Translations under genes and position numbers: made by a program
DNA from: Heptranchias perlo
Taxonomy: Eukaryota
Direction of reading: 5' to 3'
DNA: 64,000 nt
Assembly (NCBI RefSeq): GCF_035084215.1
Contig: NC_090366.1
Coordinates: forward strand, 13,640,001 to 13,704,000
In this document: positions 1 to 64,000 of the stretch, one piece after another
Layout: the number at the start of each line of letters is the position of its first letter
Position numbering within the stretch: position 1 is the stretch's first letter
Notes under the pieces: generated by a model
The model's input: only the letters and a program-made list of their open reading frames with translations
The model's database searches: none
What the model was told of the DNA's origin: nothing

Positions 1-304
1 CAAGGCCTTGACATCCTTCCGAAAGTGCGGTGCCCAGAATTGGACACAATACTGGGGCCGAACCAGGGATTTATAAAGAGTTTAGCGTGACTTCCTTGTT
101 TTTGGACTCTCGGCCTCTATTTATAAAGCCCCTGGAGCCGGTATGATTTTCCCATCTTCTCATCAATTCTGACCCTTGGGCTTCTCGGAAGGAAATGACT
201 GTTCCTGGCGCAGTTGCCGAGGGCAACGTTTTGGAAAGGTTTTGCATTCCGCACGTTGATATCTCCCAACCTGTTCCAGCGCAGTGACCGAGACAAAAGG
301 CAGC

Positions 305-1945
305 GGGCGCTAAATTGGGCCGCGTAGCGCCCGTTGTTTCGGCGCTACACGGCCTCTCCGACATCCAAGATGGCGTCTTGGCTGCGCACGCACGTTTCCA
401 GCATGACGGGCGCCGGACGCCATCTTGGTGTAGGAGTTAGCCCGGGCGCAGATAACGAATCATGTAAAGTCGGGAGAAAATGGCTTCAATCAGCGTGCAA
501 CGCTGATTTAAAGTGATAGACACCATTTTGGGACTTAACGCTTAACTCAATGCAGGGTCTTAACCCCAATCATCTGAACGTGTCTTCAAGCATCTGGAGG
601 ACCCCCCACCAGTGCTATTTAAAGGGACCAGGCAGGATTTACAGGTTAGTGGCTGGCTGCCCAGACATTTGTACCTGTTTTTGGAGGCCTCCTGTACTTG
701 AATACCAGGACATGGGGACATAGCCAAACATTTAGAGCCAGGACGTGCAGGAGTGAAGTTCAGAAATGCTTCTACACGCAAAGGGTGGGAGAAGTTTGGG
801 AAGCTCTTCTGCAAATGACAGTTGATGCTAGCTCACTTGTGAATGTTAAATCTGAGATTGATAGATTTCTGTGAGTCTGCTAGACATGGAGTTAGGTCAC
901 AGGTCAACCATGATCTCATTAAATGGTGGAACAGGCTCGAGGGGCTGAACGCCACTGCCACTTGCTGCCTCCTGATATGCACCACCCTCTTCTGCAAGAA
1001 AGCGGGATGTTTGCCTGGGTGATGTGCCTGTCATGGTTGAATAGCTGCCAGTGTGTGTGTGACCTGTGAGTTGTGGGTGGGCTGCTCGCAACAGCGGTAA
1101 TGTGTGAGGGAGAGAGGAGGCATCTGATTGGAAGAGTTGAGTTCTGATTGAAAGGGTTTGTTGGTATGTGGGTGATGGGGGGTGCAGTGTGTGGAGCAGT
1201 GGATGCGGCTGGTGGTGTGGTTGGTCGGAGATGCCACTTGACAGTTGACCTCACTCACCTTGACCACTCTTGTCAAAGCATTGAACTTCTTCCTGCACTG
1301 AATCCCTGTTCTTGGCGCTATGCGCCTGGCATTGACTTTGTCCCCCGCTGCCTCCCACTGCCCTTTGGCCATATGTCTGGAGGGCCTCTTGCCCCCCCAC
1401 CCACCCTGCGGATATAGGATGTCCCTCCTTCTGTCCACCTCTTGCACCAAGGCCTCCAGTGCATCAGCAGAGAACCCTGGTGCATGCTCTCTCGCAGGCC
1501 TGGTACCAACTCAGATCAGCTGATTGGTGAGGTCTGGCATGCAGATTGGAGGATGTGGGATTTAGTGGTGTGCAACCTTTATTCAATGTTTTAACATAAC
1601 TCATCAGTGTGTAAACATAGGGACGGGACCTGCATCTGTGTTTTACGTGTGCACTATCTGATCTCCTTGCAGACAGCAGACTGTTATTTTCAGCAAATAA
1701 CAGGCACTGGCTACCTTTAAGAGATTTGAAGAGACATCCTCCCTTTAAGAGATTGGGGCTCCCCCTGCTGGTGGAAAGTGCGAATTGAATCGAATCGACG
1801 TGCAAGGATTTCAACGCAGCTTGACACTGAGAGGACTGAGGCCGGACAATGTTCTCATCCTCCCTGAGCAGGGACCATTGGGCATGGTTTAATAACGCAT
1901 CACGCTACCCGCGCCCAATAATAGGCCCAATCGAATATCCCCCCC
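305..1945 (-). mobile_element. PIF/Harbinger-like DNA transposon remnant with Myb/SANT-like exon
   Basis: Minus-strand frame ...FSADALEALVQEVDRRRDILYP...QWEAAGDKVNARRIAPRTGIQCRKKFNALTRVVK resembles the Harbinger/NAIF1-type Myb-like DNA-binding domain; GC-rich sub-terminal hairpins at ~318-430. Boundaries approximate. Confidence 0.65.
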
Positions 1946-1968
1946 GCCCCCACAACACTGAGTCTTAC

Positions 1969-2681
1969 CTAGCACCTGTAACTGGACAGGGCTCGTGAAA
2001 GTATATTCGTCATAGCCCTCCAAAGTCAGATAGAAGTAATAGACATCACTGTCGTCCGGTCTGAGATTATTGATCCTCAAGGAGCAATCCTTCTGCTCCA
2101 GGTTCCCAACTATTTCAGCTCGTCCCAAGAATGTGGCCATCGCATATGTGGGATCTTTGGTGTAGTAGACTGTGTATTTCCAATAATGCCAGTACTTAAA
2201 CCAGGCTCCGTGGATGGCCGTATAAGGGTGCGAAGGATAGTCAAAAGTACAGGGTATCACCACGCAAGATCTGCTCACTGCTGTCCTTGGCAGAGCTCGA
2301 ATGGACCATTCCCCGGACAGTACGCCTGAAAAGAAACAGGGAGTGTGGGGGAGGGGGGAAGAAATGAAAGAAACAGAGCTCGGCAAACAGCGTCAAATCT
2401 AGTCATTGAAAGCAAGCTTTACGGTGTTCCGTTCTACCCGGTTGTTTGCGAATTGGCCGCACATATTATCCACATGGCCATGCCCAAACCAATCCCACCC
2501 CCCAGAGTCTCTTGAAATCTGGTCGCTCAACAATTGACCATCAAATATGTTTCCTTTCATTACCCGGTTGCTCTCCCAATTCGGGGCTCTCGATAAAACC
2601 AATTTCCTGACCTCGTCTTAGCAAGTAAATTGTACCTGGTAACAAGCCGAGGAAGATCGACAGCGTTCCGAGGGTCTCCAT
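1969..2681 (-). CDS. MAG/CD22-like Siglec-family Ig receptor, left copy, partial (leader + V-set; remainder expected left of window)
   Basis: Leader 2681-2636, V-set 2325-1969; V-set protein identical to the right copy. Confidence 0.85.
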
Positions 2682-3329
2682 CTTCACTTCCTCTCCTAAA
2701 AGTAAAAATAAAAATGTGGGATCACTTTCGCAGCCCCTTGACCCACCGGTCAGCCCACAACCAACAACAGAGAGTACACTTCAGGTAGAAAAAACAGCCC
2801 ACGATCCCCAAGCCATGGAAGGAGATATTGGGAAGGGTACGGAGCAACATTGGATCAGGAGGAGGCCATTCATCCCTTTGAACCTGTTCCATCATTAAAT
2901 CACACCAGGGCTGATCTGTATTTCAACTCCATTTATCTGCCTTGGTTCTGTAACTCTTAATTCCCTAGCCTAACAAAAATAGTTTTTGGAGGCCCAAACC
3001 AACAAACAGCAAACAAAAAATGAATTGGTCTTTCTCCCCATTTGCTGGTTTGTGGGATCTTGCTGTGCACCAAATTGGCAGCGGAAGAGTGGCTGCTCTT
3101 CAAGAGTAATTCATTGGCTGTAAAGGGATTTGGGATGTCCTGAGATGTTTTTAATGCAGGTAACGAAAGTCTCGCGGAATTAAGACACGTCCCAATTATT
3201 GGCCAACTTGGTCCTTCTTAGCCGTCATATCTTTACTCCGCTGGGCTCCCATTGGCCCAGTCAAAGCCGAATCACATGCGACAGGTTTGTCCTTAAAGCA
3301 AGTTGACCAGATTCCAAACTGGTTGCCCA

Positions 3330-3765
3330 AGGAAGGAAGGACTTGCATTTTTATAGCGCCTTTCACCACCTCAGGACGTCCCAACATGCTTTACAGACAA
3401 TGAAGTGCTTTTTGAAGTGTGGTCACTGTTGTAATGTCGGAAACGTGGCAGCCAATTTGCGCACAGCAAGATCCCACAAACAGCAATGAGATAATGACCA
3501 GATTAATCTGTTTTTTAGTGACGTTGATTGAGGGATAAATATTGGCCCCTGGACACCGGGGAGAACTCCCCCTGCTCTTCTTCGAAAATAGTGGCCGTGG
3601 GATCTTTTACGGCCACCTGAGAGGGGCAGACGGGGCCTCGCTTTAATGTCTCATCCGAAAGACGGCACCTCCGGCAGTGCAGCACTCCCTCAGTACTGGC
3701 ACCGTGGATTATGGGCTCAAGTCTCAGGAGTTGGGCTCGAACCCACGCCCTTCTGACTCAGAGAC
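3330..3765 (-). mobile_element. Deu-domain tRNA-derived SINE (SacSINE1/AmnSINE1-like)
   Basis: Reverse complement of the core gcactg.cggaggtgccgtctttcggatgagac.ttaaa.cgaggccccgtctgcc, B-box-like gggttcgagccc head and aaatgcaagt tail. Mirror at ~56040-56475. Confidence 0.75.
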
Positions 3766-4864
3766 TCCGTGTAGGCACCTTGTGATATCTGTGCTGTGAA
3801 ATGGTGGTGAACCATTTCTGTTTTTACCCCATTACACAAAAGGTCTAATTGTTCAACTCAAAGCTGAGGGGATTGAGGGTAAACCCCGGGGAACGGGTAA
3901 GAAACTGGCCAAAGAGTAGGAATCAAGGAATATCGGTTGGAGGAGATGTGACGAAGTGGGGAGAAGTTCTGAGTATTGGCGTAGGGGCCTTGCTGCACAA
4001 ATGCCCCTACGACCCTCCGAGATCTCCGCGCTCCTCCAATTCTGGTCTCTTGCGCATCTCCCCCAATTTCCATTGCCCCGCCATTGGCTGCGCCGTGCCT
4101 TCATCTGCGTGGGCTCCAAGCTCTGGAACCCCCTCCCTAAATTTCTCCGCCTCTCTCTCCTCCTTTAGGCAAGGAGTCAATTGAAAATTGCAAAAACTGA
4201 GATTGAAAGATACTCGTTGGTCAGGAGTTTTACGGAACCAAGGCGGGGAATGGAGTTAAGATACAGATCAACCATGATCTAATTGGATGGCGGAACAGAC
4301 TCGAGGGGCTGAATGGCCTCCTCCTGTTCCTACAATCGACCAGGGAATGGAAAAAGGAAATCTGGAAGCTTAATTTAAATTGAATTGTTTGAGAAGGACA
4401 AAGAGACACAGGGTCAAACTAGTAACAGATAAATTTAGAACGATGCCAAGAAATTCTTTACACAGGGAATGGACTGGGCGTCCTCCTCAATGTGGTAAAA
4501 ATTGTGGAAGTGACTGGATTTGCCTTTCTGATCCATGACAATCTTGTGATCCTGTATTTACTGCGCAGAATTGAGAGCTGAGCAGCGAAGATAGCATTTT
4601 CACTGATAATGGATTAATTGCTCGGTGAATTACCGAGACCCCCTTCGCACAGTCACACAGATTTGCACACTCACTCACACTCACTCGCACACAGACACAC
4701 ACTGACCCACGCTCACTCACACACACACTTTCACACACACACACACACATTCACTCGCACAAATGTACACACATGCATACGCACACACACTCACACACTG
4801 ACCCACACACAGACACAGACACACACACTCATTCACACACACTGACCCACACACACTTACTCTC

Positions 4865-7800
4865 ATAAGAACATAAGAAATAGCAGCAGGAGTAGGCCAT
4901 TCGGCCCCTCGAGCCTGCTCCGCCATTCAATCAGATCATGGCTGATCTTCGACCTCAACTCCATTTTCCTGCACTATCCCCATATCCCTTGACGCCTTTA
5001 ATATCTAGAAATCTATCGATCTCTGCCTTGAATGCACTCAATGACTGAGCCTCCACAGCCCTCCGGGGTAGAGAATTCCAAAGATTCACCACCCTCTGAG
5101 TGAAGAAATTTCTCCTCCTCTCAGTCCTAAATGGCCGACTCCTTATTCTGAGACTGTGACCCCTGGTTCTAGACTCCCCAGCCAGGGGAAACATCCTCCC
5201 TGCATCTACCCTGTCGAGCCCTGTAAGAATTCTGTATGTTTCAATGAGATCACCCCTCATTCTTCTAATCTCTAGAGAATACAGGCCTAGTCTACTCAAT
5301 CTCTCCTCATACGACAATCCCACCATCCCAGGAATCAGTCTGGTGAACCTTTGTTGCACTCCCTCTACGGCAAGTATATTCTTTCTTAGGTAAGGAGAGC
5401 AAAATTGTACACAATACTCCAGGTGCGGTCTCACCAAGGCCCCATATAATTGCAGTAAGACATCTTTACTCCTGTACTCAAATCCTCTTGTAACAAAGGC
5501 CAACATAACATTTACCTTCCGAATTGCTTGTTGCATCATGTGACTCATGTACAAGGACACCCAGGTCCCTTTGAACATCAACATTTCCCAATCTCTCACC
5601 ATTTAAAAAATACTCTGCATTTCTGTTTTTCCCACCAAAGTGGATAACTTCATATTTTTCTACATTATATTCCATCTGCCATGTTCTTGCCCACTCACTT
5701 AGCCTGTCTATATCCCCTTGAAGTCTCTTTGCATCCTCCTCACAACTCACATTCCCACCCAGTTTTGTGTCATCAGCAAAGTTGGAAATATTACATTTGG
5801 TCCCCTCATCCAAATCATTGATATAGATTGTGACTAGCTGGGGCCCAAGCACTGATCCCTGTGGTACCCCACTAGTCACAGTCTGCCAACCTGAAAAAGA
5901 CCCGTTTATTCCTACTCTCTGTTTTCTGTCTGTTAACCAATTCTCAATCCATGCCAGTATATTACCTCCAATTCCTTGTGCTCTAACTTGGTTCTGTGTG
6001 GAACCTTATCAAAAGCCTTCTGAAAATCCAAATACACCACATCCACTGGTTCCCCCTTATCTATTCTACTCGTTACATCCAACAGGTTTGTCAAACATGA
6101 TTTCCCTTTCATAAATCCATGTCAACTCTGCCAAATCCTATTATGATTTTCTAAGTGTCCTGTTATCACATCCTTTATAATAGATTCGAGCATTTTCCCT
6201 ACTACTGATGTTAGGTTAACCGGTCTGCAGTTCCCTGTTTTCTCTCTCCCTCCTTTCTTAAATAGTGGGGTTACATTTGCCACCCTCCAGTCTGCAGGAA
6301 CCGTTCCAGAATCTATAGAATTTTGGAAGATGACAACCAATGCATCCACTATCTCTATAGCCACCTCTTACAAAACCCTGGGATTTATCGACTTTCAGTC
6401 CCATTCATTTCTCTGGTACTATTTTTTTTAATAATACTAATTTCCTTCAGTTCCTCATTCTCACCAGACCCTCGGTTCTCTAGTATTTCTGGGAGGTTTT
6501 TTGTGTCTTTTTCCGTGAAGACAGACACAAAATATTTGTTTAATTTCTCTGCCATTTCCCGATTCCCCATTATAAATTCTCCCCTCTCTGTTTGTAAGTG
6601 ACCCACATTTGCCTTCGGTCTTTTCCTTTTTACATACCTAAAGAAGCTTTTGCAGTGCGTTTTTATGTCTCTCACTGGTTTACTCTCATATTCTATTTTC
6701 CCTCTTTATCAATTTCTTGGCCCTCCTTTGCTGAATTCTAAAATGCTCCCAATCCTCAGGCTCACTGCTTTTTCTGGCAACTTTATCTGCCTCTTCCTTT
6801 GATTTAATACGATCTTTAATTTCTCTTGTTAGCCACGGTTGGACCAGTTTTCCTGTTGGGTTTTTGTGCCTTAAAGGAATATAGATTTGTTGCAAATTAC
6901 GTGTTAATTCTTTAAATGCCAGCCATTGCCTGTCCACCGTCATACCTTTCAATGCAGTTCCCCAGTCAACCACAGCCGACTTGCGCCTCATACCTTCGTA
7001 GTTTCCTTTGTTTAGATTTAAGACCCTAGTTTCGGATTGAACTACATCATTTTCAGACTTAATGAAGAATTCTATCATATTATGGTCACTCTTCCCTAAG
7101 GGCTCCTTTACAACAAGATTATTAATTAACCCTTTCTCATTGCACAATAAAATAGCCTGTTCCCTAGTTGGTTCCTCAACATACTGATCTAGAAAACCAT
7201 CTCATACACATTCCAGGAATTTGTCCTCCACATGATGAGTGCTAATTTGGTTTGCCCAATCTATATATAGATTAAAGTCCCCCAAGATTACTGTATTTCC
7301 CTTGTTATATGCACTTCTAATTTCCTGCTTTATGCCGTGCCCTACGTTACCACTACTGATTAGTGGCCAATAAACAACTCCCACCAATGTTTTCTGCCCC
7401 TTGCTGTTTCTTAGCTCCACCCAGACTGATTCTGCATCTTGATCTTCTGAGCCAAGACCCTTTCTCACTATTGAACTGATCTCATCCTTTATTAACAGCA
7501 CTACCCCACCTCCTTTTCCTTTTTGCCTGTCCTTCCTAAACCTCGAATATCCCTGAATATTCAGTTCCCAGACTTGGTCACCCTGCAGCCACGTCTCCGT
7601 AATGGCAATTACATCAGACCCATTCACTTCTATTTATGCCGTTAATTCATCGACCTTGTTGTGAACGCTGTGAGCATTCAGATAAAGTGCCTTTAATTTT
7701 GCCTTTTTAACATTTTTTCCTATTTTGACCTTATTTGCTGCTGGCCTTTGTTTCCGCAGCCTTCCAATTTCACTTACTACTTTTCTGCCTTCCACTTCCA

Positions 7801-8130
7801 GCTTTGTTACTCTCCCTTCTGAATCTCCTCTCAGGTTCCCATCTCCCTGCCGAGTTAGTTTAAACCCTCCCCCACAGCACCAGCAAACCTCCCCGCGAGG
7901 ATTTCAGTCCCGGTCCTGTTGAGGTGCAACCCGTCCGGCTTGTACAGGTCCCACCTCCCCCAGAACCGGTCCCAATGCCCCAGGAATCTAAAGCCCTCCC
8001 TCCTGCACCATCTCTCCAGCCACGCATTCATCTGCTCCATCCTCCGATTTCTATACCCGCTAGTGCGCGGGAGGTAATCCGGAGATTACTACTCTCGAGG
8101 TCCTGCTTGTTGATCTCTTTCCGATCTCCT
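4865..8130 (-). mobile_element. Degenerate CR1 LINE (ORF1 esterase fragment, ORF2 endonuclease and RT fragments)
   Basis: Frameshifted pieces DGLHLN (SGNH-like), IAITETWL/GDFN/SDHN (APE), GVPQGSVLGP/FADDTK (RT), RPHLEYC; 3' tail cctactcctgctgctatttcttatgttcttatg. Confidence 0.92.
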
Positions 8131-8711
8131 AAAAATCTGCCTGCAGGACCTCGCCCCTCACTCTCACACACGCACACTCGCTCTCACACTCGCACACTCA
8201 CACGTACGCACACACACAAACACACACGCAAATATATTCAAGGAAATGGAATATTACCTAAGGATGAAAAGAGCCTGGTTCTACTGACATAAGACTTACC
8301 CTGGGTTGAATCGTATCGGGGGATCAGTTTGTTATGTTGCAAATCTGGAACTGTTGAGTCGAACAGGCTCACCAGTTATTAGCTTTCACTTTCTATTGCG
8401 TTGTGTAAGAGGTGATAAGTGCCTCTTATGAAAGAGTGAGCTGGAGATCAGGGTGAACTCAGACAATCTGTGTTTGGGGGATGTTATCAGTCCTCCCGGT
8501 CGGATGGTTTCTGACGTAATGCACCCATGGCCTTACTTGGCGCAGTTGATGCCAAGTTGTTTGAAATTTTTTAAAGCTGTTGTGTCTTATTATGAACTAA
8601 TTCTGACCGACCAGGGCACAGGAACAGAGAGCAAACCCACCGAGAGTCATTTACTGGGAGTAACAATCATCCCTCATGGGTCAAACTCCGCTGTATGTTC
8701 ACGGAAATCAG

Positions 8712-11700
8712 GAGTCTCGGCGCTGTGCGTTCTCTGAACTCGGGAGTCTCGGCGCTGTGCGTTCCCTGAAGTCGGGAGTCTCGGTGCTGTGCGTTCCCTG
8801 AACACGGGAGTCTCGGCGCTGTGCGTTCCCTGAACTCGGGAGTCTCGGTGCTGTGCGTTCCCTGAACACGGGAGTCTCGGCGCTGTGCGTTCCCTGAAGT
8901 CGGGAGTCTCGGTGCTGTGCGTTCCCTGAACACGGGAGTCTCGGCGCTGTGCGTTCTCTGAACTCGGGAGTCTCGGTGCTGTGCGTTCCCTGAACACGGG
9001 AGTCTCGGCGCTGTGCGTTCCCTGAACTCGGGAGTCTCGGCGCTGTGCGTTCCCTGAACTTGGGAGTGTCGGCGCTGTGCGTTCCCTGAACTCGGGAGTG
9101 TCGGCGCTGTGCGTTCTCTGAACTCGGGAGTGTCGGCGCTGTGCGTTCCCTGAACTCGGGAGTCTCGGCGCTGTGCGTTCCCTGAACTCGGGAGTCTCGG
9201 CGCTGTGCGTTCCCTGAACTCGGGAGTGTCGGCGCTGTGCGTTCCCTGAACTCGGGAGTGTCGGCGCTGTGCGTTCTCTGAACTCGGGAGTCTCGGCGCT
9301 GTGCGTTCCCTGAACTCGGGAGTCTCGGCGCTGTGCGTTCCCTGAACTCGGGAGTCTCGGCGCTGTGCGTTCCCTGAACTCGGGAGTCTCGGCGCTGTGC
9401 GTTCCCTGAACCCGGGAGTCTCGGCGCTGTGCGTTCCCTGAACTCGGGAGTCTCGGCGCTGTGCGCTCCTGATCACGGGAGTGTCGGCGCTGTGCGTTCC
9501 CTGAACTCGGGAGTGTCGGCGCTGTGCGTTCCCTGAACCCGGGAGTGTCGGCACTGTGCGCTCCTGATCACGGGAGTGTCGGCGCTGTGCGTTCTCTGAA
9601 CTCGGGAGTGTCGGCGCTGTGCGTTCCCTGAACTCGGGAGTCTCGGCGCTGTGCGTTCCCTGAACACGGGAGTCTCGGCGCTGTGCGTTCCCTGAACCCG
9701 GGAGTCTCGGCGCTGTGCGTTCCTGATCACGGGAGTGTCGGCGCTGTGCGTTCCCTGAACTCGGGAGTCTCGGCGCTGTGCGTTCCTGATCACGGGAGTG
9801 TCGGCGCTGTGCGTTCCCTGAACTCGGGAGTGTCGGCGCTGTGCGTTCCCTGAACTCGGGAGTGTCGGCGCTGTGCGTTCTCTGAACTCGGGAGTCTCGG
9901 CGCTGTGCGTTCTCTGAACTCGGGAGTCTCGGCGCTGTGCGTTCTCTGAACTCCGGAGTCTCGGCGCTGTGCGTTCCCTGAACTCGGGAGTCTCGGCGCT
10001 GTGCGTTCCCTGAACTCGGGAGTGTCGGCGCTGTGCGTTCCCTGAACCCGGGAGTGTCGGCACTGTGCGTTCCCTGAACTCGGGAGTCTCGGCGCTGTGC
10101 GTTCTCTGAATTCGGGAGTGTCGGCGCTGTGCGTTCCCTGAACTCGGGAGTCTCGGCGCTGTGCGTTCTCTGAATTCGGGAGTCTCGGCGCTGTGTGTTC
10201 TCTGAACTCGGGAGTCTCGGCGCTGTGCGTTCTCTGAATTCGGGAGTCTCGGCGCTGTGCGTTCCCTGAACTCCGGAGTCTTGGCGCTGTGCGTTCCCTG
10301 AACTCGGGAGTCTCGGCGCTGTGCGTTCCCTGAACTCCGGAGTCTCGGCGCTGTGCGTTCCCTGAACTCGGGAGTCTCGGCGCTGTGCGTTCTCTGAACT
10401 CGGGAGTGTCGGCGCTGTGCGTTCTCTGAACTCCGGAGTCTCGGCGCTGTGCGTTCCCTGAACTCGGGAGTGTCGTGCTGTGCGTTCCCTGAACTCGGGA
10501 GTCTCGGTGCTGTGCGTTCCCTGAACTCGGGAGTCTCGGCGATGTGCGTTCTCTGAACTCGGGAGTGTCGGCGCTGTGCGTTCTCTGAACTCGGGAGTCT
10601 CGGCGCTGTGCGTTCCCTGAACCCGGGAGTCTCGGCGCTGTGCGTTCCCTGAACTCGGGAGTCTCGGCGCTGTGCGTTCCCTGAACCCGCGAGTCTTGGC
10701 GCTGTGCGTTTCCTGAACCCGGGAGTGTTGGCGCTGTGCGTTCCCTGAACCCGGGAGTGTTGGCGCTGTGCGTTCCCTGAACCTGGGAGTGTTGGCGCTG
10801 TGCGTTCCCTGAACCCGGGAGTGTTGGCGCTATGCGTTCCCTGAACCCGGGAGTGTCGGCGCTGTGCGTTCTCTGAACTCGGGAGTCTCGGTGCTGTGCA
10901 TTCCCTGAACTCGGGAGCCTCGGTGCTGTGCATTCCCTGAACCCGGGAGTGTTGGCGCTGTGCGTTCCCTGAACTCGGGAGTCTCGGCGCTGTGCGTTCC
11001 CTGAACACGGGAGTCTCGGCGCTGTGCGTTCCCTGAACCCGGGAGTCTCGGCGCTGTGCGTTCCTGATCACGGGAGTGTCGGCGCTGTGCGTTCCCTGAA
11101 CTCGGGAGTCTCGGCGCTGTGCGTTCCTGATCACGGGAGTGTCGGCGCTGTGCGTTCCCTGAACTCGGGAGTGTCGGCGCTGTGCGTTCCCTGAACTCGG
11201 GAGTGTCGGCGCTGTGCGTTCTCTGAACTCGGGAGTCTCGGCGCTGTGCGTTCTCTGAACTCGGGAGTCTCGGCGCTGTGCGTTCTCTGAACTCCGGAGT
11301 CTCGGCGCTGTGCGTTCCCTGAACTCGGGAGTCTCGGCGCTGTGCGTTCCCTGAACTCGGGAGTGTCGGCGCTGTGCGTTCCCTGAACCCGGGAGTGTCG
11401 GCACTGTGCGTTCCCTGAACTCGGGAGTCTCGGCGCTGTGCGTTCTCTGAATTCGGGAGTGTCGGCGCTGTGCGTTCCCTGAACTCGGGAGTCTCGGCGC
11501 TGTGCGTTCTCTGAATTCGGGAGTCTCGGCGCTGTGTGTTCTCTGAACTCGGGAGTCTCGGCGCTGTGCGTTCTCTGAATTCGGGAGTCTCGGCGCTGTG
11601 CGTTCCCTGAACTCCGGAGTCTTGGCGCTGTGCGTTCCCTGAACTCGGGAGTCTCGGCGCTGTGCGTTCCCTGAACTCCGGAGTCTCGGCGCTGTGCGTT

Positions 11701-12452
11701 CCCTGAACTCGGGAGTCTCGGCGCTGTGCGTTCTCTGAACTCGGGAGTGTCGGCGCTGTGCGTTCTCTGAACTCCGGAGTCTCGGCGCTGTGCGTTCCCT
11801 GAACTCGGGAGTGTCGTGCTGTGCGTTCCCTGAACTCGGGAGTCTCGGTGCTGTGCGTTCCCTGAACTCGGGAGTCTCGGCGATGTGCGTTCTCTGAACT
11901 CGGGAGTGTCGGCGCTGTGCGTTCTCTGAACTCGGGAGTCTCGGCGCTGTGCGTTCCCTGAACCCGGGAGTCTCGGCGCTGTGCGTTCCCTGAACTCGGG
12001 AGTCTCGGCGCTGTGCGTTCCCTGAACCCGCGAGTCTTGGCGCTGTGCGTTTCCTGAACCCGGGAGTGTTGGCGCTGTGCGTTCCCTGAACCCGGGAGTG
12101 TTGGCGCTGTGCGTTCCCTGAACCTGGGAGTGTTGGCGCTGTGCGTTCCCTGAACCCGGGAGTGTTGGCGCTATGCGTTCCCTGAACCCGGGAGTGTCGG
12201 CGCTGTGCGTTCTCTGAACTCGGGAGTCTCGGTGCTGTGCATTCCCTGAACTCGGGAGCCTCGGTGCTGTGCATTCCCTGAACCCGGGAGTGTTGGCGCT
12301 GTGCGTTCCCTGAACTCGGGAGTCTCGGTGCTGTGCATTCCCTGAACTCGGGAGCCTCGGTGCTGTGCATTCCCTGAACTCGGGAGTGTCGGCGCTGTGC
12401 GTTCTCTGAACTCGGGAGTGTCGTGCTGTGCGTTCCCTGAACTCGGGAGTGT
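8712..12452. repeat. 32-bp CpG-rich minisatellite, about 117 units
   Basis: Unit cgctgtgcgttccctgaactcgggagtctcgg with variants; contains a 1341-bp higher-order duplication. Confidence 0.97.
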
Positions 12453-13553
12453 TAACACCGTTGGATTTCTGAAATCCGTTGTGTTCGCACTGTACGTTGT
12501 CTGAACTCGGTCGCCTGCCGGACAATGACTGAATCAAATTACACATTCCAGAGAACTTGGTTGAATCGTCTCCTCCCACATCCTGTCGGTGGCATTCCAA
12601 GAATATCCTCCTGCCTTTTCCAGTGCCACGAGATGGAGACATTGCAGCCAATATCAGCGGCCCGAAACGCAACCCATGTCTTTGAACCATTAGGAGACCC
12701 ACTGGAACCAGCCTTTTGAAGGTTGACAGCCTGATTACATGCTTACCAAGTACAGTGTAGTAACATGCAGACAGACAGTCTCTCCGTTAACACAGCTACT
12801 GCTCGAGAAACAAGCAAGACATTTCGAAGCTGGCACTCAAAGTGGCTTTACACATGATTTATTCACAACCGTGTTCTTGGAATTAAGATTGCACTCTCTC
12901 CTGCCTGTTTCTCTCTTTCCCTTCCTCTTTCCCTGTCTCATTCATCCTCTCCCTTCTCCTCTCATGCCCTCCCTCTCATCCTCTCTCTCTCTCTCCCCCC
13001 CTCTTTCACCAGTGTCTCACATTCCCCCTTTCCTCTGGTCTCCTGAGACTGTGACAGTGAACATTACTTAGAGTGAGTGGGTGTGAGTGGAGGAAAGTGA
13101 GAGAAGGACAGTGAGTGTGTAAATCAGAGTGTGCGAGAGAGATTAAGGATAATGAGAGTGAGTGAGTGTGTGTTAGAGTGTGAGAGAAGGACAGTGAGTG
13201 TGTGAATCAGAGTGCGAGAGGGATTAATGATGATGAGAGTGAGTGAGTGTGTGTTAGAGTGTGAGAGAAGGATAGTGAATGTATGAATCAGAGTGCGAGA
13301 GGGATTAAGGATAATGGTGCATGGGTGGGTGTGAGAGTGTGAGAGAAGATTTGTGAAACCTGAGAGGGTCTCTTCTTAATCTCATCCAAAAGACGGCACC
13401 TCTGACAGTGCGGCACTCCCTCGGTACTGGGAGTGTCGGCCTGGATTATGGGCTCAAGTTTGTGGAGTGGGGACTTCAAATCTCTGGATTAATGTCACAG
13501 CGCCAGGACACAAAGGGTTAACAGCTTGCTTAAAACAAAAGACAAAGGTCCTT

Positions 13554-13733
13554 CATTTGTGCAAAGTGCTATTTTCTCACTTGTTTCTCACTTCCTCATC
13601 TGACTCACAGTGACAGACCAACCATTTCTAATTAAATACACAGAGTCACAACACAGGAAAAGGACATTCAGCCCAAGCAGTGCGTGCTGGCATTTATTCT
13701 CCACACGAGCAGTCGGACAGGTCCTGGGTAAGT
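13554..13733 (+). promoter_or_regulatory. Putative myeloid-type promoter and non-coding first exon of the B genes
   Basis: Clustered ttgtgcaa (C/EBP-like), cacttcctc (ETS/PU.1-like, ~13589-13597), tgactca (AP-1, 13601-13607), then strong donor tgg|gtaagt at 13727; acceptor 14354 precedes the ATG. Conserved in B2 and B3. Motif-only inference. Confidence 0.5.
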
Positions 13734-13736
13734 AAA

Positions 13737-14200
13737 GTACTGAGGGAGCGCTGCACTGTCGGAGGGTCAGTACTGAGGGAGCGCTGCACTGTCGGAGGGT
13801 CAGTACTGAGGGAGCGCTGCACTGTCGGAGGGTCAGTACTGAGGGAGCGCTGCACTGTCGGAGGGTCAGTACTGAGGGAGCGCCGCACTGTCGGAGGGTC
13901 AGTACTGAGGGAGCGCTGCACTGTCGGAGGGTCAGTACTGAGGGAGCGCTGCACTGTCGGAGGGTCATTACTGAGGGAGCGCTGCACTGTCGGTGGGTCA
14001 GTACTGAGGGAGCGCCGCACTGTCAGAGGGTCAGCACTGAGGGAGCGCTGCACTATTGGAGTTGCCGTCTTTCAGATGAGAGGTTAAACCGAGGCCTCCG
14101 TCTGTCCCTCTCAGGCGGATGTAAAAGATCCCACGGCCACTATTGGATGAAGAGCAGGGGGAGTTCTCCTGGCACTGTAGAAATGCAAGTTCTGTCTTTT
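13737..14200 (+). repeat. 33-bp SINE-derived minisatellite (about 10 units) running into a Deu-SINE body
   Basis: Unit ctgagggagcgctgcactgtcggagggtcagta followed by SINE core gccgtctttcagatgagaggttaaaccgagg. B2 equivalent ~27397-27790 (about 8 units). Confidence 0.9.
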
Positions 14201-14396
14201 TTTCTCTTTCTTAAAGCCTTGTAACTCACTGCAGACAACCCATCATCCCACATAGAATCAAATTAGTCCGTGAAGACATTGTCTCGAAGCAGTTTTAATA
14301 TCTGCAGAGCTGTCGGGCAAGAGGTGAGTTCTCATTTACTTGTTTCTCTTTCAGACCTTGAGAGTGAGAAGTTGATGAAATATCTGAGAGTGGACA

Positions 14397-17300
14397 ATGA
14401 TCAGGAAACCTTACTTCCTCCTGTCACTTCTCCAAGGTAATATCATCGTCAGGTCGGAGATATTTATGGATAATAGTCGGTGCAAACGATCATTGTTATT
14501 GAGTTATGACGAGAGACCAAATTCAGCAGTGACTCAGTGTACTAACTCGCACCGAGTCCCGTTCACCCATCACCCCCTGTGCTCGCTGACCGACATTGGC
14601 TCCCGGTCCGGGAACACCTCGATTTTAAAATCCTCATCCTCGTGTTCAAATCCCTCCATGGCCTCCTCACTCCCCCCCCCACCCCCCCACATCACTGCAA
14701 CCTCCTCCAGCCCTACAACCCTCCGAGATCTCTGCGCTCCTCCAATTCTGGCCTCTTGCGCATCCCCCGATTTCCTTTGCTCCACCATTGGCGGCCGTGC
14801 CTTCAGCTGCTTGGACCCTATCTCTGGAATTCCCTCCCTAAACCTCTCCGCCTCTCTCTCCTCCTTTAAGACGCTCCTTAAAACCTATCTCTTTGACCAA
14901 GCTTTTGGTCACCTGTCCTAATATCTCCTTATGTGGCTCAGTGACAAATTGTGTCTGATAATCACTCCTGTGAAGCGCCTTGGGACGTTTTTTTTAAAGA
15001 CGTGATGTAAATGCAAGTTGTTGACATTGTTTGACTGGCCAGCGATCAACGCTGTTTTTTATTCATTCTTGGGATGTGGGCGTCGCTGGCGAGGCCGGCA
15101 TTTATTGCCCATCCCGAGTTACCCTTGAGAAGGTGGTGGTGAGCCGCCTTCTTGAACTGCTGCAGTCCGTGTGATGAAGATTCTCCCACAGTGCGAGTTC
15201 CAGGATATTGACCCAACGACGATGGAGGAACGGCCGATATATCTCCAACTCGGGATGTTGTGTGACTCGGAGGGGAACTTGGAGGTGATGAACAACCTCC
15301 AACATTGCTGCTCTCGTCCTTTTGGGTGGTAGAGGTCGCAGGGGAGGGAGATGCTGTCACTGTAACCTTGGGGAGTTCCATGTGTACCCTGTAGATGGTA
15401 CACACTGGAGCCACAGTAGGCCAATGATGGACGGGGGGGATGGTGGATCTCGAGTCCAGTGGATCTACGAGCCATCCCGTGCTAAATATCGATATTTTTT
15501 CTCCTCAGCTGTATTTTCACAAGAGTGGAAGGCCGACACCCCACGAGATGTGAGAGCACAGAAAGGTTTGTGTGCGCTGATTCCATGCCATTACAGTTAT
15601 CCATCGAATTTGGCAAACAAACATCGAGATGGAGTCTGGTTTCATACAGAGACGGGCGATTCTTTCGCCTTTCACTCCAAGGACCACGGACACGAGTCGG
15701 ACCGATTCAGACATCGGACCGGTCTGTCTGGAGACCTGAAAGATGGCGACTGTTCCCTGATTATAAACGACATCACAGCGGAAGATGCAGGTCCTTATAA
15801 TTTCAGGATAGAATTTGACAAGAAGAATAGCTTCAGCTACTTCCCAGCAACACAGCTTCACGTTTCCGGTAAGTGCTGTTTATAATTACTCATCAATTCA
15901 CTTTCAACAATCAATGGGAAATAATATAAACTATTAACACAAAACATTATAATAACGCAGCTTCTGATTATCAATAACCAGGCGATACCTTCCAGTTCAG
16001 TCTTAAAGCAACCGTTAATACTCACTTTATAAGCAATGATTAAATGCCTTGACTGTGTCCATTAATGTTATCAAGTTATCGGCACCCATCTATCTATCTA
16101 ATCATACTGAAAAATCTTAAATATCGAAGAAAGAAGGAACTTGCATTTCTATCGTGCCTTTCACAAACTCAGGATGTCCCAAAGCGCTTTACAGTTAAAT
16201 ACTTTTGAAGTGTGTTCACTGTTGTAATGTAGGAAACACGGCAGCCAATTCGCACACAGCAAGATCCCACAAACAGCAATGTGATGGATGACCAGATCAT
16301 CAGTGTTTTAGCGATGTTGCTTGAGTGATAAATATTGGCCCCAGGACACCGGGAGAACTTCTTGCTGTGGCCAGGATTTAATTTCACGTTTGCAGAGATC
16401 CCTGAGAAGGTTACAAGGCAGTGCTACCCGAGCTGGGATCTGCTCCTCCACTCCCACCCAGTATTGTCAATCCAAGGGTCTCAGAGTGAAAGTGCATCAA
16501 TCACATTGACAGGCACTCCGCCCAGTCCGAAAACAGGGAAGTCCTTTCTCTTGTGGGACTGTGGTTTATATTTGAACTGATTCTCCAAGTTATATTTAAC
16601 TAAAAGGATGTATTCTCTGCCAGATTTCACAGATAAACCCACAATATTCGCTCCTGAAATTATTGAGGGTAAATCTTGCAACATAACCTGCACCTTCAAC
16701 ACAACGTGCAGGGGAACAGCACCTGACTTAACCTGGGACAATCCCACTGATGTTCCCGGGTCTGTCTCAAACAGTGTAACTCAGCATGGTGGAACTCTGA
16801 CATATTCTTCTGTTCTGACTCTGGTCCCATCACCCAAACACTACGGGCAGACTCTCACCTGTAGAGTCAGCTTTCCATCTGTTTCATCGCAACGGACCCT
16901 CGCACTAACTGTTCAATGTAAGTACCAACATCTTTCCTGAATTAATTTTTTGGGTGCTTTTCTCCAAGGGCACACTCTGTTGCTTCAAGGGGTCAATGTT
17001 TCGTTCATCTAAAGATACAACACAAAGGACACCGACATCTTGGGTTTATACAGCGTCTTTAGTGTAGGGAAACATCCCAAGGCACTTCACAGAGGCAGCT
17101 GGAGAAAAAAGTACGGCAAGACAAAGAAGGAGATATTAGCTAAACTTTGATAAAACTCTGGTTAGGCTCCAGCTGGAGTATTGTGTCCAATTCTGGGCAC
17201 CGCACTTTAGGAAGGATGTCAAGGCCTTGGAGAGGGTGCAGAGGAGATTTACCAGAATGGTATCAGGGATGAGGGAGTTCAGTTATGTGGAGAGACTGGA

Positions 17301-19090
17301 GAAGCTGGGATTGTTCTCCTTAGAGCAGAGAAGGTTAAGGGGAGATTTAATCGAGGGGTTCAAAATCACGAATGGGTTTTGATAGAGTAAATAAGGAGAA
17401 GCTCTTTCCAGTGGCAGGAGGGTCGGTAACCAGAGGACACAGATTTAAGGTAATTGGCAAAAGAACCAGAGGGGGAGATGAGGAGAATGTTTTTTACGCA
17501 GCGAGTTGTTCTGATCTGGAATGCGCTGCCTGAAAGGGCGGTGGGAGCAGATTCAATAATAACTTTCAAAAGGGGAACTTTTAATGAGGAAAGATGCCTG
17601 GAAATGCATGCAGACAAAAGATACAGGGAGATGAAGCATGGGCTCCTGCTGTACGCTGTGTTTGCTGCGACAGGTTGCTGTTCTCTGTAAAATCAATAAA
17701 ATCCCTATTTGTCTTTAGACGCTCCGAGGAATCTCTCAATTACTTCTCTTGATACGATTAAAGATTCATCGATCAGTACAACAGAAGGGAATTCTACAGC
17801 CCTACACTGCTCTGTCGAAAGCTTCCCAGCTTCCAATCTGAGGTGGGAACATCTCGGAGTCACAGTGATCAGAAGCAGTTCCAACAACGAGGTGCGATTG
17901 GAGCTTCCTCACGTGACATCCAGGGTCGCTGGAGAGTATCGGTGTGTGGCGGAGAATGAACATGGGGCTGTGGAGAGTTCCATAACCATCACCGTGGAAC
18001 GTAAGTCTGGAGATACTTCCACATCTCGCTAAATACAAACAAATTAATATCGACGGGTGACTGTGGATTTTACAAAGTGAGTTTGGGCGTAACTTTGTTC
18101 GTAACAGTAACGGGTCGGATTTTCTTCACGGAATTGGCTTGGTGATACTGATCGATATTTAAATCCCACCATACTCGGAATGGTGGGCGCTTCATTCACT
18201 TTGAGCAGAGAGAGCAGCGACTGGTCGAGTCGATCGGTCTGGATCCCATTCTAATTTGGATCCAGAGTTCATGGAAATGGCAGCAGTTCTGTATCACTGA
18301 GGAATCATCAGGAGTTACATGTGCACAGATACACACACATGCCAATAGACACATACACACAAACATGTAAACAGTCACACACATGTACACAGGCACAGAC
18401 ACGTACAAACACACATGCACACACGTGCACACACTCTCATTCACACACACACAGATACACACACACACACACACCCAAGAGTTGCTATTCTCACCCCTTT
18501 TAATCCAGTTGCAACCGAGCCTGAACCTGGTCAGTCGGTCTTTGTTGCAGAGGGCTGGAGCTCAGGATCAGAGTGATGGAATATCGATCGCTTCCCCTGG
18601 GATCAGGGATCACTGTGATCACTCCTGGATTCCACAGTGAGATCACCAATCATAAAGCGACCTCTGGGGGGGACTGGGAATGTGGTTTTACATAAATATT
18701 ACAAATTACATATAAATATTACATATATAGACATTGAATATAGATATAATAGATAAATATTATAGAAAGTATTACATATTCAGATATTAAATATATAGAG
18801 ATTACATATACAGATATTACATATTCAGATATTAAATATATAGAGATCACATATACAGATATTACATATTCAGATATTAAATATGTGGAGATTACATATA
18901 TAAATATTACTTGTGTTGGGTAATCACTTCTCAAGGTCAGAATAAGTATAAGTTGATCAGAGCATCGTACTAAAACTGTGGTTGTTTTTACAGGGAGAGA
19001 AACACATGAATGGAAAGGAGCATTGCTTGGTGTTGGAATCACATTGAGTGGGACACTGGCCGGGTTCTTGATCTACATGTGCGTGCGAAA
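14397..19090 (+). CDS. Siglec-like (CD33-related type) receptor, copy B1: leader + V-set + 2 C2-set + TM
   Basis: Exons with AG/GT boundaries and phase-1 Ig junctions: leader 14397-14436 ([13 protein letters not shown]), V-set 15509-15868 ([21 protein letters not shown] with essential Arg), C2 16624-16917, C2 17719-18000, TM 18994-19090 ([23 protein letters not shown] then RK). No stops or frameshifts. C-terminus ambiguous (see findings). Confidence 0.88.
14540..15025 (+). mobile_element. L2 LINE 3' fragment
   Basis: Frame [27 protein letters not shown] resembles the L2 ORF2 C-terminus; tail aaatgcaagttgttg. Copies at ~28136-28605 and ~46260-46750. Confidence 0.7.
15055..15425 (-). mobile_element. 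CR1-Zenon-like LINE 3' fragment in the leader/V intron
   Basis: Same 3' end as 23930-25197, antisense. Copies at ~28640-29020 and ~45860-46225. Confidence 0.7.
17150..17576 (+). mobile_element. CR1 LINE 3' fragment
   Basis: Encodes [10 protein letters not shown]...[13 protein letters not shown] and FFTQRVV; longer in B2 (~30755-31280) and B3 (~44005-44535). Confidence 0.85.
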
Positions 19091-19152
19091 GTAAGTGTGA
19101 AGGTTTAACTTGTTTTTTTGAAAACTCTTGCTTCAATTTTCCCTCCTTAAAG

Positions 19153-19590
19153 GAAAGAAGGAACTTGCATTTCTATCGCGCCTTTCACAACCTCAGGACG
19201 TCGCAAAGCACTTTACAGCCAATGAAATACTTTTGAAGTGCAGTCACTGTTGTAAAGTAGGAAATGCGGCAGCCAATTTGCGCACAGCAAGATCCCACAA
19301 ACAGCAATGTGATAATGACCAGGTCATCTGTTTTTGTAGTGATGTTGTTTGATGGATGAATATTGGCCCCAGGACACCAGGGAGAACTCCCCCCTGCTCG
19401 TCTTCGAAATAGTGGCCGTGGGATCTTTTACACCCACCTGAGAGGGGCAGACGGGGGGCCTCGGTTTAACATCTCATCCCGAAGGACAGACAGTGCAGCG
19501 CCCCCTCAGTGCTAACACTGGGGAGTGTCGGCCTGGATTATAAAGCTGTTAGGGACATCCTGAGGTCACGAAAGGCGCTATATCAATGCA
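19153..19590 (-). mobile_element. Deu-domain SINE just downstream of the TM exon
   Basis: Antisense SINE starting with its tail gaaagaaggaacttgcatttc; copies at ~32876-33315 and ~41965-42407. Confidence 0.78.
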
Positions 19591-20605
19591 AGTCTTCATT
19601 ATTTAGCTGACAGCCAGAACCAAATGATATACTTACCCTGTACAGTACAGTAACATGCAGCCCAACGATCTCACTGTAAACACAGCGACTGCTAGAGAAA
19701 CAAGCAGGATATTTTGAGGCGAGCACACAAATTGGACTTTGACGTGATTTATTTCCAGCCGTGTACTTGGAATTAAGATTACGCTCTCTCCTGCCTGTTT
19801 CTTTCTTTTCTTCCACTTTTTCTGTCTCATTCGTCCTCTCCTTTCTCCTCTTATGTTCTCCCTCTCTCTCGCTCTCTCTCTCTCCCTCCCTCTTTCACGT
19901 TCTCCAGTGTCTCACATTTTCCAGGGAGTTCATGCTCTGGGGCCCAACTGTTCCTTCAGCACAGCCCTTGCTCTCTGGAATGAGCATTGAATCTAAACTC
20001 TACTTCAGCGGCTGCCCAGCTTTACACTGGAATAACGTCACAGTGCCAGGACACAAAGGGTTAAAAGTTTGCTTAAAACACGAGACAAAGGCCCTTCATT
20101 TGTGCAAAGTGCTATTTTCTCACTTCTCCCCCACTTCCTCATGTGACTCACAGTGACAGGCCAACCATTTCTAATTAAATACACAGGGGCCGCAACACAG
20201 GAAAAGGCCATTCAGCCCAAGCAGCGCGTGCTGGCATTTACTCTCCACACGAGCAGTCGGACAAGCCCTGGGTAAGTAAAGCAACGATTGCAATTCAATT
20301 CCACGACCTACGTCGCTCTTTGTTGGCGTTGTGACTTTGTAAAGAGACATTCCAATGATTTATGCCTTCCAAAGATTTCTACTTTTTGTTGCGATCTGGG
20401 TGTTGGGCTTAAGTCTATCGTACAGGACATGTTTGTGGTTCAAGGACGAGGGAAATCCAGAGACTTGAGACCATAATCCAAGCTGAAACTTCCAGTGCAG
20501 TACTGAGGGAGTGCTGCACTGTCGGAGGTGCCGCCTTTCGGATGAGACGTTAAATCGAGGGCCCCGTCTGCCCCTCTCAGGTGGGAGGTAAAAGATCCCA
20601 CGGCC

Positions 20606-21298
20606 AATATTTCAATATCAATGATCAAACCCAACATTGATCAATATCAATGATCAAACCCAACATTGATCAATATCAATGATCAAACCCAACATTGATC
20701 AATATCAATGATCAAACCCATCATTGATCAATATCAATGTTCAAACCCATCATTGATCAATATCAATGATCAAACCCATCATTGATCAATATCAATAATC
20801 AAACCCAACATTGATCAATATCAATGATCAAACCCATCATTGATCAATATCAATGATCAAACCCAACATTGATCAATATCAATGATCAAACCCAACATTG
20901 ATCAATATCAATGATCAAACCCATCATTGATCAATATCAATGATCAAACCCATCATTGATCAATATCAATGATCAAACCCATCATTGATCAACATCAATG
21001 ATCAAACCCAACATTGATCAATATCAATGATCAAACCCAACATTGATCAATATCAATGATCAAACCCAACATTGATCAATATCAATGATCAAACCCATCA
21101 TTGATCAACATCAATGATCAAACTCATCATTGATCAATATCAATGATCAAACCCATCATTGATCAATATCAATGATCAAACCCAACATTGATCAATATCA
21201 ATGATCAAACCCATCATTGATCAACATCAATGATCAAACTCATCATTGATCAATATCAATGATCAAACCCATCATTGATCAATATCAATGATCAAACC
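20606..21298. repeat. 29-bp quasi-palindromic minisatellite, about 24 units
   Basis: Unit atcaatgatcaaaccca(a/t)cattgatcaat; B2 ~34330-34847 (about 18 units), B3 ~40650-40960 (about 10-11 units). Confidence 0.95.
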
Positions 21299-21405
21299 CT
21301 GCACGGTTGGGCCTCAATTGCAGATCCAATGATCTAATTGGACTCAAACAAGCCAATCACAGATTGTGCCGATTGTCACACTGCTCATTTCCTTTTCTAT
21401 TACAG

Positions 21406-21522
21406 AAGGATGAGGAAGAGACGCTGGGAATCGAAACTGACCGTTACAGGAATGTATTTCAAGCCGATAATATCTACGAAAACTGCAATCTTGACGAGGA
21501 CTCTATTTATGCAAATGTATAA
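21406..21522 (+). CDS. Terminal cytoplasmic exon with ITIM-like SIYANV and NIYENC tyrosine motifs, B1
   Basis: Acceptor ttttctattacag at 21405; frame KDEEETLGIETDRYRNVFQADNIYENCNLDEDSIYANV*; SIYANV fits S/I/V/L-x-Y-x-x-I/V/L; AATAAA at 22354. In-frame linkage to the TM exon is not evident. Confidence 0.7.
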   Translation, partial: KDEEETLGIETDRYRNVFQADNIYENCNLDEDSIYANV

Positions 21523-23089
21523 TCTGAGCGAGAAGTAAAAACATGATCTCTGGGGACAACACAGAAGGCGAGAATCGAAACTCCCCTTTACCTTTCTAGA
21601 AACCACAGGACTTCACCCCAAAAATACAAGTTTTAAACTTCTTGACATAATCGAATGTAATTTTTTAAAGCTGATGTTATTTCACAAAGTTTGAGTGATA
21701 ATGGAGCCGAGATCATTCTCACTGGGTTTCATTTTGTCCGTCCTCCTTCAGGAATGTCTCTCACTGTTGGAGACATCCTTCTCTCCATTGTGATTATAAA
21801 TATCTTTCAGTATCGTTCGATATTCCACCAGGACATAACGGACAGTCTCAATCCCGTCTGTGTGTTTCAGTCACTTTTCTTCTTGTCATTTCACTTTCCT
21901 GTCTGTGAATGTTGACAGAATGGTCGTTACCAAGTGTAGAGTTCAGGGGAAGCAGGGGTCGAAGATATTTGGACCAGGGCCGATAGATAGAATTTACTCC
22001 CCATTTTACACTCATGCTTTCTTCCGCTTATTATTATAAAATGCTTTGATTTGATATTATCATTCATAGTCACACAGCAAAACTTACAGCAATTTAAGAA
22101 GTCGGGACATGGAGCAGGTTGGAGCAGGGAATTTCACTGCAGTACAGACCGAGGAACTGGGAGACGCAAAACGGAGGGCACACTGCCACCACTGGTGGGA
22201 GAGTGTAATTACAGCGTGACGTTTACATAGGCAGTTCCCATTATAAATGTGGATGGAGGAATTTTTGATGGGAAATGTTGTTTGTAGCTGTACGATTTTT
22301 AATATATCATATACAGATGAAACAGCTTGGATTGCAGAATGAACTATTGTTACAATAAACAACTATTTTAATTTTTCAGTCATTTAAAAAATATTTAAAA
22401 TACAATTAACACTCCCGCTCTTCCCCGATGGCTGAGTCGATGGATGTAATCAAGTGATGTGATACAAAATACAGAGACCAAGTTCTGAGTCTGTGTTCGG
22501 TTAAATGATCTCAATCAGGTACTTGGATCGAGGGGTGGGAAGATAAATCGGGCTCCTGCCCTTGATCTACAGCCGGTGGCTCCCTCTGTTAAGTGCGGGC
22601 TGCGTGAAGACAGAATTGTGTTCGAGGGATCTGCCCCCCATGGTCAATCAGCGCATTTGTCCGCTGACTGGTGCAAAATGGCTGCACCTCTGGAACTGGA
22701 CCCATGCATCAGTCAGTGCCTTAAGATCAGGAGAACTCTAACGTAACTAAGATTTACACAGAAAGTGGGTGGCTATTGTAGTCGAATATCGAGTGTTCAC
22801 TGGAATGGACACATGTCGACTCCAGTTGAGAATGAACCTCAGGGGAGAACTTTCTCTGGTTGCTATGTGTGTGTGGCATCATTAACAGAGCAGTCCTGGA
22901 GTGCGGCAGAAGTGGTGCTGCAGAATTTCTCGCCATTAAGTTACTGGTGGCCCCAACTCCACACACAACAGCCCACATTTCTGCATTGGGTGGCACTAAT
23001 TGGTGGCATGGCTCTGAGAGGTCACAAAGATTGGCTGTGGCACCAATAGAATTGGGTTGGCACCAGGATTGCTGTTCTTGGGGTCTTTG

Positions 23090-23370
23090 TTTTATTCATT
23101 CACGGGATGTGGGCGTCGCTGGCAAGCCCGGCATTTATTGCCCATCCCTAGTTGCCCCTTGAGAAGGTGGTGGTGAGCCGCCTTCTTGAACCGCTGCAGT
23201 CCGTGTGGTGACGGTTCTCCCACAGTGCTGTTCGGGAGGGAGTTCCAGGATTTTGACCCAGCGACGATGAAGGAACAGTCGATATATCCCCAAGTCGGGA
23301 TGGTGTGTGACTTTGTGGGGAATGTGGAGTTGATGGTGTTCCCATGCACCTGCTGCCCTTGTCCTTCTGG
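23090..23370 (-). mobile_element. CR1-Zenon-like LINE short 3' fragment (z)
   Basis: Antisense 3' end ttcaagaaggcggctcaccaccaccttctcaagggg...cccacatcccgtgaatgaataaa; mirror at ~38550-38832. Confidence 0.75.
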
Positions 23371-23929
23371 GTTGAGTGGGGTTAAGGAACATTTCCGAAG
23401 CAGAATAGTGTGAGCACCTGAGGAAGGAGCAAGCCTCCGAAACCATGTGAATTTCAAATAAAATTGCTGGACTGTAACTTGGTGTAAAATTGTTTACAAT
23501 TGTCAACCCCAGTCCATCACCGGCATCTCCGCATCACTGTTACATAGAAACAGGAGAAGGCCATTCAGCCCCTTGAGCCTGTTACACAGGAACAGGAGGA
23601 GGCCATTCAGCCCCTTGAGCCTGTTACAAAGGAACAGGAGGAGGCCATTCAGCCCCTCGATTAGCTCCCCCAAAACCGTTAGATCAGGGCTGATCTGTAC
23701 CTCAACTCCATTTACCTGCCTTTGCTCCACACCCTTGATTCCCTTACCCCACAAAAATCTATCGATCTCAATTTCAATTGACTCCCAGCATCCACAGCGT
23801 TTTGGGGGAGGGAGTTCCAGATTTCCACTCCCCTTTGTGTGAAAAAATGCTTCCTGATTTCACTCCAGAGTGGCCTGGCGCTAATATTAAGATTGTGGCC
23901 CCTTGTTCTGGATTCCCGTTAGAGATTAG

Positions 23930-25197
23930 GATTGGGTTCCGCCAGGACCACTCGGCTCCAGACCTCATTACAGCCTTGGTCCAAAGATGGACAAAAGAGC
24001 TGAATTCCAGAGATGAGGTGAGAGTGACTGCCCTTGACATCAAGGCAGCATTTGACCGAGTGTGGCACCAAGGAGCCCTAGTGAAATTGAAGTCAATGGG
24101 AATCAGGGGAAAAACTCTCCAGTGGCTGGAGTCATACCTAGCACAAAGGAAGATGGTAGTGGTTGTTGGAGGCCAAACATCTCAGCCCCAGGACATTGTT
24201 GCAGGAGTTCCTCAGCGCAGTGTCCTAGGTCCAACCATCTTCTGCTGCTTCATCAATGACCTTCCCTCCATCATAAGGTCAGAAATGGGGATGTTCGCTG
24301 ATGACTGCACAGTGTTCAGTTCCATTCGCAACCCCTCAGATAATGAAGCAGTCCGAGCCCGCATGCAGCAAGACCTGGACGACATCCAGGCTTGGTCTGA
24401 TAAGTGGCAAGCAACATTCGCGCCAGACAAGTGCCAGGCAATGACCATCTCCAACAAGAGAGTCTAACCACCTCCCCTTGACATTCAATGGCATTACCAT
24501 CACCGAATCCCCCAACATCAACATCCTGGGGGTAACCATTGACCAGAAACTTAACTGGACCAGCCATATAAATGCTGTGGCTACAAGAGCAGGTCAGAGG
24601 CTGGGTATTCTGCAGCAAGTGACTCACCTCCTGACTCCCCAAAGCCTTTCCACCATCCACAAGGCACAAGTCAGGAGTGTGATGGAATACTCTCCACTTG
24701 CCTGGATGAGTGCAGCTCCAACAACACTCAAGAAGCTCGACACCATTCAGGACAAAGCAGCCCGCTTGATTGGCACCCCATCCACCACCCTAAACATTCA
24801 CTCCCTTCACCACCGGCGCACAGTGGCTGCAGTGTGTACCATCCACAGGATGCACTGCAGCAACTCGCCAAGGCTTCTTCGACAGCACCTCCCAAACCCG
24901 CGACCTCTACCACCTAGAAGGACAAGAGCAGCAGGTACATGGGAACAACACCACCTGCACGTTCCCCTCCAAGTCACACACCATCCCGACTTGGAAATAT
25001 ATCGGCCGTTCCTTCATCGTCGCTGGGTCAAAATCCTGGAACTCCCTTCCAAACAGCACTGTGGGAGAACCTTCACCACACGGACTGCAGCGGTTCAAGA
25101 AGGCGGCTCACCACCACCTTCTCAAGGGGCAATTAGGGACGGGCAATAAATGCCGGCCTCACCAGCGACGCCCACATCCCATGAACGAATAAAAAAA
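23930..25197 (+). mobile_element. 5'-truncated CR1-Zenon-like LINE (L), RT region
   Basis: GFRQDHSAPDL, ALDIKAAFDRVWH, GVPQRSVLGP, FADDC motifs with a frameshift near 24460; A-rich 3' end; preceded by an antisense CR1 tail (~23545-23915) with 42-bp tail repeats. Clade assigned from recalled motif similarity. Confidence 0.85.
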
Positions 25198-25420
25198 AGG
25201 GAAACTATTTTGCACGAAATAATGACTTATGCTCCAGTCCATTTCAGATTATTTCTGTAGTTAAAACAAAAACTAAAATTGGAAGTGTGCCAAAAAGTTA
25301 ACCGTGTGATTGGACAAAGATTATATGCAGCCTGGTCACACATTGTTGATATTTAGTCTCCATTTATCGCCCCAACTGGAGCCTCAGTTCTCACTTAATA
25401 ACCAAACAGCAGTGCATGCT

Positions 25421-26005
25421 GTGTCAGTTGTGGTTCATTGGGTGACACTCTCGTGCCTCTGAGTCAGAAGATCGTGGGTTCGAGCCCCCACTCCAGAGAC
25501 ATAAGCCCCGTCATCGCAGGCCGACACTCCCCAATGAGGTACTGAGGGAGTGCTGCACTGTCGGAGGGTGAGTACTGAGGGAGTGCTGCACTGTCGGTGG
25601 GTCAGTGCTGAGAGAGCGCTGCACTGTCGGAGGGTCAGTACTGAGGGAGCGCCGCACTGTCGGAGGGTCAGTACTGAGGGAGCGCCGCACTGTCGGAGGG
25701 TCAGTACTGAGGGAGTGCTGCACTGTCGGAGGTGCCGTCTTTTGGATGAGACATTAAACCGAGGCCCCGTCTGCCCTCTCAGGTGGGACGTAAAAGATCC
25801 CACGGCCATTATTCAAACAAGAGCAGGGGGAGTTCTTCCCAGTGTCCTGGGGCCAATATTTATCCCGCAATTTGCGCATTGTTGTAATGCGCAAATTGGC
25901 TGCCGCGTTTCCTGCATTACAACAATGACCACACCTCAAAAAGTACTTCATTGGCTGTAAATGCTTTGGGAGGTCTTGAGAAGAGCTATATAAATGCAAG
26001 TCTCT
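25421..26005 (+). mobile_element. Near full-length Deu-domain SINE with internal 33-bp expansion
   Basis: tRNA-like head ending gagtcagaagatcgtgggttcgagccc, about six 33-bp units, Deu core, tail tataaatgcaagt, then a CT-rich tract to ~26235. Confidence 0.8.
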
Positions 26006-27992
26006 CTTTCTCTCCTTCCTTCTTTCTTTCTCTCCATCTTTCTTTCTCTCTTTCTTCCTTTATCTCTTTCCTTTCATTCTCTCTTGACTTTGTTTCTCTC
26101 CTTCCTTTCTTTCTCTCCTTTCTATCTTTCTTTCTTCCTTTCTCTCCATTCTAACTTTCTCTCTTTCATTCTTTCTCTCCTTTCTATCTTTCTCTCCTTC
26201 TCTCTTTCTTTCTCTCCTTCCCTCTTTCCTTCTTTCATGGATTCAAGCCCCAACCCATGTCTTTGAACCATTAGGGGACCCGCTGTAACCAGCCTTTTGA
26301 AGGTTGACAGCCTGATTACATGCTTACCAAGTACAGTGTAGTAACATGCAGACAGACAGTCTCTCCGTTAACACAGCTACTGCTCGAGAAACAAGCAAGA
26401 CATTTCGAAGCTGGCACTCAAAGTGGCTTTACACATGATTTATTCACAACCGTGTTCTTGGAATTAAGATTGCACTCTCTCCTGTCTGTTTCTCTCTTTC
26501 CCTTCCTCTTTCCCTGTCTCATTCACCCTCTCCCTTCTCCTCTCATGCCCTCCCTCTCATCCTCTCTCTCTCTCTCTCCCCCTCTTTCACCAGTGTCTCA
26601 CATTCCCCCTTTCCTCTGGTCTCCTGAGACTGTGACAGTGAACATGACTTAGAGTGAGTGGGTGTGAGTGGAGGAAAGTGAGAGAAGGACAGTGAGTGTG
26701 TAAATCAGAGTGTGCGGGAGAGATTAAGGATAATGAGGGTGAGTGGGTGAGTGAGATTAAGGATAATGGTGCATGGGTGGGTGTGAGAGTGTGGGAGAAG
26801 ATTTATGAAACCTGAGAGGGTCTCTTTTAGTCTCATCCAAAAGACGGCACCTCTGACAGTGCGGCACTCCCTCGGTACTGGGAATGTCGGCCTGGATTAT
26901 GGGCTCAAATTTGTGGAGTGGGGACTTGAAATCTCTGGATTAACGTCACAGCGTCAGAACACAAAGGGTTAACAGTTTGCTTAAACCAAAAGACAAAGGT
27001 CCTTCATTTGTGCAAAGTGGGATTTTCTCACTTGTTTCTCACTTCCTCATGTGACTCACAGTGACAGACCAACCATTTCTAATTAAATACACAGAGTCAC
27101 AACTCAGGAAAAGGCCATTCGGACCAAGCAGTGCGTGCTGGCATTTACTCTCCACACGAGCAGTCGGACAGGTCCTGGGTAAGTAAAGCAACGATTGTAA
27201 TTAACTTCCACGACCAATGTCGCTCTTTGTTGGTGTCGCGACTTTGTAAAGAGAGATTTATGCCGTCTAAAGATCTCTACTTTTTATTGAGATGGGGGTG
27301 TAGAGCTGAAGTCTGTCGAACACGACATCTTTCCAGTTCAAGGACTAGGGAAATCCAGGGATTTGAGCCCATAATCCAGGGCAACACTCCCAGAGTCAGT
27401 ACAGAGGGAGCGCTGCACTGTCGGAGGGTCAGTACTGAGGGAGCGCTGCACTGTCGGAGGGTCAGTACTGAGGGAGCGCTGCACTGTCGGAGGGTCAGTA
27501 CTGAGGGAGCGCTGCACTGTCGGAGGGTCAGTACTGAGGGAGTGCTGCACTGTTGGAGGGTCAGTACTGAGGGAGCGCCGCACTGTCGGAGGGCCAGTAC
27601 TGAGGGAGCGCTGCCCTGTCGGAGGGTCAGTACTGAGGGAGCGCTGCACTATTGGAGGTGCCATCTTTCGGACGAGACGTTAAACCGAGGCCCCCGTCTG
27701 TCCCTCTCAGACGGACGTAAAAGATCCCACGGCCACTATTGGATGAAGAGCAGGGGGAGTTCTCCTGGCACTGTCGAAATGCAAGTTCTGTCTTTTTTTC
27801 TCTTTCTTAAAGCCTTGTAACTCACTGCAGACAACCCATCATCCCACATAGAATCAAATTAGTCCGTGAAGACATTGTCCAGAAGCAGTTTTAATATCTG
27901 CAGAGCTGTCGGGCAAGAGGTGAGTTCTCATTTACTTGTTTCTCTTTCAGACCTTGAGAGTGAGAAGTTGATGAACTATCTGAGAGTGGACA

Positions 27993-30900
27993 ATGATCAG
28001 GAAACCTTACTTCCTCCTGTCACTTCTCCAAGGTAATATCATCGTCAGGTCGGAGATATTTATGGAAAATAGTCGGTGCAGAGGATCATTGTTATTGAGT
28101 TATGACGAGGGACCAAATTCAGCAGTGACTCAGTGTACTAACTCGCACCGAGTCCCGTTCACCCATCACCCCCTGTGCTCGTTGACCTACATTGGCTCCC
28201 GGTCCGGGAACACCTCGATTTTAAAACCATCATCCTCGTGTTCAAATCCGTCCATGGTATCCTCTCCTCCCTATCTCTGTAACCTCCTCCAGCCCCTACA
28301 ACCCTCTGAGATCTCTGCGCTCCTCCATTTCTGGGCTCTTTCGCATCTGCAATTTCCTTTGCTCCACCATTGGCGGCCGTGCCTTCAGCTGCCTGGGCCC
28401 TAAGCTCTGGAATTCCCTCCCTAAACCTCTCCGCCTCTCTCTCCTCCTTTATGACGCTCCTTAAAACCTACCTCTTTGACCAAGCTTTTGGTCACCTGTC
28501 CTAATATCTCCTTATGTGGCCCGGTGTCAAATTGTGTCTGATAATCGCTCCTGTGAAGCATCTTGGGACGTTTTTTTTAATGACATGATGTAAATGCAAG
28601 TTGCTGACATTGTTTGACTGGCCAGCGATCAACGCTGTTTTTTATTCATTCATGGGATGTGGGCGTCGCTGGCAAGGCCGGCATTTATTGTCCATCCTTA
28701 GTTGTCCCTTGAGAAGGTGGTGGTGAGCCGCCTTCTTGAACCGCTGCAGTCCGTGTGGTGAAGGTTCTCCCACAGTGCTGTTAAGAAGGGAGTTCCAAGA
28801 TATTGACCCAGTGACGATGGAGGAACGGCCGATATATCTCCAACTCGGGATGGTGTGTGACTCGGAGGGGAACCTGGAGGTGATGAACAACCTCCAACAT
28901 TGCTGCTCTTGACCTTTTGGGTGGTAGAGGTCGCAGGGGAGGGAGATGCTGTCACTGTAACCTTGGGGAGTTCCATGTGTACCCTGTAGATGGTACACAC
29001 TGGAGCCACAGTAGGCCAGTGATGGAAGGGGGGGATGGTGGATCTCGAGTCCAGTGGATCTACGAGCCATCCAGTGCTAAATATCGATATTTTTTCTCCT
29101 CAGCTGTATTGTCACAAGAGTGGAAGGCCGACACCCCACGAGATGTGAGAGCACAGAAAGGTTTGTGTGCGCTGATTCCATGCCATTACAGTTATCCATC
29201 GAATTTGGCAAACAAACAGCGAGATGGAGTCTGGTTTAACACTGAGAAAGAGAGACCATGGGCTCCCCTAGCCTTTCACTCCAAGGACCACGGACACGAG
29301 TCGGACCGATTCAGACATCGGACCGGTCTGTCTGGAGACCTGAAAGATGGCGACTGTTCCCTGATTATAAACAACATCACAGCGGAAGATGCAGGTCCTT
29401 ATTTTTTCAGAGTAGAATTTGGCAACGGGGAAAACTTCAACTATTACCCAGCAACACAGCTTCACGTTTCCGGTAAGTGCTGTTTATAATTACTCATCAA
29501 TTCACTTTCAACAGTCAATGGGAAATAATATAAACTATTAACACAAAACATTATAATAACGCAGCTTCTGATTATCAATAACCAGGCGATACCTTCCAGT
29601 TCAGTCTTAAAGCAACCGTTAATACTCACTTTATAAGCAATGATTAAATGCCTTGACTGTGTCCATTAATGTTATCAAGTTATCGGCACCCATCTATCTA
29701 TCTAATCATACTGAAAAATCTTAAATATCGAAGAAAGAAGGAACTTGCATTTCTATCGTGCCTTTCACAAACTCAGGATGTCCCAAAGCGCTTTACAGTT
29801 AAATACTTTTGAAGTGTGTTCACTGTTGTAATGTAGGAAACACGGCAGCCAATTCGCACACAGCAAGATCCCACAAACAGCAATGTGATGGATGACCAGA
29901 TCATCAGTGTTTTAGCGATGTTGCTTGAGTGATAAATATTGGCCCCAGGACACCGGGAGAACTTCTTGCTGTGGCCAGGATTTAATTTCACGTTTGCAGA
30001 GATCCCTGAGAAGGTTACAAGGCAGTGTTACCCGAGCTGGGATCTGCTCCTCCACTCCCACCCAGTATTGTCAATCCAAGGGTCTCAGAGTGAAAGTGCA
30101 TCAATCACATTGACAGGCACTCCGCCCAGTCCGAAAACAGGGAAGTCCTTTCTCTTGTGGGACTGTGGTTTATATTTGAACTGATTCTCCAAGTTATATT
30201 TAACTAAAAGGATGTATTCTCTGCCAGATTTCACAGATAAACCCACAATATTCGCTCCTGAAATTATTGAGGGTAAATCTTGCAACATAACCTGCACCTT
30301 CAACACAACGTGCAGGGGAACAGCACCTGACTTAACCTGGGACAATCCCACTGATGTTCCTGGGTCTGTCTCAAACAGTGTAACTCAGCATGGTGGAACT
30401 CTGACATATTCTTCTGTTCTGACTCTGGTCCCATCACCCAAACACTACGGGCAGACTCTCACCTGTAGAGTCAGCTTCCCATCTGTTTCATCGCAACGGA
30501 CCCTCGCACTAACTGTTCAATGTAAGTACCAACATCTTTCCTGAATTAATTTTTTGGGTGCTTTTCTCCAAGGGCACACTCTGTTGCTTCAAGGGGTCAG
30601 TGTTTCGTTCATCTAAAGATACAACACAAAGGACACCGACATCTTGGGTTTATACAGCGTCTTTAGCGTAGGGAAACATCCCAAGGCACTTCACAGAGGC
30701 AGCTGGAGAAAAAAGTACGGCAAGACAAAGAAGGAGATATTAGCTAAACTTTGATAAAACTCTGGTTAGGCTCCAGCTGGAGTATTGTGTCCAATTCTGG
30801 GCACCGCACTTTAGGAAGGATGTCAAGGCCTTGGAGAGGGTGCAGAGGAGATTTACCAGAATGGTATCAGGGATGAGGGACTTCAGTTATGTGGAGAGAC

Positions 30901-32813
30901 TGGAGAAGCTGGGATTGTTCTCCTTAGAGCAGAGAAGGTTAAGGGGAGATTTAATGGAGGGGTTCAAAATCATGAAGGGTTTTGATAGAGTAAATAAGGA
31001 GAAACTGTTTCCAGTGGCAGGAGGGTCGGTAACCAGAGGACACAGATTTAAGGTAATTGGCAAAAGAACCAGAGGGGGAGATGAGGAGAATTTTTTTACG
31101 CAGCGAGTTGTGATGATCTGGAATGCGCTGCCTGAAAGGGCGGTGGAAGCAGATTGAATAATAACTTTCAAAAGGGGAATTGGATAAATACTTGAAAAGG
31201 ACAAATTTACAGGGGCTACGGGGAAAGAGCAGGGGAATGGGATTAATTGGATAGATCTTTCGAAGAGCAGGCACATTATAAAAGTCGGTACAGGAACTTT
31301 TAATGAGGAAAGATGCCTGGAAATGCATGCAGACAAAAGATACAGGGAGATGAAGCATGGGCTCCTGCTGTACGCTGTGTTTGCTGCGACAGGTTGCTGT
31401 TCTCTGTAAAATCAATAAAAACTCTATTTGTCTTTAGACGCTCCGAGGAATCTCTCAATTACTTCTCTTGATACGATTAAAGATTCATCGATCAGTATAA
31501 CAGAAGGGAATTCTACAGCCCTACACTGCTCTGTCGAAAGCTTCCCAGCTTCCAATCTGAGGTGGGAACATCTCGGAGTCACAGTGAACAGAAGCAGTTC
31601 CAACAACGAGGTGCGATTGGAGCTTCCTCACGTGACATCCAGGGTCGCTGGAGAGTATCGGTGTGTGGCGGAGAATGAACATGGGGCTGTGGAGAGTTCC
31701 ATAACCATCACCGTGGAACGTGAGTCTGGAGATACTTCCACATCTCGCTAAATACAAACAAATTAATATCGACGGGTGACTGTGGATTTTACAAAGTGAG
31801 TTTGGGCGTAACTTTGTTCGTAACAGTAACGGGTCGGATTTTCTTCACGGAATTGGCTTGGTGATACTGATCGATATTTAAATCCCACCATACTCGGAAT
31901 GGTGGGCGCTTCATTCACTTTGAGCAGAGAGAGCAGCGACTGGTCGAGTCGATCGGTCTGGATCCCATTATAATTTGGATCCAGAGTTCATGGAAATGGC
32001 AGCAGTTCTGTATCACTGAGGAATCATCAGGAGTTACATGTGCACAGATACACACACATGCCAATAGACACATACACACAAACATGTAAACAGTCACACA
32101 CATGTACACAGGCACAGACACGTACAAACACACATGCACAGGCACACACGTGCACACACTCTCATTCACACACACACAGATACACACACACACACACCCA
32201 AGAGTTGCTATTCTCACCCCTTTTAATCCAGTTGCAACCGAGCCTGAACCTGGTCAGTCGGTCTTTGTTGCAGAGGGCTGGAGCTCAGGATCAGAGTGAT
32301 GGAATATCGATCGCTTCCTCTGGGATCAGGGATCACTGTGATCACTCCTGGATTCCACAGTGAGATCACCAATCATAAAGCGACCTCTGGGGGGGACTGG
32401 GAATGTGGTTTTACATAAATATTACAAATTACATATAAATATTACATATATAGACATTGAATATAGATATAATAGATAAATATTATAGAAAATATTACAT
32501 ATTCAGATATTAAATATATAGAGATTACATATACAGATATTACATATTCAGATATTAAATATATAGAGATCACATATACAGATATTACATATTCAGATAT
32601 TAAATATGTGGAGATTACATATATAAATATTACTTGTGTTGGGTAATCACTTCTCAAGGTCAGAATAAGTATAAGTTGATCAGAGCATCGTACTAAAACT
32701 GTGGTTGTTTTTACAGGGAGAGAAACACATGAATGGAAAGGAGCATTGCTTGGTGTTGGAATCACATTGAGTGGGACACTGGCCGGGTTCTTGATCTACA
32801 TGTGCGTGCGAAA
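27993..32813 (+). CDS. Siglec-like receptor, copy B2 (direct duplicate of B1)
   Basis: Leader 27993-28032, V-set 29104-29472 (GPYFFRVEF), C2 30228-30521, C2 31438-31719, TM 32717-32813; canonical splice sites and open frames. Confidence 0.88.
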
Positions 32814-34953
32814 GTAAGTGTGAAGGTTTAACTTGTTTTTTTGAAAACTCTTGCTTCAATTTTCCCTCCTTAAAGGAAAGAAGGAACTTGCATTTCTATC
32901 GCGCCTTTCACAACCTCAGGACGCCGCAAAGCACTTTACAGCCAATGAAATACTTTCGAAGTGCAGTCACTGTTGTAAAGTAGGAAACGCGGCAGCCAAT
33001 TTGCGCACAGCAAGATCCCACAAACAGCAATGTGATAATGACCAGGTCATCTGTTTTTGTAGTGATGTTGTTTGATGGATGAATATTGGCCCCAGGACAC
33101 TGGGGAGAACTCCCCCTGCTCGTCTTCGAAATAGTGGCCGTGGGATCTTTTACACCCACCTGAGAGGGGCAGACGGGGGGCCTCGGTTTAACATCTCATC
33201 CCGAAGGACAGACAGTGCAGCGCCCCCTCAGTGCTAACACTGGGGAGTGTCGGCCTGGATTATAAAGCTGTTAGGGACATCCTGAGGTCACGAAAGGCGC
33301 TATATCAATGCAAGTCTTCATTATTTAGCTGACAGCCAGAACCAAATGATAGACTGACCCAGTACAGTACAGTAACATGCAGCCCAACGATCTCACTGCA
33401 AACACAGCGACTGCTAGAGAAACAAGCAAGATATTTTGAGGCGAGCACACAAATTGGACTTTGACGTGATTTATTTCCAGCCGTGTACTTGGAATTAAGA
33501 TTACGCTCTCTCCTGCCTGTTTCTTTCTTTTCTTCCACTTTTTCTGTCTCATTCGTCCTCTCCTTTCTCCTCTTATGTTCTCCCTCTCTCTCGCTCTCTC
33601 TTTCTCCCTCCCTCTTTCACGTTCTCCAGTGTCTCACATTTTCCAGGGAGTTCATGCTCTGGGGCCCAACTGTTCCTTCAGCACAGCCCTTGCTCTCTGG
33701 AATGAGCATTGAATCTAAACTCGACTTCAGCGGCTGCCCAGCTTTACACTGGAATAACGTCACAGTGCCAGGACACAAAGGGTTAAAAGTTTGCTTAAAA
33801 CACGAGACAAAGGCCCTTCATTTGTGCAAAGTGCTATTTTCTCACTTCTCCCCCACTTCCTCATGTGACTCACAGTGACAGGCCAACCATTTCTAATTAA
33901 ATACACAGGGGCCGCAACACAGGAAAAGGCCATTCAGCCCAAGCAGCGCGTGCTGGCATTTACTCTCCACACGAGCAGTCGGACAAGCCCTGGGTAAGTA
34001 AAGCAACGATTGCAATTCACTTCCACGACCTACGTCGCTCTTTGTTGGCGTTGTGACTTTGTAAAGAGACATTCCAATGATTTATGCCTTCCAAAGATTT
34101 CTACTTTTTGTTGCGATCTGGGTGTAGGGCTTAAGTCTATCGTACAGGACATGTTTGTGGTTCAAGGACGAGGGAAATCCAGGGACTTGAGACCATAATC
34201 CAAGCTGAAACTTCCAGTGCAGTACTGAGGGAGTGCTGCACTGTCGGAGGTGCCGCCTTTCGGATGAGACGTTAAATCGAGGGCCCCGTCTGCCCCTCTC
34301 AGGTGGGAGGTAAAAGATCCCACGGCCAATATTTCAATATCAATGATCAAACCCAACATTGATCAATATCAATGATCAAACCCAACATTGATCAATATCA
34401 ATGATCAAACCCATCATTGATCAATATCAATGTTCAAACCCATCATTGATCAATATCAATGTTCAAACCCATCATTGATCAATATCAATGTTCAAACCCA
34501 TCATTGATCAATATCAATGATCAAACCCAACATTGATCAATATCAATGATCAAACCCATCATTGATCAATATCAATGTTCAAACCCATCATTGATCAATA
34601 TCAATGTTCAAACCCATCATTGATCAATATCAATGTTCAAACCCATCATTGATCAATATCAATGATCAAACCCAACATTGATCAATATCAATGATCAAAC
34701 CCAACATTGATCAATATCAATGATCAAACCCATCATTGATCAATATCAATGATCAAACCCATCATTGATCAACATCAATGATCAAACCCAACATTGATCA
34801 ATATCAATGATCAAACCCATCATTGATCAATATCAATGATCAAACCCTGCACGGTTGGGCCTCAATTGCAGATCCAATGATCTAATTGGACTCAAACAAG
34901 CCAATCACAGATTGTGCCGATTGTCACACTGCTCATTTCCTTTTCTATTACAG

Positions 34954-35070
34954 AAGGATGAGGAAGAGACGCTGGGAATCGAAACTGACCGTTACAGGAA
35001 TGTATTTCAAGCCGATAATATCTACGAAAACTGCAATCTTGACGAGGACTCTATTTATGCAAATGTATAA
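34954..35070 (+). CDS. Terminal ITIM-like exon, B2
   Basis: Same translation as 21406-21522. Confidence 0.7.
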   Translation, partial: KDEEETLGIETDRYRNVFQADNIYENCNLDEDSIYANV

Positions 35071-36662
35071 TCTGAGCGAGAAGTAAAAACATGATCTCTG
35101 GGGACAACACAGAAGGCGAGAATCGAAACTCCCCTTTACCTTTCTAGAAACCACAGGACTTCACCCCAAAAAATACAAGTTTTAGACTTCTTGACATAAT
35201 CGAATGTAATTTTTTAAAGCTGATGTTATTTCACAAAGTTTGAGTGATAATGGAGCCGAGATCATTCTCACTGGGTTTCATTTTGTCCGTCCTCCTTCAG
35301 GAATGTCTCTCACTGTTGGAGACATCCTTCTCTCCATTGTGATTATAAATATCTTTCAGTATCGTTCGATATTCCACCAGGACATAACGGACAGTCTCAA
35401 TCCCGTCTGTGTGTTTCAGTCACTTTTCTTCTTGTCATTTCACTTTCCTGTCTGTGAATGTTGACAGAATGGTCGTTACCAAGTGTAGAGTTCAGGGGAA
35501 GCAGGGGTCGAAGATATTTGGACCAGGGCCGATAGATGGAATTTACTCCCCATTTTACACTCATGCTTTCTTCCGCTTATTATTATAAAATGCTTTGATT
35601 TTATATTATCATTCATAGTCACACAGCAAAACTTACAGCAATTTAGGATGTCGGGACATGGAGCAGGTTGGAGCAGGGAATTTCTCTGCAGTACAGACCG
35701 AGGAACTGGGAGACGCAAAACGGAGGGCACACCGCCACCACTGGTGGGAGAGTGTAATTACAGTGTGACGTTTACATAGGCAGTTCCCATTATAAATGTG
35801 GATGGAGGAATTTTTGATGGGAAATGTTGTTTGTAGCTGTACGATTTTTAACATATATACAGATGAAACAGCTTGGATTGCAGAATGAACTATTGTTACA
35901 ATAAACAACTATTTTAATTTTTCAGTCGTTTAAAAGATATTTAAAATACACTTAGCACTCCCTCCCGCTCTTCCCCGATGGCTTAGTCGATGGATGTAAT
36001 CAAGTGATGTGATACAAAATACAGAGACCAAGTTCTGAGTCTCTGTGTTAAATGATCTCAATCAGGTACTTGGATCGAGGGATGGGAAGATAAATCGGGC
36101 TCCTGCCCTTAATCTGCAGCCGGTGGCTCCCTCTGTTCAGTGCAGGCTGAGTGAAGACAGAATTGTGTTCGAGGGATCTACCCCCCATGGTCAATCAGCC
36201 CGTTTGTCCGCTGACTGGTGCAAAATGGCCACCTGGGTCAGGCACCGTGCTTTGCTGCACCGCTGGAACTGGACCCATGCATCAGTCAGTGCCTTAAGAA
36301 CAGGAGAATTCTAACGTAACTAAGATTTACACAGAAACTGGGTGGCTATTGTAGTCGAATATCGAGTGTTCACTGGAATGGACACATGTCGACTCCAGTT
36401 GAGAATGAACCTCAGGGGAGAACTTTCTCTGGTTGCTATGTGTGTGTGGCATCATTAACAGAGCAGTCCTGGAGTGCGGCAGAAGTGGTGCTGCAGAATT
36501 TCTATCCATTAAGTTACTGGTGGCCCCAACTCCATACACAACAGCCCACATTTCTGCATTGGGTGGCACTAATTGGTGGCATGGCTCTGAGAGGTCACAA
36601 AGATTGGCTGTGGCACCAATAGAATTGGGTTGGCACCAGGATTGCTGTTCTTGGGGTCTTTG

Positions 36663-37925
36663 TTTTATTCATTCATGGGATGTGGGCGTCGCTGGCGAGG
36701 CCGGCATTTATTGCCCATCCCTAATTGCCCCTTGAGAAGGTGGTGGTGAGCCGCCTTCTTGAACCGCTGCAGTCCGTGTGGTGAAGGTTCTCCCACAGTG
36801 CTGTTAGGAAGGGAGTTCCAGGATTTTGACCCAGCGACGATGAAGGAACGGCGATATATTTCCAAGTCGGGATGGTGTGTGACTTGGAGGGGAACGTGCA
36901 GGTGGTGTTGTCCCCATGTGCCTGCTGCTCTTGTCCTTCTAGGTGGTAGAGGTCGCGGGTTCGGGACGTGCTGTCGAAGAAGCCTTGGCGAGTTGCTGCA
37001 GTGCATCCTGTGGATGGTACACACTGCAGCCACTGTGCGCCGGTGCTGAAGGGAGTGAATGTTTCGGGTGGTGGATGGGGTGCCAATCAAGCGGGCTGCT
37101 TTGTCCTGAATGGTGTCGAGCTTCTTGAGTGTTGTTGGAGCTGCACTCATCCAGGCAAGTGGAGAGTATTCCATCACACTCCTGACTTGTGCCTTGTAGA
37201 TGGTGGAAAGTCTTTGGGGAGTCAGGAGGTGAGTCACTCGCCGCAGAATACCCAGCCTCTGACCTGCTCTTGCAGCCACAGCATTTATATGGCTGGTCCA
37301 GTTAAGTTTCTGGTCAATGGTTACCCCCAGGATGTTGATGTTGGGGGATTCGGTGATGGTAATGCCGTTGAATGTCAAGGGGAGGTGGTTAGACTCTCTT
37401 GTTGGATATGGCCATTGCCTGGCACTTGTCTGGCGCGAATGTTGCTTGCCACTTATGAGCCCAAGCCTGGATGTCGTCCAGGTCTTGCTGCATGCGGGCT
37501 CGGACTGCTTCATTATCTGAGGGGCTGCGAATGGAACTGAACACTGTGCAATCATCAGTGAACATCCCCATTTCTGACCTTATGATGGAGGGAAGGTCAT
37601 TGATGAAGCAGCTGAAGATGGTTGGGCCTAGGACACTGCCCTGAGGAACTCCTGCAACAATGTCCTGGGGCTGAGATGTTTGGCCTCCAACAACCACTAC
37701 CATCTTCCTTTGTGCTTGGTATGACTCCAGCCACTGGAGAGTTTTCCCCCTGATTCCCATTGACTTCAATTTCACGAGGGCTCCTTGGTGCCACACTCGG
37801 TCAAATGCTGCCTTGATGTCAAGGGCAGTCACTCTCACCTCACCTCTGGAATTCAGCTCTTTTGTCCATCTTTGGACCAAGGCTGTAATGAGGTCTGGAG
37901 CCGAGTGGTCCTGGCGGAACCCAAT
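36663..37925 (-). mobile_element. Inverted copy of the Zenon-like LINE at the inversion junction
   Basis: ORFs 37389..38078 and 36665..37555 mirror 23778..25149; CR1 tail with about four 42-bp repeats at ~38200-38357. Confidence 0.85.
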
Positions 37926-40427
37926 CCTAATCTCCAACGGGAATCCAGAACAAGGGGCCACAATCTTAATATTAGAGCCAGGCTGTTCTGGAGTGAACTC
38001 AGGAAGCATTTTTTCACACAAAGGGGAGTGGAAATCTGGAACTCCCTCCCCCACAACGCTGTGGATGCTGGGAGTCAATTGAAATTGAGATTGATAGATT
38101 TTTGTCGGGTAAGGGAATCAAGGGATGTGGAGCAAAGGCAGGTAAATGGAGTTGAGGTACAGATCAGCCCTGATCTAACGGTTTTGGGGAGCTAATCGAG
38201 GATGCTGAATGGCCTCCTCCTGTTCCTATGTAACAGGCTCAAGGGGCTGAATGGCCTCCTCCTGTTCCTATGTAACAGGCTCAAGGGGCTGAATGGCCTC
38301 CTCCTGTTCCTATGTAACAGGCTCAAGGGGCTGAATGGCCTCCTCCTGTTCCTATGTTGGGAGCTCATTGTGCTAATTTCTCACTCTGTAAAATCCCTCA
38401 CTCATCCAATTTTATACCTTTGCCCCCAAACAATGAGGCTCCTTGTCTCATCTGCCTTCCAATGAACTTCCAGCTCACTTAAGGGCAAATACCAGATCGG
38501 GACTAAAGCTCACACTATTCTGCTTCGGAAATGTTCCTTAACCCCACTCAACCCAGAAGGACAAGGGCAGCAGGTGCATGGGAACACCATCAACTCCACA
38601 TTCCCCACAAAGTCACACACCATCCCGACTTGGGGATATATCGACTGTTCCTTCATCGTCGCTGGGTCAAAATCCTGGAACTCCCTTCCTAACAGCACTG
38701 TGGGAGAACCGTCACCACACGGACTGCAGCGGTTCAAGAAGGCGGCTCACCACCACCTTCTCAAGGGGCAACTAGGGATGGGCAATAAATGCCGGCCTCG
38801 CCAGCGACGCCCACATCCCCTGAATGAATAAAACAAAGACCCCAAGAACAGCAATCCTGGTGCCAACCCAATTCTATTGGTGCCACAGCCAATCTTTGTG
38901 ACCTCTCAGAGCCATGCCACCAATTAGTGCCACCCAATGCAGAAATGTGGGCTGTTGTGTGTGGAGTTGGGGCCACCAGTAACTTAATGGATAGAAATTC
39001 TGCAGCACCACTTCTGCCGCACTCCAGGACTGCTCTGTTAATGATGCCACACACACATAGCAACCAGAGAAAGTTCTCCCCTGAGGTTCATTCTCAACTG
39101 GAGTCGACATGAGTCCATTCCAGTGAACACTCGATATTCGACTACAAGAGCCACCCACTTTCTGTGTAAATCTTAGTTACGTTAGAGTTCTCCTGTTCTT
39201 AAGGCACTGACTGATGCATGGGTCCAGTTCCAGCGGTGCAGCAAAGCTCGGTGCCTGACCCAGGTGGCCATTTTGCACCATTCAGTGGACAAACGGGCTG
39301 ATTGACCATGGGGGGCAGATCCCTCGAACACAATTCTGTCTTCACTCAGCCCGCACTTAACAGAGGGAGCCACCGGCTGCAGATTAAGGGCAGGAGCCCG
39401 ATTTATCTTCCCACCCCTCGATCCAAGTACCTGATTGAGATCATTTAACACAGAGACTCAGAACTTGGTCTCTGTATTTTGTATCACATCACTTGATTAC
39501 ATCCATCGACTAAGCCATCGGGGAAGAGGGGGCGGGAGTGTTAATTGTATTTTAAATATCTTTTAAACGACTGAAAAATTAAAATAGTTGTTTATTGTAA
39601 CAATAGTTCATTCTGCAATCCAAGCTGTTTCATCTGTATATGATATATTAAAAATCGTACAGCTACAAGCAACATTTCCCATCAAAAATTCCTCCATCCA
39701 CTTTTATAACAAGAACTGCCTATGTAAACGTCACGCTGTAATTACACTCTCCCACCAGTGGTGGCGGTGTGCCCACCGTTTTGCGTCTCCCAGTTCCTCG
39801 GTCTGTACTGCAATGAAATTCCCTGCTCCAACCAGCTCCATGTCCCGACATCCTAAATTGCTGTAAGTTTTGCTGTGTGACTATGAATGATAATATAAAA
39901 TCAAAGCATTTTATAATAATAAGCGGAAGAAAGCATGAGTGTAAAATGGGGAGTAAATTCCATCTATCGGCCCTGGTCCAAATATCTTCGACCCCTGCTT
40001 CCCCTGAACTCTACACTTGGTAACGACCATTCTGTCAACATTCACAGACAGGAAAGTGAAATGACAAGAAGAAAAGTGACTGAAACACACAGACGGGATT
40101 GAGACTGTCCGTTATGTCCTGGTGGAATATCGAACGATACTGAAAGATATTTATAATCACAATGGAGAGAAGGATGTCTCCAACAGTGAGAGACATTCCT
40201 GAAGGAGGACGGACAAAATGAAACCCAGTGAGAATGATCTCGGCTCCATTATCACTCAAACTTTGTGAAATAACATCAGCTTTAAAAAATTACATTCGAT
40301 TATGTCAAGAAGTTTAAAACTTGTATTTTTGGGGTGAAGTCCTGTGGTTTCTAGAAAGGTAAAGGGGAGTTTCGATTCTCGCCTTCTGTGTTGTCCCCAG
40401 AGATCATGTTTTTACTTCTCGCTCAGA

Positions 40428-40544
40428 TTATACATTTGCATAAATAGAGTCCTCGTCAAGATTGCAGTTTTCGTAGATATTATCGGCTTGAAATACATTC
40501 CTGTAACGGTCAGTTTCGATTCCCAGCGTCTCTTCCTCATCCTT
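40428..40544 (-). CDS. Terminal ITIM-like exon, B3
   Basis: Same translation as the B1 and B2 terminal exons, on the minus strand. Confidence 0.7.
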   Translation of the reverse strand, partial: KDEEETLGIETDRYRNVFQADNIYENCNLDEDSIYANV

Positions 40545-42468
40545 CTGTAATAGAAAAGGAAATGAGCAGTGTGACAATCGGCACAATCTGTGATTGGCTT
40601 GTTTGAGTCCAATTAGATCATTGGATCTGCAATTGAGGCCCAACCGTGCAGGGTTTGATCATTGATATTGATCAATGATGGGTTTGATCATTGATATTGA
40701 TCAATGATGGGTTTGATCATTGATATTGATCAATGATGGGTTTGATCATTGATATTGATCAATGATGGGTTTGATCATTGATATTGATCAATTTTGGGTT
40801 TGATCATTGATATTGATCAATGTTGGGTTTGATCATTGATATTGATCAATGTTGGGTTTGATCATTGATATTGATCAATGATGGGTTTGATCATTGATAT
40901 TGATCAATGTTGGGTTTGATTATTGATATTGATCAATGTTGGGTTTGATCATTGATATTGAAATAGTGGCCGTGGGATCTTTTACCTCCCACCTGAGAGG
41001 GGCAGACGGAGCCTCGATTTAACGTCTCATCCGAAAGGCGGCACCTCCGACAGTGCAGCACTCCCTCAGCACTGCACTGGAAGTTTCAGCTTGGATTATG
41101 GTCTCAAGTCCCTGGATTTCCCTCGCCCTCGAACCAGAAACATGTCCTGTACGATAGACTGAAGCCCAACACCCAGATCGCAACAAAAAGTAGAAATCTT
41201 TGGAAGGCATAAATCATTGAAATCTCTCTTTACAAAGTCACAACGCCAACAAAGAGCGACGTAGGTCGTGGAAGTGAATTGCAATCGTTGCTTTACTTAC
41301 CCAGGGCTTGTCCGACTGCTCGTGTGGAGAGTAAATGCCAGCACGCACTGCTTGGGCTGAATGGCCTTTTCCTGTGTTGCGGCCCCTGTGTATTTAATTA
41401 GAAATGGTTGGTCTGTCGCTGTGAGTCACATGAGGAAGTGGGGAAGAAGTGAGAAAATAGCACTTTGCACAAATGAAGGGCCTTTGTCTCGTGTTTTAAG
41501 CAAACTTTTAACCCTTTGTGTCCTGGCACTGTGACGTTATTCCAGTGTAAAGCTGGGCAGCCGCTGAAGTAGAGTTTAGATTCAATGCTCATTCCAGAGA
41601 GCAAGGGCTGTGCTGAAGGAACAGTTGGGCCCCAGAGCATGAACTCCCTGGAAAATGTGAGACACTGGAGAATGTGAAAGAGGGAGAGAGAGAGAGAGAG
41701 AGAACATCAGAGGAGAAAGGAGAGGACGAATGAGACAGAAAAAGTGGAAGAAAAGAAAGAAACAGGCAGGAGAGAGCGTGATCTTAATTGCAAGTACATG
41801 GCTGGAAATAAATCACGTCAAAGTCCAATTTGTGTGTTCGCCTCAAAATATCCTGCTTGTTTCTCCAGCAGTCGCTGTGTTTACAGTGAGATCGTTGGGC
41901 TGCATGTTACTGTACTGTACAGGGTAAGTATATCATTTGGTTCTGGCTGTCAGCTAAATAAAGAAGACTTGCATTGATATAGCGCCTTTCGTGACCTCAG
42001 GATGTCCCAAAGAGCTTGATAATCCAGGCCGACACTCCCCAGTGTTAGTACTGAGGGGGTTCTGCACTGTCTGTCTTTCGGGATGAGACGTTAAACCGAG
42101 GCCCCCCGTCTGCCCTCTCAGGTGGGTGTAAAAGATCCCACGGCCACTATTTCGAAGAAGAGCAGGGGGGAGTTCTCCCCGGTGTCCTGGGGCCAATATT
42201 CATCCATCAAACAACATCACTACAAAAACAGATGACCTGGTCATTATCACATTGCTGTTTGTGGGATCTTGCTGTGCGCAAATTGGCTGCCGCGTTTCCT
42301 ACTTTACAACAGTGACTGCACTTCAAAAGTATTTCATTGGCTGTAAAGTGCTTTGCGGCGTCCTGAGGTTGTGAAAGGCGCGATAGAAATGCAAGTTCCT
42401 TCTTTCCTTTAAGGAGGGAAAATTGAAGCAAGAGTTTTCAAAAAAACAAGTTAAACCTTCACACTTAC

Positions 42469-45400
42469 TTTCGCACGCAGATGTAGATCAAGAACCCGGC
42501 CAGTGTCCCACTCAACGTGATTCCAACACCAAGCAATGCTCCTTTCCATTCATGTGTTTCTCTCCCTGTAAAAACAACCACAGTTTTAGTACGATGCTCT
42601 GATCAACTTATACTTATTCTGACCTTGAGAAGTGATTACCCAACACAACTAATATTTATATATGTAATCTCCACATATTTAATATCTGTATATGTAATAT
42701 CTGTATATGTAGTCACTATATATTTAATATCTGAATAGGTAATACTTATATATAATATTTATCTATTATATCTATATTCAATATCTATATGTGTAATATT
42801 TATATATAATACCTATATTCAATATCTATATATGTAATATTTATATGTAATTTGTAATATTAATGTAAAACTACATTCCCAGTCCCCGCCAGAGGTCGCT
42901 TTATGATTGGTGATCTCACTGTGGAATCCAGGAGTGATCACAGTGATCCCTGATCCCAGGGGAAGCGATCGATATTCCATCACTCTGATCCTGAGCTCCA
43001 GCCCTCTGTAACAAAGACCGACTGACCAGGTTCAGGCTCGGTTGCAACTGGATTAAAAGGGGTGAGAATAGCAACTCTTGGGGGTGTGTGTGTGTGTGTA
43101 TGTGTGTGTGTGTGTGAATGAGAGTGTGTGCACGTGTGTGCCTGTGCACGTGTGTTTGTACGTGTCTGTGCCTGTGTACATGTGTGTAACTGTTTACATG
43201 TTTGTGTGTATGTGTCTATTGGCATGTGTGTGTATCTGTGCACATGTAACTCCTGATGATTCCTCAGTGATACAGAACTGCTGCCATTTCCATGAACTGT
43301 GGATCCAAATTATAATGGGATCCAGACCGATCGACTCGACCAGTCGCTGCTCTCTCTGCTCAAAGTGAATGAAGCGCCCACCATTCCGAGTATGGTGGGA
43401 TTTAAATATCGATCAGTATCACCAAGCCAATTCCGTGAAGAAAATCCAACCCATTACTGTTACGAACAAAGTTACGCCCAAACTCACTTTGTAAAATCCA
43501 CAGTCACCCGTCGATATTAATTTGTTTGTATTTAGCGAGATGTGGAAGTATCTCCAGACTCACGTTCCACGGTGATGGTTATGGAACTCTCCACAGCCCC
43601 ATGTTCATTCTCCGCCACACACCGATACTCTCCAGCGACCCTGGATGTCACGTGAGGAAGCTCCAATCGTACCTCGTTGTTGGAACTGCTTCTGTTCACT
43701 GTGACTCCGAGATGTTCCCACCTCAGATTGGAAGCTGGGAAGCTTTCGACAGAGCAGTGTAGGGCTGTAGAATTCCCTTCTGTTATACTGATCGATGAAT
43801 CTTTAATCATATCAAGAGAAGTAATTGAGAGATTCCTCGGAGCGTCTAAAGACAAATAGAGTTTTTATGGATTTTACAGAGAACAGCAACCTGTCGCAGC
43901 AAACACAGCGTACAGCAGGAGCCCATGCTTCATCTCCCTGTATCTTTTGTCTGCATGCATTTCCAGGCATCTTTCCTCATGAAAAGTTCCTGTACCGACT
44001 TTTATAACGTGCCGGCTCTTTGAAAGATCGATCCAATTAATCCCATTCCCCTGCTCGTTCCCCGTAGCCCCTGTAAATTTTTCCCCTTCAAGTATTTATC
44101 CAATTCCCCTTTTGAAAGTTATTATTGAATCTGCTTCCACCGCCCTTTCAGGCAGCGCATTCCAGATCATCACAACTCGCTGCGTAAAAAACATTCTCTT
44201 CATCTCCCCCTCTGGTTCTTTTGCCAATTACCTTAAATCTGTGTCCTCTGGTTACCGACCCTCCTGCCACTGGAAACAATTTCTCCTTATTTACTCTATC
44301 AAAACCCATTCATGATTTTGAACACCTCTATTAAATCTCCCCTTAACCTTCTCTGCTCCCAGGAGAACAATCCCAGCTTCTCCAGTCTCTCCACATAACT
44401 GAAGTCCCTCATCCCTGGGACCATTCTGGTAAATCTCCTCTGCACCCTCTCCAAGGCCTTGACATCCTTCCTAAAGTGCGGTGCCCAGAATTGGACACAA
44501 TACTCCAGCTGGAGCCTAACCAGAGTTTTATCAAAGTTTAGCTAATATCTCCTTCTTTGTCTTACCGTACTTTTTTCTCCAGCTGCCTCTGTGAAGTGCC
44601 TTGCGATGTTTCCCTACGCTAAAGATGCTGTATAAACCCAAGATGGAGGTGTCCTTTGTGTTGTATCTTTAGATGAACGAAACATTGACCCCTTGAAGCA
44701 ACAGAGTGTGCCCTTGGAGAAAAGCACCCAAAAAATTAATTCAGGAAAGATGTTGGTACTTACATTGAACAGTTAGTGCGAGGGTCCGTTGCGATGAAAC
44801 AGATGGGAAGCTGACTCTACAGGTGAGAGTCTGCCCGTAGTGTTTGGGTGATGGGACCAGAGTCAGAACAGAAGAATATGTCAGAGTTCCACCATGCTGA
44901 GTTACACTGTTTGAGACAGACCCGGGAACATCAGTGGGATTGTCCCAGGTTAAGTCAGGTGCTGTTCCCCTGCACGTTGTGTTGAAGGTGCAGGTTATGT
45001 TGCAAGATTTACCCTCAATAATTTCAGGAGCGAATATTGTGGGTTTATCTGTGAAATCTGGCAGAGAATACATCCTTTTAGTTAAATATAACTTGGAGAA
45101 TCAGTTCAAATATAAACCACAGTCCCACAAGGGGGTCTTTTCTCCAGAAAAGAGAAGGCTGAGGGCTGACCTGATAGAGGTCTTCAAAATCTCATAAAAT
45201 TGACAATTAATGGACACGGTCAAGACATTGAATCATTGATTATAAAGTGAGTATTAACGGTTGCTTTAAGACTGAACCGGAAGGTATCGCCTGGTTATTG
45301 ATAATCAGAAGCTGCGTTATTATAATGTTTTGTGTTAATAGTTTATATTATTTCCCATTGACTGTTGAAAGTGAATTGATGAGTAATTATAAACAGCACT

Positions 45401-46885
45401 TACCGGAAACGTGAAGCTGTGTTGCTGGGTAATAGTTGAAGTTTTCCCCGTTGTCAAATTCTACTCTGAAAAAATAAGGACCTGCATCTTCCGCTGTGAT
45501 GTTGTTTATAATCAGGGAACAGTCGCCATCTTTCAGGTCTCCAGACAGACCGGTCCGATGTCTGAACCGGTCCGACTCGTGTCCGTGGTCCTTGGAGTGA
45601 AAGGCTAGGGGAGCCCATGGTCTCACTTCCTCAGTGTTAAACCAGACTCCATCTCGATGTTTGTTTGCCAAATTCGATGGGTAACTGTAATGGCATGGAA
45701 TCAGCGCACACAAACCTTTCTGTGCTCTCACATCTCGTGGGGTGTCGGCCTTCCACTCTTGTGACAATACAGCTGAGGAGATAAAATATCGATATTTAGC
45801 ACTGGATGACTCGTAGATCCACTGGACTCGAGATCCACCATCCCCCCCTTCCATCACTGGCCTACTGTGGCTCCAGTGTGTACCATCTACAGGGTACACA
45901 TGGAACTCCCCAAGGTTACAGTGACAGCATCTCCCTCCCCTGCGACCTCTACCACCCAAAAGGTCAAGAGCAGCAATGTTGGAGGTTGCTCATCACCTCC
46001 AAGTTCCCCTCCGAGTCACACACCATCCCGAGTTGGAGATATATCGGCCGTTCCTCCATCGTCGTTGGGTCAATATCCTGGAACTCGCACTGTGGGAGAA
46101 TCTTCATCACACGGACTGCAGCGGTTCAAGAAGGCGGCTCACCACCACCGTCTCAAGGGCAACTCGGGATGGGCAATAAATGCCGGCCTCGCCAGCGACG
46201 CCCACATCCCAAGAATGAATAAAAAACAGCGTTGATCGCTGGCCAGTCAAACAATGTCAACAACTTGCATTTACATCACGTCTTTAAAAAAAACGTCCCA
46301 AGGCGCTTCACAGGAGTGATTATCAGACACAATTTGTCACTGAGCCACATAAGGAGATATGAGGACAGGTGACCAAAAGCTTGGTCAAAGAGGTCAGTTT
46401 TAAGGAGCGTCTTAAAGGAGGAGAGAGAGAGGCGGAGAGGATTAGGGAGGGAATTCCAGAGCTTAGGGCCCAGGCAGCTGAAGGCACGGCCGCCAATGGT
46501 GGAGCGATGGAAATCGGGGATGGACAAGAGGCCAGAATTGGAGGAGTGCAGAGATCTCGGAGGGTTGTAGGGCTGGAGGAGGTTGCAGTGATGTGGGGGG
46601 GTGGGGGTGGGGAGAGGAGGCCATGGAGGGATTTGAACACGAGGATGATGGTTTTAAAATCGAGGTGTTCCCGGACCTGGAGCCAATGTCGGTCAGCGAG
46701 CACAGGGGGTGATGGGTGAACGGGACTCGGTGCGAGTTAGTACACTGAGTCACTGCTGAATTTGGTCCCTCGTCATAACTCAATAACAATGATCGTTTGC
46801 ACCGACTATTATCCATAAATATCTCCGACCTGACGATGATATTACCTTGGAGAAGTGACAGGAGGAAGTAAGGTTTCCTGATCAT
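42469..46885 (-). CDS. Siglec-like receptor, copy B3 (inverted)
   Basis: Leader 46885-46846, V-set 45772-45404 (GPYFFRVEF), C2 45057-44764, C2 43845-43564, TM 42565-42469 (IYICVRK); canonical splice sites and open frames. Confidence 0.88.
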
Positions 46886-47219
46886 TGTCCACTCTCAGAT
46901 ATTTCATCAACTTCTCACTCTCAAGGTCTGAAAGAGAAACAAGTAAATGAGAACTCACCTCTTGCCCGACAGCTCTGCAGATATTAAAACTGCTTCTAGA
47001 CAATGTCTTCACGGACTAATTTGATTCTATGTGTGATGATGGGTTGTCTGCAGTGAGTTACAAGGCTTTAAGAAAGAGAAAAAAAGACAGAACTTGCATT
47101 TCTACAGTGCCAGGACAACTCCCCCTGCTCTTCATCCAATAGTGGCCGTGGGATCTTTCACATCCGCCTCAGAGGGACAGACGGGGGCCTCGGTTTAACC
47201 TCTCATCCGAAAGATGGCA

Positions 47220-48502
47220 CCTCCAACAGTGCAGCGCTCCCTCAGTACTGACCCTCTGACCGTGCAGCGCTCCCTCAGTACTGACCCACCGACAGTGCAG
47301 CGCTCACTCAGTACTGACCCTCCGACAGTGCGGCGCTCCCTCAGTACTGACCCTCCGACAGTGCAGCGCTCCCTCAGTACTGACCCTCCGACAGTGCGGC
47401 GCTCCCTCAGTACTGACCCTCCGACAGTGCGGCGCTCCCTCAGTACTGACCCTCCGACAGTGCGGAACTCCCTCAGTGCTGACCCTCCGACAGTGCTGCG
47501 CTCCCTCAGTACTGACCCTCCGCCAGTGCAGCGCTCCCTCAGTACTGACCCTCCGACAGTGCAGCGCTCCCTCAGTACTGACCCTCCGACAGTGCAGCGC
47601 TCCCTCAGTACTGACCCTCCGACAGTGCGGCGCTCCCTCAGTACTGACCCTCCGACAGTGCGGTGCTCCCTCAGTACTGACCCTCTGAGAGTGCAGCGCT
47701 CCCTCAGTACTGACCCTCTGACAGTGCAGCGCTCCCTCAGTACTGATCCTCCGACAGTGCGGCGCTCCCTCAGTACCGACCCTCCGACAGTGCGGCGCTC
47801 CCTCAGTACTGACCCTCCGACAGTGCGGCGCTCCCTCGGTACTGACCCTCCGACAGTGCGGCGCTCCCTCAGTACTGATCCTCCGACAGTGCGGCGCTCC
47901 CTCAGTACTGACCCTCCGACAGTGCGGCGCTCCCTCAGTACTGACCCTCCGACAGTGCGGCGCTCCCTCAGTACTGACCCTCCGACAGTGCGGCGCTCCC
48001 TCTGTCTGACCCTCCGACAGTGCGGATCTCCCTCAGTACTGACCCTCCGACAGTGCTGCGCTCCCTCAGTACTGACCCTCCGCCAGTGCAGCGTTCCCTC
48101 AGTACTGACCCTCCGACAGTGCAGCGCTCCCTCAGAACTGACCCTCCGACAGTGCAGCGCTCCCCCAGTCCTGACCCTCCGACAGTGCGGCGCTCCCTCA
48201 GTACTGACCCTCCGACAGTGCGGCGCTCCCTCAGTACTGACCCTCCGACAGTGCAGCGCTCCCTCAGTACTGACCCTCTGACAGTGCAGCGCTCCCTCAG
48301 AACTGACCCTCCGACAGTGCGGCGCTCCCACAGTACTGACCCTCCGACAGTGCGGCGCTCCCTCGGTACTGACCCTCCGACAGTGCGGCGCTCCCTCAGT
48401 ACTGACCCTCCGACAGTGCGGCGCTCCCTCAGTACTGACCCTCCGACAGTGCGGCGCTCCCTCAGTACTGACCCTCCGACAGTGCGGCGCTCCCTCAGTA
48501 CT
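47220..48502 (-). repeat. 33-bp SINE-derived minisatellite, about 39 units (B3)
   Basis: Reverse-complement unit; source of the 11-aa repeat ORFs at 47195-48553. Confidence 0.95.
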
Positions 48503-49899
48503 GCCTCTGGGAGTGTTGCTGGATTATGGACTCAAATCCCTGGATTTCCTTGAACTGGAAAGATGTCGTGTTCGACAGACTTCAGCTCTACACCCCCATC
48601 TCAATAAAAAGTAGAGATCTTTCGACAGCCTAAATCTCTCTTTACAAAGTCACGACACCAACAAAGAGCGACATTGGTCATGGAAGTTAATTACAATCGT
48701 TGCTTTACTTACCCAGGACCTGTCCGACTGCTCGTGTGGAGAGTAAATGCCAGCACGCACTGCTTGGGCTGAGTGGCCTTTTCCTGAGTTGTGACTCTGT
48801 GTATTTAATTAGAAATGGTTGGCATGTCACTGTGAGTCAGATGAGGAAGTGAGAAACAAGTGAGAAAATAGCACTTTGCACAAATGAAGGACCTTTGTCT
48901 TTTGTTTTAAGCAAACTGTTAACCCTTTGTGTCCTGGCGCTGTGACATTAATCCAGAGATTTCAAGTCCCCACTCCAGAAACTGGAGCCCATAATCCAGG
49001 CCGACACTCCCAGTACCGAGGGAGTGCCGCACTGTCAGAGGTGCCGTCTTTTGGATGAGATTAAAAAGAGACCCTCTCAGGTTTCACAAATCTTCTCCCA
49101 CACTCTCACACCCACCCATGCACCATTATCCTTAATCCCTCTCGCACTCTGATTCATACATTCACTATCCTTCTCTCACACTCTAACACACACCCACTCA
49201 CTCTCATTATCCTTAATCTCTCGCACACTCTGATTTACACACTCACTGTCCTTCTCACTTCCACTCACACCCACTCACTCTAAGTAATGTTCACTGTCAC
49301 AGTCTCAGGAGACCAGAGGAAAGGGGGAATGTGAGACACTGGTGAAAGAGTGGGGGAGAGAGAGAGAGAGAGGATGAGAGGGAGGGCATGAGAGGAGAAG
49401 GGAGAGGATGAATGAGACAGGGAAAGAGGAAGGGAAAGAGAGAAACAGGCAGGAGAGAGTGCAATCTTAATTCCAAGAACACGGTTGTGAATAAATCATG
49501 TGTAAAGCCACTTTGAGTGCCAGCTTCGAAATGTCTTGCTTGTTTCTCCAGCAGTAGCTGTGTTAACGGAGAGACTGTCTGTCTGCATGTTACTACACTG
49601 TACTTGGTAAGCATGTAATCAGGCTGACAACCTTCAAAAGGCTGGTTCCAGTGGGTCTCCTAATGGTTCAAAGACATGGGTTGCGTTTCGGGCCGCTGAT
49701 ATTGGCCGTAATGTCTCCATCTCGTGGCACTGGAAAAGGCAGGAGGATATTCTTGGAATGCCACCGACAGGATGTGGGAGGAGACGATTCAACCAAGTTC
49801 TCTGGAATGTGTAATTTGATTCAGTCATCGTCCGGCAGGCGACCGAGTTCAGACAACGTACAGTGCGAACACAACGGATTTCAGAAATCCAACGGTGTT

Positions 49900-50740
49900 A
49901 ACACTCCCGAGTTCAGGGAACGCACAGCGCCGACACTCCCGAGTTCAGAGAACGCACAGCGCCGAGACTCCCGAGTTCAGGGAACGCACAGCGCCGAGAC
50001 TCCTGAGTTCAGAGAACGCACAGCGCCGAGACTCCCGGGTTCAGGGAACGCACAGCGCCGAGGCTCCCGAGTTCAGAGAACGCACAGCGCCGAGACTCCC
50101 GAGTTCAGGGAACGCACAGCGCCGACACTCCCGAGTTCAGGGAACGCACAGCGCCGACACTCCCGGGTTCAGGGAACGCACAGCGCCGAGACTCCCGAGT
50201 TCAGGGAACGCACAGCGCCGAGACTCCTGAGTTCAGGGAACGCACAGCGCCGAGACTCCCGAGTTCAGAGAACGCACAGCACCGACACTCCCGAGTTCAG
50301 AGAACGCACAGCGTCGACACTCCCGAGTTCAGGGAACGCACAGCGCCGAGACTCCCGAGTTCAGGGAACGCACAGCGCCGAGACTCCCGTGTTCAGGGAA
50401 CGCACAGCGCCGACTCTCCCGAGTTCAGGGAACGCACAGCGCCGAGACTCCTGAGTTCAGGGAACGCACAGCGCCGACTCTCCCGAGTTCAGGGAACGCA
50501 CAGCGCCGAGACTCCCGTGTTCAGGGAACGCACAGCGCCGACACTCCTGAGTTCAGGGAACGCACAGCGCCGAGACTCCCGAGTTCAGGGAACGCACAGC
50601 GCCGAGACTCCCGAGTTCAGAGAACGCACAGCACCGACACTCCCGAGTTCAGAGAACGCACAGCGCCGAGACTCCCGAGTTCAGGGAACGCACAGCGCCG
50701 AGACTCCCGAGTTCAGGGAATGCACAGCGCCGAGACTCCT
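49900..50740. repeat. 32-bp minisatellite, mirror array, about 26 units
   Basis: Reverse-complement unit with the same flanks as 8712-12452. Confidence 0.97.
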
Positions 50741-50930
50741 GATTTCCGTGAACATACAGCGGAGTTTGACCCATGAGGGATGATTGTTACTCCCAGTAAA
50801 TGACTCTCGGTGGGTTTGCTCTCTGTTCCTGTGCCCTGGTCGGTCAGAATTAGTTCATAATAAGACACAACAGCTTTAAAAAATTTCAAACAACTTGGCA
50901 TCAACTGCGCCAAGTAAGGCCATGGGTGCA

Positions 50931-51155
50931 TTACGTCAGAAACCATCCAACCGGGAGGACTGATAACATCCCCCAAACACAGATTGTCTGAGTTCACCCT
51001 GATCTCCAGCTCACTCTTTCATAAGAGGCACTTATCACCTCTTACACAACGCAATAGAAAGTGAAAGCTAATAACTGGTGAGCCTGTTCGACTCAACAGT
51101 TCCAGATTTGCAACATAACAAACTGATCCCCGATACGATTCAACCCAGGGTAAGT
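50931..51155 (+). promoter_or_regulatory. Putative promoter and non-coding first exon of the MAG/CD22-like gene with ISRE-like motif
   Basis: ttacgtca 50931-50938, agaaagtgaaagct 51056-51069, donor agg|gtaagt at 51149; leader acceptor at 57110. Mirror at 8294-8519. Motif-only inference. Confidence 0.42.
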
Positions 51156-51289
51156 CTTCTGTAAGTCGAACCAGGCTCTTTTCATCCTTCGGTAATATTC
51201 CATGTCCTTGAATATATTTGCGTGTGTGTTTGTGTGTGTGCGTACGTGTGAGTGTGCGAGTGTGAGAGCGAGTGTGCGTGTGTGAGAGT

Positions 51290-54200
51290 GAGGGGCGAGG
51301 TCCTGCAGGCAGATTTTAAGGAGATCGGAAAGAGATCAACAAGCAGGACCTCGAGAGTAGTAATCTCCGGATTACCTCCCGCGCACTAGCGGGTATAGAA
51401 ATCGGAGGATGGAGCAGATGAATGCGTGGCTGGAGAGATGGTGCAGGAGGGAGGGCTTTAGATTCCTGGGGCATTGGGACCGGTTCTGGGGGAGGTGGGA
51501 CCTGTACAAGCCGGACGGGTTGCACCTCAACAGGACCGGGACTGAAATCCTCGCGGGGAGGTTTGCTGGTGCTGTGGGGGAGGGTTTAAACTAACTCGGC
51601 AGGGAGATGGGAACCTGAGAGGAGATTCAGAAGGGAGAGTAACAAAGCTGGAAGTGGAAGGCAGAAAAGTAGTAAGTGAAATTGGAAGGCTGCGGAAACA
51701 AAGGCCAGCAGCAAATAAGGTCAAAATAGGAAAAAGTGTTAAAAAGGCAAAATTAAAGGCACTTTATCTGAATGCTCACAGCGTTCACAACAAGGTCGAT
51801 AAGTTAACGGCATAAATAGAAGTGAATGGGTCTGATGTAATTGCCATTACGGAGACGTGGCTGCAGGGTGACCAAGTCTGGGAACTGAATATTCAGGGAT
51901 ATTCGAGGTTTAGGAAGGACAGGCAAAAAGGAAAAGGAGGTGGGGTAGTGCTGTTAATAAAGGATGAGATCAGTTCAATAGTGAGAAAGGATCTTGGCTC
52001 AGAAGATCAAGATGTAGAATCAGTCTGGGTGGAGCTAAGAAACAGTAAGGGGCAGAAAACATTGGTGGGAGTTGTTTATTGGCCACTAATCAGTAGTGGT
52101 AACGTAGGGCACGGCATGAAGCAGGAAATTAGAAGTGCATATAACAAGGGTAATACAGTAATCTTGGGGGACTTTAATCAACATGTAGATTGGGCAAAAC
52201 AATTTAGCACTCATATTGTGGAGGACAAATTCCTGGAATGTGTATGAGATGGTTTTCTAGTTCAGTATGTTGAGGAACCAACTAGGGAACAGGCTATTTT
52301 ATTGTGCAATGAGAAAGGGTTAATTAATAATCTTGTTGTAAAGGAGCCCTTAGGGAAGAGTGACCATAATATGATAGAATTCTTCATTTAGTCTGAAAGT
52401 GATGTAGTTCAATCCGAAACTAGGGTCTTAAATCTAAATAAAGGAATCTACGAAGGTATGAGACGCAAGTCGTCTGTGGTTGACTGGGGAACTGCATTGA
52501 AAGGTATGACGGTGGACAGGCAATGGCTGGCATTTAAAGAATTAACACGTAATTTGCAACAAATATATATTCCTTTAAGGCACAAAAACTCAACAGGAAA
52601 AGTGGTCCAACCGTGGTTAACAAGAGAAATTAAAGATCGTATTAAATCAAAGGAAGAGGCAGATAAAGTTGCCAGAAAAAACAGTGAGCCTGAGGATTGG
52701 GAGCATTTTAGAATTCAGCAAAGGAGGGCCAAGAAATTGATAAAGAGGGAAAATAGAATATGAGAGTAAACCAGCGAGAAACATAAAAACGCACTGCAAA
52801 AGCTTCTATAGGTATGTAAAAAGGAAAAGACCGAAGGCAAATGTGGGTCACTTACAAACAGAGAGGGGAGAATTTATAATGGGGAATCGGGAAATGGCAG
52901 AGAAATTAAACAAATATTTTGTGTCTGTCTTCATGGAAAAAGACACAAAAAACCTCCCAGAAATACTAGAGAACCGAGGGTCTGGTGAGAATGAGGAACT
53001 GAAGGAAATTAGTATTCGTAAAAAAAATAGTAGAATCATAGAAGTTTACAACATGGAAACAGGCCCTTCGGCCCAACATGTCCATGTCGCCCAGTTTATA
53101 CCACTAAGCTGGTCCCAATTGCCTGCACTTGGCCCATATCCCTCTATACCCATCTTACCCATGTAACTGTCCAAATGCTTTTTAAAAGACAAAATTGTAC
53201 CCGCCTCTACTACTGCCTCTGGCAGCTCGTTCCAGACACTCACCACCCTTTGAGTAAAAAAATTGCCCCTCTGGACCCTTTTGTATCTCTCCCCTCTCAC
53301 CTTAAATCTGTGCCCCCTCGTTATAGACTCCCCTACCTTTGGGAAAAGATTTTGACTATCTACCTTATCTATGCCCCTCATTATTTTATAGACTTAAAGA
53401 ACTAGAGAAATTAATGGGACTGAAAGTCGATAAATCCCAGGGTTTTGTAAGAGGTGGCTATAGAGATAGTGGATGCATTGGTTGTCATCTTCCAAAATTC
53501 TATAGATTCTTTTACGGTTCCTGCAGACTGGAGGGTAGCAAATGTAACCCCACTGTTTAAGAAAGGAGGGAGAGAGAAAACAGGGAACTGCAGACCGGTT
53601 AGCCTGACATCAGTTGTCGGGAAAATGCTAAAATCTATTATAAAGGATGTGATAACAGGACACTTAGAAAATCATAATAGGATTTGGCAGAGTTGACATG
53701 GATTTATGAAAGGGAAATCATGTTTGACAAACCTATTGGATGTAACGAGTAGAATAGATAAGGGGGAACCAGTGGATGTGGTGTATTTGGATTTTCAGAA
53801 GGCTTTTGATAAGGTTCCACACAGAACCAAGTTAGAGCACAAGGAATTGGAGGTAATATACTGGCATGGATTGAGAATTGGTTAACAGACAGAAAACAGA
53901 GAGTAGGAATAAACGGGTCTTTTTCAGGTTGGCAGACTGTGACTAGTGGGGTACCACAGGGATCAGTGCTTGGGCCCCAGCTAGTCACAATCTATATCAA
54001 TGATTTGGATGAGGGGACCAAATGTAATATTTCCAAGTTTGCAGATGACACAAAACTAGGTGGGAATGTGAGTTGTGAGGAGGATGCAAAGAGACTTCAA
54101 GGGGATATAGACAGGCTAAGTGAGTGGGCAAGAACATGGCAGATGGAATATAATGTGGAAAAATGTGATGTTATCCACTTTGGTGGGAAAAACAGAAATG

Positions 54201-54982
54201 CAGAGTATTTTTTAAATGGTGAGAGATTGGGAAATGTTGATGTTCAAAGGGACCTGGGTGTCCTTGTACATGAGTCACATGATGTCCTTGTACATGAGTC
54301 ACATGATGCAACAAGCAATTCGGAAGGTAAATGTTATGTTGGCCTTTATTACAAGAGGATTTGAATACAGGAGTAAAGATGTCTTACTGCAATTATATGG
54401 GGCCTTGGTGAGACCACACCTGGAGTATTGTGTACAATTTTGGTCTCCTTACCTAAGAAAGAATATACTTGCCATAGAGGGAGTGCAACAAAGGTTCACC
54501 AGACTGATTCCTGGGATGGTGGGATTGTCGTATGAGGAGAGATTGAGTAGACTAAGCCTGTATTCCCTCCAGTTTAGAAGAATGAGAGGTGATCTCATTG
54601 AAACATACAGAATTCTTACAGGGCTCGACAGGGTAGATGCTGAGAGGTTGTTTCCCCTGGCTGGGGAGTCTAGAACCAGGGGTCACAGTCTCAGAATAAG
54701 GAGTCGGCCATTTAGGACTGAGATAAGGATAAATTTCTTCACTCAGAGGGTTGTGAATCTTTAGAATTCTCTACCCCGGAGGGCTGTGGAGGCTCAGTCA
54801 TTGAGGCAGTATATTCAAGGCAGAGATCGATAGATTTCTAGATATTAAAGGCGTCAAGGGATATGGGGATCGGGCGGGAAAGTGGAGTTGAGGTCGAAGG
54901 TCAGCCATGATCTGATTGAATGGCGGAGCAGGCTCGAGGGGCCGAATGGCCTACTCCTGCTCCTATTTCTTATGTTCTTATG
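51290..54982 (+). mobile_element. Degenerate CR1 LINE, mirror copy, with nested insertion
   Basis: Mirror of 4865-8130 plus an antisense CR1 3' fragment at ~53031-53400 and a 24-bp tandem duplication at ~54260-54307. Confidence 0.92.
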
Positions 54983-57124
54983 AGAGTGAGTGTGTGTGGG
55001 TCAGTGTGTGTGAATGAGTGTGTGTGACTGTGTCTGTGTGTGGGTCAGTGTGTGAGTGTGTGTGCGTATGCATGTGTGTACATTTGTGCGAGTGAATGAG
55101 CGTGGGTGTGTGTGTGTGTGTGAGTGAGTGTGAGTGAGTGTGCAAATCTGTGTGACTGTGCGAAGGGGGTCTCGGTAATTCACCGAGCAATTAATCCATT
55201 ATCAGTGAAAATGCTATCTTCACTGCTCAGCTCTCAATTCTGCGCAGTAAATACAGGATCACAAGATTGTCATGGATCAGAAAGGCAAATCCAGTCACTT
55301 CCACAATTTTTACCACATTGAGGAGGACGCCCAGTCCATTCCCTGTGTAAAGAATTTCTTGGCATCGTTCTAAATTTATCTGTTACTAGTTTGACCCTGT
55401 GTCTCTTTGTCCTTCTCAAACAATTCAATTTAAATTAAGCTTCCAGATTTCCTTTTTCCATTCCCTGGTCGATCGTAGGAACAGGAGGAGGCCATTCAGC
55501 CCCTCGAGCCTGTTCCGCCATCCAATTAGATCATGGTTGATCTGTATCTTAACTCCATTCCCCGCCTTGGTTCCGTAAAACTCCTGACCAACGAGTATCT
55601 TTCAATCTCAGTTTTTGCAATTTTCAATTGACTCCTTGCCTAAAGGAGGAGAGAGAGGCGGAGAAATTTAGGGAGGGGGTTCCAGAGCTTGGGGCCCACG
55701 CAGATGAAGGCACGGTGCAGCCAATGGCGGGGCGATGGAAATTGGGGGAGATGCGCAAGAGGCCAGAATTGGAGGAGCGCGGAGATCTCGGAGGGTCGTA
55801 GGGGCATTTGTGCAGCAAGGCCCCGACGCCAATCCTCAGAACTTCTCCCCACTTCGTCACATTTCCCCAACCGATATTCCATGTTTCCTACTCTTTGGCC
55901 AGTTTCTTACCCGTTCCCCGGGGTTTACCCTCAATCCCCTCAGCTTTGAGTTGAACAATTAGACCTTTTGTGTAATGGGGTAAAAACAGAAATGGTTCAC
56001 CACCATTTCACAGCACAGATATCACAAGGTGCCTACACGGAGTCTCTGAGTCAGAAGGGCCTGGGTTCGAGCCCAACTCCTGAGACTTGAGCCCATAATC
56101 CACGGTGCCAGTACTGAGGGAGTGCTGCACTGCCGGAGGTGCCGTCTTTCGGATGAGACATTAAAGCGAGGCCCCGTCTGCCCTCTCAGGTGGCCATAAA
56201 AGATCCCATGGCCACTATTTTCGAAGAAGAGCAGGGGGAGTTCTTCCCGGTGTCCTGGGGCCAATATTTATCCCTCAACCAACGTCACTAAAAAACAGAT
56301 TAATCTGGTCATTATCTCATTGCTGTTTGTGGGATCTTGCTGTGCGCAAATTGGCTGCCACGTTTCCGACATTACAACAGTGACCACACTTCAAAAAGCA
56401 CTTCATTGGCTGTAAAGCGTGTTGGGACGTCCTGAGGTGGTGAAAGGCGCTATAAAAATGCAAGTCCTTCCTTCCTTGGGCAACCAGTTTGGAATCTGGT
56501 CAACTTGCTTTAAGGACAAACCTGTCGCATGTGACTCGGCTTTGCCTGGGCCAATGGGAGCCCAGCGGAGTAAAGATATGACGGCTAAGAAGGACCAAGT
56601 TGGCCAATAATTGGGACGTGTCTTAATTCCGCGAGACTTTCGTTACCTGCATTGAAAACATCTCAGGACATCCCAAATCCTTTTACAGCCAATGAATTAC
56701 TCTTGAAGAGCAGCCATTCTTCCGCTGCCAATTTGGTGCACAGCAAGATCCCACAAACCAGCAAATGGGGAGAAAGACCAATTCATTTTTTGTTTGCTGT
56801 TTGTTGGTTTGGGCCTCCAAAAACTATTTTTGTTAGGCTAGGGAATTAAGAGTTACAGAACCAAGGCAGATAAATGGAGTTGAAATACAGATCAGCCCTG
56901 GTGTGATTTAATGATGGAACAGGTTCAAAGGGATGAATGGCCTCCTCCTGATCCAATGTTGCTCCGTACCCTTTCCAATATCTCCTTCCATGGCTTGGGG
57001 ATCGTGGGCTGTTTTTTCGACCTGAAGTGTACTCTCTGTTGTTGGTTGTGGGCTGACCGGTGGGTCAAGGGGCTGTGAAAGTGTTCCCACATTTTTGTTT
57101 TTACTTTTAGGAGAGGAAGTGAAG

Positions 57125-60100
57125 ATGGAGACCCTCGGAACGCTGTCGATCTTCCTCGGCTTGTTACCAGGTACAATTTACTTGCTAAGATGAGGTCAGG
57201 AAATTGGTTTTATCGAGAGCCCCGAATTGGGAGAGCAACCGGGTAATGAAAGGAAACATATTTGATGGTCAATTGTTGAGCGACCAGATTTCAAGAGACT
57301 CTGGGGGGTGGGATTGGTTTGGGCATGGCCATGTGGATAATATGTGCGGCCGATTCGCAAACAACCGGGTAGAACGGAACACCGTAAAGCTTGCTTTCAA
57401 TGACTAGATTTGACGCTGTTTGCCGAGCTCTGTTTCTTTCATTTCTTCCCCCCTCCCCCACACTCCCTGTTTCTTTTCAGGCGTACTGTCCGGGGAATGG
57501 TCCATTCGAGCTCTGCCAAGGACAGCAGTGAGCAGATCTTGCGTGGTGATACCCTGTACTTTTGACTATCCTTCGCACCCTTATACGGCCATCCATGGAG
57601 CCTGGTTTAAGTACTGGCATTATTGGAAATACACAGTCTACTACACCAAAGATCCCACATATGCGATGGCCACATTCTTGGGACGAGCTGAAATAGTTGG
57701 GAACCTGGAGCAGAAGGATTGCTCCTTGAGGATCAATAATCTCAGACCGGACGACAGTGATGTCTATTACTTCTATCTGACTTTGGAGGGCTATGACGAA
57801 TATACTTTCACGAGCCCTGTCCAGTTACAGGTGCTAGGTAAGACTCAGTGTTGAGGGGGCGGGGGGATATTCGATTGGGCCTATTATTGGGCGCGGGTAG
57901 CGTGATGCGTTATTAAACCATGCCCAATGGTCCCTGCTCAGGGAGGATGAGAACATTGTCCGGCCTCAGTCCTCTCAGTGTCAAGCTGCGTTGAAATCCT
58001 TGCACGTCGATTCGATGCAATTCGCACTTTCCACCAGCAGGGGGAGCCCCAATCTCTTAAAGGGAGGATGTCTCTTCAAATTTCTTAAAGGTAGCCAGTG
58101 CCTGTTATTTGCTAAAAATAACAGTCTGCTGTCTGCAAGGAGATCAGATAGTGCACACGTAAAACACAGATGCAGGTCCCGTCCCTATGTTTACACACTG
58201 ATGAGTTATGTTAAAACATTGAATAAAGGTTGCACACCACTAAATCCCACATCCTCCAATCTGCATGCCAGACCTCACCAATCAGCTGATCTGAGTTGGT
58301 ACCAGGCCTGTGAGAGAGCATGCACCAAGGTTCTCTGCTGATGCACTGGAGGCCTTGGTGCAAGAGGTGGACAGAAGGAGGGACATCCTATATCCGCAGG
58401 GTGGGTGGGGGGGCAAGAGGCCCTCCAGACATATGGCCAAAGGGCAGTGGGAGGCAGCGGGGGACAAAGTCAATGCCAGGCGCATAGCGCCAAGAACAGG
58501 GATTCAGTGCAGGAAGAAGTTCAATGCTTTGACAAGAGTGGTCAAGGCGAGTGAGGTCAACTGTCAAGTGGCATCTCCAACCAACCACACCACCAGCCGC
58601 ATCCACTGCTCCACACACTACACCCCCCATCACCCACATACCAACAAACCCTTTCAATCAGAACTCAACTCTTCCAATCAGATGCCTCCTCTCTCCCTCA
58701 CACATTACCGCTGTTGCGAGCAGCCCACCCACAACTCACAGGTCACACACACACTGGCAGCTATTCAACCATGACAGGCACATCACCCAGGCAAACATCC
58801 CGCTTTCTTGCAGAAGAGGGTGGTGCATATCAGGAGGCAGCAAGTGGCAGTGGCGTTTAGCCCCTCGAGCCTGTTCCACCATTTAATGAGATCATGGATG
58901 ACCTGTGACCTAACTCCATGTCTAGCAGACTCACAGAAATCTATCAATCTCAGATTTAACATTCACAAGTGAGCTTGCATCAACTGTCATTTGCAGACGA
59001 GCGTTCCAAACTTCTCCCACCCTTTGCGTGTAGAAGCATTTCTGAACTTCACTCCTGCACGTCCTGGCTCTAAATGTTTGGCTATGTCCCCATGTCCTGG
59101 TATTCAAGTACAGGAGGCCTCCAAAAACAGGTACAAATGTCTGGGCAGCCAGAAGCAATAATCCAGCCACTAACCTGTAAATCCTGCCTGGTCCCTTTAA
59201 ATAGCACTGGTGGGGGGTCCTCCAGATGCTTGAAGACACGTTCAGATGATTGGGGTTAAGACCCTGCATTGAGTTAAGCGTTAAGTCCCAAAATGGTGTC
59301 TATCACTTTAAATCAGCGTTGCACGCTGATTGAAGCCATTTTCTCCCGACTTTACATGATTCGTTATCTGCACCCGGGCTAACTCCTACACCAAGATGGC
59401 GTCCGGCGCCCGTCATGCTGGAAACGTGCGTGCGCAGCCAAGACGCCATCTTGGATGTCGGAGAGGCCGTGTAGCGCCGAAACAACGGGCGCTCCGCGGC
59501 CCAATTTAGCGCCCGCTGCCTTTTGTCTCGGTCACTGCGCTGGAACAGGTTGGGAGATATCAACGTGCGGAATGCAAAACCTTTCCAAAACGTTGCCCTC
59601 GGCAACTGCGCCAGGAACAGTCATTTCCTTCCGAGAAGCCCAAGGGTCAGAATTGATGAGAAGATGGGAAAATCATACCGGCTCCAGGGGCTTTATAAAT
59701 AGAGGCCGAGAGTCCAAAAACAAGGAAGTCACGCTAAACTCTTTATAAATCCCTGGTTCGGCCCCAGTATTGTGTCCAATTCTGGGCACCGCACTTTAGG
59801 AAGGATGTCAAGGCCTTGGAGAGGGTGCAGAGGAGATTTACCAGAATGGGACCAGGGATGAGGGACTTCAGTTATGTGGAGAGACTGGAGAAGCTGGGAT
59901 TGTTCTCCTCAGAGCAGAGAAGGTTAAGGGGAGATTTAATCGAGGGGTTCAAAAATATGAGGGGGTTTTGATAGAGTAAATAAGGAGAAACTGTTTCCAG
60001 TGGCAGGAGGGTCGGTAACCAGAGGACACAGATTGAAGATAATTGGCAAAAGAACCAGAGGGGGAGATGAGGAGAATGTTTTTTATGCAGCGAGTTGTTC

Positions 60101-63100
60101 TGATCTGGAATGCGCTGCCTGAAAGGGCGGTGGAAGCAGATTCAATAATAACTTTCAAAAGGGGAATTGGATAAATACTTGAAAAGGAAATATTTGCAAA
60201 GCAGGAGAGTGGGACGAATGGGATAGTTCTTTCAAAGAGCCGGCACAGGCACTTTGGGCCGAATGGCCTCCTTCTATGCTGTGAGATTCTATGACAACAG
60301 GGGTGATAATTGTGAAGTCAGAGGGTGATCAAGATCTTGCATTTATATAGCGCCTTTCATGACCTCAGGACGTCCCAAAGCGCTTTACAGCCAATGAATT
60401 ACCTTTAAACTGCGGTCACTGTTACAATGTGGAGACAGAGAGCGACCAATTTACGCACAGAAAGGTCTCGGATTGAGGAGGATGGGAGAGAATGTTGGGT
60501 GAGGTGATAAACGATTAAATTGCCCCTCATTTGCCTGGGGAGGCCCTGTGAGAAAATGATTGACTCAGTCGCAATTCCCTCCCCGTCCAAATACTCTGTC
60601 AGCACCTACTCTCTGGGATCAGATGCAAGATAAGACAAGCACCAATAAATCCAATTGGGAATTGAGGAGAAACTTCTTTACCCAGAGAGTGGTGAGAATG
60701 TGGAACTCGCTCCCACAAGGAGTAGTTGAGGCGAATTGCGTGGATGGATTTAAGGGGAAGCTGTGAGGGAGAAAGGAATGGAAGGATATGCTGATCGGGT
60801 GAGATGAAGAGGGGAGGGAGGAGCATAAACGCCAGCATAGACCAGTTGGGCCAATGGCCTGTTTCAATGCTGATGTTTCGATGTAACTCGATGTAAAATT
60901 GGAGAAAAACAACAGGACTCTGTTCCAATTGAACGCCAACCTCTGTGTCTTTCTGATTATCCAGATGTTCCAGACAAGCCCAACATATTACTCCCGGACG
61001 AGATCACCGAAGGGAATCCCTCCAATATAATCTGCAAATCCCTCCACACCTGCCCTGAGAATCGTCCCCTTCTCACGTGGAACGAAGTGCCCGATTCCAC
61101 CGTCAACACCATCACAGGGAACATCGGCGAAGTTTCGACCGTGCTGACGTTTAACCCTTCGTACAAACATCACGGGCAAATTGTTTCCTGTAAATCCGAT
61201 TACCCTGAAACCAGCCATCGACTGATGAGCAATGTCACCTTGAGTGTGAAACGTGAGTATTGGTTAGAAAGACTTTCGGTCTGTGTATTAAATCAGTCAC
61301 TAATCAGGAACACAGGACAGTTCATGCACAGACCAGCGCTGGATCTAACATAAGAACATAAGAAATAGGAGCAGGAGGAGGCCAATCGGCCCCTCGAGCC
61401 TGCCCCGCCATTCAATAAGATCATGGCTGATCTGATCCTAACCTCAAATCTAAATTCATGTCCAATTTCCTGCCCGCTCCCCGTAACCCCTAATTCCCTT
61501 TACTTCTAGGAAACTGTCCATTTCTGTTTTAAATTTATTTAATGATGTAGCTTCCACAGCTTCCTGGGGCAGCAAATTCCACAGACCTACTACCCTCTGA
61601 GTGAAGAAGTTTCTCCTCATCTCAGTTTTGAAAGAGCAGCCCCTTATTCTAAGATTATGCCCCCTCGTTCTAGTTTCACCCATCCTTGGGAACATCCTTA
61701 CCGCATCCACCCGATCAAGCCCCTTCACAATCTTATATGTTTCAATAAGATCGCCTCTCATTCTTCTGAACTCCAATGAGTAGAGTCCCAATCTACTCAA
61801 CCTCTCCTCATATGTCCACCCCCTCATCCCCGGGATTAACCGAGTGAACCTTCTTTGTACTGCCTCGAGAGCAAGTATGTCTTTTCTTAAGTATGGACAC
61901 CAAAACTGTATGCAGTATTCCAGGTGCGGTCTCACCAATACCTTATATAACTGCAGCAATACCTCCCTGTTTTTATATTCTATCCCCCGAGCAATAAAAG
62001 CCAACATTCCGTTGGCCTTCTTGATCACCTGCTGCACCTGCATACTAACTTTTTGATTTTCTTGCACTAGGACCCCCAGATCCCTTTGTACTGCAGTACT
62101 TTCCAGTTTCTCGCCATTAAGATAATAACTTGCTCTCTGATTTTTCCTGCCAAAGTGCATCACCTCGCATTTTCCAATATTGTATTGCATCTGCCAAATC
62201 TCCGCCCACTCACCCAGCCTGTCTATATCTCCTTGTAGGTTTTTTATGTCCTCCTCACTCTCTACTTTCCCTCCCATCTTTGTATCATCTGCAAACTTTG
62301 ATATGTTACACTCGGTCCCCTCCTCCAAATCGTTAATATAGATTGTAAAGAGTTGGGGACCCAGCACCGACCCCTGTGGAACACCACTGGCTACTGGTTG
62401 CCAGTTCGTGAATGAACCATTTATCTGTATCCAGTCCGAGCTTGTGTGTCGCCTCAGTCCAAGTCTGGGACTGGTGTGACTCATCTATTAAATGTTTTAC
62501 TCTCTTGTTCGGTCTTTTCTTTAATTCATTCTGGGGGTGTGGGCGTCGCTGGTAAGGCCGTCATTTATTGCCCATCCCTAGCTGCCCCTTGAGAAGGTGG
62601 TGGTGAGCCGCCTTCTTGAACCGCTGCAGTCCGTGTGGTGAAGGTTCTCCCACAGTGCTGTTAGGGAGGGAGTTCCAGGATTTTGACCCAGCGACGATGA
62701 AGGAACGGCCGATATATCTCCAAGTCGGGATGGTGTGTGACTTGGAGGTGGGTGGTGTTCCCATGTGCCTGCTGCCCTTGTCCTGCTAGGTCGCGGGTTC
62801 GGGAGGTGCTGTCGAAGAAGCCTTGGCGAGTTGCTGCAGTGCATCCTGTGGATGGTACACACTGCAGCCACGGTGCGCCGGTGGTGAAGGGAGTGAATGT
62901 TTAGGGTGGTGGATGGGGTGCCAATCAAGCGGGCTGCTTTGTCCTGGATGGTGTCGAGCTTCTTGAGTGTTGTTGGAGCTGCACTCATCCAGGCAAGTGG
63001 AGAGTATTCCATCACACTCCTTGTGGATGATAGAGGATTTGGCGATGGTAATACCATTGAATACCATGGGCTGGAGGGAATGATTAGCAGGTCTTTTCTT

Positions 63101-63539
63101 GGAGATGGTATTTGGGTCTAAGGGGCTATTTCAGGCCCTCACTCCTTTGAGCGCAGCTTCCCCCCTTGGCGGGGTACAGACGTTACCTCTGTCGCCAAAC
63201 TTCAGGGGTGGAGGGGAGTGGTTTAAGGCAGCTCCATTGGCTCAAACACCTCCTCTCTTTCAGATTCTCCCAAGGAAACAGCGGTGAGGGTCGTCGGAGC
63301 CGAAGACAGAATAAAAGAGGGGGACAACGTAACATTATCCTGTTTCAGCAAGAGTAACCCGCCGGCCACTAGTTACAGCTGGTTCAGAGTCAATGGAAAC
63401 AACAAATCTGAGTTAAACGCAATCACCAAGAACATCAACCTGGGGCTTGTAACGCGGGATCACGATGCCTGGTTTTACTGCACGGCGGGAAACACACTGG
63501 GTTCCAGCAACTCCACCCCGTTCTTCGTCAGTGTGGAGT
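57125..63539 (+). CDS. MAG/CD22-like Siglec-family Ig receptor, right copy, 3'-partial; lacks essential Arg
   Basis: Leader 57125-57170 (METLGTLSIFLGLLP), V-set 57481-57837 (SCVVIPCTFDYP, DCSL, YYFYLTLEGYDEYTF), C2 60965-61252 (DVPDKPNI...CKSLHTCPENRP...), C2 63264-63539 (EGDNVTLSC...SNPPATSYSW...FYCTAGNTLG); all phase 1-1 with GT-AG. Presumably continues beyond the window. Confidence 0.85.
57860..59515 (+). mobile_element. PIF/Harbinger-like remnant, mirror copy
   Basis: ORF 58310..58774 carries the Myb/SANT-like segment; mirror of 305-1945. Confidence 0.65.
59768..60295 (+). mobile_element. CR1 LINE 3' fragment
   Basis: ORF2 C-terminal motifs and tail gggccgaatggcctccttctatgctgtgagattctatg; its first part mirrors window positions 1-50. 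Confidence 0.85.
61349..62425 (-). mobile_element. 5'-truncated CR1 LINE with uninterrupted ORF2 C-terminus
   Basis: ORF 61456..62484 with GVPQGSVLGP, FADDTK, RPHLEYC and no internal stops; intact ttcttatg-repeat tail. Confidence 0.92.
62525..63020 (-). mobile_element. CR1-Zenon-like LINE 3' fragment
   Basis: RSVMEYSPLAWMSAAPTTLKKLDTIQDKAARLI, same family as 23930-25197. Confidence 0.8.
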
Positions 63540-63664
63540 GTAAGTGTTTTACGTTTCGTGGCTGAACAGAATGGAATTCACTGAGATACAGTTCAGGGCA
63601 GGTCCTCACCGTCTCCCGTGAACCTCCCACATCTTCTCCGTGCTGGACGTTGACTCCAAGAAGT

Positions 63665-64000
63665 ATTTAACCCTGTACCTGCCCTGGGAGTGTTTGACGG
63701 GACAGTGTAGAGGGAGCTTTACTCTGTATCTAACCCTGTACCTGCCCTGGGAGTGTTTGATGGGACAGTGTAGAGGGAGCTTTACTCTGTATCTAACCCT
63801 GTACCTGCCCTGGGAGTGTTTGATGGGACAGTGTAGAGGGAGCTTTACTCTGTATCTAACCCTGTACCTGCCCTGGGAGTGTTTGATGGGACAGTGTAGA
63901 GGGAGCTTTACTCTGTATCTAACCGGTGCTGTACCTGCCCTGGGAGTGTTTGATGGGGCAGTGTAGAGGGAGCTTTACTCTGTATCTAACCCTGTACCTG
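63665..64000. repeat. 63-bp minisatellite, continues past window end
   Basis: Unit actctgtatctaaccctgtacctgccctgggagtgtttgatgggacagtgtagagggagcttt starting at 63721, 63784, 63847. Confidence 0.93.

Follow-up and report, generated by a model that had tools for sequence, protein, structure and literature searches.

The mammalian CD33-related Siglec locus, as treated by Cao and colleagues in 2009 (Immunogenetics 61:401), reportedly grew by an inverse duplication that is ancient and common to mammals. Short inverted repeats prime inverted duplications of the fold-back or template-switch kind; in large palindromes, for example on primate sex chromosomes, conversion runs from arm to arm and the arms are nearly identical. 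Siglecs bind the carboxylate of sialic acid through a conserved Arg on strand F, and their cysteines follow a pattern of their own: strand B carries C-x4-C, strand E a Cys, and strand F lacks the canonical Cys after Y-x. MAG has five Ig domains and CD22 seven, each with a transmembrane segment and a tail; in CD33-related Siglecs the tail has an ITIM close to the membrane and an ITIM-like motif further out. Gene conversion of ectodomain-encoding sequence is described for primate SIGLEC11/SIGLEC16 and SIGLEC5/SIGLEC14 (PMC5701461, PMC4042635), and Siglecs with a mutated essential Arg, human Siglec-XII (R122C) and great-ape Siglec-5, are described as lacking sialic acid recognition (PMC6288428). 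Fish genomes are described as lacking CD33-related inhibitory Siglecs in an account that concerns teleosts and does not mention sharks (PMC7226832). Our literature search turned up nothing on the Siglec clusters of cartilaginous fish, yet short Siglecs with an ITIM form a large family in the automatic annotation of sharks and rays.

The locus described here lies in the sharpnose sevengill shark, Heptranchias perlo, within a stretch of 64,000 nucleotides (the window). It contains an inverted duplication of a Siglec cluster that is probably a real and lineage-specific feature (Table). Window positions 1-25199 and 59818-36658 are inverted copies with 97.36% identity over 21,337 aligned bases, the global alignment of the arms showing 564 mismatches in these ungapped columns and 49 indels, 11 of at least 50 bp. 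In self-blastn, seven main blocks of 95.8-97.9% identity tile one arm onto the other, and a repeat scan of the window yields 330 inverted pairs, the best 25 of which (the longest) are 91-99% complementary. Two long inverted arms, an 11.5-kb spacer between them and a short inverted homology at the junction make this a palindromic segmental duplication. Its outer ends lie beyond the window, and the left-arm length is that of the in-window portion only. By self-blastn, the spacer holds a third copy, B', of the inward-gene unit, a direct repeat of the left-arm unit (95.7-98.65% identity) that is also inverted relative to the right-arm unit. Of the filler ahead of B', nothing but the 33-bp array and some 100 bp of adjoining sequence matches elsewhere in the window. 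A previous sequence-only reading had claimed an inverted repeat of at least 25 kb, the same divergent gene pair in each arm and a third inward-gene copy in the spacer; the alignments and the exon models in both arms bear this out, and its coordinates are accurate to about 100 bp.

Table. Features of the palindromic Siglec locus in window coordinates. B, B' and B^ are the inward-gene copies of left arm, spacer and right arm; L, leader; cy1 and cy2, tail exons.
Feature	Position	Strand	Details
Left arm	1..25199	.	inverted match to 59818-36658; extends past the window's left edge
Outward gene, left copy	1969..2681	-	leader 2636-2681, V-set exon 1969-2325; remainder left of window
LINE remnant, left pair intergenic	4958..8100	-	RVT_1 5.6e-13; Exo_endo_phos 1.7e-8
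32-bp minisatellite	8689..12450	.	117.8 copies
Inward Siglec gene, copy B	14397..21522	+	exon models, Pfam; V, C2a and C2b exons match RefSeq P0181
Copy B exons	L 14397-14436, V 15509-15868, C2a 16624-16917, C2b 17719-18000, TM 18994-19090, cy1 20187-20271, cy2 21406-21522 (stop)	+	
Two variable V-exon patches, copy B	15634..15850	+	patch 1, C-C' region with 9-nt indel; patch 2, 15 residues around and after the Arg
IRa, LINE 3'-end fragment, inverted partner of IRb	23085..23372	.	288 bp, 91.3% identical to 25199-24912
IRb, 3' end of LINE with reverse transcriptase at 23739-24464	24912..25199	.	inner end of left arm; RVT_1 8.4e-24
Filler, left arm to third copy	25200..26250	.	tRNA-like SINE head, 33-bp array 25539-25732, CT-rich stretch
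Third copy B' of 10.7-kb inward-gene unit	26251..36944	+	direct vs 12670-23372, inverted vs 49683-38551
Inward Siglec gene, copy B'	27993..35070	+	exon models; contig-supported joint
Copy B' exons	L 27993-28032, V 29104-29472, C2a 30228-30521, C2b 31438-31719, TM 32717-32813, cy1 33909-33993, cy2 34954-35070	+	
Right arm	36658..59818	.	repeat scan, self-blastn, global alignment
Inversion junction J1	36658..36944	.	IRa-type to reverse-IRb-type letters in B'
IRa mirror copy, right arm	38551..38838	.	alignment to IRa
Inward Siglec gene, copy B^	40428..46885	-	exon models; matches RefSeq P0180 with copy-specific residues
Copy B^ exons	L 46846-46885, V 45404-45772, C2a 44764-45057, C2b 43564-43845, TM 42469-42565, cy1 41301-41385, cy2 40428-40544	-	
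Outward gene, right copy	57125..63539	+	leader 57125-57170, V 57481-57837, C2 60965-61252, Ig 63264-63539; continues past window

The inward-pointing gene is, by its predicted product, an inhibitory receptor with an Arg-bearing V-set, two C2-set domains, an uncharged transmembrane (TM) segment and an ITIM tail. Its seven exons (leader, V, C2, C2, TM and two for the tail) are open in all three copies, 21 exons in total; their splice sites are AG/GT and their phases agree. RefSeq P0180 and P0181 match the models at 96-100% exon identity, copy-specific residues included. The joint between the two tail exons of B' (33993 to 34954, GT..AG ends) is present in a contig of run X8; contigs of this run are deep solely on the last exon and 3'UTR. 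The Siglec Arg is kept in 3/3 V-sets (..YNFRIE.. or ..YFFRVE..) and aligns with that of sialoadhesin (..YNFRFE..). All three copies have an uncharged TM segment and the same ITIM tail, which ends in DNIYENCNLDEDSIYANV and the stop, with one canonical ITIM, SIYANV, at the extreme end and a YxN motif before it. An ITIM/ITIM-like pair of the CD33-related type was looked for in this tail and is not present.

The outward gene, known from its leader, V and two Ig exons within the window, has leader and V exons that are open with AG/GT sites in both copies. In 2/2 V-sets a Tyr stands at the Arg position (..YYFYLTL.. vs ..YYFRGDL.. in MAG and vs the Arg of the inward gene). Since Arg-mutated primate Siglecs do not recognise sialic acid, the Tyr form would probably not bind it canonically. 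The sequence-only reading had thus been right in giving the essential Arg to the inward gene and denying it to the outward one, and its statement that the exons are open stands for all inward exons, Ig and TM exons among them, and for the leader and V exons of the outward copies.

Both V-sets are of Siglec type, a point that had been named beforehand as one on which the sequence-only reading could fail. Siglecs make up the best 16 of 33 matches of the inward V and the best 17 of 75 of the outward V among PDB sequences. A predicted model of the outward V (pLDDT 89.6) retrieves Siglecs in all of the first 33 Foldseek matches listed (ranks 1-44), with query-normalised TM scores of 0.86-0.90 for sialoadhesin and 0.87-0.89 for MAG. 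Pfam assigns V-set and Ig_CD22 to both (V-set 8e-11 inward, 8.1e-8 outward) and C2-set_2 (7e-9), Ig_3 and I-set to C2/Ig exons; the outward C2 open reading frame has no Pfam match and matches domain 2 of MAG and CD22 in PDB. The domain order is that of the family, V-set then C2-set, and the translations carry the Siglec cysteine pattern (inward GLCALIPC...DCSLII...YNFR, outward SCVVIPC...DCSLRI...YYFY).

Placement within the family is less clear-cut than had been proposed. The inward gene had been called CD33-related, which suits its architecture and its C2a exon (best PDB match CD33 domain 2 at 36.7 bits, MAG 27.1), but its V-set lies nearer sialoadhesin (64.8 bits vs at most 39.6 for any CD33-related Siglec: 39.6 for Siglec-5, 38.4 for Siglec-10 and 37.9 for CD33) and its tail differs. 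The outward gene had been called MAG/CD22-like, and at the level of best matches it is: MAG and sialoadhesin at 57.4 bits each for the V, MAG and then CD22 for the C2, and FCRL5, CEA and CD22 domains 6-7 for the third Ig domain. In the tree, however, its V occupies a long branch (1.27) on which no partner has support, and its identities do not exceed 38%. The same tree, whose named homologues are all elasmobranch, unites the three inward V-sets in a single H. perlo clade (SH-aLRT 99) within a family of elasmobranchs only. In the RefSeq search, 116 of 1,622 candidates reached E<=1e-5, and every named one comes from a shark, ray or skate (two rows are nameless). This clade and the arm divergence of 2.6% agree with the claim of a young, lineage-specific duplication. 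The two genes had further been read as paired receptors. They are indeed neighbours in each arm, but because their V-sets are only 28% identical and 10-12 kb of LINE and satellite DNA separates them, they are better regarded as neighbours than as a pair.

We assign a probability of roughly 0.7 to a joint explanation in which a real, lineage-specific inverted Siglec duplication arose by a switch at LINE ends and was followed by exchange between copies and by differences in patches of the V exon. A 13.6-kb tandem duplication would first have produced B and B'. Two opposed 288-bp LINE 3' ends, which terminate B' and the left arm respectively, would then have been the site of a strand or template switch, or of a recombination, by which everything leftward was copied in reverse to give the right arm, and later exchange between copies would have made them mosaics. 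The switch of letter type in B' at J1 falls inside the first ~130 bp of the 288-bp homology, a position compatible with a fold-back or template switch within this pair. With copies that are mosaics, divergence does not reveal which duplication came first.

Alternatively, the right arm might be the left arm in its other haplotype, or a graph path walked wrongly, attached in reverse orientation at a high-copy LINE; the animal would then possess one arm and the tandem B and B'. The sole orientation switch, J1, does lie inside a repeat (36651-38850 is LINE at contig depths of 1e6-1e7), and none of the listed Logan contigs bridges either novel junction, which for J1 follows from the very high copy number of this LINE; an assembly error thus keeps some probability. 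Moreover, the runs that best cover the locus come from one sample, probably the assembly's own, contig counts are lower bounds, and variant letters in contigs are not consistently attributable to individual copies. Against such an artefact, the window contains no N, and between the arms there are a divergence of 2.6%, 49 indels and three satellite length changes, more than would be expected between haplotypes. Nor can two alleles account for three copies that are mosaics of one another; the right arm runs on into further outward exons in order (60965 and 63264), and on a contig of 15.7 Mb an artefact would require a second false join at the outer end. At 35185 the B'-specific letter and that of the other copies are both present in DNA runs (depth 68 vs 253 in X1, 30 vs 111 in X2), and a contig over sequence common to all copies exceeds the copy-specific contigs about 2-3-fold in depth, a ratio relative to these contigs and not to a genome-wide baseline. 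We consider an assembly artefact quite improbable.

Returning to the joint explanation, the copies have changed independently since the duplication, as the 11 long indels and three arrays of differing copy number attest. The right-arm counterpart of the 32-bp minisatellite (49903-50761) has 26.8 copies, and the other two arrays have 9.9, 8.0 and 38.9, and 23.7, 17.7 and 10.7 copies; the LINE remnant has its mirror copy at about 51.3-54.8 kb. Superimposed on this are mosaic patterns compatible with sequence exchange, in line with the exchange between paralogs that had been proposed. In a three-way comparison, the odd copy out over 12670-15486 is B' at 85 sites, B at 53 and B^ at 30; in the V-exon bin B at 27, B^ at 4 and B' at 2; and over 15978-21320 B^ at 132, B at 22 and B' at 16. 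Arm divergence is likewise uneven (chi-square p = 5e-30 over 22 bins), with 26 of 2,999 positions differing in the first 3 kb and one perfect tract of 748 bp.

Protein differences among the inward copies are almost confined to the two V patches next to the Arg. Between B and B', 31 nt and a 9-nt indel differ in the V exon (360 nt), with 18 nonsynonymous and 3 synonymous codon differences, as against 4 differences in the remaining 915 coding nt. In other sharks, either form of patch 2 is found again at 12/15 residues; B-type patch 1 has no counterpart among the elasmobranch proteins compared, and no donor of the B-type patches was found within the window. The pattern is compatible with changed ligand specificity, and since the proteins differ almost only beside the Arg, the inward copies probably bind different sialoglycans.

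Perhaps the duplication is real but neutral, a product of ordinary birth-and-death in which the palindrome plays no role, conversion tracts that hitch-hiked account for the V patches and one or more copies may be silent. Such a view accords with the direct copy B' exchanging sequence as much as the arms, with the outward V exons being nearly identical and with the LINE and satellite DNA that fills the intergenic intervals; RefSeq, for its part, merges B and B' into a single model (P0181 fuses V, C2a and C2b of B with C2b, TM and tail of B'), and the expression signal is not separable by copy. It is nonetheless unlikely, as reading frames and splice sites are intact in 21/21 inward exons against a background divergence of 2.6%, the non-V exons of B and B' diverge 6-fold less than the arm average, the V changes are mostly nonsynonymous and beside the binding Arg, and an RNA-like run shows two letters at 35602.

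A more novel but unlikely scenario is that the palindrome and its extra copy serve as a germline generator of variants, the C-C' and post-Arg tracts being drawn from older paralogues while arm-to-arm conversion keeps the C2, TM and ITIM exons and the outward gene uniform. If so, sharks would have independently evolved a cassette-like retuning of glycan specificity in a receptor class said to be absent from bony fish. The claim that the palindrome itself is a diversification system is not established, given that B' exchanges equally, that the outward V exons differ at 1 of 357 nt and that the V-sets of the gene pair are so dissimilar.

The joint explanation that we favour makes the locus a dated, dissectable example of the expansion of the elasmobranch Siglec family, offering a junction to which a mechanism can be assigned, three intact, near-identical genes that differ at the binding site, and a neighbouring Siglec without the Arg. 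If the assembly holds, it is a natural experiment mapping residues to glycan specificity. RefSeq models P0180 and P0181 cover the same family and genes under automatic names only, whereas the palindrome, the third copy and the V patches are not described there. As in the mammalian CD33-related locus, a Siglec cluster was enlarged by a large inverted duplication, but the shark event shows a divergence of 2.6% and belongs to the H. perlo lineage alone. The short inverted homology at which it starts, the spacer and the uneven arm divergence recall fold-back duplications and sex-chromosome palindromes, yet an arm identity of 97.4% is far below the near-identity of the latter, and conversion would therefore be occasional rather than maintaining the arms. 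The outward gene resembles human Siglec-XII and great-ape Siglec-5 in having another residue in place of the essential Arg of an otherwise intact V-set, although its residue is Tyr and its V-set sialoadhesin/MAG-like. Neighbouring Siglec paralogues exchange ectodomain-encoding sequence here as, in the sources cited, they do in SIGLEC11/16 and SIGLEC5/14; those genes, so far as these sources describe them, pair inhibitory and activating receptors with one common ectodomain, whereas the shark inward copies all have an uncharged TM segment and an ITIM, and the gene without the Arg is only 28% identical in its V-set to the inward gene. Because inverted duplication and conversion are already accepted for mammalian Siglec clusters, the locus introduces no new principle: it is a lineage-specific case of a known mode of growth of Siglec clusters.

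The palindromic arrangement is confirmed in the assembled window sequence (64,000 bases, 0 N, no soft-masking). A repeat search returned 330 inverted pairs, the 25 longest being 91-99% complementary, and self-blastn matches 1-25199 to 59818-36658 as inverted copies. The match begins at position 1 (opposite 59818), so the left arm is truncated at the edge of the window. Block B of the left arm, which holds the inward-pointing Siglec gene with the essential Arg, is found again in direct orientation at 26251-36944 (copy B'; 95.7-98.65% identity by self-blastn), and its mirror copy in the right arm is denoted B^. The claim of the sequence-only reading, an inverted repeat of at least 25 kb plus a third copy of the inward gene, is thus borne out by self-blastn and by arm alignment. 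Global alignment of the arms gave 21,337 ungapped columns with 564 mismatches (97.36% identity; 311 transitions, 253 transversions) and 49 indels, 11 of which are at least 50 bp long.

Layout, singly differing sites and minisatellites of the locus (window positions; copies separated by slashes)
Feature	Position	Detail
Left arm, A	1-12669	
Left arm, B	12670-23372	
Left arm, C	to 25199	
Filler	between left arm and copy B'	1,051 bp
Copy B', then right arm		right-arm order C^, B^, A^
Odd-one-out sites	12670-15486	B^ 30, B' 85, B 53
Odd-one-out sites	V-exon bin	B^ 4, B' 2, B 27
Odd-one-out sites	15978-21320	B^ 132, B' 16, B 22
32-bp minisatellite	8689-12450 / 49903-50761	117.8 vs 26.8 copies
33-bp minisatellite	13736-14061 / 27395-27658 / 47220-48503	9.9, 8.0, 38.9 copies
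29-bp minisatellite	20612-21299 / 34334-34847 / 40651-40961	23.7, 17.7, 10.7 copies

It is possible that the palindrome is an artefact of assembly, and no contig bridging the junction was present among the pieces listed for the stretch examined (33851-39850) in 24 listed sequencing runs, read as Logan contigs. The junction is unbridged because 36651-38850 is LINE sequence at depths of 1e6-1e7. The artefact explanation is weakened by the three mosaic copies, the indels between the arms, the satellite arrays of differing size, the continuation of exons in order beyond the right arm and the location of the window within a 15.7-Mb contig. The four best runs all derive from a single sample of a single organism, possibly the one used for the assembly. 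Variant letters in the contigs over 33851-39850 are those of the other copies, and a contig covering sequence that all copies share without difference is about 2-3 times as deep as the copy-specific contigs, a ratio internal to this stretch and taken from capped counts. At 35185 both forms are seen in the DNA runs, at depths of 68 vs 253 in run X1 and 30 vs 111 in run X2. Another run, X8, is RNA-like, with a depth of 6e3-1.6e4 on 34851-35650, none on 35851-36650 or 38851-39650, and a splice joint. It carries solely the letter common to B and B^ at 35185, B-type letters only at 35538, 35646 and 35649, and both letters at 35602; these letters fit no one copy consistently, and contigs can be chimeric. 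The LINE at the palindrome centre (36651-38850) is very abundant in H. perlo and in a related organism (organism B), the contig depths of 1e6-1e7 occurring in three DNA runs.

How the orientation switch arose can be read from the repeats at the ends of the blocks. The left arm contains an inverted 288-bp pair (23085-23372 and 24912-25199; 91.3% identical). The B unit stops at the first member and the arm at the second, which is the 3' terminus of a LINE with a reverse transcriptase at 23739-24464 (RVT_1, 8.4e-24). At 36658-36944, copy B' shifts from the letters of the first member to those of the reverse of the second. It takes place in the initial ~130 bp of homology, and all later diagnostic sites are of the second type. 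Since the shift lies inside the 288-bp homology, the switch appears to be homology-mediated, and it fits fold-back, template switch or recombination between inverted LINE ends. The tandem pair B and B' would have been present first, and one switch, leading from where B' ends to where the left arm ends, would then reproduce the entire layout, an order of events that we infer.

The inward gene, modelled from stop-to-stop reading frames, Pfam and tblastn with fetched homologues, and with database searches made for each exon singly, is present once in each B unit. Its seven exons encode a leader, a V-set, two C2-type Ig domains (C2a and C2b), a transmembrane (TM) segment and two cytoplasmic parts, with AG/GT sites throughout and phases 0/1, 1/1, 1/1, 1/1, 1/2, 2/0 and 0/stop; the expectation of open exons holds for 21 of 21 across the three copies. 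The TM segment is without a charged residue, and the tail terminates in ..DNIYENCNLDEDSIYANV and a stop, with a YxN motif followed by one ITIM (SIYANV). The first cytoplasmic exon, cy1, is 85 nt long and included in the H. perlo RefSeq protein P0180, and a contig of run X8 links 33993 to 34954 with GT..AG ends. An apparent phase conflict between the TM and ITIM exons was rejected, as cy1 restores the phase, occurs in P0180 and is spliced to the last exon in the X8 contig. Since a cy1-like exon is also found in the Carcharodon model P0017, the exon is old. It lies inside a segment of ~500 bp that is repeated upstream of the same gene at ~85% identity (13350-13840 vs 20027-20528; at exon level 13610-13744 and 20187-20271), and in a second H. 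perlo RefSeq protein, P0181, the upstream cy1 copy, read in a different frame, serves as alternative first exon.

The inward genes are already covered by automatic annotation, with P0180 and P0181 on one H. perlo contig of 15,743,313 bp. P0180 corresponds to copy B^, including its copy-specific residues; as isoform X1 it is without the first ~15 residues of the B^ C2b exon (43564-43845), a gap that would fit the use of an internal acceptor. In P0181, which spans 15509-35070, the V, C2a and C2b exons of copy B are followed by the C2b, TM and tail exons of copy B', so that C2b occurs twice; the join reflects either read-through transcription across 13 kb or the merging of tandem duplicates during annotation.

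Both V-sets are of the Siglec type, as had been proposed, their best matches among PDB sequences being Siglecs. The inward V-set has 33 such matches, the best 16 of which are Siglecs, with sialoadhesin on top (9e-17, 64.8 bits, Arg aligned) and Siglec-5, Siglec-10, MAG and CD33 next at 38-40 bits. Its first C2 exon matches CD33 domain 2 best and Siglec-8 second, followed by nectin-4 and then by Siglec-10 and MAG. Each arm carries the leader and V exon of the outward-pointing gene, the leaders being identical between arms and the V exons differing at 1 of 357 nt. The right copy has two further Ig exons at 60965-61252 and 63264-63539, and the remainder of the gene lies beyond the window. Its V-set matches sialoadhesin and MAG equally (57.4 bits each, PDB sequences), and in the alignment of MAG (..YYFRGDLGGYNQYTF..) with the outward sequence (..YYFYLTLEGYDEYTF..) Tyr takes the place of Arg. 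The C2 exon matches MAG first and CD22 second, and the third Ig exon matches FCRL5, CEA and CD22 domains 6-7. An AlphaFold model of the outward V-set (pLDDT 89.6, 26-row alignment) found sialoadhesin (TM 0.86-0.90, query-normalised) and MAG (0.87-0.89) as best folds, and all listed rows to rank 44 are Siglecs, in a search biased toward Siglecs by an alignment built from Siglec-like V-sets. A search for relatives of this V-set among proteins of 80-255 aa yielded 8 candidates and no match. The intron between the second and third visible exons of the right outward gene contains a reverse-transcriptase ORF of 342 aa (RVT_1, 2.8e-11) at 61459-62484 on the minus strand.

Four H. perlo proteins named 'MAG-like' or 'Schwann cell myelin protein-like' (P0097, P0259, P0260 and P0142) lie on the same 15.7-Mb contig outside the window. 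The arginine is present in them, their tails are of the ITIM type and their Ig repeats (..SPKETAVRVVGA..) closely resemble the third exon of the outward gene. Since none has a match of at least 80% in the window, they are other genes. The Arg of the inward V-set and its absence from the outward one stand as the sequence-only reading had them, with R opposite Y between the two. The designation of the pair as 'paired receptors' does not stand, as the V-sets share only 28% identity and the inhibitory tails are identical among the inward copies.

The inward V exon found 1,131 matches at E<=0.001 among 1.84 billion representatives, and the ten best-scoring ones that were looked up are all elasmobranch RefSeq or GenBank proteins. 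A word-indexed search with P0017 gave 116 matches among 1,622 candidates, every named one from a shark, ray or skate. A quick maximum-likelihood tree was built on the first V-set of each protein (62 rows, 122 columns), with 58 of the 241 fetched V-set proteins, namely the named ones and a chosen spread of the top 150; its only outside references were a sialoadhesin from a lizard, a CD22-like protein from a paddlefish and a CD22/MAG-like protein from a catfish. In this tree the three inward V-sets form one clade with P0180 and P0181 (SH-aLRT 99), nested in an elasmobranch-only clade of 26 rows (SH-aLRT 88) with a Pristiophorus protein as nearest relative, and the outward V-set is a long branch without resolved placement.

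After duplication, the copies exchanged sequence. Aligned three ways (12,133 columns), the B units show 180 sites at which B^ alone differs, 155 for B' and 124 for B, and these are strongly segregated by region. Since no one tree fits the three regions, tracts have moved between copies. Divergence per kb between the arms is likewise uneven (chi-square p = 5e-30, 22 bins; p = 3e-9 without the two bins adjoining large indels), and together with the region-segregated mosaic this upholds the proposed exchange between paralogs. The outermost 3 kb (1-3000 vs 59818-56819) show 26 differences in 2,999 positions (0.87%; Poisson p = 3e-12); they comprise the outward-gene start and non-coding parts and are three times less diverged than the arm average of 2.6%. 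A perfect arm-to-arm tract of 748 bp (21241-21988 and its right-arm mirror), of which about 6e-5 would be expected, covers the inward last exon and 3'UTR; run X8 has high depth over the corresponding part of B'. The three minisatellites differ several-fold in copy number between copies, and the 33-bp unit also occurs in the filler (25539-25732), beside a tRNA-like SINE head. If neutral change proceeds at about 1e-9 per site per year, shark rates being said to be slower, the arm divergence would correspond roughly to 13 million years or more, a figure that conversion would make an underestimate.

The differences between B and B' are concentrated in the V exon (360 nt), where 31 nt differ in addition to a 9-nt indel, with 18 nonsynonymous and 3 synonymous codon changes, as against 4 of 915 nt in the other coding sequence. 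They form two patches, one in the C-C' region (HTETGDSFA vs NTEKERPWAPLA) and one around and after the Arg (15 residues vs FFRVEFGNGENFNYY), positions that we take to be ligand contacts in sialoadhesin and specificity-setting in Siglec-7. Proteins of other sharks reproduce both forms of patch 2 in 12 of the 15 residues and the longer form of patch 1 in 10 of 12; for patch 1 in its B form the fetched proteins offer no counterpart, and no donor of the B-type patches lies within the 64-kb window. Judged by these likenesses, the patches would fit better with import of tracts from older paralogue lineages than with fresh point mutation.

Fish are described as regularly having only Siglec-1, CD22, MAG and Siglec-15 and as being without CD33-related Siglecs (PMC7226832), and the words 'shark' and 'cartilaginous' are absent from that paper. 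In the literature searched, which largely excludes subscription journals, Siglec clusters of cartilaginous fish were not the subject of any paper. At this locus, shark Siglec genes already in automatic annotation have undergone a lineage-specific palindromic expansion, which combines a mechanistically readable junction with binding-site-focused differences between copies. The interpretation offered by the sequence-only reading is upheld in part. An inverse duplication has reportedly been described at the mammalian Siglec locus by Cao et al. in 2009. Gene conversion is reported between SIGLEC11 and SIGLEC16 (PMC5701461), and Siglecs mutated at the Arg are stated to lose binding (PMC6288428).

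Follow-up and report, generated by a model that had tools for sequence, protein, structure and literature searches.

Two divergent patches around the predicted sialic acid-binding site distinguish near-identical Siglec gene copies of the sevengill shark Heptranchias perlo

A 64 kb stretch of the genome of the sevengill shark Heptranchias perlo (GCF_035084215.1, NC_090366.1, positions 13,640,001–13,704,000, forward strand; hereafter the window, numbered from its first nucleotide) carries three intact, transcribed copies of one ~10 kb ITIM-bearing Siglec gene, B1 (+), B2 (+) and B3 (-), and the V-set exon of B1 differs from those of the other two copies in two short patches set in an almost uniform scaffold. 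These patches are best read as old loop cassettes that gene conversion has either exchanged or retained, the surrounding scaffold having been recently duplicated or homogenised. Siglecs are vertebrate sensors of sialic-acid 'self' patterns, and in mammals their binding domain evolves fast, while the origin of new Siglec specificities has mostly been inferred by comparison between species. The locus offers a natural experiment: three expressed genes have a common tail, C2 domains and V framework, and ~20 residues differ around a conserved predicted sialic-acid anchor.

All three genes are recent duplicates of a single inhibitory, ITIM-bearing Siglec gene (Table 1). Their introns, repeats and all exons other than the V-set exon are 96–99% identical, and every copy has two C2 exons as well as transmembrane (TM), juxtamembrane and ITIM exons, with identical, inhibitory tails. 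The first C2 domain is the same protein in all three copies (100%; pN 0, with 1–2 synonymous differences), in agreement with a preliminary description of this DNA. Translations of the V exons exactly reproduce NCBI models of H. perlo, the V domain of P0184 corresponding to B1 and that of P0168 to B3, and PF08205 is annotated for both proteins. Read evidence was taken from Logan contigs built from four public runs, all of one sample, possibly the sample behind the genome assembly. The joint between the leader and V-set exons (14434>15507) is present in the RNA-type runs X1, X3 and X7 and absent from the DNA run X2. Both patch types occur in read contigs of this sample: the exact B1-type patch 1 is found in an RNA-type contig of X1, the B1-type patch 2 is spliced onto the first C2 exon (C2a) in contigs of X1 and X3, and the B2/B3-type patch 2 is spliced in a contig of X7. 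Contig depth is 17.1 for the B1-type patch 2 and 23.6 for a stretch shared by the three copies; a further B1-type copy was considered on this basis, and the comparison is too rough to show one. A variant form of B1 in the contigs has the B2/B3 states at 15424, 15432, 15516, 15769 and 15910 together with T>A at 15664, and may be an allele or an additional copy.

Table 1. Positions of the Siglec gene copies and their features in the window
Feature	Position	Strand	Basis and remarks
Gene unit B1, ~10 kb duplicated unit	13736..23415	+	window self-comparison; 95.7-98.7% identity to B2, 95.7-97.9% to B3 (reverse complement)
B1 leader exon	14397..14436	+	ORF start 14397; GT..AG joint 14434>15507 (cut +2); matches P0168 N-terminus
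B1 V-set exon, phase 1-1	15509..15868	+	Pfam V-set 3.1e-11, Ig_CD22 1.7e-6; splice joints on either side
B1 patch 1	15643..15675	+	end of strand C, C-C' loop, start of C' (modelled); residues 46-53 of exon translation; 3 codons shorter than in B2/B3
B1 patch 2	15799..15842	+	strand F (conserved Arg codon 15805-15807), F-G turn, start of strand G (modelled)
B1 first C2-set exon (C2a)	16624..16917	+	joints 15867>16623 and 16917>17719; tblastn 100% among copies
B1 second C2-set exon	17719..18000	+	joint 16917>17719; tblastn of P0184; 3' end inferred from GT at 18001
B1 transmembrane exon	18996..19091 (approximate ends)	+	tblastn of P0168/P0184, 97-100%
B1 last coding exon, C-terminal ITIM S-I-Y-A-N-V	21406..21522	+	ORF; 100% identical across the three copies
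Gene unit B2	27392..36944	+	window self-comparison
B2 V-set exon	29104..29472	+	patch 1, 29238-29279; patch 2, 29403-29446
Gene unit B3, inverted	38508..47546	-	window self-comparison
B3 V-set exon	45404..45772	-	patch 1, 45597-45638; patch 2, 45430-45473

Judged by sequence and modelling, the three proteins have the features expected of Siglecs, namely a predicted V-set fold, an arginine on strand F, the typical cysteines and a C2/TM/ITIM architecture. The 16 best PDB sequence matches of the B1 V exon are all Siglecs, the best being Siglec-1/sialoadhesin (E 3e-17, ~32% identity). A structure model of the B1 V domain (pLDDT 89.8) was also submitted to Foldseek, where the best 46 of the matches listed are all Siglecs and the top one is sialoadhesin with sialyllactose (1QFO; TM 0.87–0.90, rmsd 1.7 Å). 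The Siglec cysteine pattern comprises a B–E intrasheet pair and an extra Cys ahead of strand B; C22, C27 and C82 are present in the shark domain, and in the family alignment the first two are nearly invariant and C82 is fully so. The automatic NCBI names are inconsistent (Siglec-8/10/12/13, CD33-like, MAG-like and CD22-like), and, of the solved structures, Siglec-1 is the closest in sequence.

The preliminary description had placed the divergence between the copies in two V-domain patches, and this concentration was confirmed by a scan statistic over the aligned columns. Sixty-six substitutions are private to B1 over 6671 ungapped aligned columns, and 24 of them lie within the 77 patch columns; for the V exon alone, the figures are 24 of 26 B1-private substitutions inside 77 of 362 columns. 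Patch 1 contains 11 such substitutions and a 9-bp indel over 33 columns, and patch 2 contains 13 over 44 columns. Because the patch borders were picked with the data already in view, more weight is given to the border-free scan, in which a stretch of 45 columns contains at most 13 B1-private sites, compared with a mean of 3.4 and a maximum of 7 in permutations (13 or more in 0 of 20000). With the patch sites removed, runs of B1-private sites are not significant (311/2000), and therefore only the patches, not the V exon as a whole, appear foreign. The V-domain strings quoted for the three copies agree letter for letter with the exon translations, the three-residue indel being the 9 bp of patch 1, and both of the synonymous changes noted within the patches (AGG/AGA, in the Arg codon, and TAC/TAT) are found. 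In the V framework between the patches (15676–15798), a single codon separates B1 from B2, as had been described; it lies at 15769 (D/N), and read contigs with the B1-type patch 2 are without even that difference.

Divergence in the patches, synonymous sites included, is far above that of their flanks, which is one of the marks of gene conversion. In patch 2, pS and pN are both 0.31 (the pS of the remaining coding sequence is 0–0.035), with 12 of the 14 differences nonsynonymous; the synonymous excess (P ~0.005) rests on two synonymous differences over 6.5 sites. Patch 1 is not alignable codon by codon, and its pS of 0.71 was left out of use because the placement of the indel by MAFFT is not codon-true. 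The patches appear to be far older than the scaffold that carries them, that is, old and not merely selected. A compensated frameshift was considered as the origin of patch 1 and rejected, as the B2 patch read in other frames is unlike B1 on informal inspection of the alignment by eye.

The position of the patches in the domain was assessed from structure models, which provided the assignment to strands, and from the alignment to sialoadhesin. The sialoadhesin pocket is formed by seven residues listed in PMC13086771, among which Arg97 makes the key salt bridge. The seven align to W7, E48, R100, S108, F109, S110 and F112 of B1, and B1 is unlike B2/B3 at four of these seven pocket-equivalent positions (P = 0.016). 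The equivalents of sialoadhesin Tyr44, Arg105, Leu107 and Val109 vary among the shark copies. The strand F arginine (R100 in B1, R103 in B2/B3) corresponds to Arg97 of sialoadhesin and is near-invariant across a 26-sequence alignment, W7 on strand A is aligned to Trp2 in all three copies, and the position of Trp106 on strand G is occupied in all three by Phe, which is aromatic, yet not Trp. B1 and sialoadhesin also both have a Y-N-F-R motif. The modelled C–C′ loop is five residues long in B1 and ten in B2. Homology and modelled secondary structure thus support the earlier proposal that the patches are located at predicted ligand-contact loops; they would flank the predicted sialic-acid pocket, while the predicted anchors (Trp, Arg and an aromatic residue) stay in place.

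When V domains of other species are compared, framework and patches give different nearest neighbors. In the framework columns, B2 and B3 are 97–98% identical to B1, and none of the 120 foreign V domains is nearer (maximum 78%). The patches behave otherwise: for patch 1, 65 of the 120 are closer to B1 than B2 is and 102 are closer to B2 than B1 is, and for patch 2 the corresponding counts are 64 and 92. The P-W-A-P motif of the B2/B3 loop is also found in Carcharodon, Cetorhinus, Mustelus, Scyliorhinus, Pristiophorus and the sawfish Pristis; this loop type spans lamniform, carcharhiniform and sawshark proteins as well as a sawfish, and the 11-residue loop of B2/B3 is almost equal to the loops of sawshark, catshark and sawfish proteins. 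Other-species matches to B1 patch 1 are weak (best score 14). A single clade for the 14 P-W-A-P domains was rejected by an AU test on the framework columns (delta lnL 105.5, p-AU 0.0004), so that the segment and its flanks are phylogenetically incongruent, a further mark of conversion; the framework tree has poor resolution, with 6 of its 57 branches starred, and the starred branches by themselves force only at least two changes.

The same contrast is seen within other species and in the family as a whole. Between Carcharodon P0165 and P0166, 3 of 96 positions are different in the framework, compared with 7 of 11 in patch 1 and 6 of 16 in patch 2. Differences occur at rates of 0.085 in the framework, 0.42 in patch 1 and 0.25 in patch 2 over 81 non-independent pairs that have at least 0.88 framework identity and include isoforms, fused gene models and models of different species. 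In 35 V domains of the close family, variability is highest in two 8-residue windows, which coincide with the two patches. As judged by these variable windows and close-pair rates, the phrase 'CDR-like variation on a fixed scaffold', first applied to the three copies, holds family-wide. Since the binding loops are ancient types also found in a ray and in distantly related sharks, swapping or preservation of loops seems to occur in this family, and we infer that the two segments belong to loop types that circulate among elasmobranch Siglecs. The data for the whole family suggest that loop types persist over hundreds of millions of years, during which scaffolds turn over.

Sequence exchange is active at the B1/B2/B3 locus. 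The three copies form a mosaic in which the copy that stands apart changes along the unit, from B2 upstream to B1 at the V exon and then B3 downstream, and the private-site runs of B2 and B3 were reached in 0 of 2000 permutations each. The patches were probably produced by ectopic gene conversion of a short stretch in one copy, followed by selection for glycan specificities. In such a mechanism, a non-reciprocal exchange would have replaced at most 200 bp in one copy, either B1 or the ancestor of B2 and B3, and the imported sequence would have been either two shorter tracts or a single tract over both patches whose source was a paralog nearly identical in framework. The result would afterwards have been retained by selection for differing glycan specificities. 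The expected outcome would be one inhibitory signaling module paired with different extended-glycan specificities, like CDRs on a fixed framework.

To look for a donor, the two patches of B1 and those of B2 were compared with the 64 kb window position by position on each strand, and no match above chance was found; the best foreign matches (16/39 and 23/50 mismatches) are at the level of shuffled patches. The distant 'A' V exons (57480–57833 and 2326–1973) were rejected as donors because their protein identity is 28% and they are without the Arg. A protein search with the V exon alone returned only two short Carcharodon matches. In full-length model searches over the V region (100 and 56 matches), which covered proteins of 0.55–1.75 times the query length, the only H. 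perlo proteins were P0168 and P0184, i.e. these genes themselves. A typical paralog tract would bring framework differences, of which one is seen, and the donor would therefore need the same scaffold. The preliminary description had offered either conversion from a more distant paralog or protection of the loops from homogenisation. As a class, these explanations stand, on the strength of the age of the patches, the raised synonymous divergence of patch 2, the loop types that cross orders and the conflicting framework tree; a scaffold-sharing donor blurs the line between conversion and protected loops.

A broader form of the conversion reading, which we put forward tentatively, is that elasmobranch Siglecs constitute a germline combinatorial repertoire. 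Co-adapted cassettes of the C–C′ loop and the F–G segment, from lineages that predate the shark–ray split, would be moved among paralogs by short-tract conversion onto scaffolds homogenised within species. If real, such a system would parallel CDR grafting, but in the germline and directed at glycans, and would let one inhibitory module sample many sialoglycan specificities.

The opposite polarity is rather unlikely, though more probable than the other alternatives. B1 and B2/B3 would derive from old paralogs, and long-tract conversion or unequal crossing-over would have homogenised everything except the patches, which would have escaped by selection against converted loops or by dense mismatches halting the heteroduplex at patch edges. 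Frameworks that cluster by taxon together with patch types that cross taxa are a classic signature of concerted evolution. Around the V exon, ~0.7 kb (about 15258–15910) pairs B2 with B3, which fits a B2/B3 conversion tract, and there are contigs in which the B1-type patch 2 lies on a framework with the B2/B3 states at 15769 and 15910. However, the identity of the copies extends over the entire 10 kb unit, including introns and interspersed repeats, and has the appearance of a recent segmental duplication, and sparing holes of 33 and 44 bp in 10 kb requires several tracts that all stop at the patch borders. In addition, the apparent B2/B3 tract covers the patches, and therefore conversion here does not avoid the patches as such.

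Short-tract conversion also accounts better for the data than de novo divergence, in which point mutations and one indel would have accumulated in the loops after duplication under strong positive selection and with no transfer, and which we regard as improbable. The location of the patches at predicted ligand-contact positions and the nonsynonymous majority of the patch 2 differences would fit such a course, as would the rapid evolution of the first Ig domain of mammalian Siglecs that is described in PMC6288428. However, synonymous divergence in patch 2 is ~10 times the background or more, and nucleotide divergence of ~31% over 77 columns, with a background of 1–2%, implies more than 20 mutations fixed in two spots. 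The near-equality of the B2/B3 loop with sawshark, catshark and sawfish loops would also be unexpected from convergence.

Even less probable is a local, donorless mutational process acting in one or two events, such as clustered multi-nucleotide mutation, template switching or germ-line deaminase-type hypermutation. The changes do form tight clusters with doublets and triplets (15799–15800, 15807–15808 and 15822–15824), and tandem mutations are known in shark lymphocytes (PMC5931798). However, the window holds no template for either patch type, the loops produced match family types that already exist, and the clusters fall on the two family-wide hypervariable windows, which points to selection or transfer and not to a random hit. 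Finally, a chimeric B1 V exon made by mis-assembly or collapsed haplotypes is scarcely credible: all read support comes from that single sample, and the Logan contigs and the window disagree at 15424, 15432, 15516, 15769 and 15910, but B1-type patches are found in separate DNA-type and RNA-type contigs joined to adjacent exons, both V types are present among the NCBI gene models of H. perlo, and the two-patch pattern is likewise seen in assemblies of other species.

The evolution of Siglec binding domains and gene conversion between Siglecs are already known, and the loop-restricted contrast within one genome was found in no paper in our searches. The literature search returned no paper on this pattern; one shark paper names Siglec once, in a gene-family list, and its Supplementary file 9 may list shark Siglec families. 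Receptor evolution of this type is better known for MHC and NK receptors than for lectins. Short-tract conversion or patchwork diversity at binding sites occurs in MHC peptide-binding regions, KIR/Ly49, teleost NITRs and the pseudogene conversion of chicken Ig V. The shark genes resemble these systems in having hypervariable segments set on a conserved scaffold of Ig or lectin type, with exchange of segments and with motif lineages that cross species; to our knowledge, none of these systems is a Siglec or a glycan receptor. Conversion in chicken Ig V is somatic, whereas the shark Siglec case is germline.

Among Siglecs, the shark copies are like sialoadhesin in their predicted V-set fold and in the equivalents of Trp2 and Arg97 that they keep. 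However, sialoadhesin is a long, tail-less adhesion molecule, and the shark proteins have three Ig domains and an ITIM tail, with Phe at the Trp106 position. In Siglec-7 and -9, the C–C′ loop directs specificity. This loop is implicated in ligand specificity, and the essential Arg is on strand F, according to PMC7250851. In mammalian CD33-related Siglecs, change is concentrated in the sialic-acid-binding domain and the next C2 domain is conserved (PMC6288428), and the shark copies similarly vary in the V-set domain and have a conserved C2 domain after it. In contrast to the CD33-related Siglecs, the shark contrast exists within one genome, between copies that are ~97–99% identical even in introns, and is confined to patches of 33 and 44 bp whose types are common to elasmobranch orders; the likeness is one of V-domain pattern. 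Ectopic conversion between neighboring Siglec genes shapes the ectodomain in the pairs Siglec-5/-14 and Siglec-11/-16, as reported in PMC6288428 and PMC5701461. In these primate genes, similarity of the binding domains is maintained by conversion, and the tails are inhibitory in one member of a pair and activating in the other. The shark genes show the opposite polarity: their tails are identical, with an ITIM exon that is 100% conserved among the copies, and it is the loops of the binding domain that differ.

In a three-way MAFFT alignment of the near-identical Siglec gene copies B1, B2 and B3 (6671 ungapped columns), B1 and B2 differ at 133 positions, and B3 differs from each of them at 219. 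Sixty-six substitutions are private to B1 (the other two copies agree), and 24 of these are located within the 77 columns of two short V-exon stretches, patch 1 and patch 2. Between the patches lie 123 columns, in which 15769 is the only site private to B1 and 15705 the only one private to B3. A scan statistic independent of patch borders reached a maximum of 13 B1-private sites per 45 columns, and the permutation maximum was 7 (13 was reached in 0 of 20000 permutations). This bears out the preliminary description, in which the divergence was said to be concentrated in two V-domain patches. The amino-acid strings it gave for them match the V exon translations, the identity of the first C2 domain in all three copies was confirmed by sequence comparison, and the synonymous changes reported inside the patches are present. 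The patches are real and transcribed, their clustering is extreme, and they are found at binding-site positions.

Features of the Siglec locus (window positions)
Feature	Position	Strand	Remark
Unit B1	13736-23415	+	~10 kb
Unit B2	27392-36944	+	~10 kb
Unit B3	47546-38508	-	~10 kb
Patch 1	15643-15675	+	B1 coordinates; also 9-bp indel
Patch 2	15799-15842	+	B1 coordinates; codon-alignable
B1 own TM exon	18996-19091	+	P0184 compared with window
B1 own juxtamembrane exon	20179-20271	+	P0184 compared with window
B1 own ITIM exon	21406-21519	+	P0184 compared with window
Read-through model P0184	14397-35067
Palindrome arms	1-13279; 59818-49083		~97% alike
Palindrome-arm V-set exon	1973-2326	-
Palindrome-arm V-set exon	57480-57833	+
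Separate C2 exon	60961-61260
Insert in B1	16126-16499		~370 bp
Insert in B2	29730-30103		~370 bp
Diverged juxtamembrane-exon copies	13650-13829; 27101-27178; 48713-48790
Tandem arrays	8689-12510; 20604-21299; 34326-34847; 40651-40961; 47220-48503; 49843-50761

The three units are enclosed by a large palindrome. Each contains exons for a leader, the V-set domain, two C2-set domains (C2a and C2b), a transmembrane (TM) segment and a juxtamembrane region, and a last exon with a canonical ITIM at its end. Contigs from three sequencing runs of one sample contain GT..AG joints between leader and V (14434>15507), V and C2a (15867>16623) and C2a and C2b (16917>17719). A fourth run of that sample, which is DNA-type, contains none of these joints; the other three therefore behave like RNA, which confirms the exon borders. 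The genes are already present in the automatic annotation under the name 'Siglec-13', and the V domains of the NCBI Heptranchias perlo models P0168 and P0184 equal the translated V exons of B3 and B1, respectively. P0184 is a read-through model, in which V, C2a and C2b of B1 are joined to the C2b, TM and tail exons of B2.

Other features of the locus were also observed. The insert shared by B1 and B2 is missing from B3, and read contigs over it have depths >100,000, as expected of an interspersed repeat. The DNA-type contig depth over C2b (17727-17987) is 96.8 vs 23.6 for C2a (~4-fold), which fits the presence of many further C2b-like exons in other parts of the genome. Each unit is closely preceded by a diverged copy of the juxtamembrane exon (50-88% protein identity) that adjoins a 33-bp tandem repeat. 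Long tandem arrays with periods of ~32, 29 and 33 bp are located inside and between the units, and their length varies between copies. The distant V-set exon in each palindrome arm is 28% identical to those of the B copies and has Tyr at the Siglec Arg position, so the palindrome-arm gene is an Arg-less partner gene. A C2 exon was also observed at 60961-61260.

The V exon of the B copies matches the Pfam V-set and CD22-type first Ig domains, and it contains the Siglec cysteines and F-strand Arg. Its best solved relatives by sequence are sialoadhesin (E 3e-17), followed by Siglec-5, Siglec-10, MAG, CD33, Siglec-8 and Siglec-7. An AlphaFold model of the B1 V domain (26-sequence alignment, pLDDT 89.8) superimposes on sialoadhesin with 3'-sialyllactose with TM 0.87-0.90 and rmsd 1.7 Å, and the structure matches listed for this model (ranks 1-46) are all Siglecs. 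In the model, strands C, C', F and G comprise residues 40-46, 52-56, 95-103 and 107-119, so patch 1 (residues 46-53) corresponds to the C-C' loop together with the adjoining ends of both strands, and patch 2 (residues 97-112) to strand F, the F-G turn and the first part of strand G. In B2, modeled with pLDDT 88.4, the unstructured C-C' loop has 10 residues (46-55) compared with 5 in B1, and strand G is interrupted at 114-117. The Siglec-1 pocket, as listed in an excerpt of PMC13086771, consists of Trp2, Tyr44, Arg97, Arg105, Trp106, Leu107 and Val109, which in a sequence alignment to sialoadhesin map, in that order, to W7, E48, R100, S108, F109, S110 and F112 of B1. W7, R100 and F109 are shared by all three copies, and at the other four positions B1 differs from B2/B3 (P = 0.016 for at least four of seven, given 21 differing positions in 123). 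For Siglec-7, an excerpt of PMC7250851 implicates the C-C' loop in directing specificity and places the essential Arg on strand F. The models and mapped pocket thus support the earlier proposal that the patches lie at predicted ligand-contact loops. Judging by homology, the sialic-acid anchor looks to be kept, with variation at residues that would meet the rest of the glycan.

A HMMER search of 1.84 billion representatives returned 1137 proteins (E up to 0.001), and the close family found by word-based searches consists of automatic Siglec, CD33-like and MAG-like models from many sharks and rays. Variability was analyzed in 35 of 218 V-domain hits, retained at ≥55% identity to B2 in the framework (the V domain outside the patches). 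Variability is highest in two 8-residue windows beginning at residues 44-51 and 106-109, i.e. at the two patches, and entropy averages 1.88 inside the patches vs 1.16 for the framework (Mann-Whitney P 0.0004). A second set contained 138 domains scoring ≥90 bits, or 123 once identical sequences were dropped, among them the H. perlo models, which are identical to B1 and B3. Its 81 foreign pairs with framework identity ≥0.88, which are non-independent and include isoforms, cross-species comparisons and fused models, have difference rates of 0.085 in the framework, 0.42 in patch 1 and 0.25 in patch 2; the patch rate is >3 times the framework rate in 46 of them. For example, Carcharodon P0165 and P0166 differ at 3/96 framework, 7/11 patch 1 and 6/16 patch 2 positions, and Heterodontus P0181 and P0188 at 5/96, 6/10 and 4/16.

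Of 120 foreign domains, 14 carry the patch 1 motif of B2/B3; they come from Carcharodon, Cetorhinus, Mustelus, two Scyliorhinus species, Pristiophorus and the sawfish Pristis, and 11 of them also have a particular patch 2 ending (Fisher 1e-10 without correction for relatedness; three exceptions each way). Patch 2 of B1 is closest to one Scyliorhinus canicula and two Mustelus domains, and its patch 1 has weak relatives only. In framework columns, B1 is nearest to B3 (98%) and B2 (97%); no foreign domain exceeds 78%, and 0/120 are closer. In the patches, foreign domains resemble B1 more than B2 does in 65/120 (patch 1) and 64/120 (patch 2) cases, and B2 more than B1 does in 102/120 and 92/120. 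A tree built from the framework alone (quick search on 96 columns and 60 rows from eight species) unites the three window copies with 99% support. On this tree the 14 carriers require 11 changes of patch 1 type (shuffle mean 12.7; 55/500 shuffles as low). Its resolution is poor, and its starred branches alone force at least two. Keeping the carriers together is rejected by the AU test (delta lnL 105.5, p 0.0004). Together, these sequence comparisons argue that framework and patches had different histories. A recent scaffold carries old patch types that are common to several taxa.

Recombination or conversion has made the locus a mosaic. Upstream of ~15250, the copy that stands apart is B2 (at 29 of 48 variable sites in 14100-15250) and B1 and B3 are the nearest pair; from ~15258 to 15910 the odd copy is B1, and downstream it is B3, with B1 and B2 nearest. 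The runs of B2 and of B3 were each matched in 0/2000 permutations, and that of B1, with patch sites removed, is not significant (311/2000). The ~0.7 kb over which B2 is nearest to B3 (28853-29514 and 46023-45362, respectively) includes the V exon and looks like a conversion tract between these inverted copies. A DNA-type contig over 15667-16183 has B1 patch 2 but B2/B3 states at 15769 and 15910, and the A at 15769 also occurs in RNA-type contigs bearing B1 patch 2. Another contig (15293-15623) has B2/B3 states at 15424, 15432 and 15516 and B1 states at the remaining private sites. Therefore, a second B1-type form exists, with B2/B3 framework and B1-type patches, which is either an allele or a further copy; variants are lost in read contigs, and a single sample underlies all runs. 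One contig of the RNA-type run X3 (depth 21.6 of 57.7) carries a T>A change at position 15664 of patch 1, which would change Phe to Ile, the usual family residue there; this change was not seen in DNA-type contigs of the sample.

Because introns and repeats are 96-99% identical between the 10 kb units, we lean towards a model in which one copy, after a recent duplication, imported a short tract; with framework differences nearly absent between the patches, the donor, too, must have this scaffold. The reverse, in which old paralogs were homogenized except at protected loops, is in agreement with the grouping of frameworks by taxon, and we regard it as possible but clearly less probable. De novo selection is improbable and fits the data poorly: positive selection on new mutations would lift pN only, whereas in the 15 codons of patch 2 (2 synonymous and 12 nonsynonymous differences) pS and pN are both 0.31, compared with 0-0.035 and 0-0.019 in all other coding parts. 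The synonymous excess has P ~0.005, based on two sites; that pS is raised along with pN points to an older origin. A donor-less mutational burst is still harder to reconcile with the data, and an artefact is scarcely credible. The initial suggestion of either conversion or protected loops therefore finds support as a class, since the patches are older than the scaffold and the histories conflict, and within it tract import is the favored member. The patches would have been moved or spared by gene conversion, and selection on glycan specificity may maintain them.

No paper about shark Siglecs was found in full-text literature searches combining Siglec with shark, cartilaginous, elasmobranch or Chondrichthyes, and the whale shark genome paper, supplement aside, mentions Siglecs once, in a list. 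In primates, according to excerpts of two papers, the first Ig domain of Siglecs evolves fast and gene conversion in Siglec clusters is established (PMC6288428, PMC5701461). Conversion keeps the binding domains of the primate Siglec pairs alike, while their tails differ. Unlike these pairs, the shark copies B1, B2 and B3 have identical tails and differing loops.

Follow-up and report, generated by a model that had tools for sequence, protein, structure and literature searches.

A chimeric LINE 3′ end at an inversion junction in a Siglec-like gene cluster of the shark Heptranchias perlo

Organization of the locus

The 64-kb stretch of Heptranchias perlo DNA analysed here (NC_090366.1; hereafter the window, with its first letter as position 1) carries, as established by masked self-BLAST, a series of blocks in the order A, B1, z1, s1, L1, x and B2, followed by inverted L2, s2, z2, B3 and A (Table 1). 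Copy numbers within the window are two for A, three for B and two for the s-L unit, and the three B copies are oriented + + - along it. The duplicate arms, that is, B2 and B3 on the one hand and A-B1-z-s-L and its inverted counterpart on the other, are 95-99% identical in the self-BLAST, and since inverted A ends at 59818 with a match to position 1 of the window, the arms probably continue beyond it. Two novel joins are internal to the window, a head-to-tail join from x to B2 at 26251 and the join from B2 into L2 at 36663, and the return junction, at which the inversion would end, is absent from the 64 kb. From the flank of B2 to the flank of B3 the distance is 2171 bp, and the s and L of that interval are also present in copy 1. 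This layout bears out the preliminary description of the locus, made from the letters alone, according to which the flank of B1 joins an antisense z with a sense L about 2 kb further on (2.1 kb by self-BLAST), and the same flank of B2 joins inverted L, followed by inverted z, B3 and A.

Table 1. Blocks and genes of the 64-kb window, in window positions.
Feature	Position	Strand	Remarks
A, left arm	1-12670	-	leader and V-set exon of a second Siglec/MAG-like gene
Gene A, left arm	leader 2681-2634; V-set exon about 2335-1970	-	MAG-like
B1	12670-23089	+	holds intact seven-exon Siglec-like gene
B1 gene	start 14397; last coding exon from 21406	+	intact, seven exons
z1, 283-bp antisense LINE 3′ end	23090-23372	-	91.5% identical to L1
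Copy-1 spacer	23373-23932		43-bp flank, 120-bp copy-1-only piece, s1 (2.9 tandem units)
L1, 5′-truncated sense LINE	23933-25199	+	3′ end 2.1 kb from z1 3′ end
x, single-copy segment	25200-26250		(TCTT)n array at its end
B2	26251-36662	+	intact gene copy; patchwork ages
B2 gene	start 27993; last coding exon from 34954	+	intact
L2, inverted duplicate of L1	36663-37925	-	carries part of a reverse transcriptase (Pfam RVT_1, E 8e-26)
Junction J, chimeric LINE 3′ end	36663-36944	-	last ~55 bp z-type, remainder L-type
s2, 3′ fragment of a second retroelement	37926-38357	+	duplicate of s1; ends in 42-bp tandem repeats (3.7 units)
Copy-2-only 150 bp (38358-38507) and 43-bp z flank	38358-38550		flank exactly as in copy 1
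z2, inverted duplicate of z1	38551-38833	+	5 of 283 columns differ
B3	38834-49683	-	intact gene copy; tail to tail with B2
B3 gene	start 46885; last coding exon from 40544	-	intact
Inverted A	49683-59818	+	second Siglec/MAG-like gene repeated
Gene A, inverted arm	leader 57125; V-set exon about 57471-57836	+	more Ig exons at 60964 and 63248

The two arms also differ in length in places: the 32-bp array holds 117 units in A and 26 in inverted A, and a 365-bp insert at 53033-53397 is specific to the inverted arm. Next to z, the shared 43-bp flank is followed in copy 1 by 120 bp (23416-23536), which we take to resemble the tail of a shark retroelement, and in copy 2 by an unrelated 150 bp (38358-38507). 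The tail repeats are fewer in copy 1 than in copy 2, and the difference between the spacers is for this reason best read as an insertion accompanied by a deletion in copy 1.

Siglec-like genes

The gene of the B block is made up of a leader, a V-set, a C2-set, an I-set, a transmembrane and two cytoplasmic exons, with an open frame and canonical splice sites in all three copies. The top PDB matches of its V-set domain are MAG, sialoadhesin and Siglec-10, -5 and -7 (E values from 1e-13 to 4e-12), and the arginine in its F strand aligns with that of MAG, presumably the sialic-acid-binding residue. Matches to C2-set and I-set domains are found as well, and the C terminus carries SIYANV, a cytoplasmic tyrosine motif which we take as a match to the ITIM consensus. 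The combination of V-set, further Ig domains, transmembrane segment and tyrosine motif marks the B gene as a putative Siglec-like receptor, which may bind sialic acid. Protein models of H. perlo map onto the window exon by exon, and such models are also the closest (96-99% identity) among the listed matches of the B2 V-set exon, all but one of the 98 being shark or ray proteins; further B-like genes lie outside the window (P0023, P0030). For gene A, no sign of a third copy was seen, with one H. perlo model carrying its V domain among 16 protein matches, a weak indication given that clusters merge at 90%.

Identity and duplication of the LINE ends

In z and L the expected marks of a LINE are present, namely a remnant of RVT_1, 5′ truncation, an A-rich 3′ end and a high copy number, and the clade is presumably CR1-like. 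In Logan contigs the depth is higher by orders of magnitude across 36663-37925, a value not read here as copy number. Inspection by eye reveals no clear target-site duplication that would pair z or L with either flank.

L1 and L2 have the same 5′ end and the same adjoining retroelement tail, base for base, and are 97.7% identical (27 of 1191 columns differ), the next closest copy of the family in the window reaching 92%; z1 and z2 have the same 5′ end and the same 43-bp flank. Family contigs from public runs diverge in sequence past 37924, and because they continue differently there, this position is an end specific to the copy. As both the truncation point and the neighbouring fragment are exactly common with L1, L2 is a duplicate. 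An independent insertion at 36663-37925, the alternative named in the preliminary description, is ruled out by these same two features.

A chimeric LINE end at the junction

The alignment of z1, z2, J and L1 with four other family copies of the LINE end (eight copies in all) gives a site table in which two types of positions can be distinguished. At 15 sites between 36724 and 36941, J agrees with L1, unlike z1 and z2, in accordance with the L-type bases noted before from about 36723 onward (36724, 36785 and 36850 among them), whereas at 36671, 36696 and 36717, and at 36662 on the edge of the flank, J is identical to z1 and z2, unlike L1. J has private changes in addition, two substitutions and a 1-bp deletion. 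One position, 36676, contradicts a clean switch, with T in J and L1, C in z1 and G in z2; in z1 the position belongs to a CpG, and among the eight copies T is the commonest letter. The same B flank sequence precedes z1, J and z2, and J lies 1.6 kb beyond the stop codon of B2, where no annotated exon is interrupted.

The passage from z-type to L-type letters is most likely located at 36718-36723, within the last 60 bp or so of the LINE 3′ end to which the crossover had been assigned from the start, and the likelihood ratio in favour of this position over a join in the poly-T is about 370 (14 of the 15 L-type sites used). The poly-T join would need three later mutations in L1 (p = 0.03 at 1.2% per lineage, 0.15 at 2.4%), and also a first stretch of 61 bp without any L-specific site; later changes of this kind in L1 (p 0.03-0.15) could explain the three z-type sites, as could subsequent conversion from z2. 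The switch adjoins the outer edge of the longest perfect tract between z and L (60 bp, about 36725-36784). A homology-mediated crossover between the 3′ ends of z and L is well supported, and this part of the earlier proposal, a template switch or recombination between the two elements, stands. Its other part, that the event created the palindrome, goes further than J itself, which alone cannot separate creation of the palindrome from trimming soon after its formation, since both yield an identical junction.

Words of the junction region recur in 24 listed public runs, all available as Logan contigs, of which four were examined (X1, X2, X5 and X10). The share of words is 0.73 in four runs of one sample, which may be the source sample, so that these runs are non-independent, and 0.21-0.27 in the other 20 runs, probably from the LINE part. 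A 344-letter contig of X1 and X2 covers 36349-36692, reaching 30 letters into the LINE and ending before the first L-type base; it has the B1/B3 letter at 36535 and is neutral on J. The contigs of X1 and X2 leave 38446-38550 without cover, which proves nothing, and those listed for X5 and X10 include no long piece over the B flank.

Ages of the copies and conversion among them

The left copy and the inverted arm were compared over non-CpG columns in 15 segments, with the V exon and the 43-bp flank omitted. The two differ at 246 of 17,049 columns (1.44%). Seven of the segments, consisting of B at 14063-23089 minus the V exon and 21300-21980, plus L, and picked after the table had been seen, have a homogeneous distance of 1.74% (p = 0.98), and the remaining eight span from 0% to 2.7%; the V exon of B1, omitted from the homogeneity test, reaches 6.7%. 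Indels specific to one arm measure 365, 483, 117 and 26 bp. A divergence of about 1.4-1.7%, even over L and most of B, indicates that the inverted arm is old and arose once. With the rate of the epaulette shark, 7e-10 per generation (95% interval 1.4-14.1e-10), as given in the available part of PMC10587355, the arm would have an age of the order of ten million generations, a figure that shows only that the event is old, the rate being that of another species and the estimate being blurred by conversion. B1-B3 divergence is steady over 14063-23089 (1.6-2.1% non-CpG), with the exception of the V exon and the homogenised 21300-21980, and the absence of a jump in this interval leaves no trace of a spacer flip-flop with a crossover inside B. 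Flips resolved inside the conserved stretch beside the spacer would leave nothing visible.

B1 and B2 are strongly uneven over nine segments (p = 6e-13): they differ by 3.5% in 13.3-15.5 kb, by 0.7% in 15.9-20.6 kb, by one change in 635 columns near the last exon and by 1.9% in the last 1.1 kb by the junction. In 13.3-15.5 kb the B1-B2 distance exceeds that of B1-B3 (58 against 33 of 1665 non-CpG columns; p = 0.010), and the 5′ portion of B2, about 2.6-3 kb, is an old paralogue about twice as diverged as the arm, whose private changes stop near 28900, the last dense site being the B1 equivalent of 15279. The value beside the junction is lower than that of the old part (1.9% against 3.5%; p = 0.017) and higher than that of the converted part (0.7%; p = 0.003); private non-CpG changes there number 10, 9 and 11 in 1020 columns, and the last 1.1 kb of B2 is equidistant from B1 and B3. 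This patchwork of distances points to a tandem paralogue that preceded the inverted arm, to exchange of sequence between B1 and B2 since the arm arose, and to a stretch of B2 touching the junction that has the same age as the arm. As the tracts exchanged between B1 and B2 are of many ages, the agreement between the inner end of B2 and the arm may be a coincidence.

Origin of the junction

J is a hybrid LINE end that was probably made by fold-back, or template switch, from the 3′ tail of L into z, with copying back through B, an explanation in which we place moderate confidence. The 3′ tail of L would have offered a DNA end, left by breakage or stalling, that paired with z, 2 kb off and in opposite orientation, and synthesis would then have proceeded backwards through the last 55 bp of z and into B. 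The direction from L to z is suggested by the homology available to the invading tip, since about 220 bp, with the 60-bp perfect tract, lie behind the tip of L, as compared with about 60 bp and three mismatches for a tip on the B side. Through homology close to the first intron, at about 28900, the folded-back B would have been united with the older tandem paralogue, and this would account for the old 5′ part of B2 and for the + + - order, and later conversion from B1 would have overwritten the middle of B2. A second inversion junction, required by the model, would restore the orientation beyond the window, the outcome being one extra copy of each of the two Siglec-like genes. What is directly observed at the locus comprises the chimera, the common truncation points, the single age of the arm and the equal age of the inner 1.1 kb of B2, and the age of B2 on the junction side fits a junction made together with the inverted arm. 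Against the fold-back stands that the window and the four public runs revealed neither an unrearranged haplotype nor the return junction nor a read that crosses J.

Erosion of a palindrome is the alternative that survives best, and we regard it as rather unlikely. The inverted duplication would have been centred beyond x, and the z of the left arm and the L of the right arm, now direct repeats, would have recombined or annealed with loss of the centre, leaving a hybrid LINE. The junction produced would be identical, the structure as it now stands has z1 and L2 as direct repeats, and the available part of PMC10766186 puts forward a route of this type for inverted CNVs in humans, mentioning LINEs and SINEs. 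Recombination between direct repeats in a fresh palindrome, as described there, leads to the same junction and, if quick, to the same ages, which counts against the fold-back; quick trimming and fold-back are inseparable on the letters. Erosion nevertheless requires one more event, it permits but does not predict that the switch falls at the far edge of the 283 bp of homology, and, if late, it should have left the inner end of B2 either old or nearer to B1 than to B3, whereas the three are equidistant (10/9/11).

A long-range switch after the tandem duplication seems to us improbable. A fork that had passed B2 and about 60 bp of its own z would jump 11.5 kb back to L1 on the opposite strand, and, on this equally improbable continuation, L, s, z, B and A would be copied backwards after the jump. 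The observed order would follow directly, with no extra crossover, and the greater age of B1-B2 relative to B1-B3 in 13.3-15.5 kb (p = 0.010) agrees with it. Its invading end, however, would find homology over no more than about 60 bp, 3 mismatches included, and an old B2 is predicted beside the junction, where the observed distance is 1.9% and not 3.5% (p = 0.017).

Very unlikely is the converse possibility that J is ancestral, with B joined to L and x to z, and that copy 1 had its z-s-L block turned round, which would make chimeras of z1, z2 and L1. At each of the four ends the last 55 bp go with the flank, so that the junction is symmetric as far as its own sequence is concerned, and the lack, by eye, of a clear target-site duplication pairing either LINE with either flank is compatible with this order of events, but more events are needed, and L1-L2 should be as old as the tandem duplication, where 1.6% is observed against 3.5% (p = 0.003). 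An assembly artefact, in which a read had folded back or haplotypes had been misjoined at the LINE ends, is hardly credible: although no contig of the four public runs joins J to an L-diagnostic base, a fold-back read would leave the arms near-identical, and they differ at 246 of 17,049 non-CpG columns, by arm-specific indels and by array lengths, as against a nucleotide diversity of 0.002 in another shark (in the available part of PMC10587355), and J has private changes of its own.

Comparison with known systems

J appears to match the kind of junction left by repeat-mediated fold-back, which is documented in human patients (Hermetz et al. 2014, PMC3907307) and in which a hybrid repeat likewise results from a switch at homologous positions of inverted elements. 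In the available part of that study, 3 of 21 fold-back junctions are hybrid repeats, one L1PA2/L1Hs pair (95% over 330 bp) and two Alu pairs (82% and 90% over 296 bp), and spacers measure 766-70,466 bp; the repeat length, identity and spacer of J fall within this range (about 300 bp, 82-95%, a few kb). The human fold-backs presented there are de novo in patients, have a spacer in single copy and end in terminal deletion, translocation or ring, whereas the shark event is old, is placed in a gene cluster and has a spacer that is also present in the upstream copy.

The likeness to inverted-repeat-mediated triplications that the preliminary description had drawn holds for the first junction and not for the locus as a whole. 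J works like junction 1 of DUP-TRP/INV-DUP rearrangements (Grochowski et al. 2024, PMC11293582), a chimeric repeat of an inverted pair with the interval between the repeats duplicated, but the repeats in the accessible text of that work are long near-identical LCRs, with the switch in 2.2-5.5 kb of 100% identity, and the order expected, as derived here from its model, is + - + instead of + + -. Three copies of the same age with the inverted one in the centre are not what the window contains, the order being + + - and the 5′ 3 kb of B2 being older. In view of the copy order, the age of the 5′ part of B2 and the position of junction 2, the return junction, outside the window, the locus is not a canonical inverted triplication. 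J is also similar to ODIRA with secondary erosion (Brewer et al. 2024, PMC10766186), where inverted LINEs turn direct and recombine into a hybrid repeat with a longer spacer, with the difference, relative to the case in the available part of that paper, that neither the original palindromic centre nor a second junction is found within the shark window. Inversions whose junctions fall in transposable elements of opposite orientation are nothing unusual in normal human genomes, where they make up 15 of 493 events (in the accessible portion of PMC9675761), and the LINE-1 elements involved there are more similar (median 97.1%) and the inversions copy-neutral, unlike the shark case.

The CD33-related Siglec cluster of mammals has likewise been enlarged by an inverse duplication (Cao et al. 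2009, cited in the available part of 10.1101/051953), which is far older and larger. Relative to it, the shark event would be recent and, as far as protein matches show, limited to its lineage, and we infer that the likeness between the shark and mammalian Siglec clusters is convergent and not orthologous.

Concluding remarks

No published description of this locus was found in the literature searched, which was mostly without subscription papers. The junction type is already known from human patients, and the shark locus is a new example, base-resolved and evolutionarily retained, in a cartilaginous fish, in which intact immune-receptor genes have been multiplied. It should also be a useful place to follow conversion between gene copies in direct and in inverted orientation. 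A broader scenario, which we put forward as doubtful, is that a single LINE-seeded fold-back built the palindromic Siglec-like cluster of this hexanchiform shark independently of the mammalian inverse duplication, that this arrangement now allows the three copies to homogenise the signalling exon and to swap old variants of the ligand-binding V domain, and that a further junction, hybrid or based on microhomology, would lie beyond the window together with a third copy of A in forward orientation. In summary, the locus suggests that 280 bp of a 92% identical LINE tail may be enough to seed or trim a palindrome of more than 25 kb in sharks, whose genomes are rich in such LINE tails.

Differences among the Copies of the Siglec-like Genes

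The three copies of block B (B1, B2 and B3) are nearly identical over the last coding exon of the B gene and about 0.55 kb downstream of it, with 1 difference in 675 columns. The same exon is found at 100% in P0023, a public Heptranchias perlo protein model for the second Siglec/MAG-like gene (gene A), which indicates that a fourth copy of this exon lies beyond the window. This model consists of gene A fused to a further B-like gene, and P0039 combines exons of B1 with one exon of B2 and one upstream remnant exon; as mapped onto the window, both models look chimeric. Within the first kilobase on the 5′ side of every B block lie remnants, 80-91% identical, of intron 5 and the first cytoplasmic exon of the B gene itself (12734-13737 compared with 19624-20281); they are probably the 3′ part of a tandem copy that existed earlier.

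Minisatellite arrays with 32-, 33- and 29-bp units contrast strongly in length among the copies, and several indels are copy-specific (table); the segment of about 480 bp shows 1 difference in 483 between B1 and B2. The 159-aa frame, present in two places and Myb/SANT-like in appearance, had no Pfam match at the 0.001 cut-off. Four more 3′ ends of the LINE family of junction J are present, and the transition in B2 from old paralogue sequence to younger sequence falls within the one of these that lies in its first intron.

Features of the block copies and their surroundings (window positions)
Feature	Positions	Details
B gene, last coding exon and ~0.55 kb 3′	B1 21300-21980; B2 34848-35529; B3 39970-40650	
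B gene, V exon (compared regions)	B1 15640-15910; B2 29104-29472; B3 45404-45772	
Gene A, V domain	A 1970-2335; inverted A 57471-57836	
32-bp minisatellite	A 8711-12450; inverted A 49903-50739	117; 26 units
33-bp minisatellite	B1 13736-14054; B2 27395-27650; B3 47220-48503	9.7; 7.8; 38.9 units
29-bp minisatellite	B1 20612-21299; B2 34334-34847; B3 40651-40961	23.7; 17.7; 10.7 units
365-bp insert	53033-53397	inverted A only
~480-bp segment	16067-16549	in B1 and B2, missing from B3
117-bp indel	17573	absent from B1
63-bp tandem repeat	63663-64000	extends past window end
LINE 3′ ends	15041-15440; 28635-29030; 45846-46229; 62511-63021	
Reverse-transcriptase open frame	61456-62484 (-)	342 aa; RVT_1, E 3e-11
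159-aa frame	1031-1510 (-); 58295-58774 (+)	

V Domains

In the V domain of gene A, the arginine conserved in MAG and the B genes is replaced by tyrosine, and sialic acid binding in the usual mode would not be expected of it. Among the B genes, the V domain of B1 is separated from those of B2 and B3 by 16-18 non-synonymous codon differences, grouped in two clusters, and by a 9-bp gap, whereas B2 and B3 show 4 such codon differences from each other. Since the B1 type and the B2/B3 type are each present among proteins of other shark species, the V-domain difference of B1 suggests a conversion in which an old paralogue was the donor.
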